This document shows, one piece after another, positions 1 through 64,000 of a stretch of DNA of 64,000 bases. Under the pieces are notes generated by a model that did no database searches, was not told the DNA's origin, and saw only the letters and a program-made list of their open reading frames with translations. The position numbers and the translations under genes were made by a program. Numbering within the stretch: position 1 is the first letter of the stretch; every line of letters begins with the position of its first letter. The stretch comes from Candidatus Latescibacterota bacterium (GTDB lineage Bacteria > Latescibacterota > UBA2968 > UBA8231). Location of the stretch: positions 1,024,001 through 1,088,000 of the forward strand of contig CBDCDC010000001.1 of NCBI GenBank assembly GCA_965215195.1, given 5' to 3'.

Positions 1-1105
1 GACGCGTACCGGCAACGAGCTAGCGGAGCATCTGCGCTATTTCAAAAAAGACGGCACCGAAGTGAGCAAAGATCAGTACGACAAGCTGCTCTCGATATTC
101 AAGGGGGATATTGTCGCCGAGGAAGTAGTAGGTGGGGATTGGAGCGACTGGAGTCAGCCTAGCGAAGACCCTAGTGGCAGTCCGATTACTTCGCCGTCGC
201 CGCGCGAGTTCCTAGAGATCCGGGCGACCCTACTATCGGACGATCCTTCAGTGAGCGCGACTTTGCGCTCGGTCTGGCTCAACTTCACTCATCCCGTGGT
301 GCAGAGCTTGGTGGGAGAGTTGGAACCGACGATGGTAGAGACGCTGGGGAAAGAGCAGGACTTTTCGCTCTTCGTGCGGCCGAACTTCGACCTCCGCGAT
401 CCCGGCTTCAACGAGTTCCTGCTGGTGGTACCAGCGGATATGACGCTTGAGTTCAACGGTCTATATGCCGGTGCAGACGAGGGGCTGGCTGGCCGCGATA
501 TGGACGGAGTAGCGGTGGCCGATGTCGAGGTTGTAGCGACGGGCGGCGATAGCCTGCGATTGGCCTTTCCGCTGATCGGCCCAGAGTCGGGGGTGGAGCT
601 GTTGCGACTGGATTTCACCACGGCGCTTTTTTCGGCCGGAGCAGTGCTGAAGGCGTCGCTGCAGAATAGCACCTCGGAGGAATGGGATTGGCAGCGGGCG
701 GACCCAGGTGACGCAGTAGAGGCAGTACTCAGCAACACCATGACCTTGAGGGGCGCAATGCAGAGCCGATCACTGCTAGGGGACGTGGTGATGCCAGAGA
801 TCTTTACCCCAAACGGGGATGGGGTCAACGACCAAGCGTCGTTCCACTTTAAGGTAATCAAGGTAGGCGACGATAGTCCGGTAGAGGTGCTGATCTACGA
901 TTTGAGCGGTCGACTAGTGAGGCAGTTGGTTGAGCAGCGCGGGGTGAGTACGGGGGTGTACGGAATTGTGTGGGATGGTCGGGGTGAGTCGGGTGCGGTG
1001 GTCGCACCGGGAGTATATGTGGTGCGCCTGCGGGTGGATACCGACACCCAAGGGGTACGCATCGGGGCTGGGGAGGTCTTGCATACTATTGCTATCGCCT
1101 ACTGA
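1..1105 (+). CDS. Secreted FlgD-Ig/CHU_C C-terminal domain protein (5'-partial), paralogue family subtype B
   Basis: Frame is open from the window start (TRTGNELAEHLRYFKKDG); WSDWS..SP motif; C-terminal FTPNGDGVND...IYDLSGRLVR...WDGR...PGVY. Confidence 0.8.
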   Translation, partial: TRTGNELAEHLRYFKKDGTEVSKDQYDKLLSIFKGDIVAEEVVGGDWSDWSQPSEDPSGSPITSPSPREFLEIRATLLSDDPSVSATLRSVWLNFTHPVVQSLVGELEPTMVETLGKEQDFSLFVRPNFDLRDPGFNEFLLVVPADMTLEFNGLYAGADEGLAGRDMDGVAVADVEVVATGGDSLRLAFPLIGPESGVELLRLDFTTALFSAGAVLKASLQNSTSEEWDWQRADPGDAVEAVLSNTMTLRGAMQSRSLLGDVVMPEIFTPNGDGVNDQASFHFKVIKVGDDSPVEVLIYDLSGRLVRQLVEQRGVSTGVYGIVWDGRGESGAVVAPGVYVVRLRVDTDTQGVRIGAGEVLHTIAIAY

Positions 1106-1107
1106 CG

Positions 1108-2694
1108 ATGGGAAGCATGGCTTTGACGCGGATGATCTGCCTGATCCTTGTGCTGTGCGGCTGCCAAGGGTCGGACATAGCCCCCGCACGGCCACCTGCT
1201 GTCATCGATCCTGCGCTGATCCGCACCCTGCACTTCCAGCCCCCCGATTCCACCGACAGCGAAGGACGTCGTCTGGCCAAGTTGTACTGCCAGAGTTGTC
1301 ACGTCTTCGCCGAGCCTGATCTGCTGGACCAGACGACGCTGCGCGAATGGGTACTGCCGACATTGGCCAAAATTTTGGGGCTACCGTCGGAGTTGGCTGG
1401 ATTGCCGCCTAAGAAGCAAGAGCGGGGGAGAGAAATTCTAAGCCTCTATCCCGAGGAGCCGTTGATACCGGTAGCGGCTTGGGGGCCAATTGTCGAATAC
1501 TACTTGCAGGCTGCGCCTGAGCGACTCTTGCCCCAAAGTGCGCGGACGCCAATCAGCCGCGACTTGGCGCAATTTGACGTCTTGACACCAGAGTATCGCG
1601 TCGAAAGCCCCTTTACGACGCTCGTGGCGATTAATGAGGGACGGATTTACGCAGGGGACTCGCACGAGCGCTCGGTGTCTATCCTCGATGGTCAAGGGCA
1701 GCTCGTGCAGAAGCTGAGGCTCAACCTGACCCCGACTGATATCGACTGGCGCGAAGGGACTATCTGGGTTACCTCAATCGGCTCGCCGTTCCCTTCGGAT
1801 GATCCACAGGGCCAGTTGATGGCAGTAGCCAAGGAAGGCGATACCTTTCTGGCGGTCGGCAAACGGGTGCTGAGAGACCTGTCGCGACCGGTTGTTACTT
1901 CGTTTGCCGATCTGGATGGCGATGGGGCGGAGGAGATCGTCGTCTCCGAGTTCGGCAATCGGCTAGGGCATCTGTCCTATTTTATTGCGAGGGAAGACGG
2001 GGGCTACGAGGAGCGCTTGCTCAACAAGTACCCCGGGGCCATCAGCCACTACGTGCGCGACTTCAACAACGATAGCCGCCCGGACATCGTCGTCTTGATG
2101 GGCCAAGCGCGCGAGGGGGTGTTTATTTACTACAATCGCGGCGACGGCACCTTTGAGGAGTCCTACGTAGTGCAGTGGCCGCCTTCCTACGGGGCTGCAC
2201 ATCTGAGTCTGGTGGATTTCGACGAGGATGGCGACCTCGATCTACTCACTGCCAACGGCGACAACGCCGACTACGCGCTGCTACTCAAACCGTACCACGG
2301 GGTCCGGCTCTATCTCAACGATGGCCACAATCGCTTCGCAGAGGCCTATTTCTTTTCCCTCAACGGTGCCTATAAGGCGCAGGCCGCTGACTTCGATGGC
2401 GATGGCGATCTCGATATAGCCGCAATTGGCTTTTTCGCCGATTACGCCGATGCGCCCGAAGAAGCCTTCGTGTACTTGCGCAACGAGGGCGGAATGCAGT
2501 TTGTGCCCTCGACATTTGACGAGGTGCTAGCGGGCCGCTGGTTGACGATGGATGTGGGCGACGTTGACCTCGATGGCGACGAGGATATCGTTCTCGGCTC
2601 CTTTGCCATGGGCTGGTCTAATGTGTCGGCCGAGCTAGAAGCGAGTTGGCGGCGGGGACCGTCGATATTGATTCTCAAAAATCGACGCTATTAA
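1108..2694 (+). CDS. Lipoprotein with N-terminal c-type heme motif and FG-GAP/VCBS repeats
   Basis: Lipobox LCGC; CQSCH; repeated DxDGDGDxD motifs. Confidence 0.8.
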   Translation: MGSMALTRMICLILVLCGCQGSDIAPARPPAVIDPALIRTLHFQPPDSTDSEGRRLAKLYCQSCHVFAEPDLLDQTTLREWVLPTLAKILGLPSELAGLPPKKQERGREILSLYPEEPLIPVAAWGPIVEYYLQAAPERLLPQSARTPISRDLAQFDVLTPEYRVESPFTTLVAINEGRIYAGDSHERSVSILDGQGQLVQKLRLNLTPTDIDWREGTIWVTSIGSPFPSDDPQGQLMAVAKEGDTFLAVGKRVLRDLSRPVVTSFADLDGDGAEEIVVSEFGNRLGHLSYFIAREDGGYEERLLNKYPGAISHYVRDFNNDSRPDIVVLMGQAREGVFIYYNRGDGTFEESYVVQWPPSYGAAHLSLVDFDEDGDLDLLTANGDNADYALLLKPYHGVRLYLNDGHNRFAEAYFFSLNGAYKAQAADFDGDGDLDIAAIGFFADYADAPEEAFVYLRNEGGMQFVPSTFDEVLAGRWLTMDVGDVDLDGDEDIVLGSFAMGWSNVSAELEASWRRGPSILILKNRRY

Positions 2695-3491
2695 TCGGCT
2701 GAAACCTCGCGAACGATGCGGACGCCTACATCCGGGCTGCGGGCGTCGGGCGGGCTGAAAAAGCGCGAGGCCGAGCGTCCGCCCAGCCCCAAGGTGCCGA
2801 AGGAGCCGCCGCGACCGACGCGGCGCTCGCCCACGGCCGGACCTTGGGGATCGATTTGTTTCTCCGCACCGTATGGCTCCTCCCAGTTGGCGACCCATTC
2901 CCAGACATTGCCGTGCATATCGTAGAGTCCCCAAGCGTTGGGTGCCTTCTGGCCGACGGCATGGGGATATTTCTCGCCGACTGCCCAAGAGTTGCCGCTG
3001 ATCCAAGCATAGTCGGCCAGTACCTGCTCGTCGTCGCCTGAGGACCAGCGCGTGGTGGTACCGGCGCGGCAGGCGTATTCCCATTCGGCTTCGGTGGGAA
3101 AGCGGTAGAGCGCTTTGCCGGCCTTTTTATTTAGCCGCTGGATGAAATGTTCGGCTTCGATCCACGAGATGTAGGTGGCTGGGTATTGCGCTCCTTCTTT
3201 GGCGTACTGGCGTCGCCGCCACGGTTGGGTACCGACGACAGCTCGCCACTGGGCCTGAGTCAGCTCGTACTTGGCGAGGTAAAATCCACGCGAGATCTCG
3301 ACTTGGTGCTGGGGTGCCTCGCTGTCGTCAAGCGGCCCCTTCTCGCCCGGGGCCGCACCCATGGCAAAGGTGCCGGGCGGGATGTAGGCGAACTCCATCA
3401 CTACGGCATCGCCTAGTTCGACCGTCAGCGACTCGGGACCGCGACTGCAGGCGGGCAAGGCCAAGGAAAGGATGAGCAAGGCACGGCACAT
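2691..3491 (-). CDS. Formylglycine-generating enzyme (SUMF1/FGE-sulfatase) family lipoprotein
   Basis: GTFAMG, RFPTEAEWEYACRAG, PNAWGLYDMHGNVWEW, RGGSF. Confidence 0.9.
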   Translation of the reverse strand: MCRALLILSLALPACSRGPESLTVELGDAVVMEFAYIPPGTFAMGAAPGEKGPLDDSEAPQHQVEISRGFYLAKYELTQAQWRAVVGTQPWRRRQYAKEGAQYPATYISWIEAEHFIQRLNKKAGKALYRFPTEAEWEYACRAGTTTRWSSGDDEQVLADYAWISGNSWAVGEKYPHAVGQKAPNAWGLYDMHGNVWEWVANWEEPYGAEKQIDPQGPAVGERRVGRGGSFGTLGLGGRSASRFFSPPDARSPDVGVRIVREVSAD

Positions 3492-3533
3492 CGTAGATTA
3501 AAAATAAATTGGCGGAAAAATTCCTAGCAAGGG

Positions 3534-5363
3534 TCAGGGAAAAAGGCCCTGCCCTTCGCGCACCGTGAGGATGCGGTCCGCTTGGATTTCGGCGAAGCGG
3601 TCAATCTGACCGCTGGGCCAATGCACTTCGAGTCGTCGCACCATACTTTCCGCGCCCAAGCCAAAGTGGGCGCGGATATCGTCTTGACCCAGAAAGCTGC
3701 TGCCGGCGCGGATTTCGCGTATCTGAGTACCGACGCTGGTTTCGACGACGACGACGGTGCCGATCCCGTCGCGGTTGCTTTCTACGCCTTGGACGCGGAC
3801 GATAAGCCAATGGTTGCTGGTCGGTGAATCGTTGCGCAAAAGCGAGGGCGTTGAGTCGAGGTTATGGACGGCAATGTCGATATCGCCGTCGTTGTCAAAG
3901 TCGGCCAAGACCGCGCCGCGGCTCAATTCTTCAATGGCAAAACCCGGCCCGGCCACTGCGGTGGCCTCCTCGAAGCGCCCGTCGCCCTTGCTGAGAAAGA
4001 GTTGGTTTTTTTGCCTGTAGGAGGCCCCGCGCTCAAGTTGCTCAACTTGGGGATAGACGTGGCCATTGGCCACGAATAGGTCTTGCCAGCCATCGTTGTC
4101 AAAGTCGGCAAAGCCCGTGCCCCAACCGACGAAGGGCCAGGTGGGATAGATGAGCCCGGCGGTGGCAGTGGCATCCTTGAAGAAGCCGCGGCCATCGTTC
4201 TGGTAGAGGGTGTTGTAGTCGAGAGCGAAGTTGGTGACGTAGAGGTCGAAATCGCCGTCGTTGTCGTAATCGGCCGACGCCGCGCCCATACATGCTTGGG
4301 CATCGCCGCTTTCGAGCAAGGCCACGGCTGCCTCCAACGCTTTCTCCGCGAAGGTGCCATTGCCCTGATTGCGGTAGAACATATTGGGACCTGCGTCGTT
4401 GGCGACGAAGATATCTTGGTCGCCGTCGCGGTCGAAGTCGCTAAAGAGCGGGGTAAAGCCATAGCGCTTATAGTGATCGGTGACGCCGACTGCTTGGGTA
4501 ACATCGGTGAAGATGCCGTCGCCTTCGTTGCGATAGAGCGCATCGGCCGCGCCGACTAGGCCGCGGGGGCCATACATGACGTTCAGGCCGCGCCACATTC
4601 CCGCGTCGGCCCCCTTGGGAATGGCGTTGACATCAAAGTCGATATAGTTCGCCACGTAGAGGTCAAGGTCGCCATCGTTATCGTAGTCGCTCCACGCGGC
4701 ACCAGTACTCCAGCGAGCATCGTCGATGCCGGCCAACGAGGCATGGTCGGTGAAGGTGCCGTTGCCGGCGTTCCGGTAGAAGCGGTTGGGGCCGTAGTTG
4801 GCGACATAGAGGTCCGGGGCGCCGTCGTTGTCGTAGTCGGCGGCTACTGCGCCCATACCCCAGCGCATGTCATTGACGCCAGTGGCGGCGGCGACGTCTT
4901 GGAACGTCGCATCACCTACATTTTGGTAGAGGGCGTTGCGGGGGGCGGTCTCGGGCGGGAAGCCTTCGAGGGTCGATCCGTTGACGATATAGAGGTCAAG
5001 GTCGCCGTCTTGGTCGTAGTCAAAGGCAGCGAGGCTGCCGCCCTTGGCCTCGACAATGTAGTGCTTGTCTGGGCTGCCGCAGATGTTGCGTAGGGTCAGA
5101 CCGGCTAGTTGAGCTACTTCCACGAAGTGAACGCGGGGCAGGCGCTGCTCTGCTGGAGCGCAGCCAACTAAAAGACAGGCGAGGCCAATGCGCCACGCCG
5201 AAAAGGGATGTTCGTACAACTTATTTGGTATCTTGTATCTTTGTGTCCTGTGCCCCAAAATACCCATATCCGCTGGAGGCCGCCAGTCAGTTGAGGGCGC
5301 GTCGGCCGGGAAAGGCGGACTAAGACGCGATAGAAAAGGGGACATTTTGCTTGGTTGTGACAA
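3534..5363 (-). CDS. CRTAC1-family (FG-GAP + ASPIC/UnbV) lipoprotein; true start probably near 5219
   Basis: Many DYDNDGDLDLYVAN repeats; C-terminal NRDGIG...GSSFLGQ..HFGLG...WPSG; lipobox LVGC. Confidence 0.88.
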   Translation of the reverse strand: MSQPSKMSPFLSRLSPPFPADAPSTDWRPPADMGILGHRTQRYKIPNKLYEHPFSAWRIGLACLLVGCAPAEQRLPRVHFVEVAQLAGLTLRNICGSPDKHYIVEAKGGSLAAFDYDQDGDLDLYIVNGSTLEGFPPETAPRNALYQNVGDATFQDVAAATGVNDMRWGMGAVAADYDNDGAPDLYVANYGPNRFYRNAGNGTFTDHASLAGIDDARWSTGAAWSDYDNDGDLDLYVANYIDFDVNAIPKGADAGMWRGLNVMYGPRGLVGAADALYRNEGDGIFTDVTQAVGVTDHYKRYGFTPLFSDFDRDGDQDIFVANDAGPNMFYRNQGNGTFAEKALEAAVALLESGDAQACMGAASADYDNDGDFDLYVTNFALDYNTLYQNDGRGFFKDATATAGLIYPTWPFVGWGTGFADFDNDGWQDLFVANGHVYPQVEQLERGASYRQKNQLFLSKGDGRFEEATAVAGPGFAIEELSRGAVLADFDNDGDIDIAVHNLDSTPSLLRNDSPTSNHWLIVRVQGVESNRDGIGTVVVVETSVGTQIREIRAGSSFLGQDDIRAHFGLGAESMVRRLEVHWPSGQIDRFAEIQADRILTVREGQGLFP

Positions 5364-6540
5364 AGGTCCGCAACGGAGTTATGGGCTGGGCCTGCTGGGA
5401 GCCGGGTTGATGCTTGGTGGTTATTGGCTGATCTGGGGGTCGGTTGCTGGGTTTGTCAACTCCATTGACCACGGCGAGCAGATCTTTGGCGATTTTCGGC
5501 GCTTCTACTATCCGATGGGCGAGGTGCTTTTTGCCGAAAAGTGGCCGGTTCGGGGGTACTACTATACCTCGTTTTTTGCATTGGGGCTGAGCCTCATGGC
5601 ACTCTTGCCGCTAGCGGCGGCGACTGTTTTGTGGGGGCTTTTGCAGGTGGGGTGGGCGGCAGTGTTCTGCTACGTATCTGGCCGCTATGTGCTCGGACTC
5701 TCCGCTCGGGGCCTGCTGGTTTATTCGTTGTTGTTGCTGGCTTCCTTTCCCTTGTTGCACAATTTCAAGTGGGGGCAGGTCAGTGTGTTGGTGACGCTTG
5801 GCATTTCATCGGCGTTTGCGCTGCACCAGCAGGGTCGAAGCGCACTGGGAGGGATAGTCTTGGCGCTGGTTACCTGTATCAAGTACTATCCCGTCGCGTT
5901 TGTCGTTTATTTTTTTGTCCGCCGCGACGGGCGTTTCCTCGCAGCTTTCGGAATTGGCTTGTTGGGGTTTTACTGCCTGCTGCCAGCCGCGTTGTTGGGG
6001 CCTGTGGATTGGTGGTACTTCGAGCGAGCAACCGCACAATCGCTGCCGGAGACGGCACGGCTCCTCAGCGATTTTAATACCCAGTATTTTGTCCATGTAC
6101 TCAACCGCTGGGGGCAGCTGCTGGGGTATCGCCTTTTGGAATCAACGCTCAATGTGCTACGGCTCGCAGGGGTACTGGTCTTTTGTGCCAACAGCGTCGT
6201 GATGTGGTGGTTACACAAGCGAAAAATCACTCATAGGGTGCCCCTATCGGCCGCGGCGCTCTTTATCGCCTTGCCGTTTGTGGTGCAGACCTCGTGGCCC
6301 CACTACTTCGTCTTTTTGCCCTTTTGCCAAGCGTCCTTGTGGGTGGTGCTCAGTGACGCCCGGGTGCATTGGCTGTGGCGGGTGCCAGTTGTGTGCTCGG
6401 CGGTGCTGGCGAGTGGGTATTGCTTTGCCTTGTTCCCAAGCTGGCGGTTGTACAACGGGGTGGGTGCGTTGTGGCTAGCCGATGCGGCCTTGTTGTGCTC
6501 GCTCTACGGCTTGGTCCTACGGCGAAGGCCGCACGAATGA
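5188..6540 (+). CDS. GT87/DUF2029-like GT-C membrane glycosyltransferase; true start probably near 5347
   Basis: GDFRRFYY, NFKWGQVS, IKYYP, SWPHYF motifs; multiple TM segments. Confidence 0.75.
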   Translation: MRHAEKGCSYNLFGILYLCVLCPKIPISAGGRQSVEGASAGKGGLRRDRKGDILLGCDKGPQRSYGLGLLGAGLMLGGYWLIWGSVAGFVNSIDHGEQIFGDFRRFYYPMGEVLFAEKWPVRGYYYTSFFALGLSLMALLPLAAATVLWGLLQVGWAAVFCYVSGRYVLGLSARGLLVYSLLLLASFPLLHNFKWGQVSVLVTLGISSAFALHQQGRSALGGIVLALVTCIKYYPVAFVVYFFVRRDGRFLAAFGIGLLGFYCLLPAALLGPVDWWYFERATAQSLPETARLLSDFNTQYFVHVLNRWGQLLGYRLLESTLNVLRLAGVLVFCANSVVMWWLHKRKITHRVPLSAAALFIALPFVVQTSWPHYFVFLPFCQASLWVVLSDARVHWLWRVPVVCSAVLASGYCFALFPSWRLYNGVGALWLADAALLCSLYGLVLRRRPHE

Positions 6541-8306
6541 CTCGCCTGTTGCTGCTACTGGTAGCCTATGCTGCTTGCGAGCCTGCTCCGCCCGTCCTTC
6601 CTGGTCCTTTTCGGGTGGCCCAAGACGCCGGACTTGACTTCGCTTATACTAGCGGCGCGGCGGGCGATTACTTTCTTATTGAGACCATGGGCGCTGGCGG
6701 GGCCTTTCTCGACTACGACCAAGATGGCTGGCTCGACATCTACTTGGTGGATGGGTTCGACTTGTCGCATCTGCGCGGCCAGTACCCACCGATCAACCTC
6801 AGCTACCGCGACGAGACCCACTACTGGGTGGAAAAGGACTACCGGCCCAGCCTGAGTTTCAAGGGCCTAGTTGACGAAAGTGCCTACCAAGTTGCCCCGG
6901 CCACCACTCATCCACCCAAGAGAAATAGACTCTACCGCAACGAGGGAGACGGGACGTTTTGCGAGGTAGAAGGTGCGGCCGGGGCGGACGATACCGGCTA
7001 TGGCATGGGCGTGGCTGTCGGCGACTTTGATGCGGATGGCGACCCAGACCTCTACGTCACCAACTACGGCCCCAATGTCCTTTATCGCAACGACGGGGGC
7101 GCGTTTGTCGATGTTACCGAAAAAGCCGGCGTGGGGGATCCGCGCTGGAGCACCAGTGCCCTGTTCTTCGACTGCGATAACGACGGTGACCTCGACCTTT
7201 ACGCGGCTAATTACCTCGACTTTTATCCGGCCAACAACCGCGTTTGCGGCGGCACCATTACCCCTAAGCGCCGACGCCAAGAGTTGCTGAAAATTCCCTT
7301 CGCACTACGCACCTATTGCAGCCCGCGCCGCTACAATGGCGTCCCGGATGTGCTCTACCGCAACGATGGCACTACCTTTGTCGATGTCACGGAACAGGCG
7401 GGGCTCTTCAACCGCTTTGGCAAGGGCTTGGGGGTGCTGGCCAGCGACTTTGATGCGGATGGCGATACGGATCTCTACGTGGCCAATGACGGGGTCCGCA
7501 ATGCGCTCTACCGCAACGACAGCGGCACCTTCGTCGACATCGCGCTCTCCGCTGGGGCCGCGTACAATGGCAACGGCCGAGCCGAGGCCGGCATGGGCGT
7601 GGCTGCTGGCGACGTTGACGCGGATGGCGACCCAGATATTTTTGTCACCAACTTCTCGCGCGAAAGCAATACGTTCTACCGCAACGACGGAGCCCACCGC
7701 TTCACCGATAGCGGAGCGGCTATCGGCCTCGCCGACCCGAGTCTGCGACCCTTGGGTTTTGGTACCCTGTTTTTCGACGCGGACAACGACGGTGACCTCG
7801 ATCTCTACGTCGCCAACGGGCATGTCATGGACCGGATTCAGCTCCTCGAAGAAGATCTCCGCTACGCCCAACCCGACCAGCTTTTCGCCAACAGTGGCGG
7901 CCAGTTCCACGACGTGTCAGCGGCGGCCGGCCCAGCCTTTTCTCGGGCCGCGGTCTCGCGTGGCGCGGCGTATGGCGACTACGACGCCGATGGCGACCTC
8001 GATTTGTTAGTCACTCACTCCAGCGGTCCAGTGGTCCTCTACCGCAACGACCTACCACCTCGTTCTCATTGGCTCTTGGTGGAAGGCCTAGTGACCGGTA
8101 CCCGCGTCCGCCTGCTGTGCGATGACCACCAGCAGACGCGGACCGTCTCTGCTGGCGGCAGCTACCTATCGGTCAACGATCCACGCCTCCACTTTGGCTT
8201 GGGGGGGTGCGCCCGCATTGAGCATCTCGAAATTCGCTGGCCGGATGGTGCGCGGACCGACCACTACGACTTGGCCGTCGACCAAGTACTCCGCAGCGGA
8301 CGATGA
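6537..8306 (+). CDS. CRTAC1-family (FG-GAP + ASPIC/UnbV) lipoprotein
   Basis: ATG 6537 overlaps the upstream stop (ATGA); lipobox-like YAAC; FG-GAP repeats; GGSYLS..DPRLHFGLG..WPDG. Confidence 0.88.
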   Translation: MTRLLLLLVAYAACEPAPPVLPGPFRVAQDAGLDFAYTSGAAGDYFLIETMGAGGAFLDYDQDGWLDIYLVDGFDLSHLRGQYPPINLSYRDETHYWVEKDYRPSLSFKGLVDESAYQVAPATTHPPKRNRLYRNEGDGTFCEVEGAAGADDTGYGMGVAVGDFDADGDPDLYVTNYGPNVLYRNDGGAFVDVTEKAGVGDPRWSTSALFFDCDNDGDLDLYAANYLDFYPANNRVCGGTITPKRRRQELLKIPFALRTYCSPRRYNGVPDVLYRNDGTTFVDVTEQAGLFNRFGKGLGVLASDFDADGDTDLYVANDGVRNALYRNDSGTFVDIALSAGAAYNGNGRAEAGMGVAAGDVDADGDPDIFVTNFSRESNTFYRNDGAHRFTDSGAAIGLADPSLRPLGFGTLFFDADNDGDLDLYVANGHVMDRIQLLEEDLRYAQPDQLFANSGGQFHDVSAAAGPAFSRAAVSRGAAYGDYDADGDLDLLVTHSSGPVVLYRNDLPPRSHWLLVEGLVTGTRVRLLCDDHQQTRTVSAGGSYLSVNDPRLHFGLGGCARIEHLEIRWPDGARTDHYDLAVDQVLRSGR

Positions 8307-9913
8307 ACCAGCGCGAACGCCTGCTCTACGCCTTGCTCCTGCTGTTGGCTGGTGCCGTGCTCTGCTATGGCTGGAAACTGTATTGGTTTCTCACCGACGA
8401 TGCCTACATTTCCTTTCGCTACATAAGCAACTGGACCTTGGGTTACGGTCCGGTGTGGAACCCGCCCCCGTTTCGCCCAGTTGAGGGCTACACCAATTTT
8501 CTCTGGCTCGTCTTGCTCTATGGGGTCTGGCAGGTCTTAGGCGTCGCCCCTCCCGAGGCGGCCAATTACCTCACCCTGTGCTTTGCCCTATGCTCGCTGT
8601 GCATTGCTTCGCAGATGCTGCTGCGCGTGCCTTGGTCGCCCAAGCTGCGTCCCTATCGTTTAGCCTTCCTCGCCCTCTTGCTGCTCGCAGTGACCACCAA
8701 CCGCACTTTCTTGGCTTGGAGCAGCTCGGGCTTGGAAACAGCGCTGTTTGGTTGCTTGGTCCTCGCTTGGACCTATGCCTGCGCTTTTGTTGCTCCTAGC
8801 CACCAGAGATGGCCTTTAGCTATTTCCTCCTCGGTCACCGGTATCTATTTGACGCGCCCCGATGGCCTGCTTTTCCTCGGTGCCACTGCTGTCGCGCTCT
8901 TGTGGGCTTGGCGCACCGGCTGCTATCCCGCTCGGCGACTCGCCCATGCTCTGCCCTTGCTGGCCGCGCCGCTGCATCTGCTCTGGCGTCAGAGCTTCTA
9001 CGGCGAATGGCTGCCCAATACCTACTATGCCAAAGCCGTCGGGGCTTGGCCGGCCAGTGGCCTCCGCTACGCGCTCTCTTTTATTCTCGAATACGCCCTA
9101 TGGATGTGGGGACTGCTTTTGGTCTATGTGCTATGGAAAAAGAGGGGAGCACTCAGGCCATCTTGGAACGGGCTGCTCGCCGTGCTCGCACTTTGTGGAC
9201 ACGTTGCGTATTACACATTTTTCCACGGTGGCGACCACTTTGAGTACCGGATTTACGCGCACTTGGTGCCTTTGTGCTACCTCGCCTTTGCGTGGTGCCT
9301 AAACGCCGTGGGGATCCAACCGAAAAAAGCGCTTGCGGCCCTCGGCCTCTCGGTTGTCCTCTCCTGGCCGATTCCTTGGATCCATTGGTCCCAGACCCAC
9401 CACATCGCCAGCCGCGGCCAGACCTTACAACTCAAAGTGCCCGTGGCCCCTCACTTTTTCGCCCCGATCCGCTGGTACGCGGCTGCTTTTGACGATCTGC
9501 AATACTGGCTCATTGATCGTTTTGTCTGCATCCGCCACCAAGAACATAAAGCCAACGCGCAATTCCTTGCCGAGATGTTCCCTCCTCGTACTCAGGGTCA
9601 GTTTCTACCCGCGGTCGACTATCCGGTTTTTTTCTTTCCCGCCATCGGCATCCCGGCTTGGCACCTGCCTCACATCAACATCCTCGACGTTCACGGCCTC
9701 AACGACTACGTCATCGCCCGCACTTCCCCCGAGCCGACAGCCAAGCGCATAATGGCCCACGAGCGCACGCCGCCGGCTGGTTATGTAGAGTGCTTCCAGC
9801 CCAATGTCCGCCTCGTCGCCCCCGGGCAAGTTAAGGTGTTCCCCCGCGCACTCTCAGCCGACCAAATTGCCGACTGCGAGACCCGATGGGCGGCGTCTCT
9901 TACTGCCCGTTAG
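8303..9913 (+). CDS. AftB-like GT-C membrane glycosyltransferase
   Basis: TDDAYISFRY..N...GYGPVWN...VEGYTNFLW, SGLET, TRPDG, PNTYYAK, GGD, DVHGLND. Confidence 0.75.
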   Translation: MNQRERLLYALLLLLAGAVLCYGWKLYWFLTDDAYISFRYISNWTLGYGPVWNPPPFRPVEGYTNFLWLVLLYGVWQVLGVAPPEAANYLTLCFALCSLCIASQMLLRVPWSPKLRPYRLAFLALLLLAVTTNRTFLAWSSSGLETALFGCLVLAWTYACAFVAPSHQRWPLAISSSVTGIYLTRPDGLLFLGATAVALLWAWRTGCYPARRLAHALPLLAAPLHLLWRQSFYGEWLPNTYYAKAVGAWPASGLRYALSFILEYALWMWGLLLVYVLWKKRGALRPSWNGLLAVLALCGHVAYYTFFHGGDHFEYRIYAHLVPLCYLAFAWCLNAVGIQPKKALAALGLSVVLSWPIPWIHWSQTHHIASRGQTLQLKVPVAPHFFAPIRWYAAAFDDLQYWLIDRFVCIRHQEHKANAQFLAEMFPPRTQGQFLPAVDYPVFFFPAIGIPAWHLPHINILDVHGLNDYVIARTSPEPTAKRIMAHERTPPAGYVECFQPNVRLVAPGQVKVFPRALSADQIADCETRWAASLTAR

Positions 9914-9930
9914 GCTGGCGAGCCGTCCCC

Positions 9931-20126: not shown

Positions 20127-21086
20127 ATGGAACGCCTACGCAAACTCATGCGGCACAACGACGCCGGAATCGCCTTGTCCGCGGGGTTGCTGTTTGTGGG
20201 ATGTGCGCTCAGCTCGGAGAGCTTTCTGTCGGCGTACAACCTCTTCAATATCTCGCGGGTCGTTGCGTTTTCGGTGTTGGTGGCGCTGGCGCAGGCGGTG
20301 GTGCTGGTCGCCGGGGGGATGAACCTATCCGTGGGGGCCATCGGCGGCTTGGCGACCATCACCACTGGATACTGCATCCAAGTGTTGGGCCTGCCGGGGT
20401 GGTTAGCGGCGCTGGTGGCACTGGGGATCGGGGGCGCGGCCGGGTGGGTCAACGGGGTCGTCATCACGCGGTTGCAGATCAATTCCTTTATCGCCACGCT
20501 GGCTACGCTTTTTGTCTTTACAGGGCTGGTGCATGGGTTTTCCGAAGGCTACGCCTACACGGACATCCCGCGGGAATTCACGTTTTTGGGGCGGCAGAAG
20601 TTTTTGGGGCTGTCGAATTTGTTCTGGACGATGGGGCTGGTGCTGCTGGCGACTCACTACGCATTCCGGCACACGGTCTTTGGGCGGCGGCTGTTGGCGA
20701 CCGGGGGGAATCAGGAGGCCGCTAGGTTGGCCGGGATCCATACCGAGCGGATGATTTTGCTATCGCACGTGCTGTCGGGCGGCGTGGGTGCGCTGGCTGC
20801 GGTGTTGTGGGTGTCGCGGATGGGCTCGGCGCAACCGGCGACGGGCAAGGATTGGCTGATAACCAGCTTTGCGGTGGCTATTGTCGGCGGGACTGGGCTG
20901 GCCGGCGGGCGCATCTCGGCACTGGGCCTGCTGCTGGGGGCGGTTATCATCGTCCTCATCAAGAACGGCTTGGTGATGCTGGAGGCCAATGTGTACTACG
21001 AGCAGGCGTTTCTGGGGTCGATCATCCTGTTGGCCGTGGTAGTGAGTCGGGTGCGGGAGCTGTACGGTGGGCGGGGCGGAGCGTGA
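20127..21086 (+). CDS. Sugar ABC transporter permease (RbsC-like)
   Basis: GGMNLSVG, NSFIATL, ATGGNQEAARLAGI, IVGGTGLAGGR. Confidence 0.93.
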   Translation: MERLRKLMRHNDAGIALSAGLLFVGCALSSESFLSAYNLFNISRVVAFSVLVALAQAVVLVAGGMNLSVGAIGGLATITTGYCIQVLGLPGWLAALVALGIGGAAGWVNGVVITRLQINSFIATLATLFVFTGLVHGFSEGYAYTDIPREFTFLGRQKFLGLSNLFWTMGLVLLATHYAFRHTVFGRRLLATGGNQEAARLAGIHTERMILLSHVLSGGVGALAAVLWVSRMGSAQPATGKDWLITSFAVAIVGGTGLAGGRISALGLLLGAVIIVLIKNGLVMLEANVYYEQAFLGSIILLAVVVSRVRELYGGRGGA

Positions 21087-21147
21087 GGGTTGTGAATTGG
21101 CCCCACCTCACTTAGGCTGAATCCACTTGGAAGGGTAAAGGAGTGCC

Positions 21148-22200
21148 ATGAAGGTCCTCATCACCGGCGGTACCGGCTATATCGGCAGTCATGCAGCGGT
21201 TGAATTGTTGAAGGCCGGCAACGACGTAGTACTGTTTGACAACTTCTCAACCAGCACGTCGCAGGTCGCCGCCGCCATTGGGGCCATTGCCGACCGCGAG
21301 ACCCCGCTCATCGTCGGCGATGTCCGCGACCTTGGCGCGTTGAACGCGGCGTTTGAAACGGACGCCTTCGATGCTGTCTTGCACCTCGCCGGTGCCAAGG
21401 CGGTCGGCGAGTCGGTCGCGTTTCCCCTTGCGTACTACGACAACAACGTCTGCGGTACCGTGCGCCTGCTCGAATGCATGGCGGCGCACGACGTCAAAAC
21501 CCTCGTTTTTAGCTCGTCAGCGACCGTGTACGGGGTCCCGGAGAGGATGCCCATTGGTGAGGATAGCCGGCTGGCACCGACCAATCCCTACGGACGCAGC
21601 AAGCTGATCGTCGAGAACATGCTCAAAGACCTGCATCGCGCCGACGGGTGCTGGCGCATCTCAATTTTGCGCTACTTCAATCCGGTGGGGGGCCACGCCA
21701 GTGGCCAACTCGGCGAGGACCCATGCGGAGTCTCCAGTAATTTGATGCCGTGTATTGGGCAGGTAGCCCTAGGGCGGCAACCGCATTTAGCCATCTTTGG
21801 CGACGACTATCCCACGCCAGACGGGACCTGCATACGCGACTACATCCACGTGGTCGATCTGGCCAAGGGGCACCTGCAAGCGCTGGCATTCCTCGCCGCC
21901 GGTCCCAAGCTGGCTATCCACAATCTCGGCACCGGAGTGGGGTATAGCGTAAGAGAGGTCGTCCGCGCCTTTGAGGCCGCGTCGGGACGCCCCATCCCTT
22001 GCAAGGTTGTAGGGCGACGCCCCGGCGATATTGCCGCGTGCTATGCGGACCCGTCGCGGGCTTGGGAGGAACTGGGGTGGAAGGCCGCATTCGGGCTCGA
22101 ACAAATGTGCCAAGACGCTTGGCATTCTCTATGCGGCCAGAATTTTGGTGGGGCCAGCGCGTCGCACAAATTTGGACGCCCGCCGACTGCAAAAACATAG
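21148..22200 (+). CDS. galE: UDP-glucose 4-epimerase
   Basis: TGGTGYIGSH, KAVGES, FSSSATVYG, YGRSK, LRYFNPVG, DGTCIRDYIHV. Confidence 0.92.
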   Translation: MKVLITGGTGYIGSHAAVELLKAGNDVVLFDNFSTSTSQVAAAIGAIADRETPLIVGDVRDLGALNAAFETDAFDAVLHLAGAKAVGESVAFPLAYYDNNVCGTVRLLECMAAHDVKTLVFSSSATVYGVPERMPIGEDSRLAPTNPYGRSKLIVENMLKDLHRADGCWRISILRYFNPVGGHASGQLGEDPCGVSSNLMPCIGQVALGRQPHLAIFGDDYPTPDGTCIRDYIHVVDLAKGHLQALAFLAAGPKLAIHNLGTGVGYSVREVVRAFEAASGRPIPCKVVGRRPGDIAACYADPSRAWEELGWKAAFGLEQMCQDAWHSLCGQNFGGASASHKFGRPPTAKT

Positions 22201-22296
22201 GATCACATACATATTTTGCACATGTTAAACACTTGGAGTGGTCCAATGATCTTCGGCAAAGAATTGTTGCAACAGGCTCAATGCCCTGAGTGGATG

Positions 22297-22612
22297 TCAC
22301 TCGGACAGGCTTTTCTCCAGTGCTTGCGCGATCCAGCTATTCAGGCTTAGGCCGCTCTCCGCCGCCGAGTGCGCAACGCGCTTATGTAAGTCTGGTCCGA
22401 GCCGCACGTTGAGCTTGCGGCTCGATGCCGTCTTCCTCACAGGACTTGAGATATTCGTCGATGGAGCGGTGGAACTCGCGCCGAATCCCCTCGACGTCGG
22501 TTGCTTCAAAGGTGGCAATCGGATAAGCACCGCTGTTGACGACCCGTCCGTGAAGGCGGCCCACGGAATCGTCGAATTCGACCTCGGCGGTGTATCCCTT
22601 GTAGTTCATCAT
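22297..22612 (-). pseudogene. hicB: HicB-family antitoxin, frameshifted
   Basis: N-terminus MMNYKGYTAEVEFD...EEDGIEP and C-terminus KLNVRLGPDLH...SLNSWI lie in different frames; the usual RKPFSG linker is missing. Confidence 0.8.
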
Positions 22613-22665
22613 GGCTTGACTCCTACGGCTTTGAGGAACGCGGCGATGTCGCGCACCGTGAGGTC
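22609..22665 (-). pseudogene. hicA: C-terminal remnant of HicA toxin
   Basis: TVRDIAAFLKAVGVKP* with ATGA overlap onto hicB. Confidence 0.6.
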
Positions 22666-22674
22666 CATCACATC

Positions 22675-22734
22675 CTGTTCGGACGCTGGGACGAGGATGA
22701 GTTCGCCCAGATTCAGCAGAAGATCGATTCCGAA
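22675..22734 (+). pseudogene. Fragment of a small (VapB-like) antitoxin
   Basis: LFGRWDEDEFAQIQQKIDSE resembles the C-termini of antitoxins paired with PIN toxins. Confidence 0.4.
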
Positions 22735-22758
22735 ATGCGAGATATCCCTCAGAGACGG

Positions 22759-23103
22759 ATGGCGACCAAGGACAACGACATACGCGCTATCGTCTCGTGT
22801 CTGTTGACTTGTGATCCCTATAGGGTCGTGCTTTTCGGCTCCTATGCCTTGGGGACGGAGGGGATGGGCAGCGATATTGATCTATTGGTCATCCTCGATT
22901 CTGAGGTCATCTCACAGACCTATCAGGAAAGAATGAAAAGAAGGCTTACAGTGAGGGACAGTATCCAAGAGATCAATAAACAGATTCCTATTGACCTCAT
23001 CGTCTATACTAAAGCCGAGTACGAACTTCTGCAGAGGCATGGCACTTCTTTTTTGAACGAGATAGAACGTTTAGGGAAGACGTTGTATGAAAAGGCAAGC
23101 TAA
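22759..23103 (+). CDS. Minimal nucleotidyltransferase (MNT) antitoxin
   Basis: LFGSYALG....SDIDLLVI, PIDLIVYT. Confidence 0.88.
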   Translation: MATKDNDIRAIVSCLLTCDPYRVVLFGSYALGTEGMGSDIDLLVILDSEVISQTYQERMKRRLTVRDSIQEINKQIPIDLIVYTKAEYELLQRHGTSFLNEIERLGKTLYEKAS

Positions 23104-23521
23104 GGCGTGGCTGGATTCGGCTCGCGATGACTTGGGGGTTGTAGAAGAAATCATCAACCGCGACGACCTGACGCACATGGTTGCCTTCCACTGCCAGCAG
23201 GCGGTCGAGAAATCGTTCAAAGCTGTTCTCGAAGAGTACGAGCAAACCGCACCAAGAGTCCATGACCTGATCACGCTCCGCCATCAGACTGAAAAGTATA
23301 TCAGGCTCGAGGTAGAATCGAAGCTTCTGAACCAATTGAATGAACTGTACATCGATGCGAGGTATCCCTCGGATTTCGGGCTACTCCCGGGCGGAAAACC
23401 ACCAAAGGAACTAGCCCAGAAGATGTACCATCTCGCTCGAAAGTTCGCTAGTACGCCCCCTCCTCTCCCGGCTCGCCCTCCTCTGGATAGAGCACTACCC
23501 GCACGTAGCGGTCCATGTTGA
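23087..23521 (+). CDS. HEPN-domain toxin (C-terminus probably truncated, reads into the convergent gene)
   Basis: FHCQQAVEKSFKA, HDL, YIDARYP; Pro-rich tail is antisense to the protease 3' end. Confidence 0.82.
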   Translation: MKRQAKAWLDSARDDLGVVEEIINRDDLTHMVAFHCQQAVEKSFKAVLEEYEQTAPRVHDLITLRHQTEKYIRLEVESKLLNQLNELYIDARYPSDFGLLPGGKPPKELAQKMYHLARKFASTPPPLPARPPLDRALPARSGPC

Positions 23522-26306
23522 AATAGTTCTGCGCGGCCTGCTGCACTGCTTCCACCGTCAGGGAATCGACCAACGCTGGATACTGAATCAGCAGCCGCGG
23601 ATCGATCCCGTGGAAGTTGAGCGACGCCAGAGACCCGACCCAGAAGCTGTTTTCCTCGAGGTCTGTCTCGCGCTGGCGCTTGCGCATTTCCTTGACCTTA
23701 TCGACGTAGAGGTCGGTGGTGCCGACGGTTTTTAGGCTGTCGATCTGCTCAAAGACCACCTGCGTCAGCTCCTCGACGCGCTCGGGATCGCTGCCGAAAT
23801 TGATGGAGATGCGGTACTTCTCGTCTGGGTAGCGCGAACCGCTGGCGTTGATCCATACCCCATAGGTGCCGCCCAAGTCCTCGCGCAACACCTCGCGCAG
23901 CTTGATCTGCAGCACCGAGGCCATGGCCCGGAGTTCGAGGTTGTTTTTCCAGCCGTCGTATGCAAAGGGGCCGGTGAAAATCAGCCGCGATTGGCTCTTG
24001 GGTTCGATGCCGCGATAGACCGCTTTGTCGATCACGCCCTGCGGGGCCTCAATGCCGACATCGCGCCAAGTCTCCTCTCGTCCCGTGGTCGGCAAGCCGC
24101 CCAAGTAGGTGCATACCAGCGGCTCCATGTCTTCGAGGGTGAAGTTGCCGACAAAGAAAAACGAGAAGTCGCCGGCGTCGGCAAAGCGATCTTGGTAGAT
24201 GGCCATGGACGTGGCCAAGTCCATCTCGTCGAGCAATTCCAGCGACCAAGGGCGCGCCCGGTGGTGATACTGGGCCATGGTGACCGCAATGGTATCGCCG
24301 AAAGCCGTCTCCGGGCGCGCGCTGCGATTCTGGATGGAGCCTCTCATGCGCGTCTGATAGGCTTGGAAGGCCGTGCTGTCTTGGCGCGGCGCGGTGAAGA
24401 AGGCGTAGATCAGCTCGAACATGGTTTGGATGTCTTCGGGCGAGGCCGAGCCAGAAATGCCCTCCCGCAAGCTGCTGATCCACGGCGATACCCGCACCAC
24501 TTTGCCGGCCAGTTTCTTCTCGAGGGCGATCTTGTCAAACGGCCCCACCCCGCCTTCGCTCACCACCGAGGTCGCCGTTGAGGCCGCCACGTAGGAGGCG
24601 TCGGGGACCAGCGAGTGCCCGCCGGGGCTATAGGCCCGGAAGAGGATTTCGTCGTTTTTGAAGTCCGTTGGCTTCAGGCAGACCCGGAGGCCGTTGGCGA
24701 GGGTCCACCACGTTGCGCCGATCGCGGGGATTTGGCTGCGGGCGACGATTTCAGCCGGAGCTGGCACTTGCGCCACGAGCGGCTCGTCGGACACCTCGTC
24801 GGCGTACGGCGCGATTTCCTGCTGCGCCACCCGGTCAAAGATCGCCAGCAAATCCCGCTCGCTGGGCACGGCAATGCCCTCTTGCTCGGGTGCCTCCACA
24901 GTGATCACGCGGTTTTTTTCGCTCGTCCACTCGCTGGCCAGCGCATTGACCGCGGCCAGCGCAATGCCGGGCACCAGTTCTTGGTAGAGTTCGTACTCCT
25001 TAGCAATGCCGGGGATGGCCTCGTCGGTCAGCAGATGGCGCACGTATTCGGCGGCAAAACCGCTCGACTGCTGCTTGTCGCGCTCGCGGTAGGACTGCTC
25101 CATGCCGCGCAGCATTTCCTTTTTCTCGCGCTCCAGCTCGGAGGCCGTAAAGCCGTATTCCCGCACCCGCGCTGCTTCGATCAGTAGGGCTTCAAGGCCA
25201 GCGTCGAAACCATTGTTTGGCACCGCAGCGCCGAGGATAAAAAACTCCTTGGAGCGCAGCCAGCGCCCCTGCCCGGAATAGGCCCCCAAAAAGGGCGGCT
25301 CGGGCCGCTTGGTCAGCTCGTGCAGGCGCTGGTTGAACATCCGGTGATATAGGGCCTCAATCAGCGAGCGGCGGTACGTGCTCACCGTCCCTTGGGGCCG
25401 CACGTCCATTTTGTAGTAGATGCTGACGCTGTTGTACGTGGCTTCTGGGTCGGAGGCAATGGCGAAGAGCGTCTCCTCGTGGTCGGGCACGGGGAACACC
25501 GTGCGCTCGCGGGGGCTTGCGGCCGCCGGGATGCGCGCAAAATACTCCTGCACCAGGGCCTCTATGGCCGCTGGCTCCATGTCGCCGACGGCCACAAAAC
25601 CCATCAAGTCGGGCCGATACCAGGTTTGGTAAAAGCGGCGCAGGGCCTCGTGCTGGAAGGTGTCGAGCACGGCCTTCTGGCCGATGGGCAGGCGCACGGC
25701 GTAGCGCGAATTTTTGAGGAGGATGGGCAGTTGCTCGTCGAACATGCGCTGCTGAGCGCCGCGCCGCAGCCGCCACTCTTCGACGACCACGCCCCGTTCC
25801 TTGTCGATTTCCTCGGCCTCAAAGCTGATCTGGTGCGCCCAGTCCTCCAAAATTTGGAAGGCTGTATGTACCACCTCGGTGCTGTCGGTGGGCACGGTCA
25901 GCATGTACACGGTCTCGTCGAAGCTGGTGTACGCATTGAGGTCCGGCCCAAAGCGCATGCCGATTAGCTCCAAGTAGTCAATTAGCTCCTGCTTGGCAAA
26001 GTTTTTGGTGCCGTTGAAGGCCATGTGCTCGGCAAAGTGCGCCAGCCCCTGCTGGTCTTCGTCCTCCAGCACCGAGCCGGCATTGACCACCAGCCGCAGT
26101 TCGACCCGGTTTTCGGGCTTTTGGTTTTTGCGAATGACGTAGCGCAGGCCGTTGTCTAGCTGGCCGACCGTCACCAGCGAATCAATGGGCAGCTTTTCTG
26201 CGGTCGTTTTCTCCAGCGCGGCCTGCTGCACGGGCTTCGGCGACGTGCTGACGCAGGCGCACAGCAGCACTGGAAGTACAACGAACAGCATTAAAATGCG
26301 TCTCAT
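23448..26306 (-). CDS. M16 family zinc protease (PqqL-like) lipoprotein
   Basis: GLAHFAEHMAFNGT (HxxEH), NAYTSFDET, LREDLGGTY; lipobox LCAC. Confidence 0.93.
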   Translation of the reverse strand: MRRILMLFVVLPVLLCACVSTSPKPVQQAALEKTTAEKLPIDSLVTVGQLDNGLRYVIRKNQKPENRVELRLVVNAGSVLEDEDQQGLAHFAEHMAFNGTKNFAKQELIDYLELIGMRFGPDLNAYTSFDETVYMLTVPTDSTEVVHTAFQILEDWAHQISFEAEEIDKERGVVVEEWRLRRGAQQRMFDEQLPILLKNSRYAVRLPIGQKAVLDTFQHEALRRFYQTWYRPDLMGFVAVGDMEPAAIEALVQEYFARIPAAASPRERTVFPVPDHEETLFAIASDPEATYNSVSIYYKMDVRPQGTVSTYRRSLIEALYHRMFNQRLHELTKRPEPPFLGAYSGQGRWLRSKEFFILGAAVPNNGFDAGLEALLIEAARVREYGFTASELEREKKEMLRGMEQSYRERDKQQSSGFAAEYVRHLLTDEAIPGIAKEYELYQELVPGIALAAVNALASEWTSEKNRVITVEAPEQEGIAVPSERDLLAIFDRVAQQEIAPYADEVSDEPLVAQVPAPAEIVARSQIPAIGATWWTLANGLRVCLKPTDFKNDEILFRAYSPGGHSLVPDASYVAASTATSVVSEGGVGPFDKIALEKKLAGKVVRVSPWISSLREGISGSASPEDIQTMFELIYAFFTAPRQDSTAFQAYQTRMRGSIQNRSARPETAFGDTIAVTMAQYHHRARPWSLELLDEMDLATSMAIYQDRFADAGDFSFFFVGNFTLEDMEPLVCTYLGGLPTTGREETWRDVGIEAPQGVIDKAVYRGIEPKSQSRLIFTGPFAYDGWKNNLELRAMASVLQIKLREVLREDLGGTYGVWINASGSRYPDEKYRISINFGSDPERVEELTQVVFEQIDSLKTVGTTDLYVDKVKEMRKRQRETDLEENSFWVGSLASLNFHGIDPRLLIQYPALVDSLTVEAVQQAAQNYFNMDRYVRVVLYPEEGEPGEEGAY

Positions 26307-26355
26307 GTTGGGCTCCTGTTTAAGTGGTCAATAGCCGATTTATTCATTCTTGAAT

Positions 26356-26570
26356 TCAACTGGTAGCAAAGATACCAAATGTACGCCCTGAAGAAAGCCG
26401 GGCATGATCCGCAGCGCAGCGCCCTCGACGATTTCTCGTCAGTTGCGGCGCAATCAAGGGCGGCGCGGCTATCGCCCCCGCCAAGCTCATCAGCAAGCGT
26501 TGGCACGTCGTCGCCACAAGGCGAAGGCGACCAAGATGACGGCGGCGGTCATCGAGCGCATCGAAGCGGC
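26356..26570 (+). pseudogene. IS30-family transposase N-terminal (HTH) remnant
   Basis: QRYQMYALKKAGH and STISRQLRRNQGRRGYRPRQAHQQALARR in different frames; no DDE domain follows. Confidence 0.75.
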
Positions 26571-26896
26571 GACAAAAAGCACTGCCCAACCGCGTCGTCG
26601 GCACGCACCGTAGCGCAATCGCAACACGGCTGTTTCGCCTATACTACACTGCATCGCCTACAAAGCGCCGTCGTTCAGGGCGCGAGATGATTTAAGCGAT
26701 TGGCCCGCATTTTGTTTGCATAAGCCATGTAGCCGATTATCTTTGACCCAATACCAAAGGATGCCCACCATTTATAGATGCGGTCACGTGCTCTTCTGTA
26801 CCAACCCCACCTTATCGCTCCACAAGCGCAAAATCCGCGCTGACTCGCGCAACAAATGCACGTATAGAGAGCCCTTCTCCAGCCGCTCCCGCTGAT

Positions 26897-28906
26897 ATGT
26901 TGAACATTATTTTCATGGCCGTTGCTGCGGCGTTGCTGAGCGGCGTCGATCCGCTGCGGGCCGAGACCCGCACCTTGGTTTTCGGACGGGGCGGAGTCCC
27001 TTGGGACGAGCTGGGTGAGCGAGTCGTCGGCTTGGAGACGGCCGATGGTGCCCTACAGCCCCTCGAACTCTTGTCGCACCAGAATATCATCGCCGGCCCC
27101 CGCACGGAAAGCGGTGAATACACCACGATTCTGGGCAGCACTTGGCAGCTAGGCAAGCAGCCCAAAAGGGACGATTTTGAACTGGGGGTGACGCCGCGCT
27201 TCTGGACCAGTATCCTGCCCCTCTACCACACGGCCCCCTTTCAGGTCATCGACGGCGATCTCGCTACGGTGACCAAGCTGCGCTGGTCTAGAATAGGTGG
27301 GGGGCGCCGGGAAGACATATATACTTTCGACTTTGCGTTTCCCATTCCCATAAACCGCGTGGTATTCTATCCCCCGGCTACCGGACTGGACGAAGCCGGG
27401 GGCTTGAGAAAGCAGCGTTTCCCCCGGGCCTATGAAATATCGAGTGCCAGAGAACCGGTGGATTTTCTTCTGCTCAGCGAAGAAGATAGACCGCGCACCT
27501 TAGAGCACGTACTGTCCCGCACCTTTGTCAACTCCGACCGCGTCATAGATGTCCGCTTTCCCGCGCAGATTCTGCGCTTTTTGCGCCTTTCCTTCAATCT
27601 GATCGAACAGGTGTACATGCTGAGCGAGATTGAGGTGTATGGCGAGGGTTTTGCGCCGGAGACTAGTTACCGCACGTCGGTTATCGACTTGGGAGCGCCG
27701 GTGAATTTCGGGCGCATTTTTTGGCAGTTTGAAAAGTTCCGCAAAACGCCAAGCCAACCAGAACCTATTCCGTCCCCGGACGCGCCCATCAGCTTGGTGC
27801 TGGAAACTCGCAGCGGCAAGGACGATACCCCCAAGGCGCATTACATCATCAGCGACATCGGTACAGAGCGGAAAGTAGAAGAAGCGGTTTACAATAAGGC
27901 GCTGGAGAAATCGCCCTTTGTCCAAGGAGACCGCCCCGGGGACAAGTCGTCGATCAAGCTCGACGAGCAAAACTGGAGTTTCTGGTCCACGCCCTACGAC
28001 CGTTCCGGCCAGTTGCTCCGCTCGCCGGACGCACGGCGCTATATGCAGCTTCAGTTCAATATGGTAGGCGAGGATTTCCACACCTTCGGCCAAGTACAAT
28101 CCGTAGCGATTGAGTACTCGCCGCTGCTTGTGGAGTCCCTCGTCGGCGAGGTGGGTTTGGCCGGGGAGGGAGGCGAGGTGCCCGAAGTGCCCGCTGGCGA
28201 GGAGACGACATTTATCTACGACGTCTTGGCTAGTTTCGGCCGCGACGGCCAGCTAGGCTTTGATGCGATCAGACTCAATACCGCAGCCGCAGCCGAGTTC
28301 GTCAAGCTGGAGATTGGACAGCCGCTAGAGAAAATAGTCCCCGACAGCGTCCGCTTCGCCAACGGGGTTCTAGCGGTGTATTTTCCCTCGCACAAGGTGG
28401 TGCGCGCCGCTGGCGAGGAGCATCTGCGGCTGACCTTTCGCACGGCCTTGTTGGATTTTACTACCCACTTCCTCGGCGAGGTATTGGACCTGACCGGGGA
28501 GAACCTGCCCCAGTCAATTGATCCGGGCGACGCGAGTGCAGCGCTCACTAGCGACGACATCCGCGTTTTCGCCACGGGGACCGCCCTAGAGGCGCTCTCC
28601 GCGCTCGCGTTGACTACGTCGGTCCTGACGCCCAACGGCGACCGCATCAACGACGAACTCGACATTGCCTTCACGCTACTGGGCGTCGAAGACACCGCCA
28701 CCGAAGTTGGCGTCTATGCGCTTGCCGGCCAGCGGGTCAGGACCTTGGTGCGCGGGAAATTCAACAAGGGTTTGTACACTGAGCAATGGGACGGGCGCGA
28801 CGATCGCGGGGCGTTGGTCCCGCCGGGCATGTACCTCCTGCACGTAAAGGTAGATGCCGACAAGGAAGCATCAGAGCAATTTCGCTCGGTCTCGGTGGCG
28901 TATTGA
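26897..28906 (+). CDS. Secreted discoidin-like + FlgD-Ig protein (subtype A)
   Basis: Signal peptide; FPAQILRFLRL, EIEVYGEGF, WSFWS, LTPNGDRIND, WDGRD..G..VPPGMY. Confidence 0.78.
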   Translation: MLNIIFMAVAAALLSGVDPLRAETRTLVFGRGGVPWDELGERVVGLETADGALQPLELLSHQNIIAGPRTESGEYTTILGSTWQLGKQPKRDDFELGVTPRFWTSILPLYHTAPFQVIDGDLATVTKLRWSRIGGGRREDIYTFDFAFPIPINRVVFYPPATGLDEAGGLRKQRFPRAYEISSAREPVDFLLLSEEDRPRTLEHVLSRTFVNSDRVIDVRFPAQILRFLRLSFNLIEQVYMLSEIEVYGEGFAPETSYRTSVIDLGAPVNFGRIFWQFEKFRKTPSQPEPIPSPDAPISLVLETRSGKDDTPKAHYIISDIGTERKVEEAVYNKALEKSPFVQGDRPGDKSSIKLDEQNWSFWSTPYDRSGQLLRSPDARRYMQLQFNMVGEDFHTFGQVQSVAIEYSPLLVESLVGEVGLAGEGGEVPEVPAGEETTFIYDVLASFGRDGQLGFDAIRLNTAAAAEFVKLEIGQPLEKIVPDSVRFANGVLAVYFPSHKVVRAAGEEHLRLTFRTALLDFTTHFLGEVLDLTGENLPQSIDPGDASAALTSDDIRVFATGTALEALSALALTTSVLTPNGDRINDELDIAFTLLGVEDTATEVGVYALAGQRVRTLVRGKFNKGLYTEQWDGRDDRGALVPPGMYLLHVKVDADKEASEQFRSVSVAY

Positions 28907-28922
28907 GAGCGGGGATAGCACG

Positions 28923-31253
28923 TTGCAACGGACATACTTGCTGACGCTGTTGGCGCTCTTCCCGCTGGGGGAAACGGGCGCTGGAACGCTGCTCATAAAC
29001 AGCCAAGACCAGTGGCGGCAATGGACTTTTCCGCAAGGGGTGTTGTCGCTGGCAGCAGACGGCAGCGTGGCCCTGCGGCCCTTCCGGCGCAATATAGACG
29101 CCGTCGCCGACGCGGCCGAATTCTTCCATCCAAATGCCAAAGGGAAAGAGGTGCAGGGAGGAATCCGCAGCGCGGGCACTCGCTTGGAGCAAGCCGCCCA
29201 TATCCTCGACGGCGCGGCCACCACTTGGTGGCAACCCAGCCAAGAGGCCCCGCTCGACGATTGGTGGATCGAGATCGATTTGGGCCGCCTCGTCCAAGCG
29301 AAAAAAATACGACTGACCTTTCCCGACACCGAGGGGGCGCGGCCACTGCGGGAGTTTTCCGTTTTCGCTGCCGAAGGAACGCCTTTTCTCACCGGCCAAG
29401 ACGTTTTCCGCTACGACCGGGTGGGCGGCACGACCCAACCCAGCCAGGAGACGGTGATAGAATACGACCTGGCGACGCCGGAGTTGGGCAACGCCCGTGG
29501 CGAGCATTTGGCGACCGTGTCCAGCGATAGCTTGGAGTATAGGTCCATCCAGTACGTCCGCGTCGTCGCCCACGCCAAGAGTCGGGATGCGGCGCTGGCA
29601 GCCGTTGAGGTTGAGGCCCTGGGCGACAACATTGCCCCGGGGACGATTGAGCGCGGCGGCCGCATCCGCACCGGGCGCGACCCGCGCACCATCGCCCATA
29701 TCATGGACGGAACCGCAGCCACGTGGTGGACCTTGACCTCGCGGGGCGACCTCGACTGGCGCGATAAAGGCGATTGGTTTGAGTGGGATCTGGGGGCCAC
29801 CTTCTGGATCGATCAGCTAACGATGGTGGAGCCGCCGCCGGGGTTTGCCACGCTGGGGGTGAATTCGTACAGGAATCAGGCCGCTTTTGAACTATTGACC
29901 TCGGACGGCACGCCGATCCCCACCGAGGGGGAAGAGCGGCTCCAGAGTCCGGTTGATTACCAGTTGCTCAGCTTCGTGGATAACGAAACGCTGGGCAGCG
30001 CGGGCACGAGAAATCGCAATTTTGACTTTCGCTTTCCCGCCCGCAAAGTGCGCTATCTGTTCTACCACCACGAAGCACCGCCCAACCGGCAAACCGTTTT
30101 CCATTTATTTGAAATTTTCCTCTACGGCGAGGGCCATCCGGCCGCGGTGGTGATGACCTCGAATTTCATCGATCTAAAAGGGGCCAAAAGCCTGCGCCGG
30201 ATGCGCTGGAAGGCCGCGACCGCGGCCGCGACGCGCATAGAAATTCGCACGCGCACCGGCAATGCGCTGGACGAAGAGATCTTCTATTACGACAAAAACG
30301 GGCGCGAAATTCCCCAAGGACGCTGGAACAAGCTGCCGGCCAGCCAGAAACTGCCCGAAGTAAAAGTGGCCAAAGCCGGGGCCGACTGGAGCGCGTGGAG
30401 CTCGGCCTACAAGGAGTCCGGGGAAGTCTTTCGCTCGCCCACGCCGAGGAAGTTCGTCCAAATAGAGGTGCGCCTGCAGACCGAAGATCCCGCGGTGGCA
30501 CCAACCCTGCGCGAGATTGCCCTCGACTTCGACGATCCGCTCATCGGCGGCGGGGTTTTCGCCCGCGTCTCCCCGCGCGAAGCAGCCCTCGATTCGCTGA
30601 CGGTTTTTACCTTCCGCCTCGGAGGTCGCACCAGAGCGGGCGATCGCGGTTTCGACCGCTTGGTGTTCGACTTGCCGAGTCCCCTCGAAGGGGCGGTGCA
30701 ATTGCGGATAGGGGATCGCCGCGTTGAACCGTTGCAGGTGGAGGCGAGAGGCGCTGCGGTCGCGATCGACTTGCCCGAACAGGTCCGCACGGACAGCGTC
30801 GAAGTTGGCCTGCCGCTGCGCCTGTTGGCCGCGGCGGCGGCTTTCGACGCTTGGGTCAGCTCGACGACGCAGCCCGATATTCGCCAAGGGATCCAGCCGC
30901 AAGACCCGGAGGCTCTAACGGTGTTCGTGCCCGAGATCGCCCAAGCGGAACACCTCATCCGCGCCTTGGCGGTGACCCCGGCGGTTATCACGCCCAACGG
31001 AGACGGCATCAACGACCGGCTGCAACTGCGCCTGCTAGTGGTAAAAACCACCGCCCAGCCCAAGGTCGCGCTGTACGACTTGAGCGGTGCGCTGGTTGCC
31101 AGCATCGAACCGTTAGACCAGACGCACTATGCGTGGGATGGTCGGGATGACAACGAGCGCTTGTTGCCTCCCGGTATGTACATTCTGGACGCCAAGGTAG
31201 AGACCGATACTAGAACGGAGCGGCGACAGCGCATTGTCCAAGTGGTCTATTAG
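28923..31253 (+). CDS. Secreted tandem F5/8-type-C-like + FlgD-Ig protein (subtype B)
   Basis: Likely TTG start 28923; WIEIDLGR, WDLGATFW, TRTGN, WSAWS, ITPNGDGIND, WDGRD. Confidence 0.78.
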   Translation: MQRTYLLTLLALFPLGETGAGTLLINSQDQWRQWTFPQGVLSLAADGSVALRPFRRNIDAVADAAEFFHPNAKGKEVQGGIRSAGTRLEQAAHILDGAATTWWQPSQEAPLDDWWIEIDLGRLVQAKKIRLTFPDTEGARPLREFSVFAAEGTPFLTGQDVFRYDRVGGTTQPSQETVIEYDLATPELGNARGEHLATVSSDSLEYRSIQYVRVVAHAKSRDAALAAVEVEALGDNIAPGTIERGGRIRTGRDPRTIAHIMDGTAATWWTLTSRGDLDWRDKGDWFEWDLGATFWIDQLTMVEPPPGFATLGVNSYRNQAAFELLTSDGTPIPTEGEERLQSPVDYQLLSFVDNETLGSAGTRNRNFDFRFPARKVRYLFYHHEAPPNRQTVFHLFEIFLYGEGHPAAVVMTSNFIDLKGAKSLRRMRWKAATAAATRIEIRTRTGNALDEEIFYYDKNGREIPQGRWNKLPASQKLPEVKVAKAGADWSAWSSAYKESGEVFRSPTPRKFVQIEVRLQTEDPAVAPTLREIALDFDDPLIGGGVFARVSPREAALDSLTVFTFRLGGRTRAGDRGFDRLVFDLPSPLEGAVQLRIGDRRVEPLQVEARGAAVAIDLPEQVRTDSVEVGLPLRLLAAAAAFDAWVSSTTQPDIRQGIQPQDPEALTVFVPEIAQAEHLIRALAVTPAVITPNGDGINDRLQLRLLVVKTTAQPKVALYDLSGALVASIEPLDQTHYAWDGRDDNERLLPPGMYILDAKVETDTRTERRQRIVQVVY

Positions 31254-31297
31254 TTGATGCCCCCTGCCAAGCCGCTATCGACACGGGAACCAGCGCG

Positions 31298-33934
31298 ATG
31301 AATAAAGCTATTTGGGCCTTGGCCTTTCTCGCCCTCTGGCCCCTAAAACTCAACGCCGACTTGCAGAGCGGGTTCTTCAATCCGTACAAAGCGACGGGAA
31401 CGCCCATTGATTTTGAGTCGCTGAGTCCGGTTTTGCGGAAATGGTACGTGCCGCAGACCCTGCTTTATCTCTATGGCTGGAAGACCTACGAGTACACCAA
31501 CTACGCCCGGGACAACTACCAGCGCTACGTCAATCTCTTCTTGGAAGGGGATCGCTATTACGACCTGTACGGCAACTATATCACTCGTGGTTGGCGCATC
31601 TACGACTGGCGTCAGGAACACCCGCTCGACTTCGGCAGCAGCATTTTCAAAAATCCCCGCTTCAATAGTTGGTTCAACCGCGTCCTGATATCCTCGGCTT
31701 CCAAAGGGCAATTCTACACCGCGCTGACCGTGGGCGAACAGCTGCGCACCACGCTTACGCCGCTGACCTTTGCGAAACCGCTCTTCGACGGTATCCAGTG
31801 GGACATGCAGTCCGACAAATACGCCTTGACCTTTATTGCCTCGCGCATTGACAATCCGGCCGTCCAGCGCCTCGACAGCGAAATCTCGGAAGCGCGGGAG
31901 ACGGTCTTCACCAATTTGTATGGCTTGCGCGGAGTCGCCCAAGTCGGGGATTTCGCCACGCTGGGCTTGACCTACGTCAATGCCAACCACGGGAACAGCC
32001 GCTTGAGCGTTGAGGAGAATTCCCTCAAGGGCGTCTTGGGGGGGCGCTTGAACGCGGAAAACGTCCGCCGCATCGTCGTCCGCCTCAGCGACGATTCGCC
32101 CGAAGACAACACGGGCGGTGCCCTGCTGTTCCGCGAGCGGATATTCATCGACGACATTGAGCATGCGGAAATAAAGCCTTCGATTGACGGCGGGACGCGA
32201 CGCGAGGGCCTGCTCGAGGCCAACGGCGGCGACGTGCTGACGCTCAGTTACGACGTGGAGCGCGACTTCATCCCGGGCGTAAAGGATCAGATTAGCGACT
32301 TCAAAGAAGCCCGCAAGATCGACATTGAGCTGGTGGTGGCCAATGATTTTCGCATAGAAGTGACCTCCAATATGCAGACCAATTTCACGGGCGAGACCGT
32401 CTTCCTGCCGGTCCAGCGGAGCAACGGCAATATCAGCGATGGCTCCAATCAGCAGGTCGTGCGCTTCCAGTACGGCCTGCCTACGGCCAACGAAATCATG
32501 GGTTTTACGTTTGAAGTTTCCGAGTTGGCCGGGTTTAACCTGCGCTCGGAATTCAACCTCAACCGCCACCACCGCAAGTTCCCCAACCAGAACATCGTCA
32601 AGAGGCAGGCCCTCGCGTCCGACCGCGCCGAGGCTTTTTACGCGACCGCCTCGCGGTTGACCTATCCTTGGTTTGCCTATGGCGAGGTCTTCTCCATGGA
32701 TCCGAACTACGGCACCTCTATGGTAATTCCCGATCAGCGCGGTTTTATCGACTACGAGGACGAGCTCAACTTCGCCTATGAGTTTGTCGAGGACAACGAC
32801 GACCAAGACCGCTTTCCCGACTGGCGGCGGCGCGTCACCGGGGGCGGTTTTGTGCCGGGGCAGCAGACGACCCGCGCCGCCGACGTGGAGGTGTTTCCCG
32901 GCCTCGACGAGAACAACGACTTGGTCAACGACTTTAACCAAAACGACAATTTGCAGCCCGATTACGTCGAACCCTTTCTGCGCTACAATGTCGATCCGCC
33001 CGAATTTCTCTTCGGCACTGACATGAACAACAACAGTGTCATCGACCGCCTCGAAAACGACACCGAACCCGATTATCCCTACAAGCGCGACCACCGGGGC
33101 TACAACTTCTACTTGGGGGCTGAGATGCAGCCCGGTTCTAAGGTCATGGTCGGGCATCTACGCGAGTGGTTGATCGGTAGTGCGCGGCGGAATCAGACCA
33201 GCTATGGGCTTTTTACTTGGCAGGAAGACCGGCCGTTGCGCGGCTTTAGGTTTCGCTGCATGGAATTTTTGCGCTTCGCCCGCGACGACATTGCCGACGC
33301 CCTGATCCAGTGGGTGCAGTCGCCCTTTTCGGCCGGCGGTCTGCAGGATGTGCCGGACCGCTTGATCGCCCAGAACGCGATCATCAACACGTCGTACCTC
33401 GACTTTGCCATCCAGCGCCTGCGACCGCTGAACGTGTCCGGCAAAGTCAAGTGGGACCATTACTTTCAGCGCGGGAATCAGGCGCGGGAAAAGCGCGACG
33501 AGAGTTTCTTGGGCGTCATACTGAGAGCGGAGTACTTGTACGAGCCGTTCGCCGGGATCACCATCGCGCCCAAGTGGAAGCAGCAGTACGCCCGCCAAGT
33601 CCCAACGGATCCCCTCGCGCTGCAGCGCAATGAGCTGTCGGAGATCTTTTTCTTAATCGGCACGTACGAGCTCATCCCCGGCCAGCTCGTCTCGGAGTCC
33701 GGGATCGAATGGGAGGTCTTTAGGAATCTGCGACAAGAGCCCGATCCGCTGCCGCCGGCTTTTGTCGAGGATTTCACTACCTTGACCTTGGCCACCCAGT
33801 TCACCAATAACTCCGAGTATCAGGGGTACGCACTTTCGACAAAGATCGGGGTGCGCTGGCAACGCCGGGCCTTGCAGCAAGGCGATGAGACCAATTTCCT
33901 CACGTTTGTGACCATCTTCGCCGGGCTGCGCTAA
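31298..33934 (+). CDS. 878-aa exported protein, putative outer-membrane beta-barrel with Asp-rich loops
   Basis: Signal peptide; aromatic-rich amphipathic strands; EDNDDQD / DENNDLVND / DMNNNSVID loops. Confidence 0.55.
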   Translation: MNKAIWALAFLALWPLKLNADLQSGFFNPYKATGTPIDFESLSPVLRKWYVPQTLLYLYGWKTYEYTNYARDNYQRYVNLFLEGDRYYDLYGNYITRGWRIYDWRQEHPLDFGSSIFKNPRFNSWFNRVLISSASKGQFYTALTVGEQLRTTLTPLTFAKPLFDGIQWDMQSDKYALTFIASRIDNPAVQRLDSEISEARETVFTNLYGLRGVAQVGDFATLGLTYVNANHGNSRLSVEENSLKGVLGGRLNAENVRRIVVRLSDDSPEDNTGGALLFRERIFIDDIEHAEIKPSIDGGTRREGLLEANGGDVLTLSYDVERDFIPGVKDQISDFKEARKIDIELVVANDFRIEVTSNMQTNFTGETVFLPVQRSNGNISDGSNQQVVRFQYGLPTANEIMGFTFEVSELAGFNLRSEFNLNRHHRKFPNQNIVKRQALASDRAEAFYATASRLTYPWFAYGEVFSMDPNYGTSMVIPDQRGFIDYEDELNFAYEFVEDNDDQDRFPDWRRRVTGGGFVPGQQTTRAADVEVFPGLDENNDLVNDFNQNDNLQPDYVEPFLRYNVDPPEFLFGTDMNNNSVIDRLENDTEPDYPYKRDHRGYNFYLGAEMQPGSKVMVGHLREWLIGSARRNQTSYGLFTWQEDRPLRGFRFRCMEFLRFARDDIADALIQWVQSPFSAGGLQDVPDRLIAQNAIINTSYLDFAIQRLRPLNVSGKVKWDHYFQRGNQAREKRDESFLGVILRAEYLYEPFAGITIAPKWKQQYARQVPTDPLALQRNELSEIFFLIGTYELIPGQLVSESGIEWEVFRNLRQEPDPLPPAFVEDFTTLTLATQFTNNSEYQGYALSTKIGVRWQRRALQQGDETNFLTFVTIFAGLR

Positions 33935-33941
33935 CAGGGCG

Positions 33942-35315
33942 ATGGGCAGGACCCTCTTGGGGATCGCGCTGGTCGCGCTGGTCGCGTGCGAGCGTCCCCC
34001 CGCGACCAAGACCGACTATCAAGCGCGGCTGGCCCAAGCCCATGGGCAACTGGCCGATCTACTCTTGCGAGAGCGCGACTACCAAGGGGCCGAGCACCAC
34101 TACCGCAAGGCCCTGAGCATCCGTCCGCTGACCGCCGACGCCTATGTCGGGCTGGGAAAAATCGCCGCCACACGGGGACTGTACGAGCAGGCCGCAAGCC
34201 ACTTCCGCAAGGCCCTGTCGCTAAGTGACAAGCACGTGGGGGCTTTGTGCAGCTTGGCCAATTTGGCCCTAGACCAAGGGGAATACGCCCGCAGCCGCGA
34301 TTTGTATCGACAGGCGCTGGCACTCGATCCAGACAATGCCGGGGCGTTCTACAACCTCGGTTTGGCCTACATCAAGCTCACGGCCTACTACGAGGCGATT
34401 ACAGCCCTGCGGCAGGCCACTCGCATTGATACGGGGTACAGTTTGGCATTTTACGCCTTGGGCCAGATCTACGCCGAGCGTCTCGGCCAGTACCAAGAAG
34501 GGATCGCGGCGTTTAGGCGGGCCGTGGCGCTGAGAGCGGATTGGCCTAAGGCGCGGATTGGCCTAGGTCACGCCCTGCTGAAAGCCGGCCAAGTAGATGC
34601 GGCCGCGATGGCTTTTGCCGCGGCCCTCGCGCTCGATCCGAGTGCGGCTCAAGCCCATGTAGGCTTGGGGTTGGCCGAGGAGCGCCGGCGCGCCGAGACG
34701 CTCGCCGAGGCGCATTATCTGCGCGCCATCGCCTTGGAGCCGGCGCGAGCGCGGACCTATTTCAAGCTCGGGACGCTCTACGTCAGACAGGGAAGAAAGG
34801 AGGAAGCCCAACGATACTTGGGCCGCTTTGAAGAGCTGGCACCCCACGCTGACGAGCTAGCTCAACTCAGAGACCGGCTGCGGCGAGAGCCAGATAACGC
34901 GCTGGCCCATTACGCCTTGGCCGGGATGTACGCCAAACTGAATAGGCCCGCCGCGGCAATCAGGGCCTTGAGAAGCTGTCTGGCCGTGCGGCCGGATTAC
35001 GCGCCGGCCTACAACAATTTAGGCAACGCGTACCTGCGCCTCGGAGCTACCGGGGAAGCCATCGCGATGTACGAAGCCGCCGTCCGCCTTGACACTGCGT
35101 ACGCGCTGGCCTACAACAATTTGGGCGGTGCTCAGCTACTCAATGGCCAAGCGCACCAAGCGCTGGAGTGCTACCAACGCGCACTGCGGATTCGCCCGGA
35201 CTATGCCGATGCGTATTACGGGCTTGCGCTGGCCTACGGGAAACAGGGCCGGCACGCCGATGCGGAGGAGGCCATGGCCCGGTACGAACAAGTCGCCGCG
35301 GCCGGCGCGCAGTAA
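33942..35315 (+). CDS. TPR-repeat lipoprotein
   Basis: Lipobox LVAC; repeated AYNNLG/A..ALAL.P 34-aa units. Confidence 0.9.
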   Translation: MGRTLLGIALVALVACERPPATKTDYQARLAQAHGQLADLLLRERDYQGAEHHYRKALSIRPLTADAYVGLGKIAATRGLYEQAASHFRKALSLSDKHVGALCSLANLALDQGEYARSRDLYRQALALDPDNAGAFYNLGLAYIKLTAYYEAITALRQATRIDTGYSLAFYALGQIYAERLGQYQEGIAAFRRAVALRADWPKARIGLGHALLKAGQVDAAAMAFAAALALDPSAAQAHVGLGLAEERRRAETLAEAHYLRAIALEPARARTYFKLGTLYVRQGRKEEAQRYLGRFEELAPHADELAQLRDRLRREPDNALAHYALAGMYAKLNRPAAAIRALRSCLAVRPDYAPAYNNLGNAYLRLGATGEAIAMYEAAVRLDTAYALAYNNLGGAQLLNGQAHQALECYQRALRIRPDYADAYYGLALAYGKQGRHADAEEAMARYEQVAAAGAQ

Positions 35316-35329
35316 GGGGAGCGACCCTT

Positions 35330-35358
35330 TTGCGTGCAAGGGCCGGAATGGCTATGCT
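35330..35358 (+). promoter_or_regulatory. Sigma70-like promoter of tRNA-Val
   Basis: TTGCGT-17 bp-TATGCT, ending 8 bp before the tRNA. Confidence 0.55.
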
Positions 35359-35366
35359 TAAAGGCC

Positions 35367-35443
35367 GGGCGGTTAGCTCAGTTGGTCAGAGCGCCTGCCT
35401 TACAAGCAGGATGTCCCCAGTTCGAGTCTGGGATCGCCCACCA
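35367..35443 (+). tRNA. tRNA-Val(TAC)
   Basis: Acceptor GGGCGGT/ATCGCCC, D-arm AGCTCAGTTGGTCAGAGC, anticodon arm CCTGC-CTTACAA-GCAGG, T-loop GTTCGAGT, encoded CCA. Confidence 0.97.
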
Positions 35444-35449
35444 CCGCAC

Positions 35450-35477
35450 AAGCCCCTGAGCAATCAGGGGCTTTTTT
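35450..35477 (+). terminator. Rho-independent terminator (probably bidirectional)
   Basis: AAGCCCCTGA-GCAA-TCAGGGGCTT followed by a T-run. Confidence 0.85.
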
Positions 35478-37440
35478 AGTAGACCACGGCGAGGCTGCGT
35501 TCCTGCGCCCAGTGCCCGTGGGCGGTTTTGGCGCGCACCTGCACGATGTATATCCCGGGCGCGACGAGTTGCGCCTTTTCGTCGCGCCCGTTCCACCTCG
35601 CTTGATGGCGGCCGCTGAGCTGTGCGCCGAGGGCTTGCCGCCACGCCGAGCGGCCATTGAGCGCGTATATTTCCAACTCTACCTCGGCGGCCGCTAGCAA
35701 GCGGAACAAGGTGTACTCGATCGCTACGTGGTCGTTGATGCCGTCGCCCTGCGGGGTGAACGCGGTCGGCTGCACCGCTACATCCCCCAATACCTCATCC
35801 AAGGCCGGCCCAGTGGCGACCATGCGCAGCTGGTCCGTGCCCAAGGCGGTGCTGGCGTCGCCCCCTTCTACTTGCTGCGGCAGGCTCTGCCCGGAGCGCA
35901 CAAATACCTCGGCTTGCACCGCGCCCGCAGCCGTGTACAGGATGGTTTCCAAGTGCAAGCGCAGCGTTTGCACACCCTGGTCGCCGATGGGTTCGGGCAG
36001 GTAGATCGCTAGGCCTGCGGGTTCGGCGACCACGCTGTCGGCCGCCACCGGCTGTAGGGGATTGCCCATCTCTAAGCCGAGCAGGACACCCGCGCCGGGC
36101 AGGGTCAGGCGCAGCGCATCAAAGCCGGTTTGCTGCGGCGCGAACTCGGCCCGCAAGTCGCAGACCAACTCGATCTTTTGCCCGGCTGGCACCTCGGCGA
36201 TATGACCTGTGGGCCGCAGGTTGCCGGCCGCGGCTATCTCGCCTACCACTCGCTCGGCTAGCAGCGGGGAATACTCAATCGCCAGCGAATCCAAGCGCGT
36301 AAAATCCCACAGCGTTTGGGTCTCTAGCGCAAGGCGTACTTGCACGTAGCGGCCGCTCGGCACTCGGGGCCGCTCGCCAGAACGGCGCAGCGGCGGCGAC
36401 CAAAAGCTCCAGTGGTCCGCATCGTCGAAAATGGGGCCACGCCAGCCTACGGCCGGGGGATCCCAAGGCCAGACGCGCTGCTTGAGCCGTTCGTATGCGC
36501 TTTGCGTTACTTCCACGAGCCGGCCGATGTCGTCGTACCCGTGATAGCCAGTGGGAGTGGGGTCTAGGCCGGTCTTGATTTCTACTTGCGCGGCTGTGGG
36601 CGCGTCGGGCGCGGCCGCGATTTGATCGCCTGTGCGCCGCCACTTGCTCGCGCCAAAGCGCACACGCCCGAGGTTGACCTCTTGCCCTAAATCGATCACT
36701 TGCGATGTCCACGCGGCTCGCGGCGGGAAGCCTCGGCCGAATACCTCTAGCTCGGCCAAGGCGAACTTGGTGTAGAACCGGCCGTCGTCCGGGAAGAAGT
36801 AGATGCGCAAAAAGCGCAGGTATTGCAGCGGGAACTCAATGTGTACGACGGCCTCGGTGTTCAGATCGACGCTGGCTAGCGCGATGTCCAAGGGCCGGTA
36901 GTGGGTGCCTTCTTCCTTGGCGACGCCGACGGGGTCGCGGCTGCCGGAGAGTTCGTATTTGGCAAAGGCGAAGTTGGGGCGATACGGCTCTTGGGTGAGC
37001 GCGTCGCGGCCCTCGGGCGGGTAGAAGGCAAAGCGATCCACCGGCACCGGTACGCCGAGGTCGAGGGTGTAGAATTCGTTGGGGTCGTAGTAGGAGTGCG
37101 CCGAGAAGAAGGTCGCGAGGTCGCCATCGACAAAGTCGCGTGGCTCGGCGCGTGGACGGAGGTAGTTAATCCCGCGCCAGATGCGGACATCGCCCAAGCG
37201 ATACGTGGATTCGCCGGGGGATCGCCAGCGATACCAAGGGCCCAATTGGGGGAGCAGGTTTTCGCCGGGTTTGAGTTCGCGCGGCTGGAGTGCAGACGGG
37301 TCGGTCGTATCGTCCATCATCCGCTGCCGCCCGGTCCACGCCGCCCACGGCTCAATGCCGCCGAGGCGAAACTCATCTACCGCCCATGAGCGCACCGACA
37401 GACCGCTTAGCATCAATGCAAGGGCGAAGGCATGTCGCAT
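35476..37440 (-). CDS. Secreted discoidin-like + FlgD-Ig protein (subtype A)
   Basis: Signal peptide; FPLQYLRFLRI, ELEVFGRGF, WSFWS, FTPQGDGIND, WNGRD. Confidence 0.78.
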   Translation of the reverse strand: MRHAFALALMLSGLSVRSWAVDEFRLGGIEPWAAWTGRQRMMDDTTDPSALQPRELKPGENLLPQLGPWYRWRSPGESTYRLGDVRIWRGINYLRPRAEPRDFVDGDLATFFSAHSYYDPNEFYTLDLGVPVPVDRFAFYPPEGRDALTQEPYRPNFAFAKYELSGSRDPVGVAKEEGTHYRPLDIALASVDLNTEAVVHIEFPLQYLRFLRIYFFPDDGRFYTKFALAELEVFGRGFPPRAAWTSQVIDLGQEVNLGRVRFGASKWRRTGDQIAAAPDAPTAAQVEIKTGLDPTPTGYHGYDDIGRLVEVTQSAYERLKQRVWPWDPPAVGWRGPIFDDADHWSFWSPPLRRSGERPRVPSGRYVQVRLALETQTLWDFTRLDSLAIEYSPLLAERVVGEIAAAGNLRPTGHIAEVPAGQKIELVCDLRAEFAPQQTGFDALRLTLPGAGVLLGLEMGNPLQPVAADSVVAEPAGLAIYLPEPIGDQGVQTLRLHLETILYTAAGAVQAEVFVRSGQSLPQQVEGGDASTALGTDQLRMVATGPALDEVLGDVAVQPTAFTPQGDGINDHVAIEYTLFRLLAAAEVELEIYALNGRSAWRQALGAQLSGRHQARWNGRDEKAQLVAPGIYIVQVRAKTAHGHWAQERSLAVVY

Positions 37441-37532
37441 GGGGGACCTCTTTGGGGAAAGGGCTGAGTGCCGGTGTCAATAGGATTCGCGAAGCACTCA
37501 GCAGGTTGTGGGTGATCACGCGAACGATTGGC

Positions 37533-38789
37533 CTAGCGCTCTCCGGCGAGGGGGTGCGCGGGCCGCAGCCCAAAAAAAGCCGCCATAATCAGGCCGCTCG
37601 CAATCCGCGCCGCGCAGGCTAGGCCAAAGGCGGCTCCGTAGCCATAGTCGAGGATGAGCGTACCGCCGATGAGGCTGCCGAGGAAGTTCAAAAGCTGGAA
37701 GCCGCAGACGCGGAGGCCTTGGATCCGCGCCCAGAAGCGCCGGGGCAGCACTTGAGTGGAGAAGTGCTGGTCGGACGGGTTGTCGATCACTTCGCCGATG
37801 CGCACGAGCAGGAACATGGGCACGGCCAACGGCAGGCTGATAAAGGTCCCCATAATCCCGAGCGCACTGCCGCCCATGGTGCGGGCCGGGAGGATGGTCA
37901 GGGTCGGTCCGAAGCGGCGCACCAGCGTCGGCGCGGCAAAGGTGGCTGGCAGGCCGGCGAGTTGACTGAGGAAGAAGATCGCCCCAATCGCGGCCGGGCC
38001 GACGCCCAGCTCGGCTTCGAAAAACACGTTAAAAAACGGATACGTCAGCCCCATGGAGAAGCCGCGCGTACCGCTCAGGGCGGCAATGGCGGCAAAGACG
38101 CGCCACGGCGCGGCCACCGGCTCGTCCTCGTCCGGCGACCGGGTTGGCGCGGGGGCTCTTTCGCGGCGGGCCGGAGCGGATGCGTACAACAGCGGCACGA
38201 CAGCGATGAGCGAACAGGCCGCCCCGAGGAACAGGGCGTAGCGGAAGGGCGCCGGGGCCTCGGTGGAAAGGCCGAGGAAGTAGCCCATAACTCCGGGCAT
38301 GAAGCCGCCGATTAGGCTCAAGAGCATGCGGACGATTATTTGCAGGGCCGACCATATCGCGAGGGCTTCGGCGCGCCGCGCCGGGTGGGCATTGTCCGAG
38401 AGGAAGGGGACGTGGTTGACCCACACGAAGGCCATGGCCACGCCGCCGACAAACGAGAACGCCAGCAGCGCACCCGGTGCTGAGGTTAAGCACAGGCCCA
38501 ACTGGGAGATGGCCAGCAGCAGGCCCGAGGCTATGAGGAAGGGCCGGCGGCCGAGGCGGTCGCTCAGGATGCCGGTGGGCAGGGCCAACAGGCCGGTCGC
38601 CAGCGGTGCCATGCTGGCGACTTGGCCGATGAAGTCCTCTTGGTAGCTCAGGCGCAGTAGATAGAGGTTGTACAGCAGGGAAAAGAGCGCCATGCCGGCG
38701 TTGATCGAGGTGCCAAAAGCGAAGAACAGCCGGACATTGCGGTTGAATTCCCGCAGCCGAAAGCGGCTTAGGGCGTGGCCGATGGGCAT
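37533..38789 (-). CDS. MFS transporter
   Basis: GILSDRLGRRP motif A; about 12 TM segments. Confidence 0.9.
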   Translation of the reverse strand: MPIGHALSRFRLREFNRNVRLFFAFGTSINAGMALFSLLYNLYLLRLSYQEDFIGQVASMAPLATGLLALPTGILSDRLGRRPFLIASGLLLAISQLGLCLTSAPGALLAFSFVGGVAMAFVWVNHVPFLSDNAHPARRAEALAIWSALQIIVRMLLSLIGGFMPGVMGYFLGLSTEAPAPFRYALFLGAACSLIAVVPLLYASAPARRERAPAPTRSPDEDEPVAAPWRVFAAIAALSGTRGFSMGLTYPFFNVFFEAELGVGPAAIGAIFFLSQLAGLPATFAAPTLVRRFGPTLTILPARTMGGSALGIMGTFISLPLAVPMFLLVRIGEVIDNPSDQHFSTQVLPRRFWARIQGLRVCGFQLLNFLGSLIGGTLILDYGYGAAFGLACAARIASGLIMAAFFGLRPAHPLAGER

Positions 38790-39796
38790 CCGGCGTGGCG
38801 TCTCGCAAAGACCTCGACGGCCTTTTGCACGGCGATCTTTGCAGTGTGGACCCGCTCGGCAAAGGGCCGCTCCATGCCGGTCTCAATGGTGAAGGCCAAG
38901 CCGTAGGTGTGCGCGGCAAAGTCGGCGAGGTTGAGGCCCTCGCCGCGCTGCTGGGGGTTGAGCCAGAAGACGCTGGGCGGCCCTGTGGTAAAAAAAGACC
39001 CGGGCAGATAATCGCTCGGGGCGAGGGCTGTGCCGGAGGCCGCGACCGCGGCGATCATCTCGCCGGCCATGGCCTCCTCCCACTGCTGATCGGAGGGAGT
39101 GCGCTGGTGCCGCGCCGAAAACCAGAAGAAGTCGCCTCCGTGCTCGTGGAGGTCCAGCGTCAAGCCGGGCCGGATGGCGGCCATCAGGTCGCGGGTGCAG
39201 CGCGGCTCGACCGGTGCCCAAGGGGTGTCGTGGAAGCGGTTGAGGTGGAGGACTTGGCCGGCCGGGGTGATGATTAGGGTGTACGCGCACTGAATGCCGG
39301 GATTGCTAGCGGGGAAGTAGAGCCGGCGGCCCTTGAGTGCTTCGAGCCAGTCCCCTACTCGATGGTTGTACAGGTTGCTCGTGGCGTAGCCGCACTCGCC
39401 GATCAGGGCGACCACGGTATCGCCTTCGCGATAGAGGATTTCGCCGCGCTTTTTGAGCAAGGGAGCGACGTCGTCGAGGCTAGCAAGCGCCGGGGCCGCA
39501 TCTAAGCTCAGGCCGAGCGCGTAGGCGAGGCCATTCATGCCGATGGGGTCGCGGCTGGGAATGGTGTAGAGCTGGTGCTCGGTCTCGATCTCGTCGATGA
39601 GGGCGCAGGCCGCGCTAACCCCGGCTTGTTCGGTGGCGTGGCTGCCGGCACTGATGAAAATGGCCGGTGCTTTGTCGCCGCCGCTTTTGACTGCGACAAT
39701 GGGCTGTCCGTCGGGTGCGCGGCCGAGGATCTGGGGAGTGTGGCCGTTGTCCTGAATACAGGTGAGCAGGTCGGCGTAGCGGTCGAATGGCTGCAT
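38768..39796 (-). CDS. M14-type zinc peptidase / succinylglutamate desuccinylase-like hydrolase
   Basis: AGSHATEQAG (HxxE), LNR, LDLHE, FTIET; start 39796 or 39811. Confidence 0.72.
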   Translation of the reverse strand: MQPFDRYADLLTCIQDNGHTPQILGRAPDGQPIVAVKSGGDKAPAIFISAGSHATEQAGVSAACALIDEIETEHQLYTIPSRDPIGMNGLAYALGLSLDAAPALASLDDVAPLLKKRGEILYREGDTVVALIGECGYATSNLYNHRVGDWLEALKGRRLYFPASNPGIQCAYTLIITPAGQVLHLNRFHDTPWAPVEPRCTRDLMAAIRPGLTLDLHEHGGDFFWFSARHQRTPSDQQWEEAMAGEMIAAVAASGTALAPSDYLPGSFFTTGPPSVFWLNPQQRGEGLNLADFAAHTYGLAFTIETGMERPFAERVHTAKIAVQKAVEVFARRHAGCPSATP

Positions 39797-39801
39797 GGCG
39801 T

Positions 39802-40809
39802 TTAGGCGCATAGGGGATGCGCCATTTGTGCGCGGCGGAAGGGGACGTCGATTTGGCCATCTTGGTTGATGACAGCCATTTTGGCCCGCGCCTCTAGCCA
39901 CAGCCGGTGCCACTCGGCCGGGTCGCGCAGTTCCCTGTCTGGGTTGCGGCGGCTGCGCGCGACAAACCCGGGGAAGGCGATGCGCCCGGTGGGCTGGTCG
40001 GTGGGGTTGTAGCGCAGATCAAAACTCCAGCGGACCTCGTCGCTGACGTTGGGATAGGAGCCGTGGACGGTCTGCTTGTGGACGCAGATGACGTCGCCGC
40101 GCTCAACCGGCAGGGGGATGGCGCGATCGGCCGCGAAGAGCTTTTCCGGGACTTGAGCCGCGCCGGCGAATTGCGGTGCGTTGTCCATGTAGTTGGGGCA
40201 GTGCGGCAAAAGGCCGCCTTGGTGCGAGCCGGGCGCGACCATCAGCGGCCCCTTTTCGATGGGAGTGTCTTGCAGGGAAAACCACACCGTCAGCATCTGG
40301 GTGTCGTCTGCCTCCTCGGTCACGACGCCGTGGTCTTGGTGCCACTGGGTGGCCCCGAGGATGGCGTTGCCGTATTGGTTTTTGGGTAGGTGGCACTCGG
40401 GCGGCTTGATGCGCACGTGCTGGACGGGATTGGAGTAGATTTCCGGGCCAATTAGCGACTCGACGACGTCGAGCAGGGCGGGATCGGTGAGGGCGCGGAA
40501 GACGGCCGCTCCGGCCCAGAAGGGGGTGTCGGGCTGGACGTTTTGGAAGGGCAGCGAGAAGTCGAAGTACTGGCTGTGGACGCGGCCGGTTTCAATGCAA
40601 ATTTGGATGTAGCGGTCGCCAAACTCGAGCGCTTCGTAGCGCGAGGCAATTTCGCCTTGAGCGTAGAGCGCGTCGGCCAAGCTGTCGAGGACGGTGGCGT
40701 ATTCGTCGATGACCGGGTCGAGGGTGGAGACCGGATCGAGGACGCCTTTGACGACGACGTAGCCTTCGCTGGCAAAGTGGTCGAGTTGGCGGGGGGTGAG
40801 CGCGGGCAT
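39802..40809 (-). CDS. Phytanoyl-CoA dioxygenase (PhyH) family Fe(II)/2OG oxygenase
   Basis: EGYVVV, WHQD, PGSH, HGSYPN...RWSFDLRY. Confidence 0.9.
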   Translation of the reverse strand: MPALTPRQLDHFASEGYVVVKGVLDPVSTLDPVIDEYATVLDSLADALYAQGEIASRYEALEFGDRYIQICIETGRVHSQYFDFSLPFQNVQPDTPFWAGAAVFRALTDPALLDVVESLIGPEIYSNPVQHVRIKPPECHLPKNQYGNAILGATQWHQDHGVVTEEADDTQMLTVWFSLQDTPIEKGPLMVAPGSHQGGLLPHCPNYMDNAPQFAGAAQVPEKLFAADRAIPLPVERGDVICVHKQTVHGSYPNVSDEVRWSFDLRYNPTDQPTGRIAFPGFVARSRRNPDRELRDPAEWHRLWLEARAKMAVINQDGQIDVPFRRAQMAHPLCA

Positions 40810-40966
40810 GGTTTCCTCCGATAGGTGCGCGGTTGGTGGGCGACGTGCGTGTTGTCTCTACAATACAGTACGCGGCTGCGGTCTGACAAGGGAATTGTGT
40901 CGTTGTACTTCTCTACGCGCTGGTCGAGGGCAAGTCCGGGTTTTCGCTGAACGCGAGCGGATCACA

Positions 40967-41023
40967 GCCGACGTGGATTTCCGCCAAGCCTTGCCCCGCT
41001 TTCGCAAAGGCCCAGAAGTCATC
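40967..41023 (-). pseudogene. Fragment of type ISP restriction-modification enzyme C-terminal region
   Basis: DDFWAFAKAGQGLAEIHVG matches the DFWAFxxAGxxLxxxHxxYE pattern. Confidence 0.55.
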
Positions 41024-41068
41024 TCATCCATTTCTTTGAAGATGACGGACGATTTCTCGTCTTTTCAT
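41024..41068 (-). pseudogene. hicA: HicA toxin N-terminal stub
   Basis: MKRREIVRHLQRNG*, ATGA-coupled to the hicB stop. Confidence 0.65.
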
Positions 41069-41283
41069 GTCTGTATAAAAACAGACTCGCGAATCACATC
41101 TTGTATTTCCGCAATGGATTCTTCGGCGAGCATGCGGTTGGCCTCAAGCGTCATCTCAATCGCCTCTCGGAGATTGGCTCTGGCTTCTGCAAGCGTTTCC
41201 CCTTGCGTTTTGGCACCGGGCAATTCTTCGACAAATCCGATGTATCCTTCTGGGACTTTTCTGTAAACTGCGGTGAATTTCAT
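41065..41283 (-). CDS. hicB: HicB-family antitoxin
   Basis: GYIGFVEELPGAKTQGETLAEARANLREAI; GGAGG RBS upstream. Confidence 0.88.
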   Translation of the reverse strand: MKFTAVYRKVPEGYIGFVEELPGAKTQGETLAEARANLREAIEMTLEANRMLAEESIAEIQDVIRESVFIQT

Positions 41284-41464
41284 CTCGGAAACCTCCTGTT
41301 TTCTACCATCGGCGAGATATAGAGGGATATTTCTGTTCAAGAGATTCATAGCGTTGCTGCGCCGAAGCACCTTCTTACGTTCCCTATTCGTTCTCATCGC
41401 TCATAATCTTCTCCCCTCAAGATGAACTTCGGTTCTTCGGCGAGTAGGCGATTGGCCCAAGCTA

Positions 41465-41770
41465 TCACCGGGAGTAGTCCGATGGGTTTTTCATATTACC
41501 ATTGATCACAAATACAAATGCCTTAGATAGAAATTCTTTGGCTGTATTGTCTCCCCCGTGCGTCTCGACATCAATGAGAATAATATCATTTCGGATGTCT
41601 CCGGGAGGCTTATCTTTGATCGTCAAGTCGAGTACGAGAAGGATGCTGACTTGTCTGGCTTCGACGCCTGCGTATTGAGCCGCTTGGGCCGTGTACTTCT
41701 TCGAGATGTACTCTCGGTCGCCGTTTTCCTTTTCGACTTTTAGCTCAACGCTCACTCCTTGATACCTTTA
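41465..41770 (-). pseudogene. C-terminal fragment of a PD-(D/E)XK-like nuclease protein
   Basis: VELKVE...QAAQY...ILLVLDL; AT-rich; in-frame stop just upstream and no N-terminal part. Confidence 0.45.
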
Positions 41771-41816
41771 ATATAGCAATCCTAAATCAATGTATATTGC
41801 CTTGAATTCTACTCGT

Positions 41817-44111
41817 ATGTATCACCGTCTGCTCAAAATCGCCCTGTGGAGCGGCGGTGCTTTGCTCTGGCTAGCGGGTGTGGTCGCGGCCGAGCAGGTC
41901 CGCTTTGACGCGGCCAATGAGTGGCGGACTTGGCGTTTGCCGCTGGGGATTGTTGCACTCGACGCGGCCGGCGTGATCCGCCCGGTCGAAATTCGCAAAA
42001 ACGCCGACCCGGTGCGCAATGCCGCGGCCTTTGGCGGGGGCATTCGGGCGGCGGGTTCCAATCGGCGGGACGCGGCCTTGGTCATGGACGGGGATCCGCT
42101 GACCGGCTGGGCACCCGACCCGGACGCGGCCTTAGACGACCGCTGGATCGAGATCGACTTGGGACGAGCCGTGGCCGCGCGCCGGGTCGCGCTGACCTTT
42201 TTGGATGCCGCTCGGCCGTGTGCGCTGTTCGACGTGTTGCTTTCTACTGGGGAGCCAGCCATCGACGTGGTCGGCAACCCCATTGCAGGCAGCCTCGTGT
42301 ACCGCGTACAGGAGCGCTTCAAGGAAAACCAACGGCAGGGGGTCGCGCTAGAATTGGACCCGGTACGCGACCCGTTTGTGCAATTTATTCGCGTCGAAGT
42401 GCTCAACTGTGGTGCCGGGGCCGCGCTGGCCGAGGTGGAGGTCGAAGCCATCGGCGACAACCTCGCCTTGGATCTGGCGGCCAAGGGCGGGGACTTGGAA
42501 ATCATCGTGGATATCGACGGCTTTGGCGACGCGGCGTCGTTTGCCAACTCCCTGCCGCTGGCCGACGGCCGCTTTTCACTGTGGACGGAAAACCGCCGCA
42601 TCAACCGCTCGGTGGATGTAATCTCGCGCATGACCTTGGACTTGGGCGCGGTCTTTTGGGTGGATTTGGTGCGCATCGTGGGGGATTTTTTGTCGCGGCC
42701 AGGGCAATTCCGCTTCAACTTCGACCGCTACGAGGTGCTGACTGCGGATGGATCGCTGGCACCAGATGGTACGCGGATATGGCATCGGCAATTCGCCGGC
42801 AAGGCCACGCGGTCCAATCGCCAGCTCGGGATCGCCAACCACCACTTTGAGCCGATTGAGACGCGCTACGTGCGGGTCGAATGGGTGTTTTGGGACGCGG
42901 CCTGCGCGGCCGCTTGCGTGGGCTGTGGCATTGTGCCGCCCTGCCAGTTTTGGGGCGGTACGCGCGAGCTACAGATCTTTGGCGAGGGCCATCCGCAGCG
43001 GGTGGTGTTGCCCTCGCCCCTGATCGACCTCGGCGGCGACAAGCAGGTCCACGCGATCCACTGGCGGGCCGACGCACCCGCTGGGACGCGGGTGGAGGTG
43101 CGCAGCCGCACGGGCAATGACCTGCAAATGGACATCACCTATCGCGACAAAAATGGTCGGGTCGTCTCCGAGCGCAAGTACAACAAGCTCATTCCGTCCT
43201 TTAAGGGCCGGATCGACACCGCCCTGTCGCCGGGGGCCAATTGGAGCCCGTGGAGCAAGCTGTACTTGCAGCCGGGCGAGCCGTTTTCTTCGCCTTCGCC
43301 GCGGCAATACGCCGAGCTGGAGGTCGCCTTGGTGTCCGAGCGGTCGGATGCGGGGGTGGCTTTAGATTGGCTGGAGATCGAGTTCGGCGATCCGGTGGCG
43401 CAAGAAGTGGTGGGGGAGATTTTTCCGGTTGAAGTGCAGCCCGGGGAGCCGACCGAGTTTGCCTATTACATTCGTCCGCAGCAGGTGGCGGGTTCGGGCT
43501 TTGATCACTTGGAGGTGGAGACCTCCGCGCCGATTGAGTTCGTGGCGGTGTTGGTGGCGGGCGAGGTGGTGGAGGCGATGGCCGAGCCGACGGCCGGGGG
43601 GTTGGCCATCGCCTTGGCTGCGCCGGTCAAGAGCCGTCAGCTAGTGGAGTTGCGCTTTGCTGGAACCGTGTTTGTCGATGCCACGCGCTTTGACGCCTTT
43701 ATTGCCCAAGGCTCGGCCGACGCCCTGTTGCGGCAGCGGGTGGATGCCGGCGACGCGTACGCGGAGGTCGCCAGCAGCACAAATGCCGTGCGCTTGCCCG
43801 TAGGGGCGCGGCTGTTGGCCAACGTGGCGATGGGGCCGCTGGCGTTGACGCCCAACGGCGACGGGGTCAACGACGCGCTGCGGGTGGAATTCGATTTGGT
43901 CAATGTCTTGGCCGCACGGTGGATCGGCCTGCGGATTTTCGACCTTGCGGGGCGGGTGGTGTGGGCGCGGGAAGAGGAGGGCGCGGCCGGTGGGCGGGTT
44001 TGGGTTTGGGACGGCCGGGGGGCTGCCCCCGGGCTGTACGCGGCGGAATTGCGCGTCGAGGGGGACGGGGAAAGCGATAGTCGGCGGCGCGTGGTCGCCG
44101 TTGTCTACTAG
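41817..44111 (+). CDS. Secreted tandem F5/8-type-C-like + FlgD-Ig protein (subtype B)
   Basis: Signal peptide; WIEIDLGR, GDNLA, DLGAVFW, SRTGN, WSPWS, LTPNGDGVND, WDGR. Confidence 0.78.
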   Translation: MYHRLLKIALWSGGALLWLAGVVAAEQVRFDAANEWRTWRLPLGIVALDAAGVIRPVEIRKNADPVRNAAAFGGGIRAAGSNRRDAALVMDGDPLTGWAPDPDAALDDRWIEIDLGRAVAARRVALTFLDAARPCALFDVLLSTGEPAIDVVGNPIAGSLVYRVQERFKENQRQGVALELDPVRDPFVQFIRVEVLNCGAGAALAEVEVEAIGDNLALDLAAKGGDLEIIVDIDGFGDAASFANSLPLADGRFSLWTENRRINRSVDVISRMTLDLGAVFWVDLVRIVGDFLSRPGQFRFNFDRYEVLTADGSLAPDGTRIWHRQFAGKATRSNRQLGIANHHFEPIETRYVRVEWVFWDAACAAACVGCGIVPPCQFWGGTRELQIFGEGHPQRVVLPSPLIDLGGDKQVHAIHWRADAPAGTRVEVRSRTGNDLQMDITYRDKNGRVVSERKYNKLIPSFKGRIDTALSPGANWSPWSKLYLQPGEPFSSPSPRQYAELEVALVSERSDAGVALDWLEIEFGDPVAQEVVGEIFPVEVQPGEPTEFAYYIRPQQVAGSGFDHLEVETSAPIEFVAVLVAGEVVEAMAEPTAGGLAIALAAPVKSRQLVELRFAGTVFVDATRFDAFIAQGSADALLRQRVDAGDAYAEVASSTNAVRLPVGARLLANVAMGPLALTPNGDGVNDALRVEFDLVNVLAARWIGLRIFDLAGRVVWAREEEGAAGGRVWVWDGRGAAPGLYAAELRVEGDGESDSRRRVVAVVY

Positions 44112-45061
44112 CAGTTGTGCCTGTCCGCCAACAGTTTCTTACACCAGGTGATTTGGGTGTTGAGGCCGTACTCCAGGGCGGTGTTGGGGGCGAAGCCGAG
44201 CATAGATCGCGCCTTGTCGATATTGGCCCGCGTATGGGTCTGATCACCAGGGCGCGGCGGAAGAACTTTCAGGCGAGCCTTCTCGCCCAAAATTTTTTCC
44301 ACGATCTCAATCCCGCGCCTTGTCGTCGTCTCGATATCCGAGCCAATGTTGAAAATTTCACCTGCACACTGGTCTGGGTGATCGAGGACCGCGAGGAGTC
44401 CGGCTACGGCGTCTTGTACAAATGTATAGGCGCGCTTGTGGTCCTGACTGCCGTCGTATAAAGGGAAATCCTCGCCTTGCAAGATGCTGCTTATCAGCTT
44501 CATGTAGAGTTTTTCTGGGCGCTCGCGCGGGCCATAAACAGAGAATAGGCGCATGGAACACACGGGCAACTTGCGCTCGCGCCAGTACGCCAATGCCAAT
44601 TGCTCGGCGGCGAGCTTGGTCGCGCCGTAGTAGGAGATGGGCGCGGGCACGGCAGTCTCGGCGGCCGTGGCACGCCGTCCATAGACCGACGAAGTAGAGA
44701 TGTTGACTAGGAAAGGTCGTCGCTTGCTCCTCGCGCACGCTTCGAGTAAGGCGCGGGTGGCGACTAGATTGTTGCGCACGTACGCGTCTGGAGGAACGCG
44801 AGCGGCAAGGCCGGGTTGGGCTGCAAGGTGGAATACCAGTTCGGCGTCTGCAAGTGCCCCCTCCAACTTGTCGCAGGCCAAGTCCAACTGCTCGATTCGC
44901 ACCCCGGCATCTGCCAGCTCGCACGCGTTGCGCCTCTTCATCCAGACCGGATAGTAGTCGCTGAAAGCATCGACGCCAACTACGTTGTGCTCGAGGGACG
45001 CTAGCCGTTCGCAAAGATGCGATCCCACAAAACCTGCGGCACCTGTTACGACAATCTGCAC
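44108..45061 (-). CDS. NAD-dependent nucleotide-sugar epimerase/dehydratase
   Basis: TGAAGFVGSH, HLAAQPG, STSSVYG, YGATK, VYGPRERP. Confidence 0.9.
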   Translation of the reverse strand: MQIVVTGAAGFVGSHLCERLASLEHNVVGVDAFSDYYPVWMKRRNACELADAGVRIEQLDLACDKLEGALADAELVFHLAAQPGLAARVPPDAYVRNNLVATRALLEACARSKRRPFLVNISTSSVYGRRATAAETAVPAPISYYGATKLAAEQLALAYWRERKLPVCSMRLFSVYGPRERPEKLYMKLISSILQGEDFPLYDGSQDHKRAYTFVQDAVAGLLAVLDHPDQCAGEIFNIGSDIETTTRRGIEIVEKILGEKARLKVLPPRPGDQTHTRANIDKARSMLGFAPNTALEYGLNTQITWCKKLLADRHNC

Positions 45062-45256
45062 GACACCCTTCTATGTTCTGTACACTGTTCGCGTCTGACG
45101 AAAGCGGCGGAAATGTTTAGTTAGTCAATGAGACTGTTTAGTATAACCAACATCTGTAAATATGGCTAATCAATGACGTAAGTCGATGTATTTTCTATAT
45201 GTAGAACGCCTCGTTACCTACTTCCAAGCCTTTGAAAATTTTTACCTGACGGGCAT

Positions 45257-45281
45257 TCGCGGGCGAGACGCCCTCGATCCC
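45257..45281 (+). repeat. REP-like palindrome (GGGCG-AGA-CGCCC-TCGATCC)
   Basis: Hairpin; near-copy at 51039..51065. Confidence 0.55.
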
Positions 45282-45473
45282 AGCGGCTTGGAGTCAAGGC
45301 CGAGAGCGAAACCCTAGTTTTCAGATGGCTTCTTAAGGCGGGCAAGGAACTGGTGCTCAAATGCCACCCACCGGACTTTGCCGAGCCTTCTTAGGCCCGA
45401 CCCGCTCTTGGCACTATATTATGGAATTAATACGCGAAACCACTAGCGTCGTTCAGGCGCGGGAGAACGGAAT

Positions 45474-46136
45474 ATGAGACTGATCCTCGTAGGTTGCGAA
45501 TACGTCGGCAAGACGACCTTAGCTGGCGAAATTGTCGGTTGGATTGAGCGCACCTTTGGCTCGTCGCGCACCTTCCACGACCACTTCAGCCTGCCGTGCA
45601 ACGAGTTCCCCGTAGAGGAACAGGAGCAACTGCTGGCACTTAGTCCGCGGCTGAAGGAAATGTTCCAGCGCTACATGATGAACTACCACTTCCATCCCGC
45701 CTTTTACAGCGACCCGGACCACAACTTGGTGGGTTTCCACCTTGAAGAGGCCGTGTACGCGCCCCTGTACTACGGCTACGGGGGCCGAGGCGAGTACGCC
45801 GACCGCGCCGCACTGGCTCGGGCCTTCGACGAGGAGATCATGCAGCACGCGCCCGATACGGTACTCGTGCTGCTGCGCGCCCGGCCCGAAGTCATTGCCC
45901 AGCGCATGCGCGAGCAGCCGCACGAGCGGCCGGTGGTGCAAGAAAAGGATATCGAATGCGTGTTGCAGCGCTTTGAGGAGGAATTTAGCGACTCGCTCAT
46001 CCGCAAGAAATTCGCCCTCGACACGTCCGACGCCACAGTAGAGCAGACCTTGGCGGAATTCACCGGGGAGATAAAAAAGCACCTCAGCGAAGCCGACCGC
46101 TTGCGCCTTTTGGCCCATCAGAACTGGCCGACCTAG
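45474..46136 (+). CDS. P-loop nucleoside/nucleotide kinase-like protein
   Basis: N-terminal LILVGCEYVGKTT; LVLLRA.PEVI..R lid region. Confidence 0.6.
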   Translation: MRLILVGCEYVGKTTLAGEIVGWIERTFGSSRTFHDHFSLPCNEFPVEEQEQLLALSPRLKEMFQRYMMNYHFHPAFYSDPDHNLVGFHLEEAVYAPLYYGYGGRGEYADRAALARAFDEEIMQHAPDTVLVLLRARPEVIAQRMREQPHERPVVQEKDIECVLQRFEEEFSDSLIRKKFALDTSDATVEQTLAEFTGEIKKHLSEADRLRLLAHQNWPT

Positions 46137-46139
46137 GCC

Positions 46140-47612
46140 ATGCCGCAGCCCTTTCTCGACTGGTATGGCGTATGGGCCGGTCAAGCCGGCATCGCCGGCG
46201 GCCAAGCTTGGGTGCAAGACCCGCCGGTTGGCGTGCGCTTGGCCGTGCAGGAGGCGCGCAAATCCCCGGTTTTTATTAAGCCGGAGCATCCTTGGGAAGC
46301 GGGTGGCCTGACGCCGCAAGCCGTGCTCTGCGATGGCGGTGTGCTGAAGATGTGGTACATCGCCCGCGGCGCAGGGGACGACCCCCCCCCCTTCATCGCG
46401 TACGCCGAGAGCGCGGACGGCTTTTGTTGGGAGCGACCAGCCCTGCATTTGCAAGAGTACGGCGGCAGCACGGCCAACAACCTGCTCTTTCGCTTTGGCG
46501 ACTTTGGGCTGCAATCCGCATTTGTGGATCCGGCGGCCCCACCGCAGGCTCGTTACAAAGCGATGGCGCGCGATTCCATTACCTATCACGAGGGCGTGCC
46601 GGTGCCGGCGATGACGCGGGAGCGCAAGTGGGCCATTCGCCGCGCCATGACAGAGGCCGGCTACACGCCAGAGCAGCGAGCCGCCGCTTTGTATTTCGTC
46701 GGCTTGCTCAAAGGGGCGGTGTCGCCCGACGGCAAGCAGTGGACGTTTTTGCAGGAGCCGCTTTTGAACGTGGGCCGCACCGGACTCGACAGCCACAACA
46801 TCGCCGCGTACGACGCGGAAGCCGGCCAATACGTGGCCTATTTGCGCGGCCATCAGCATCGCCGCCGCATCGTGCGCCGCACCGAGGGCGCGGAGTTTGG
46901 GAAATGGTCGCGGCCGCGCCCGGTATTCGGCGCGGACCCGCAAGATCCCATCGACGACGACGTGTACGCGTCGGGCTATTGCCGCTATCCCCACGGCGGC
47001 TTCCACCTGATGTTCCCGGCCATGTACCACCGCTGGACGGCCACGATAGATGTGCAATTGGCGACCAGCCGCGACGGCTCCTTGTGGAGCCGGCCCGAGC
47101 GCAAGCCCATCATCTCCCGCGAGCCTGAGGGGTACGGCATGGTGTTTGCCTTCCCGGAATTGGTCCCGCTCGGCCCGGAGACGTGGGGCGTGATGTTCAT
47201 CGGGCAGTACGACTTGCACGACTGGGGCGAGCGGCGCGATCCGGGCCGTCCTGCGGAATGGCGTTGGGCCACTTGGAAGCGGGATCGGCTGGTAGCTCTC
47301 GAAGCGCCGGTGGAGGGGCGCGCAACGCTGGTTGAACGCGCGTGCGAGGGCTGCGAGTTGACGCTCAATTTTCAGACGCAAAAGGAAGGCGGTTGGATCA
47401 AAGCCGAGCTGGTTGAGCCGCCCGCTTCGCCGGCCGCGCCGGTGCAGGCCATAGCGGGCTTTGGGGTACAGGAAGCCGACGCGCTGGCTGGCGACGAGTT
47501 GGCCGGGGTGGCGACGTGGCGGGGAAGCAGCGATTTGTCGGCCTTGCGCGGCAGGCAGGTGGCCATTCGCCTGCATCTATCCCGGGCGAAGGTGTTTGCG
47601 GTGGAGATGTAG
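46140..47612 (+). CDS. Beta-propeller (GH32/43/130-like) hypothetical protein
   Basis: PEHPWE, AYAESADGFCWERP, SPDGKQW, LATSRDGSLWSR Asp-box-like motifs. Confidence 0.6.
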   Translation: MPQPFLDWYGVWAGQAGIAGGQAWVQDPPVGVRLAVQEARKSPVFIKPEHPWEAGGLTPQAVLCDGGVLKMWYIARGAGDDPPPFIAYAESADGFCWERPALHLQEYGGSTANNLLFRFGDFGLQSAFVDPAAPPQARYKAMARDSITYHEGVPVPAMTRERKWAIRRAMTEAGYTPEQRAAALYFVGLLKGAVSPDGKQWTFLQEPLLNVGRTGLDSHNIAAYDAEAGQYVAYLRGHQHRRRIVRRTEGAEFGKWSRPRPVFGADPQDPIDDDVYASGYCRYPHGGFHLMFPAMYHRWTATIDVQLATSRDGSLWSRPERKPIISREPEGYGMVFAFPELVPLGPETWGVMFIGQYDLHDWGERRDPGRPAEWRWATWKRDRLVALEAPVEGRATLVERACEGCELTLNFQTQKEGGWIKAELVEPPASPAAPVQAIAGFGVQEADALAGDELAGVATWRGSSDLSALRGRQVAIRLHLSRAKVFAVEM

Positions 47613-47955
47613 GTTGGGCCGCCAGGACCGCGAAGGGTGGGGTGCCAAGGTGATTGACCGTCTGTCCCATGACCTACGCGATGCCTTTCCGGACATGCGG
47701 GGGTTGTCGCCGCGCAACCTCAAGTACATGCGCGCCTTCGCCGCCGCTTGGCCGGACCGCGCAATTGTGCAACGCACCGTTGCACAAATTCCTTGGCGCA
47801 GCAACGTGACCCTGCTCGACAAGGTCACGGACGCGCAAACTCGCCTGTGGTACGCCCAAAAAGTCCGTGAGGAAGGTTGGAGTCGGGATGTGCTGGCGAT
47901 GCAGATCGAGACCAAGCTACACGAGCGCGAGGGCAGGGCTGTCACCAACGATTGA
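47613..47955 (+). pseudogene. YhcG/DUF1016 N-terminal domain fragment (truncated at both ends)
   Basis: EGWGAKVIDRLSHDL..FPDMRGLSPRNLKYMRAFA, QIPW, WSRDVL; no start codon and no PDDEXK half. Confidence 0.85.
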
Positions 47956-47985
47956 GGCTGAGTTGTCCGGGTGGGAGAATGGGGA

Positions 47986-48510
47986 ATGAATGCCGACCGG
48001 AAAATCATTGTCATCGCCGGACCCAATGGCGCGGGAAAAACGACCTTTGCACGGGAGCATTTGCCGCACGAAGCTGAATGTCCCGCCTTTGTCAACGCCG
48101 ACCTGATCGCAGCGGGTCTGTCTCCTTTTCAGCCGGAAGCCGCTCTTTTTCGCGCTGGCCGGTTGATGTTGGAGGAAATTAAAAATCACGTGCAGCAGCG
48201 AAGAAGTTTTGCCTTTGAAACTACCTTGTCTGGTCTCGGCTATGCCAGCATGATCCCGCGCTGGCGCAGCGACGGTTATGCGGTCAAGCTGATATTTCTG
48301 TCGCTGGCAACGCCGGAAGAAGCGATCAAGCGGGTTGAGTTGCGCGTAAGGCAAGGCGGCCACCGCGTTCCACCGGAGGTCATTTGCCGCCGCTTTGCGA
48401 GTGGTTTGCAGAATTTTCAGAATACGTATCGCCACATCGTCGATTATTGGCAGTGGTTTGATAATGGTGGCCGCATTCCCAAATTGATTGATGAAGGAGA
48501 AAACCCATGA
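47986..48510 (+). CDS. Zeta-toxin-like P-loop protein
   Basis: IAGPNGAGKTT, FVNADLIA, FAFETTLSG, RVRQGGH. Confidence 0.88.
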   Translation: MNADRKIIVIAGPNGAGKTTFAREHLPHEAECPAFVNADLIAAGLSPFQPEAALFRAGRLMLEEIKNHVQQRRSFAFETTLSGLGYASMIPRWRSDGYAVKLIFLSLATPEEAIKRVELRVRQGGHRVPPEVICRRFASGLQNFQNTYRHIVDYWQWFDNGGRIPKLIDEGENP

Positions 48511-48704
48511 AAGAGCCGAAGCAACCAATCCCCGTCTCTAAACTTGACGATCCCGCTATGCAGGCTGTCCCCATTGCGTTATACCGCGCTGCTAGACGTG
48601 CGCACAAAATCGCCCATCAGCATAAGACCGGGGTGGTGATTATGGAAAAAGGCAAGGTCATCGAGATTGAACCGGATCCGGAGATGTACGAGGAGAAGAA
48701 GTAG
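48507..48704 (+). CDS. Small hypothetical protein, probable partner of the zeta-like protein
   Basis: ATGA overlap; ALYRAARRA..IA......VVI. Confidence 0.65.
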   Translation: MKEPKQPIPVSKLDDPAMQAVPIALYRAARRAHKIAHQHKTGVVIMEKGKVIEIEPDPEMYEEKK

Positions 48705-48824
48705 AATAGTGCAACAGCTCGTTGCCCAAATTGTGCAAGAAATTCCTCGGCGAAGGCTCCACTACCGAGTTCAAATGAGCTAGGTCCTCCGCCCTCGGGC
48801 GGGAGATTTGCGCCTTTGCCACTT

Positions 48825-48846
48825 TTGTATATGCTTATTGTATATC
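48825..48846 (+). promoter_or_regulatory. Putative vapBC operator/promoter
   Basis: Two TGTATAT boxes upstream of vapB, preceded by TTGCCA. Confidence 0.45.
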
Positions 48847-48872
48847 CAAATTGATTAAAGCGAGGTTATAGC

Positions 48873-49109
48873 ATGGCAACGGCACACACGAAAGTTTTTA
48901 TGAGCAACAAGAGCCAAGCGGTGCGGCTGCCCAAGGCCGTTGAACTGCCGGAATCGGTGCGCGAGGTCGATATCGTCGCGATAGGGTCAAAGCGCGTTAT
49001 TACTCCTGCTGGCGAGAGTTGGGATGAGTGGTTCAACGGACCCGGTGTTTCGGATGATTTTATGTCGGTACGGGAACAGCCGGCCGATGCACGGCGAGAA
49101 AAACTGTGA
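48873..49109 (+). CDS. vapB: VapB antitoxin (AbrB/SpoVT fold)
   Basis: TKVFMSNKSQAVRLPKAV...SWDEWF...VSDDFM..REQP. Confidence 0.93.
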   Translation: MATAHTKVFMSNKSQAVRLPKAVELPESVREVDIVAIGSKRVITPAGESWDEWFNGPGVSDDFMSVREQPADARREKL

Positions 49110-49510
49110 TGCTCAGGTATCTGCTAGATACCAATGTGGTGATTTATGCCATCAAGAACCGCCCCCAATCGCTGCGGCAAAAATTCAATCGGTCGCAAGG
49201 TCAGATGGCGATTTCTTCCGTAACTTGGGGCGAACTTGTCTATGGCGTTGAACGCTCCGCCCAACCCGAGCGCAATCTGGCGGATATTGAATCGCTGGGC
49301 ACTAGGCTTGAGATCATGCCGTTTGACCAAGTTGCAGCCAGCCATTTTGGTCGAATCCGTGCAGAGCTGTATCGCGTTGGTGCTCCGATTGGCCCCTACG
49401 ATATGATGATCGCGGGTCAGGCGCGTGCGTCCGGGCTAGTTTTGGTAAGCAATAATGTAAAAGAGTTTGAAAAAGTTCCGGGGCTCATGCTGGAAAACTG
49501 GGTCCGCTGA
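49106..49510 (+). CDS. vapC: VapC PIN-domain toxin
   Basis: YLLDTN, EL.YG, PIGPYDMMIAG, VSNN.KEF. Confidence 0.95.
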   Translation: MMLRYLLDTNVVIYAIKNRPQSLRQKFNRSQGQMAISSVTWGELVYGVERSAQPERNLADIESLGTRLEIMPFDQVAASHFGRIRAELYRVGAPIGPYDMMIAGQARASGLVLVSNNVKEFEKVPGLMLENWVR

Positions 49511-49570
49511 TTGGAAGCGGTCTGGCGGCCTGCACCCGGCCGCCCCGGCGATAAGCACGTCAAGGTCGAA

Positions 49571-49624
49571 AGGGCCTGCGACCTGCTTGTCCCGCGCCTG
49601 ATGACCGGCGAGATAACAATATGA
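49571..49624 (+). pseudogene. hsdS: C-terminal remnant of type I R-M specificity subunit
   Basis: RACDLLVPRLMTGEITI* resembles the RDLLLPRLMSGEI ending. Confidence 0.65.
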
Positions 49625-49645
49625 ACAGTTGAAGGAGATGGTCTG

Positions 49646-49699
49646 ATGAGCGCGAAAACCTTGTTCTTGGCATGGCAAGACCAGCCTTTGGACTCTTAG
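49646..49699 (+). pseudogene. N-terminal stub of a HIRAN-domain-type protein
   Basis: AAGGAG RBS followed by MSAKTLFLAWQD, then a stop. Confidence 0.45.
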
Positions 49700-49840
49700 C
49701 AATAAGCACTTGACCGCTTGCGCTGGATATGCGCTCATTAACCGTTGTTTCCGTTGCGCGCCGAGAAAGGAGGGGCTTGAGCAGAGGCGAGCGGGTGTGC
49801 TTTTTGTCGAGTTGTTTTACTCTAAAACGAGGAGGATTGC

Positions 49841-50773
49841 ATGAGAACGCATGCACAGATGCTTTTGGGAGGAGCCTTGGTGCTCCTCGTCAGCGCGACC
49901 GCTTGGGGGCACGTGGGGGTTGAGTATTTTTATCCGCAGGTGCCCGATCCAGCCTCTATGGTCATGGACGGCAAAGCCGACGACTGGGGCTGGCTCGACC
50001 AAGAGGAGTTTGCCATCACCACCGAGCAGATGTTTGGCCAGCAGGGCGAAGAGATTTCGCGCGACGATATCGACGTAGCCTTCTGGATGGCGTGGAGTGC
50101 GCCGCCGGACAATCAGTTCTACTTCTATGCGGTGGTGACCGACGACACGCTCAAGCTGCTCGAATCCGATCAGAAGCGCTGGTGGTCGGACGACATCATC
50201 CAGATCACGTTTGATGCCGATCACTCCGGCGGCGACTTCTTGGGCGAAAACTTGGACCACGTGCTCAATGGCCAGCGCTACCACCTCCGCATCAATCCGG
50301 GGCCGGGCCAGCCGGTTGCGTACAACAGCCAGCTCGAATACATCGACCTGCCGGAGATCGGCTGGAGCTCGGATGTGTTCAACGGCGAGCCAACGCCTTG
50401 GTTTGAGGTGGGCTGGACCCTGCTGCCGTCGGGGGCCGGGCACGGCTCGACCAATGTCACGTGGACCATGGAGTTCCGCTGTGCCCTGTGGGACAGCTAT
50501 GCGACGACGCCCGAGGAGAGCGTGCGCCACGTGTTCGCGGAAAATCAGGTGATACACGTCGGCCCCAAGTTCAACGACCGCGAGCCAGTGGCCTCGGATG
50601 AAGCGTCGCCGTTCCGGCACAACTTGCTGCCCTTGGGCTCGGCCGCCGCGCAAGACCAAAAGGGCGATCAGATGCCCGACTGGATCGGCTTGGGTACCGA
50701 CGACGAGCCGACGGCCGTGGAGGAAACTTCGTGGGGACGGGTTAAGAGCCATTTGCAAGGCCAGTTGGAGTGA
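49841..50773 (+). CDS. Secreted CBM9/DOMON-like protein with C-terminal TAVEETSWGRVK motif
   Basis: GAGGAG RBS; signal peptide; MDGKADDW, FDADHSGG; paralogue of 9931..10812. Confidence 0.65.
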   Translation: MRTHAQMLLGGALVLLVSATAWGHVGVEYFYPQVPDPASMVMDGKADDWGWLDQEEFAITTEQMFGQQGEEISRDDIDVAFWMAWSAPPDNQFYFYAVVTDDTLKLLESDQKRWWSDDIIQITFDADHSGGDFLGENLDHVLNGQRYHLRINPGPGQPVAYNSQLEYIDLPEIGWSSDVFNGEPTPWFEVGWTLLPSGAGHGSTNVTWTMEFRCALWDSYATTPEESVRHVFAENQVIHVGPKFNDREPVASDEASPFRHNLLPLGSAAAQDQKGDQMPDWIGLGTDDEPTAVEETSWGRVKSHLQGQLE

Positions 50774-50801
50774 AGTGGGAAAACGTCAAACGGCTAACGC
50801 G

Positions 50802-50836
50802 AGCGGTGTCGGAAGGAGCGTGCCGACACCGCTTTG
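50802..50836 (+). terminator. Probable terminator hairpin
   Basis: AGCGGTGTCGG / CCGACACCGCT 11-bp stem after the stop codon; weak T tail. Confidence 0.5.
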
Positions 50837-51038
50837 CTGTTTGCAGGGGAAAATTTCACCCTTCCAGCGAGGGGTTTCTATCAAATGCCACCGACCCCAT
50901 AAGGCCATCCCCCACGCTTGTCTAAACAGACGCCCCTACACAAATGACCTATTCAGAGTTTACGAGCTTAGTACACGACCCCTAAAGTAGGCGACCCTTA
51001 CTTTGAGTACGCATTTTCTGCTGTTGCCGATGGGTCCG

Positions 51039-51065
51039 GGATCGAGGGCAAGATGCCCTCGATCC
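51039..51065. repeat. REP-like palindrome GGATCGAGGGCA-AGA-TGCCCTCGATCC
   Basis: Perfect 12-bp stem; related to 45257..45281. Confidence 0.6.
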
Positions 51066-51120
51066 TTGGCCGGCTGAGGGCTGGTGGCGTGTAGTAAGGT
51101 TTATGAGATAACTTCTAATA

Positions 51121-52752
51121 ATGAACATTTCCGCACTCGATAGTGCCATCATCGCGGCCTACCTGCTCGTGGTCGTCGCCATAGCGGTTGTGAGCAGCCG
51201 CCGCGTCCGCAGCGCGAGCGACTTCTTCCTCGCTGGACGCAGTATGCGCTGGCCCTTTGTCGGCGCATCCCTGTTTGCCACCAACATTTCTGCCGAGCAG
51301 TTCGTCGGCCAAGCGGGCTTGGCCTTTGTCGTCGGCTTGGCAGTCGCCAATTACCAGCTCGCCGGGGTGTTGGCCTTCGTGGCGATGGGGGCGGTTTTTC
51401 TGCCCATATACATGCGGCTGGGTCTCTATACCACGCCGGAGTTTTTGCAGCGGCGCTACGGGCCGGAGAGCCGCCGCTTTTTTTCTTTGATCACCCTGGT
51501 GAGTATTACCTTTGCCGGCATTCCCGGCTCCCTGTACGCCGGCGGACGAGTGATGGAGGTGCTGTTCGGGTTTGAGTCGATTGTGCCGGGGGTGCTGATC
51601 TTGGCGCTGGCGGCCGGCCCGTACGCCTTGGTGGGCGGTTTGCGCACTGTCATCTTGACGGACTTTGTCCAGTGCTTGCTGCTGGTTGTCGGGGGCGTGG
51701 CCATGCTCTATGTGGGCTTGGGCTATCTGGGGGGCTGGGGCGTCTTTGAGACTCGGATGCAAGAGTTGCAAGGGGCGGACGATTGGGACATGCTGGCGCT
51801 GGTGCAGCCGCTCGATCACCCCAACGTGCCTTGGAGCGGCGTAGTGCTGGGCCTGACGATACATGCCTTGGCCTTTGGGGCGACCAGCCACGTCATGGTG
51901 CAGCGCGCCTTGGCGGCCCGCAGCGTCCACGAGGCGCGGATGGGTGGTTTGCTGGCCGGGCTGTTGAAAGTGGTGGCGGTCTTTATCATTCTGATTCCCG
52001 GGCTGATGGGCTACGTCATGGCGCAAGGGTCGCAGCCGCTAATCGAAGTCGCCAGCCCGGATCAGCTCTATCCGGCGATGGTGCAAACCCTGCTGCCGAC
52101 CGGCTTGGTGGGCTTGGTGTTGGCCGGGTTGATCGCGGCGCTAATGAGCTCGCTAGACTCGGAAATCTGCGCGGCCTCGGGCCTGTTTGCCATGGATTGG
52201 TATCAGCCCTATCGGCCCGCGGCGACTCAGCAGCGCTTGATATGGGCGGGGCGCATACTGGCTGGCGTGGTGGTCGCCACCGGGGTGTTGTGGGCCATTG
52301 TGGTCATTCCGCAGTTCCGCTTTCTCTACGAATATCTGGCCAAGTTTGCCTCCTACATACCAGGCACCATTGTGGCCTGTTTCCTGTGGGGCATGGTGTC
52401 GAAGCGGCCCACGCGCAAAGGGGCCTTTGCAACCCTGATCGCTGGTTCCATCTTTGGCATCTTCCTGTGGCTGGTCAACGACTCGGCAGTGCTCAACCGG
52501 CTGGTCTGTGGAGAAGAGGGATTGGGGCTGGCCTTCTTGGAGATGCACTTTCTGCACGCGGCCTTCGTCATTTTTGCCGTGGCCAGCGCCCTGCTCTTTG
52601 GCTTTAGCTTCGCGTTTGGCGACGAGGGGTCGGTGCTCTCGGAGCAAGGGGACGCAGCCTTGATGCCGAGCCGGAAGCAGGATCGGGTTTATTGGCTGGG
52701 AGCGGTGGGGTTGCTGTTGGTGTACGGCGCGGTGTATTGGTATTTCTTTTAG
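51121..52752 (+). CDS. Sodium:solute symporter (SSS family)
   Basis: [41 protein letters not shown]. Confidence 0.93.
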
Positions 52753-52865
52753 GATTTCGGCGGCTGGGTAGGACCGGCAAATGCGCCGATAAAGGACACC
52801 GGGCGGGGCGGCAAGTAGGGAATAACGATCGTTCGAACCGCCGTCATCTACCAAGGGAGAATACA

Positions 52866-53924
52866 ATGGAAAATCGTCCGCAAGTACTCATCGCCTGTAG
52901 CGAGCGGGTGCGCCATGGCTACCTGCCGCCAGCGGAGCTAACGCGCCTAGAGCAGGTTGCCGATTGGGCGTGGTTTGCCTGCGAGGGCGGCAACATCTAC
53001 CGCGCCAGCGAAGACGCCGAGGCCATTGCCCAGTTGGCAAGGGAAATGGGTGCCGTGGATGCGCTCGTCGTCTGCCACGGTGCGCCGAAGGTTAATGCGG
53101 CGGTCTTGGAAGCCGCCCCCCGGCTGGGCTTCATCGGCGAATTGGAAGGCGACCGCTTTGCCACGCGCATCGACTTGGCCGCGGCGTGGGCGCGGGGCAT
53201 CCGCACCGTGGATACGACGAATGGCTCGTCCTATCCAGTGGCCGAGTGGGCCTTGGCCCTGACCCTGATCGCCATGCGCAATGCCGGCGCGCTCTTCCGC
53301 CGCATCCTCGCCGGGAATACGCAAAACCGCTCCACCCTCGAGCCGATGGCCGGGATGCTTACCGGCAAGCGGGTGGGCCTGATCGGCGGCGGCCACATGG
53401 GGCGGCGGCTGATGAAGTTGTTGCGGCCCTTTGAGGTTGAGCTGTGGGTGCACGATCCGTACCTGCCGCAGGAGCTGGCCGAGGCCTTGGGTTTTTTGCA
53501 AACGTCGCTGGACAATGTGCTGTCGCAGTGCGATGCCATTGTCTGCGTCGCGCCCCTGACGCCGCAGACCAAGGGCCTGATTGGCCGGCGCGAGTTAGAC
53601 CTCATTCCGTCGGGAGCGGCTTTGGTGAACGTATCGCGCGGGCCGATCTTCGACTCCGCGGCCCTGATCGAGCGCCTCAAGCGCGGCGACATTGCCGCGG
53701 GCTTGGATGTCTTTGACCCGGAGCCGATCCCGGCCGACAGCGAAATCATCGGCCTGCCCAATGTGTTTTTGACGCCGCACTTTTCCGGGCGCACGGGCGA
53801 CGAATACCCGCATTTTTTTCGCCTCATGGTCGATGAATTAGAGCGCTTTTTTGCTGGCCACGAGACCTATTTTGACCTGACGCCGCGCTCGCAGGCCAAT
53901 CGGCGGGGGGACCTGCCGGGCTAG
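52866..53924 (+). CDS. D-isomer-specific 2-hydroxyacid dehydrogenase
   Basis: GLIGGGHMG, NVSRG, LDVFDPEP, TPH; GGGAG RBS before 52866. Confidence 0.9.
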   Translation: MENRPQVLIACSERVRHGYLPPAELTRLEQVADWAWFACEGGNIYRASEDAEAIAQLAREMGAVDALVVCHGAPKVNAAVLEAAPRLGFIGELEGDRFATRIDLAAAWARGIRTVDTTNGSSYPVAEWALALTLIAMRNAGALFRRILAGNTQNRSTLEPMAGMLTGKRVGLIGGGHMGRRLMKLLRPFEVELWVHDPYLPQELAEALGFLQTSLDNVLSQCDAIVCVAPLTPQTKGLIGRRELDLIPSGAALVNVSRGPIFDSAALIERLKRGDIAAGLDVFDPEPIPADSEIIGLPNVFLTPHFSGRTGDEYPHFFRLMVDELERFFAGHETYFDLTPRSQANRRGDLPG

Positions 53925-53941
53925 GGAATGGAGGAATTTTT

Positions 53942-55378
53942 ATGGGACATCCCAACCTGCTGTACATCTTCACCGATCAGCAGCGCGTGGATACGCTGCG
54001 CTGCTACGGCAACGAGCAGATCGAGACCCCGGCCCTCGACGCGCTGGCCGCGGACGGCTTTGTCTTTGAAAACGCCTACGTGAGCCAGCCGGTGTGCAGC
54101 CCGGCGCGGGCCACCATGCTGACCGGGCTGTGGCCGCACGCGGCCGGCGTGCCCGCGTGCAATGTGCCGCTGCGCCCCGAGGTGCCGACCTTTGCCGAGC
54201 TCCTGCCGCCGGAATACCAGACGGCCTTTATGGGCAAATGGCACTTGGGGGATGAAATTTTTCCCCAGCACGGGTTTGCAACGTGGGTCGGCAGCGAAGA
54301 CTCGTACCGGCGTGGCTATTCCGCGCCGGAGCGGCTGGCCGCGCTCAGCCCGTATCACCACTTCTTGATTGAGCAGGGGTTTGTGCCCGACGCCGAGAAC
54401 CTCGGCCAGCGCGTGTTCTCGCGCCACGCCGAGGCCTCCATGCCGGAGGAATACACCAAGGCCGCGTTTTTGGGCGAGCAGGCCGCAGAGTACATCCGCC
54501 AGCGCGGCGACGCGCCCTTTGCGCTATGCGTCAGCTATCTGGAGCCGCACCCGCCGCACACCGGGCCGCTCAACGACTATTACGACCCGGCGACCCTGCC
54601 GACCGGACCGAGCTTTAGGCAGCCCCCGCCGGCCGACGCGCCCTTGATCGTGCGGCTGATGGCGGCCTTTTACTCGGCTTCGGAAAACTACGGGTTGGAC
54701 TTGCAGACCGAGGCTGGCTGGCGCGGGCTAATGGCCCGCTATTGGGGCAATGTGACGCTGGTGGATCGCTCGGTGGCCCAGATCCTCCAAGCCTTGGACG
54801 AGAGCGGCAAGGCCGACGACACCATTGTAATTTTCACGTCGGATCACGGCGAACTCATGGGCAATCACGGGATTTTGGGCAAGACCCTGATGTACGAGGA
54901 ATCGATCAAGGTGCCGTTGCTGCTGCGCGCCCCCATGCTGGGCGCGGGGCCGCGGCGGATCGGCGGCCAGTTCAGCCACATCGACTTGGTGCCCACGCTG
55001 CTCGACTTGCTGGGGCTAGATGCGCCGGATCATTTGCAGGGGCAGAGCCGGGTGCCAGTGCTGTGCGGCCGCTCCGACTTGGCGGCCAACGATGTGTTTG
55101 TCGAGTGGAGCGGCACCGACGGCCATCCGCCGGCCTCGATCGGCGAAGCCGAGCCGAACCGCAGCTTGGCCCATCCCGTCCGCACCATTGTCGCGGCCAA
55201 TGGCTGGAAGCTCAACCTGTACGGCGCGGGCCAAGGCGAGCTATACGATCTGAACGCCGACCCCCACGAATTGGCGAATCTATACTACCGGCCCGAGCAA
55301 CGCACGCGGATCGGCGAACTGAGCGAGCGGATTCGCGCCTGGCAGGAGCAGACCGGCGACGAGGTGGCGCTGCCCTAA
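53942..55378 (+). CDS. Cys-type sulfatase
   Basis: PNLLYIFTDQQR, CSPARATMLTG, GKWHLG, FTSDHG. Confidence 0.95.
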   Translation: MGHPNLLYIFTDQQRVDTLRCYGNEQIETPALDALAADGFVFENAYVSQPVCSPARATMLTGLWPHAAGVPACNVPLRPEVPTFAELLPPEYQTAFMGKWHLGDEIFPQHGFATWVGSEDSYRRGYSAPERLAALSPYHHFLIEQGFVPDAENLGQRVFSRHAEASMPEEYTKAAFLGEQAAEYIRQRGDAPFALCVSYLEPHPPHTGPLNDYYDPATLPTGPSFRQPPPADAPLIVRLMAAFYSASENYGLDLQTEAGWRGLMARYWGNVTLVDRSVAQILQALDESGKADDTIVIFTSDHGELMGNHGILGKTLMYEESIKVPLLLRAPMLGAGPRRIGGQFSHIDLVPTLLDLLGLDAPDHLQGQSRVPVLCGRSDLAANDVFVEWSGTDGHPPASIGEAEPNRSLAHPVRTIVAANGWKLNLYGAGQGELYDLNADPHELANLYYRPEQRTRIGELSERIRAWQEQTGDEVALP

Positions 55379-56044
55379 TTATTCGGCATTGCCTTTTGCA
55401 GCAAGATCGCGCACGAACTGAGAGAGGGCATCAAACGCCGGGGATTGGAAGTTCCACACTCCTTGTTGAGCACCTTCGCCGACCCTAGCTACGGGATTCC
55501 TCTTCGCGGCGAGGTAGGCGTGAGCGAAGGTCTTGTCGTGGTTTCTCGAACACAGGGCATTGCGGGTTTTCAGGCACTCTATGTACTCGTCGACGCATTG
55601 GGCCGCGTCTTCGCCTGCTACGGAACGCCGACAGAGGGTCTCAATGGCACCGGATTGGGAGCCGTCGGGCACGATGAACACGCCAATCGACGGAGTGTCG
55701 TTTGAGAATTCAGCGTGAGCGGGAGGTGGTTCGTACCCGGCGCTGCGGAGGCTGCCGCAGACGCTATCGAAGCTGCCCTGTGGGTTGTCGTCGGCGTCTC
55801 GTACAACGCCGACTGAACGGAGCGTTGGTCTAGCTTGGGCGGCCGCCTTTATCCCCTTCAGGTTTTTTGTAAAGTTATTCTTGCTGCCAACATCCACTAT
55901 CTGGATGCCCTGCCCATCGTCCTCGAGACAGTCCTTGATGAGCCTCTCTAAAAGGTTCACTTCGTCTTTGCCTTCGACAAGCAATAGCCGGTCTGCCGTT
56001 AGCTCAACTCTCGGAAGTCCTGCTCGACTCGTTGCGATCATCAT
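55379..56044 (-). CDS. DUF3226 (TOPRIM-like) protein
   Basis: LLLVEGKDE, VVRDADD, GAIETL. Confidence 0.78.
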   Translation of the reverse strand: MMIATSRAGLPRVELTADRLLLVEGKDEVNLLERLIKDCLEDDGQGIQIVDVGSKNNFTKNLKGIKAAAQARPTLRSVGVVRDADDNPQGSFDSVCGSLRSAGYEPPPAHAEFSNDTPSIGVFIVPDGSQSGAIETLCRRSVAGEDAAQCVDEYIECLKTRNALCSRNHDKTFAHAYLAAKRNPVARVGEGAQQGVWNFQSPAFDALSQFVRDLAAKGNAE

Positions 56045-57087
56045 CGGACCTCCAAGTTGAGATTCCGCGCACCTTCGAGGGCCTCGCCGGTGAAGGTCGC
56101 TGCTTTGATGTTTCCCGACTCGTTCTCAAAGAGATTGTGGATGGACAAGTCATTGGGTTCGTCGGCAAAAGCCTCCATTGCCGCATCAATGCACTCGGCG
56201 CTGTGGGTCGTCGCGATGAATTGCACATTCCATTCGTGCATCCAATCGCGGGCGCGAGCCCAGAGGTTCCGTAGCACCGAATAGTGAAGGCCATTTTCTA
56301 TCTCGTCGATAAGCACTAGGCCGTTACGGGCAGCGAAGAAATTTAGATATAACTTGAGAAGCCGCACTATACCGCCTCCTAGATTTTCTAGGCGACGTTG
56401 ATCTCCGTTATCTGTGATTGCCGAAAGGTACGATTCCCCATTTTCGTCTGTAAGTATCTGTACATCCTTAACGTTTGGCAGAATCAAATTTACGGCATTC
56501 GCTAGGTCCTCTTTTCGACCTTCCCTAACCATATCGGAATAAAGTTTCAGGTATTCCCCCGATATTTCAAGTTGCCATCTTGTACCTTCGATTATGCAGG
56601 TGATCCTAGGCGTTACCGAATCAGAAAAGCCACGTTCGACTAGCCCTTTCGGGGTGTTATGCCTTGCTGGGAGCGTACCGTCAAGCTCTTTATTGTCAAT
56701 CCACGTGCGAAGGCGACCGACAACGGGGCGTTGTTCCAGCTTGTACCTAGCATCGGTAATAGCTACTGTCTCCCATGTTATCTCTTCTATCTCTTCAAAG
56801 GTCGCTTTCCATTCGTGGCGTTCTTCGCCTTCGGTTCCACAAAGTTTTAGAGACTTGTCGGACAAGTCCGATATGGGATTTACGATTGGATTAGTGGACC
56901 GTTGTACATTCGCGTTCCACAGCAATTGAGTATTGTGTCTTCCCATAAAGAGCCAGATTGCTTCGATAAGTGCCGTTTTCCCAACGCCGTTTGCACCGGT
57001 GATCAGGTTCGCGTGGCTCAATTTTGGCAGGGACAAGCCGTTGATGCCACGGTAGTGAACTGCCTCGAAACTGCTGAGATGAATCAT
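56041..57087 (-). CDS. AAA_15/AAA_21 ABC-type ATPase
   Basis: GANGVGKT, LGGG signature, LIDEIENGLH, ATTHS. Confidence 0.88.
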   Translation of the reverse strand: MIHLSSFEAVHYRGINGLSLPKLSHANLITGANGVGKTALIEAIWLFMGRHNTQLLWNANVQRSTNPIVNPISDLSDKSLKLCGTEGEERHEWKATFEEIEEITWETVAITDARYKLEQRPVVGRLRTWIDNKELDGTLPARHNTPKGLVERGFSDSVTPRITCIIEGTRWQLEISGEYLKLYSDMVREGRKEDLANAVNLILPNVKDVQILTDENGESYLSAITDNGDQRRLENLGGGIVRLLKLYLNFFAARNGLVLIDEIENGLHYSVLRNLWARARDWMHEWNVQFIATTHSAECIDAAMEAFADEPNDLSIHNLFENESGNIKAATFTGEALEGARNLNLEVR

Positions 57088-57186
57088 TGGATTCCTCCGC
57101 TATTGGAAGCCTGCTCTAGTCCGCAGCAGCAGGAATTTCTGTGCGCTCATACAGCAACGCACTTGAGCAAAGCCGGCGTCGCCGAC

Positions 57187-57337
57187 TCAAGTAGAATCGC
57201 TATCGACACGCGAATGGAAGCCGCTACCTCTGGCCAGCGAGCCGATTAGGTACACGCGCTCGGCTCCGTATGCTTCGACTAGGGCTGTGGCGCAGACGCT
57301 TTTGCCAAGCCTCAATGTACGATCTGTAGGCGTCCAT
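57187..57337 (-). pseudogene. Internally deleted MNT nucleotidyltransferase remnant
   Basis: MDAYRSYIEAWQKR and ALVEAYGAERVYLIGSLARGSGFH in different frames. Confidence 0.65.
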
Positions 57338-57383
57338 AAATGGAAGTATAACGGAAGAGGGCATCGCACACACGGAGACGCTT

Positions 57384-58457
57384 CTAGCGAAAAAGCGTCC
57401 CTTCGAGTGCCTCTGCATAGGTTTGCGGTCGTCCGGAGTGGTCGCCGCCGAGCCAGCGGTAGGCCCTCGGATAGAGCGCGAGCGAGCGGTCGGCGAGTGG
57501 CAGGTTGAGCGGCACGCTGCCCCACGCGGCCGAGAACTTGGCGGCGATGGCCACTTCGAGCGATTGGCGCAGGTCGTGGCCGGAGATGTACAGCTCGCCG
57601 CCGTTTTCCACGACATCCAAAAATGACAGCACTGAAGTGCCCATGTAGGAGAAGCGGGGGTATGCGAGCGGGGTATAGGGGCGGTCGATCTTTAGGCGGG
57701 CACCCTGTGCGTCGCGGCCCGCGAAAATCTCGGGCGGCCCCCAGTCCCAGCGCACGAGCGCGTCGTCGGTCCACACTTCTACGCCGCGACTGGGCGTGGG
57801 TTGGCCAAAGACCGGGCAGACGAGGCCGTTGCTGAGCAAAAATTGCCCGTTGATGATTAGCCCCTCGTCGTCGTCGCGTGCGAGGGCTTCCGGCGGTGTA
57901 CCCCACGCGATGACTTGGGTCACCTCGGCTTGGGCCAAGAGCCGCAACACGGCAATGTGCTGGCAGCCCCCGCCGGAAATCTCGCCGCCCCAGCCGTGGA
58001 CGCTGGCCCCGCGCAATGGGCCGTACTCGCCGGTGCGCAGCCAGCCGGCCGCTTCTTGCACCTCGCCCATGGCCCGTTGCAGGTTGCCGCCGGCAAAGAC
58101 CACGCCGCGCCTTTCGCATTCCTCGATCATGGCATCGACATCCGACAGGCGGGCCTCAATGGGCTTATCGGTGGAGACGCCCTTGACGCCAGCTTGAGCG
58201 GCGGCGATGACGGCCTCTTTGATGTACTTGCCGGGCAGCACGACGACCGCGATGTCCGGGACGACGTGCCGGAAGAGGTCTTGCGCGTCCTCGTAGAGTG
58301 CGCGGATGCCAAAGCGCTCGCCGACGGCTTGGCGGCGCTCGGGGTTGTATTCGGCGATGGCGACTAGCTCGGTGTTGGGCAGGGTTTGATAGACCTCGGC
58401 GTAGTGCTGGCCGAGGCGGCCGCAGCCGATGATGGCGACCGCGTATTGCTCATTCAT
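57384..58457 (-). CDS. Gfo/Idh/MocA family oxidoreductase
   Basis: AIIGCGRLG, ELVAIAE, TDKP. Confidence 0.88.
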   Translation of the reverse strand: MNEQYAVAIIGCGRLGQHYAEVYQTLPNTELVAIAEYNPERRQAVGERFGIRALYEDAQDLFRHVVPDIAVVVLPGKYIKEAVIAAAQAGVKGVSTDKPIEARLSDVDAMIEECERRGVVFAGGNLQRAMGEVQEAAGWLRTGEYGPLRGASVHGWGGEISGGGCQHIAVLRLLAQAEVTQVIAWGTPPEALARDDDEGLIINGQFLLSNGLVCPVFGQPTPSRGVEVWTDDALVRWDWGPPEIFAGRDAQGARLKIDRPYTPLAYPRFSYMGTSVLSFLDVVENGGELYISGHDLRQSLEVAIAAKFSAAWGSVPLNLPLADRSLALYPRAYRWLGGDHSGRPQTYAEALEGTLFR

Positions 58458-58469
58458 GGAGGAGCTCCT

Positions 58470-60146
58470 TTAGGTTGGCGCACCCGCGCGGTAGGTTGCT
58501 GCGACCCAAGCGGCACTTTGCGCGACAGGCGCTAGATACACCGCGGCAATGGTGCCTTGGAAGCGGGCGCTGCCTCCGGCGATATGGCCGATGGTCACGG
58601 GAATATCCGTCTGTTGCAATGGATGGCCACAGGCCGGGCGCGAGGCCGCGAGCGTGCCGTCGATGTAGAGCTGGATACGCGCCCCGTCGTACACCCCGGC
58701 GAGGTGATGGACGCCGGGCGCGAGGGTTTGGTGAGCGGCAATGCTGACTGCGCCGCCGGTGGTGTTGACGATGAAGCTGGGGCCGGGCACGGCCGCGCAC
58801 AGCCCGCCATTGTGGCCCAAGTCGCCGTAGCGCAGGGAGAACGCGCCGTCGGCCCCGAGGGTGTCGTAGCGGAGGACGCGGCCGTGGGCGCGGCCGCCGT
58901 CGCGGTCGCCGCGCCAGGGAGCAGCGTAGAAATAGCGGCCATCAAACGCGCCGGCGTTGTACGCGGTTGTGTGCAGGCCGTCGGTATAGCTGGCGTCGTG
59001 CGCGTCCCAAGCGGCTGGGTCGTCAAACGGCGCGGCCGGGTCGTAGCGCAGATAGGAGCCGTGGAAGACGCTCTCTGCGGGCGCAGCAGCGCGGGTGAAG
59101 GGCACGTAGTATATGTAGCGTCCGTCGAAGAAGCCGCCGTCAAAGCCGCTGTTGTACCCAAGAACGTGGGTGTCCCAGCTTTGCGGGTCGTCAAACGGAG
59201 CGGCCGTGTCGTAGCGCAGCATTGTGCTGTTGCCGTAAGAGCAAAAGTAGATGTGCCGCCCGTCGAACACGGCACCGACGTTCATCTGCATCCCCAAGGG
59301 ACGGGCGTCGTAAATGTCCCAGCTTTGCGGATCGGCGAAATCCCTGGCGACCGCATAGCGGAGGACGTGGCCGCTGCTGAGCGGCGCAAAGTAGATATGG
59401 CGTCCGTCAAACGCGGCACCGTCGAAACAGGCGGCCTCCGGGCAGAGTTGTTGGGCGTTGAAGACGGCATAGCTCGCGGGATCCTTCAGGGGCGCACAGG
59501 TGTCGTAGCGGAGGATGTGGCCACTCGGTTCGTCGTCCAAACCGCTGGTCGCCGAGCGGGTGTAACCCGGGCAGAAGTAGAGGTAGCGGCCGTCAAAGGC
59601 GAGGCCCTGTCCCGAATGGGGGAACTGGGCGTCGTGGGCGGCCCAAGCGGCTGGGTCTTTGAAGTCGGCTTGGGTGTCGTAGCGCAAGAGGCGCGAGTGG
59701 TGAGCGGTGCCGTCGTCGCGCGGGTTGAAGTACGCGTAGCGGCCGTCAAAAGCGCCGCCGTAGAAACCCGCGGTGTGCAGGCCATCGGTGTGGCTGGCGT
59801 CGTGGGCGTCCCAAGCGGCTGGGTCTTTGAAGTCGGCTTGGGTGTCGAGGCGGAGGACGCGGCCATGCACCGAAGTGCGCTCCTGCTGGTCGCGGATGGG
59901 GCAGAAGTAGAGGTAGCGGCCATCGAATACCGCGCCGAAGTAGCCTTGGGTCACCAAGCCGTCGGTGTGGCCAGCGTCATAGGCGGAGAAGGCGTCGAAG
60001 GCGGCGCGGGGCTGCCACTGCGAGACGAGCGCCTGCATGGCTTCGGCGCGGGCGGTGGGGCTTTCGACCCAAGCGGCGACCGTCAGGGCCTTGTCGAGCG
60101 CGAAGGGGGCGTTGGAGCGGATGCGGTATTCGGGGGCTTCGGACAT
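58470..60146 (-). CDS. LamG-like domain split by seven FDGRYxY propeller repeats
   Basis: LTVAAWV...LVSQW at the N-terminus; HLAGVYDG..IQLYIDG...FQGTI at the C-terminus; 7x FDGR(Y/H)xY. Confidence 0.7.
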   Translation of the reverse strand: MSEAPEYRIRSNAPFALDKALTVAAWVESPTARAEAMQALVSQWQPRAAFDAFSAYDAGHTDGLVTQGYFGAVFDGRYLYFCPIRDQQERTSVHGRVLRLDTQADFKDPAAWDAHDASHTDGLHTAGFYGGAFDGRYAYFNPRDDGTAHHSRLLRYDTQADFKDPAAWAAHDAQFPHSGQGLAFDGRYLYFCPGYTRSATSGLDDEPSGHILRYDTCAPLKDPASYAVFNAQQLCPEAACFDGAAFDGRHIYFAPLSSGHVLRYAVARDFADPQSWDIYDARPLGMQMNVGAVFDGRHIYFCSYGNSTMLRYDTAAPFDDPQSWDTHVLGYNSGFDGGFFDGRYIYYVPFTRAAAPAESVFHGSYLRYDPAAPFDDPAAWDAHDASYTDGLHTTAYNAGAFDGRYFYAAPWRGDRDGGRAHGRVLRYDTLGADGAFSLRYGDLGHNGGLCAAVPGPSFIVNTTGGAVSIAAHQTLAPGVHHLAGVYDGARIQLYIDGTLAASRPACGHPLQQTDIPVTIGHIAGGSARFQGTIAAVYLAPVAQSAAWVAATYRAGAPT

Positions 60147-60160
60147 GGCGTTGGAGCGGC

Positions 60161-61246
60161 CTAAGGGAAAATGTGGCGTTCGACTAAGTAGCGCTCGACG
60201 CCGTCGCGGTCGAGAGTGTAGCCCAAACCCGGTCGGTCGGAGACTAGGAAGCTGCCGTCTGCGAGGACGAATTCCTCGTTGACTAAGGAGTGCTCCCAGG
60301 CGATGGGGCCGACCATGTCGTAGGGCTGGGTCAAATGGGGCATGCAGGCGGCCACGTGCAGGCCCATAGCCGCGCCCGGGCCGTAAGCTACGGTCTGCGA
60401 CCAGCCGCCTAGGCCCAGCGCGTGCGCCAAGTGCGAGCGATGCAGGGTTTCAAAGTGGCTGGCCCCGCCGACAATGGCGTAGTCGAGGGCCTCGGCCTCG
60501 AAGCGGCGCAGCAGGTCGGCTGCGTCGCAGACGTGGTCGCCAATGGGCAGGGAGATGGTGTGGCGCAGGCGACGCCATTCGGAAAACGTGCCGGCGCGTG
60601 CGCCTTTGGCAATGGGGCTTTCGAGCGAGTCTAGGCGGTGGCCCTGTAGGCGGCGAGCCAGTTCTTGAGCCACCCACACTTCCTCCAGACGCCAGCGGAT
60701 ATCCGGGCGCACCACCATGTCGGGGACCACGCGGTGAATGGCCTCCACCCGGTCGGTGATGTAGCGGATGCGCTCCTCGGGGGTTTTCTCCCGGCTGGTG
60801 ATGCACTTCATCTTATAAGCGCGGAAGCCCTGCTCCCATCCCCATTGGGCGTCCACGGCCGTGTGTTCGGGCGTTTTGTACCCGGTGCATTGGGTGACCG
60901 GAATGCGGTCGCGCAACCGCCCACCCAATAGTTGCCATATAGGTACGCCCAAGGCTTGGCCGCGCAAGTCGAGCACGGCCTGTTCAAATGCGCCCTGCAT
61001 GGGGCCGTTGCCTTGAGCCAAGTTGACTTGGAGGACGTCCTGCCCCAGCCAAGTCTCGACCTGCTGGCGCATGGTGGCGGTAAAACGCCCGATCAGGGTC
61101 AGGCCGGTCAAGCCCTGATCGGTCTCGACTTCGGCGACGCCGTGCTCGCTGCGCTGGTGCAAGGGCTGGCCGTACACATCGTCTGACCACCACCAGCGGC
61201 GCTCGGGCACGTTGACGATGTGGAGGGTGATGCGGGTGATTTTCAC
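60161..61246 (-). CDS. Enolase superfamily (mandelate racemase/muconate lactonizing) enzyme
   Basis: GTG start with GAGGAG RBS; EQAVLDLRGQALGVPIWQLLGG, KMK, RPD, LESP, PGLG. Confidence 0.88.
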   Translation of the reverse strand: MKITRITLHIVNVPERRWWWSDDVYGQPLHQRSEHGVAEVETDQGLTGLTLIGRFTATMRQQVETWLGQDVLQVNLAQGNGPMQGAFEQAVLDLRGQALGVPIWQLLGGRLRDRIPVTQCTGYKTPEHTAVDAQWGWEQGFRAYKMKCITSREKTPEERIRYITDRVEAIHRVVPDMVVRPDIRWRLEEVWVAQELARRLQGHRLDSLESPIAKGARAGTFSEWRRLRHTISLPIGDHVCDAADLLRRFEAEALDYAIVGGASHFETLHRSHLAHALGLGGWSQTVAYGPGAAMGLHVAACMPHLTQPYDMVGPIAWEHSLVNEEFVLADGSFLVSDRPGLGYTLDRDGVERYLVERHIFP

Positions 61247-61431
61247 GGGCGTCTCCTCGGGCGATTGCTTCTGTGAAAGTCGGAGGGAAGGTACGGTTCC
61301 TTGATTTCGCACGCAAAAAAGCGATGATGGAGCGGGGGGATTGAAGCAATAGCAAAAACGGAGAATTTTATGGGACCGACAGAGGGTAAGGCCGGCCACG
61401 GCCAGCGCAGCCGCGCGACGCCAGCAGAGCG

Positions 61432-62292
61432 TCAAAACCCGGCATCCACCACGCTCAAGGCCAACAATAGCGGCAGGTACAGAACCGAAGCCTTGAGCAG
61501 CCGCCGCGCACTGGCCACCGAGCGCGAGACACTAAGCGCGAGACCAGAGGCGAGAAACAGCGCACCCAACACCAGCGCCCCGACCAGATAGAACGGCCCG
61601 GTGAGACCCATAAACGAAGGCAGCACCGAAAAAATCAGCAGCAGCACCAAGTAGCCCACGACCTGCCAGCAGGTGCTGTTCCCATCCGGCTCAACCACGG
61701 GCAACATCTTGAAACCGCCGCGCCGATAGTCGTCGCGGAAGATCCAAGCAATGGCGTAGAAGTGCGGGTGCTGCCAAGCAAAGAGAATGAGAAAGAGGAC
61801 CACGGCCCCCGGGTCCAGCGCGCCGGTCGCCGCCGTCCAGCCCCCTACGGGCGGCAGGGCCCCCGGCACGGCCCCCAGCGAAGTGTTGAGCCAATTTTGC
61901 CGCTTCATCGGGGTGTACACCACCACGTAGAGAAACGCCGTGAGCAGTGCCAGAAACGCCGTGAGCAGCCCAGCGGTAAAAAGCAGGAAAAACACGCCGC
62001 CCAACACCAGCGCAAACCCCATCGACAGCGCGGTGGTCGGCTTGACGCGCCCGGTGGGCAAGGGCCGATTGCGCGTGCGCTTCATCAACCCATCGACGTC
62101 GCGCTCCAGATAGTGGTTGAGCACTGACGAGCCGCAGGTAGTCAGACCCGTGCCGACCAGCAAGCAGCAGAAAAGCAGGGGCGCGTGAATGCCTTGGCCG
62201 CCCCAGAAGAATCCCAAGGCGGCCGTAACCAGCACCAAAAAGGCAATTCGCGGTTTAGTCAGTTCCCAGTAGTCGCGCCAAGTAGCAGTCAT
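61432..62292 (-). CDS. cyoE: Heme o synthase (protoheme IX farnesyltransferase)
   Basis: LTKPRI, NHYLERDVD..MKRT..RPLP.G, YTPMKR, GA.PP..GW, WQHPHF. Confidence 0.95.
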   Translation of the reverse strand: MTATWRDYWELTKPRIAFLVLVTAALGFFWGGQGIHAPLLFCCLLVGTGLTTCGSSVLNHYLERDVDGLMKRTRNRPLPTGRVKPTTALSMGFALVLGGVFFLLFTAGLLTAFLALLTAFLYVVVYTPMKRQNWLNTSLGAVPGALPPVGGWTAATGALDPGAVVLFLILFAWQHPHFYAIAWIFRDDYRRGGFKMLPVVEPDGNSTCWQVVGYLVLLLIFSVLPSFMGLTGPFYLVGALVLGALFLASGLALSVSRSVASARRLLKASVLYLPLLLALSVVDAGF

Positions 62293-62361
62293 ATCTATCT
62301 CGTTCCGCGACAAAAATATAACGCTGGATCCATCGACGGACAATACGCGGACAGGTAGTGG

Positions 62362-64000
<1,639 letters not shown>

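Follow-up and report, generated by a model that had tools for sequence, protein, structure and literature searches.

Scraps of defence genes at gene boundaries of a Latescibacterota genome are probably eroded alleles of site-specific accessory islands

In a 64,000-nucleotide stretch of a Candidatus Latescibacterota genome (the window; the genome is G000 here, and its congeners are numbered from G001 upward), four spacers hold intact toxin-antitoxin (TA) or defence modules side by side with short scraps of other defence genes, which raises the question of how such mosaics arise at gene ends. The original prediction, made from the letters alone, was that a genome-wide process repeatedly brings defence-island DNA to gene ends, where short-homology recombination erodes or shuffles it. 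The spacers are S1 (22200-23447), S2 (40960-41780), S3 (47613-49700) and S4 (55379-57383); because the galE gene itself is cargo, we recut S1 from 21087 (Table 1). Six-frame translation confirmed that the predicted scraps of defence and TA genes are real and lie where they had been placed, and the larger pieces and intact modules matched their named families in Pfam and NCBIfam [DUF1016_N at 47614-47949 (E 4e-33), HicB, MNT, HEPN, zeta, VapB, PIN, AAA_21 and DUF3226]. The smaller scraps gave no match when searched alone against Pfam; they match full-length congener genes at 74-98% nucleotide identity, their parents being Type ISP, HicA, FitA-like antitoxin, AlbA_2, HIRAN, HsdS and MNT genes. 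For the scrap predicted to be a PD-(D/E)XK nuclease, the parent has no Pfam match, and its sole match is PADLOC LmuA. An Rfam scan found a tRNA-Val alone, outside all spacers.

Table 1. Features of the window, with the corresponding alleles in congeners.
Spacer	Position	Strand	Feature
	13455..13476	+	Left copy of target duplication, last 22 nt of sugar ABC ATPase gene
	13477..20102	+	6.6-kb insert at operon junction: 1,766-aa AAA-domain ORF and 414/423-aa ORF
	20103..20124	+	Right copy of the 22-nt duplication, directly before permease start
S1	21087..22295	+	galE-type epimerase cassette (gene 21148-22200), cargo; at a different locus in G002
S1	22297..22612	-	hicB antitoxin, frameshift from 17-bp deletion at 22417/22418
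S1	22611..22659	-	hicA, last 14 codons; whole gene in same spacer of G001, G002, G012
S1	22659..22733	-	Scrap of 90-aa FitA-like antitoxin; whole here in G001, G002, G006, G012
S1	22734..23103	+	HEPN-derived scrap of about 19 nt, fused to MNT gene without its first 22 codons; fusion also in G018
S1	23087..23443	+	HEPN gene, 3'-truncated: about 50 nt including stop codon gone relative to G018 and conspecific runs, so that the frame enters the convergent peptidase and stops at 23448
S2	40909..41020	-	Scrap of a Type ISP restriction-modification gene, residues 888-923 of 1,029; gene whole at S2 in G018, G040
S2	41021..41283	-	Intact hicB-like antitoxin (41065-41283), then 14 codons that we take to be a hicA-like start
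S2	41401..41774	-	3' end, residues 398-497, of 497-aa LmuA-like protein; gene whole at S2 in G040
Fifth variable site	44108..45197	-	Epimerase cassette behind 41790-44111 gene; site 41 bp to 12.7 kb across congeners
S3	47613..47949	+	yhcG/DUF1016 N-terminal scrap, directly after host stop; divergent allele, 75-76% to same-site yhcG
S3	47971..48704	+	Intact zeta-like toxin and 65-aa partner
S3	48705..48821	+	A further yhcG-like scrap (48705-48741) and a scrap from the 5' part of AlbA_2 (residues 12-36 of 502)
S3	48873..49510	+	Intact vapBC
S3	49561..49684	+	hsdS last ~21 codons, joined by 7-nt overlap to first codons of HIRAN-domain gene
S4	55379..57087	-	Intact AAA ATPase and DUF3226 pair (PADLOC PDC-M38-like); stop abuts sulfatase stop
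S4	57121..57360	-	MNT antitoxin remnant, four internal deletions (17, 17, 86, 62 bp); HepT partner gone

The check on reads that accompanied the prediction was favourable for three spacers. S2 is spanned by short-read contigs of public runs (X1 40000-43875 and X17 40660-45285), as are S3 (X17 45296-50992, with zero differences, and X18 47619-50852) and S4 (X1 54201-58500), where X1 comes from a different study and X17 may be the source sample. Therefore, S2, S3 and S4 are not assembly chimeras. Some runs labelled sponge or marine metagenome contain just 9-13% of the sequence words and support no claim on habitat. For S1, none of the contigs listed was seen to bridge the joined forms at 22733/22734 or 23443/23444, and conspecific runs hold longer alleles at both junctions. 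These two junctions would fit chimeric long reads or amplification; nevertheless, the spanning contigs at the other spacers, one set of them from an independent study, together with the many junctions common to other species, make an assembly artefact hardly credible.

Across the genus, S1 to S4 are all variable sites with conserved core genes on either side, as in an MGE-free recombination hotspot. Comparison of the scraps with relatives found full-length parents in the same spacer for 10 of the 11, mostly in the same order and orientation, and genome-wide, 36 of 60 spacers matched cargo of their own site versus 15 of 3,540 other-site pairs. The search of G000 itself, which had also been proposed, yielded no close donor; its sole match to a named scrap was at 71% (the ISP piece). 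Judged by these comparisons, the scraps are remnants of whole genes, drawn from a pool specific to each site, and not repeated deliveries of unrelated pieces. The variability itself is genome-wide, as predicted: two congeners yielded 125 variable spacers over 800 kb, or about one per 6 kb. It seems that defence DNA is not singled out: the 75 annotated cargo proteins, by our count, comprise only 27 defence or TA proteins, besides 4 transposases and 44 metabolic, transport or repeat proteins. Some congener alleles contain IS transposases, and no integrase or transposase was found among the window proteins scanned.

Some observations do fit unrelated scraps brought in from elsewhere in the genome or an external source and joined at short homologies, a concept akin to short-patch double illegitimate recombination. 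Homology of at least 4 nt occurs in 40 of 128 junction rows, against 1.7% expected; no parent was found among the 30 congeners searched for two S2 pieces, the 14-codon hicA start and 41284-41400, and none at the same site for 49532-49560 in S3. However, most junctions in the tabulation are blunt, with homology of no more than 1 nt in 69 of the 128 rows and in 21 of 27 small deletions, and microhomology at only about a third of junctions argues against short homology as the general mechanism. Given the same-site parents and the lack of a close donor in G000, delivery of unrelated scraps appears largely refuted, and we regard it as very improbable.

The predicted erosion and reshuffling do occur. 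A conspecific run carries 547 extra nucleotides at 22733/22734, and erosion is therefore ongoing. Blunt and microhomologous junctions are mixed, and later deletions mask the first joint. A preferred deletion size, considered because of three 17-bp deletions in the window, was rejected, as small deletions spread over 5-22 bp.

The edges of the spacers are enriched at stop codons, as had been proposed: 56 of 111 lie within 10 nt of a stop compared with 18 of 116 for starts, a comparison made against start codons rather than a simulated null, and since spacers diverge faster, alignment ends tend towards stops in any case. Restriction to cargo of at least 500 bp leaves the excess in place (30/56 versus 9/53). 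At one site, such an edge coincides with a repeat. Positions 13455-13476 are identical to 20103-20124 over 22 bp, so the earlier statement that no shared repeat is visible was wrong for the junction at 13476, where copies of the host gene's 3' end bracket the cassette and act as a site-specific repeat. An exact-repeat genome scan was too noisy and was replaced by a gene-end test, in which 29 of 3,799 genes had a copy of their tail downstream, against 2 in each of two mid-gene controls (p 4e-7), several of the 29 being one site seen twice or tandem paralogues. Genome-wide, the duplications are 22-155 bp long, and their right edge falls within 4 nt of the stop in 13 of 29.

Fourteen congeners have an empty ATPase/permease junction with a single repeat copy, and seven genomes have it filled; in these the duplications measure 22, 22, 79, 47, 109, 25 and 28 bp (22 bp in G000 and G005; 79, 47 and 109 bp in G001, G002 and G012). 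Their length and position differ at this single junction. In G000, G005 and G001, both repeat copies share lineage-specific variants. The 6.6-kb insert between the copies has no PADLOC match, and a restriction gene paired with a modification gene was not found in it. The S4 site is likewise empty in G008. The length of S3 ranges from 160 bp to 17 kb, and in congeners this spacer is an island of type I restriction-modification genes that shows no host-tail repeat; no host-tail copy was found inside any S3 or S2 array or in S1 to S4 of G000.

These repeats might point to a dedicated, putative enzyme or small circular element that cuts DNA in a staggered fashion close to gene ends and inserts or excises cassettes with the tail as attachment site. 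The right edges at the stop would fit, as would the shared lineage-specific variants, which a fresh target duplication would give, and the genome encodes four tyrosine recombinases, none of them on the contig of the window, and three Cas1 genes elsewhere. Nevertheless, the target sites have no sequence in common, the duplications vary at one junction, and gene conversion from empty alleles could likewise homogenise the repeats. The searches for machinery agreed with the original prediction that no integron is involved: in this 95%-complete genome, the best TIGR02249 score for IntI was 82.6 bits against a cut-off of 265, a simple pattern found no attC-like core pairs in S1 to S4, and no repeat common to the spacers appeared among the largest families listed. 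Neither Ku nor a Y1/RAYT transposase (PF01797) was found in the genome. We therefore consider such an element quite unlikely. REP-like repeats were also rejected as insertion sites, since their core occurs in 15 of 125 variable spacers compared with 122 of 951 spacers overall; with this lack of excess and no PF01797 match, a REP/RAYT system was discarded as well.

Reordering is seen at S4, where the order of the M24-peptidase and HepT/MNT cassettes in G011 and G037 is the reverse of that in G035, the joints lying at copies of the sulfatase tail. If each site had held one large ancestral island that was only duplicated in tandem within genomes and randomly lost, with no exchange between lineages, site-specific pools would follow directly, and gene starts repeated around moved modules, such as an AlbA start flanking vapBC on either side in G041 and the hsdR start present twice in G010, are expected from it. 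Among 24 pairs of within-array duplicates, 7 have copies that resemble their own partner at least as much as another genome; in the other 17 each copy resembles another genome more than its partner, a pattern that an old intragenomic duplication inherited by several congeners would also give. Other evidence speaks against purely vertical descent. Internal tail copies match other genomes at 98-100% (the G009 copy to G035, the G035 copy to G001). Synonymous divergence of vapBC is 3-5 times below that of the backbone in several pairs, with 5/111 four-fold sites differing between G000 and G041 and 3/105 between G011 and G038, versus 76/477 and 73/463 in the flanking core genes of the same pairs, although only 13 of the 55 vapBC pairs show less than half the divergence of the backbone, the pairs were chosen post hoc, and constraint on the overlapping operon could contribute. 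New DNA also arrives: the S2 hicB-like module (41021-41283) is absent from this site in 30 of 30 congeners, and the divergent yhcG allele has no close same-site relative in the 30 congeners. Descent without exchange is accordingly an unlikely explanation.

Taken together, we conclude that the four spacers are probably eroded alleles of site-specific accessory islands, which housekeeping recombination likely produced with no dedicated integrase. A cassette would enter at a gene end and leave a direct repeat of the host tail, 22 to about 150 bp in length, the pattern observed in the gene-end test and at the ATPase/permease junction; its extension to S1 to S4, which hold no surviving host-tail copy in G000, is an extrapolation. 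Alleles would then pass from one lineage to another by homologous recombination, with the flanking core genes as anchors and DNA probably taken up via ComEC and DprA, both of which are present and make the host a candidate for competence; MutS, also present, is expected to curb exchange at 10% divergence. One crossover at a leftover tail copy, at a scrap common to both alleles or at an illegitimate joint would place two alleles in tandem or let a module displace part of another, so that gene order is changed and gene starts are repeated. The observed deletions, from 5 bp to many kb and about two-thirds of them without microhomology, remove most of this DNA. Finally, selection may halt erosion at host stop codons and promoters and purge lone toxins, and therefore intact TA pairs, orphan antitoxins and scraps would persist. 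Intact orphan antitoxins do recur (FitA-like, dinJ, vapB, MNT and hicB), with MNT lacking HepT in G002, G010 and G041, and no orphan toxin that keeps its start codon was found in the arrays examined; the old protective gene is thus kept and the old toxin lost, as in sequential displacement. A bolder interpretation, which we hold to be improbable, is that duplicated host tails serve as integrase-free attachment sites and make hundreds of operon junctions into mini cassette arrays, where species that differ by 10% exchange, stack and rearrange cassettes for defence and metabolism, possibly via circles or an end-targeting enzyme, the scraps recording the past defence content of each site.

The origin and turnover of integrase-free defence hotspots is the open question addressed here. 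About 30 genomes are available for the genus, many of them single-contig, and at one and the same junction their alleles range from empty through single and tandem to reordered and eroded; the steps can therefore be ordered and tested. A further caution is that a fragment of a defence gene or a solitary antitoxin in a genome of this kind is a product of decay and not a new system. A literature search, mostly without subscription papers, found no account of such spacers in this lineage.

Integrons add cassettes beside a fixed site in varying orders, and many of these carry TA modules. The spacers are integron-like in having cassettes next to a fixed site, differing orders and a TA-rich content; unlike integrons, they have no IntI, attC-like pairs or repeat common to sites, their units are not single-gene cassettes, and breaks fall inside genes. 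Insertion with long target duplication was described for restriction-modification systems (Furuta, Abe and Kobayashi 2010, PMC2853133); in the text available, the mechanism is left unproven and most cases are in naturally competent species. Direct target repeats around an insert, an empty site in relatives and the lack of a mobility gene are shared with that process. In contrast, the target here is typically the 3' end of a protein gene, the cargo extends to TA pairs and metabolic genes, the repeats lie on both sides of the 30-bp threshold given there (22 bp at 13455 in G000, below it; 79, 47 and 109 bp in G001, G002 and G012), and they are joints for tandem accretion followed by heavy erosion. 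The accessible part of a 2017 hotspot study (PMC5635113) describes variable cargo between conserved core genes with high turnover and no integrase, as here, in about 1% of spots within species; our variable spacers recur roughly every 6 kb in a comparison of species ~90% identical, which is a different measure and not directly comparable, and their alleles are internally mosaic rather than merely replaced. In Vibrio cholerae, the sequential displacement of T6SS effector-immunity modules is attributed to homology-facilitated illegitimate recombination (Kirchberger et al. 2017, PMC5361080, as far as its available text goes), and S4, where AAA/DUF3226 replaces HepT while MNT is retained, has the form of such displacement; the anchor here is the tail of any core gene rather than a secretion-system gene, with mixed cargo at many loci. 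Small variable segments, or microdiversity (Touzain et al. 2010, PMC2884548), number in the hundreds per alignment; these short loci, only 10-18% of them repeat-flanked, were ascribed to illegitimate recombination. Our spacers resemble them, and were traced to whole defence genes at the same site, for which the accessible sections of that paper contain no counterpart. Overall, the process at these spacers is likely an already known, integrase-free one that occurs here at unusual density.

The four spacers S1 to S4 are variable sites common to the congeners, whose backbone genes share 85-94% identity with the window and mostly keep its synteny. By taking the orthologous spacer regions from congeners whose flanks could be placed, we found full-length parent genes at the same spacer for 10 of the 11 scraps (short gene fragments) that could be delimited, counting the second yhcG piece through an indirect assignment via the congener G013. 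In congeners, S3 is a type I R-M island composed of hsdM, yhcG, zeta/partner, hsdS, vapBC, AlbA, HipA, HIRAN and hsdR, with full-length hsdR in 8 of 19. The sole scrap lacking a same-spacer parent is the hicA-like start at S2; of its hicB partner, the 30 congeners hold just a 137-bp piece, at another place. Identity of 75-76% marks the first yhcG piece as a divergent allele; its six matches are all located at S3. Most scraps are thus inherited remnants, and some new DNA has come in.

Coordinates of spacers and other features (window positions unless a genome is named; G000, genome holding the window; G001, G002, G003, G005 and G018, congeners; L, congener locus; C2, contig 2)
Feature	Coordinates	Observation
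S1	21087 to ~23447	430-7,254 bp; 11 alleles
S2	~40960-41780	240-11,090 bp; 15 alleles
S3	47613-49700	160-17,168 bp; 14 alleles plus 6 via other anchors, 2 of these 6 cut by contig ends
S4	55379-57383	21-3,479 bp; 20 alleles
Two pieces	41284-41400; 49532-49560	No congener parent, no family match
HEPN frame	23087-23521	Stop lost, 74-nt overlap with convergent M16 peptidase; longer allele kept in conspecific runs
Conspecific contig, public run X1	47615 onward	Diverges 3 bases past host stop, continues 425 other letters
REP-like repeats	45256-45343; 50967-51100	Dispersed, core motif 171 times in G000, though no Y1/RAYT transposase found; contig depth very high at the second
ABC ATPase gene end	13455-13476	
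Repeat of gene end	20103-20124	Beyond a 6.6-kb insert
Insert	13533-20101	Repeat-flanked; 1,766-aa protein (weak AAA match) and 414-aa protein (atlas neighbours, score 0.97: unnamed or Swt1-like HEPN clusters); also at same site in G001, G002, G005
Tandem-paralogue cluster	G000:C2:1246843-1277062	Repeated gene ends; source of most cross-site matches
Alleles near these sites with further systems	G001 L042:5886-13653; G018 L062:1220-6395; G002 L038:10435-13658; G003 L020:3446-6952	Listed together: Tiamat-like with helicase (PDC-M23), SIR2 with PDC-M54A, TIR with CARF and methylase, Mokosh-like

The G000 genome comprises 6.1 Mb in two contigs, with the window on contig 1. The scraps of the original prediction were seen again in six-frame translation, at the places it gave, and family scans confirmed its intact modules and larger pieces. 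Reads bore out S2, S3 and S4, each spanned by short-read contigs (one run being from another study). At S1 the conspecific runs carry longer alleles, which exceed the G000 sequence by 547 nt at 22733/22734 and by about 50 nt at 23443/23444; among the contigs listed, none was seen to bridge the shorter G000 forms at these two points. The X1 contig is another S3 allele within the species. Donors within the genome did not materialize, as a search of all of G000 gave no close donor for any scrap.

We surveyed two arbitrary 400-kb stretches, in G018 and G001, for spacers of at least 200 bp between colinear blocks, and counted 62 and 63 variable spacers, respectively. Of 111 block edges, 56 lay no more than 10 nt from a stop, and of 116, 18 lay that close to a start, while no gene was called near 23 edges; the predicted enrichment at stop codons is thus present, inflated by faster spacer divergence but still seen for cargo of at least 500 bp (30/56 versus 9/53). 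At sites with cargo in both genomes, same-site cargo was matched by 36 of 60 G000 spacers, including one CRISPR array and some plain diverged spacers, compared with 15 of 3,540 other-site pairs; a single paralogue cluster accounts for 11 of these 15. Pfam matched 75 of the 128 cargo proteins taken from gaps between 250 and 8,000 bp long, and a manual count of these 75 gave 27 defence/TA, 4 transposases and 44 other. Therefore, the process is site-specific and not specific to defence DNA: the pattern extends beyond the window, but the proposed specificity for defence DNA is not supported.

Short-homology joining, the proposed means of shuffling, describes part of the junctions. Homology of at least 4 nt occurred in 40 of 128 array junction rows (1.7% expected), but 69 rows and 21 of 27 small deletions had at most 1 nt; the rows are partly redundant, and the parents' 10% divergence masks some homology. 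Thirteen window junctions resolved by eye had 3-11 nt (five) or 0-2 nt (eight). Ku was not found in the 95%-complete G000, which has ComEC, DprA and MutS. In agreement with the prediction of no integrase or attC, we found no IntI-level match, attC-like pair or Y1/RAYT transposase, an absence unproven because of that completeness; REP enrichment was not found either. Intact orphan antitoxins occur repeatedly, and the sole near-whole lone toxin (vapC, G012) lacks its first codons, a contrast that would fit selection against lone toxins.

As to exchange between lineages, 17 of the 24 duplicate pairs within arrays have both members nearer another genome than each other, which is consistent with mosaics of two alleles and also with old shared duplications. 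The vapBC position within the S3 island differs among genomes; between G000 and G041, 5 of 111 vapBC four-fold sites differ, against 76 of 477 in flanking core genes, and vapBC divergence is below half the backbone value in 13 of 55 pairs.

S4 alleles can carry an M24-peptidase cassette, a HepT/MNT cassette, or both in either order, and copies of the sulfatase tail form the joints of the two-cassette alleles. An AAA/DUF3226 pair occupies the place of HepT in G000, G002, G010, G018 and G041, where MNT is either retained or eroded. Copies of the host-gene tail survive neither in S1-S4 of G000 nor in any S2 or S3 array. Contrary to the claim of no shared repeat, a second copy of the ABC ATPase gene end lies downstream (table). 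This site is empty in 14 congeners, and seven filled alleles have duplications of 22-109 bp with differing edges; in G000, G005 and G001, both repeat copies carry the lineage's own variants, though the insert is just 74-84% identical. Its two genes, with no PADLOC or NCBIfam match, are a candidate undescribed defence pair. Throughout G000, to which this test was applied, a copy lies downstream for 29 of 3,799 gene ends (22-155 bp; a few represent a single site counted twice, or tandem paralogues), compared with 2 and 2 in mid-gene controls.

The component processes are already known. They are described as insertion with long target duplication of the R-M class (PMC2853133), integrase-free hotspots (PMC5635113), displacement arrays (PMC5361080) and microdiversity (PMC2884548), and the window spacers appear to operate like these. 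The G000 spacers are not an integron, and since the repeat-flanked insert has no R and M genes, the case cannot formally be placed in the R-M class. To these systems, the G000 case adds density, a gene tail at which cassettes stand in two orders, and scraps whose parents could be identified.
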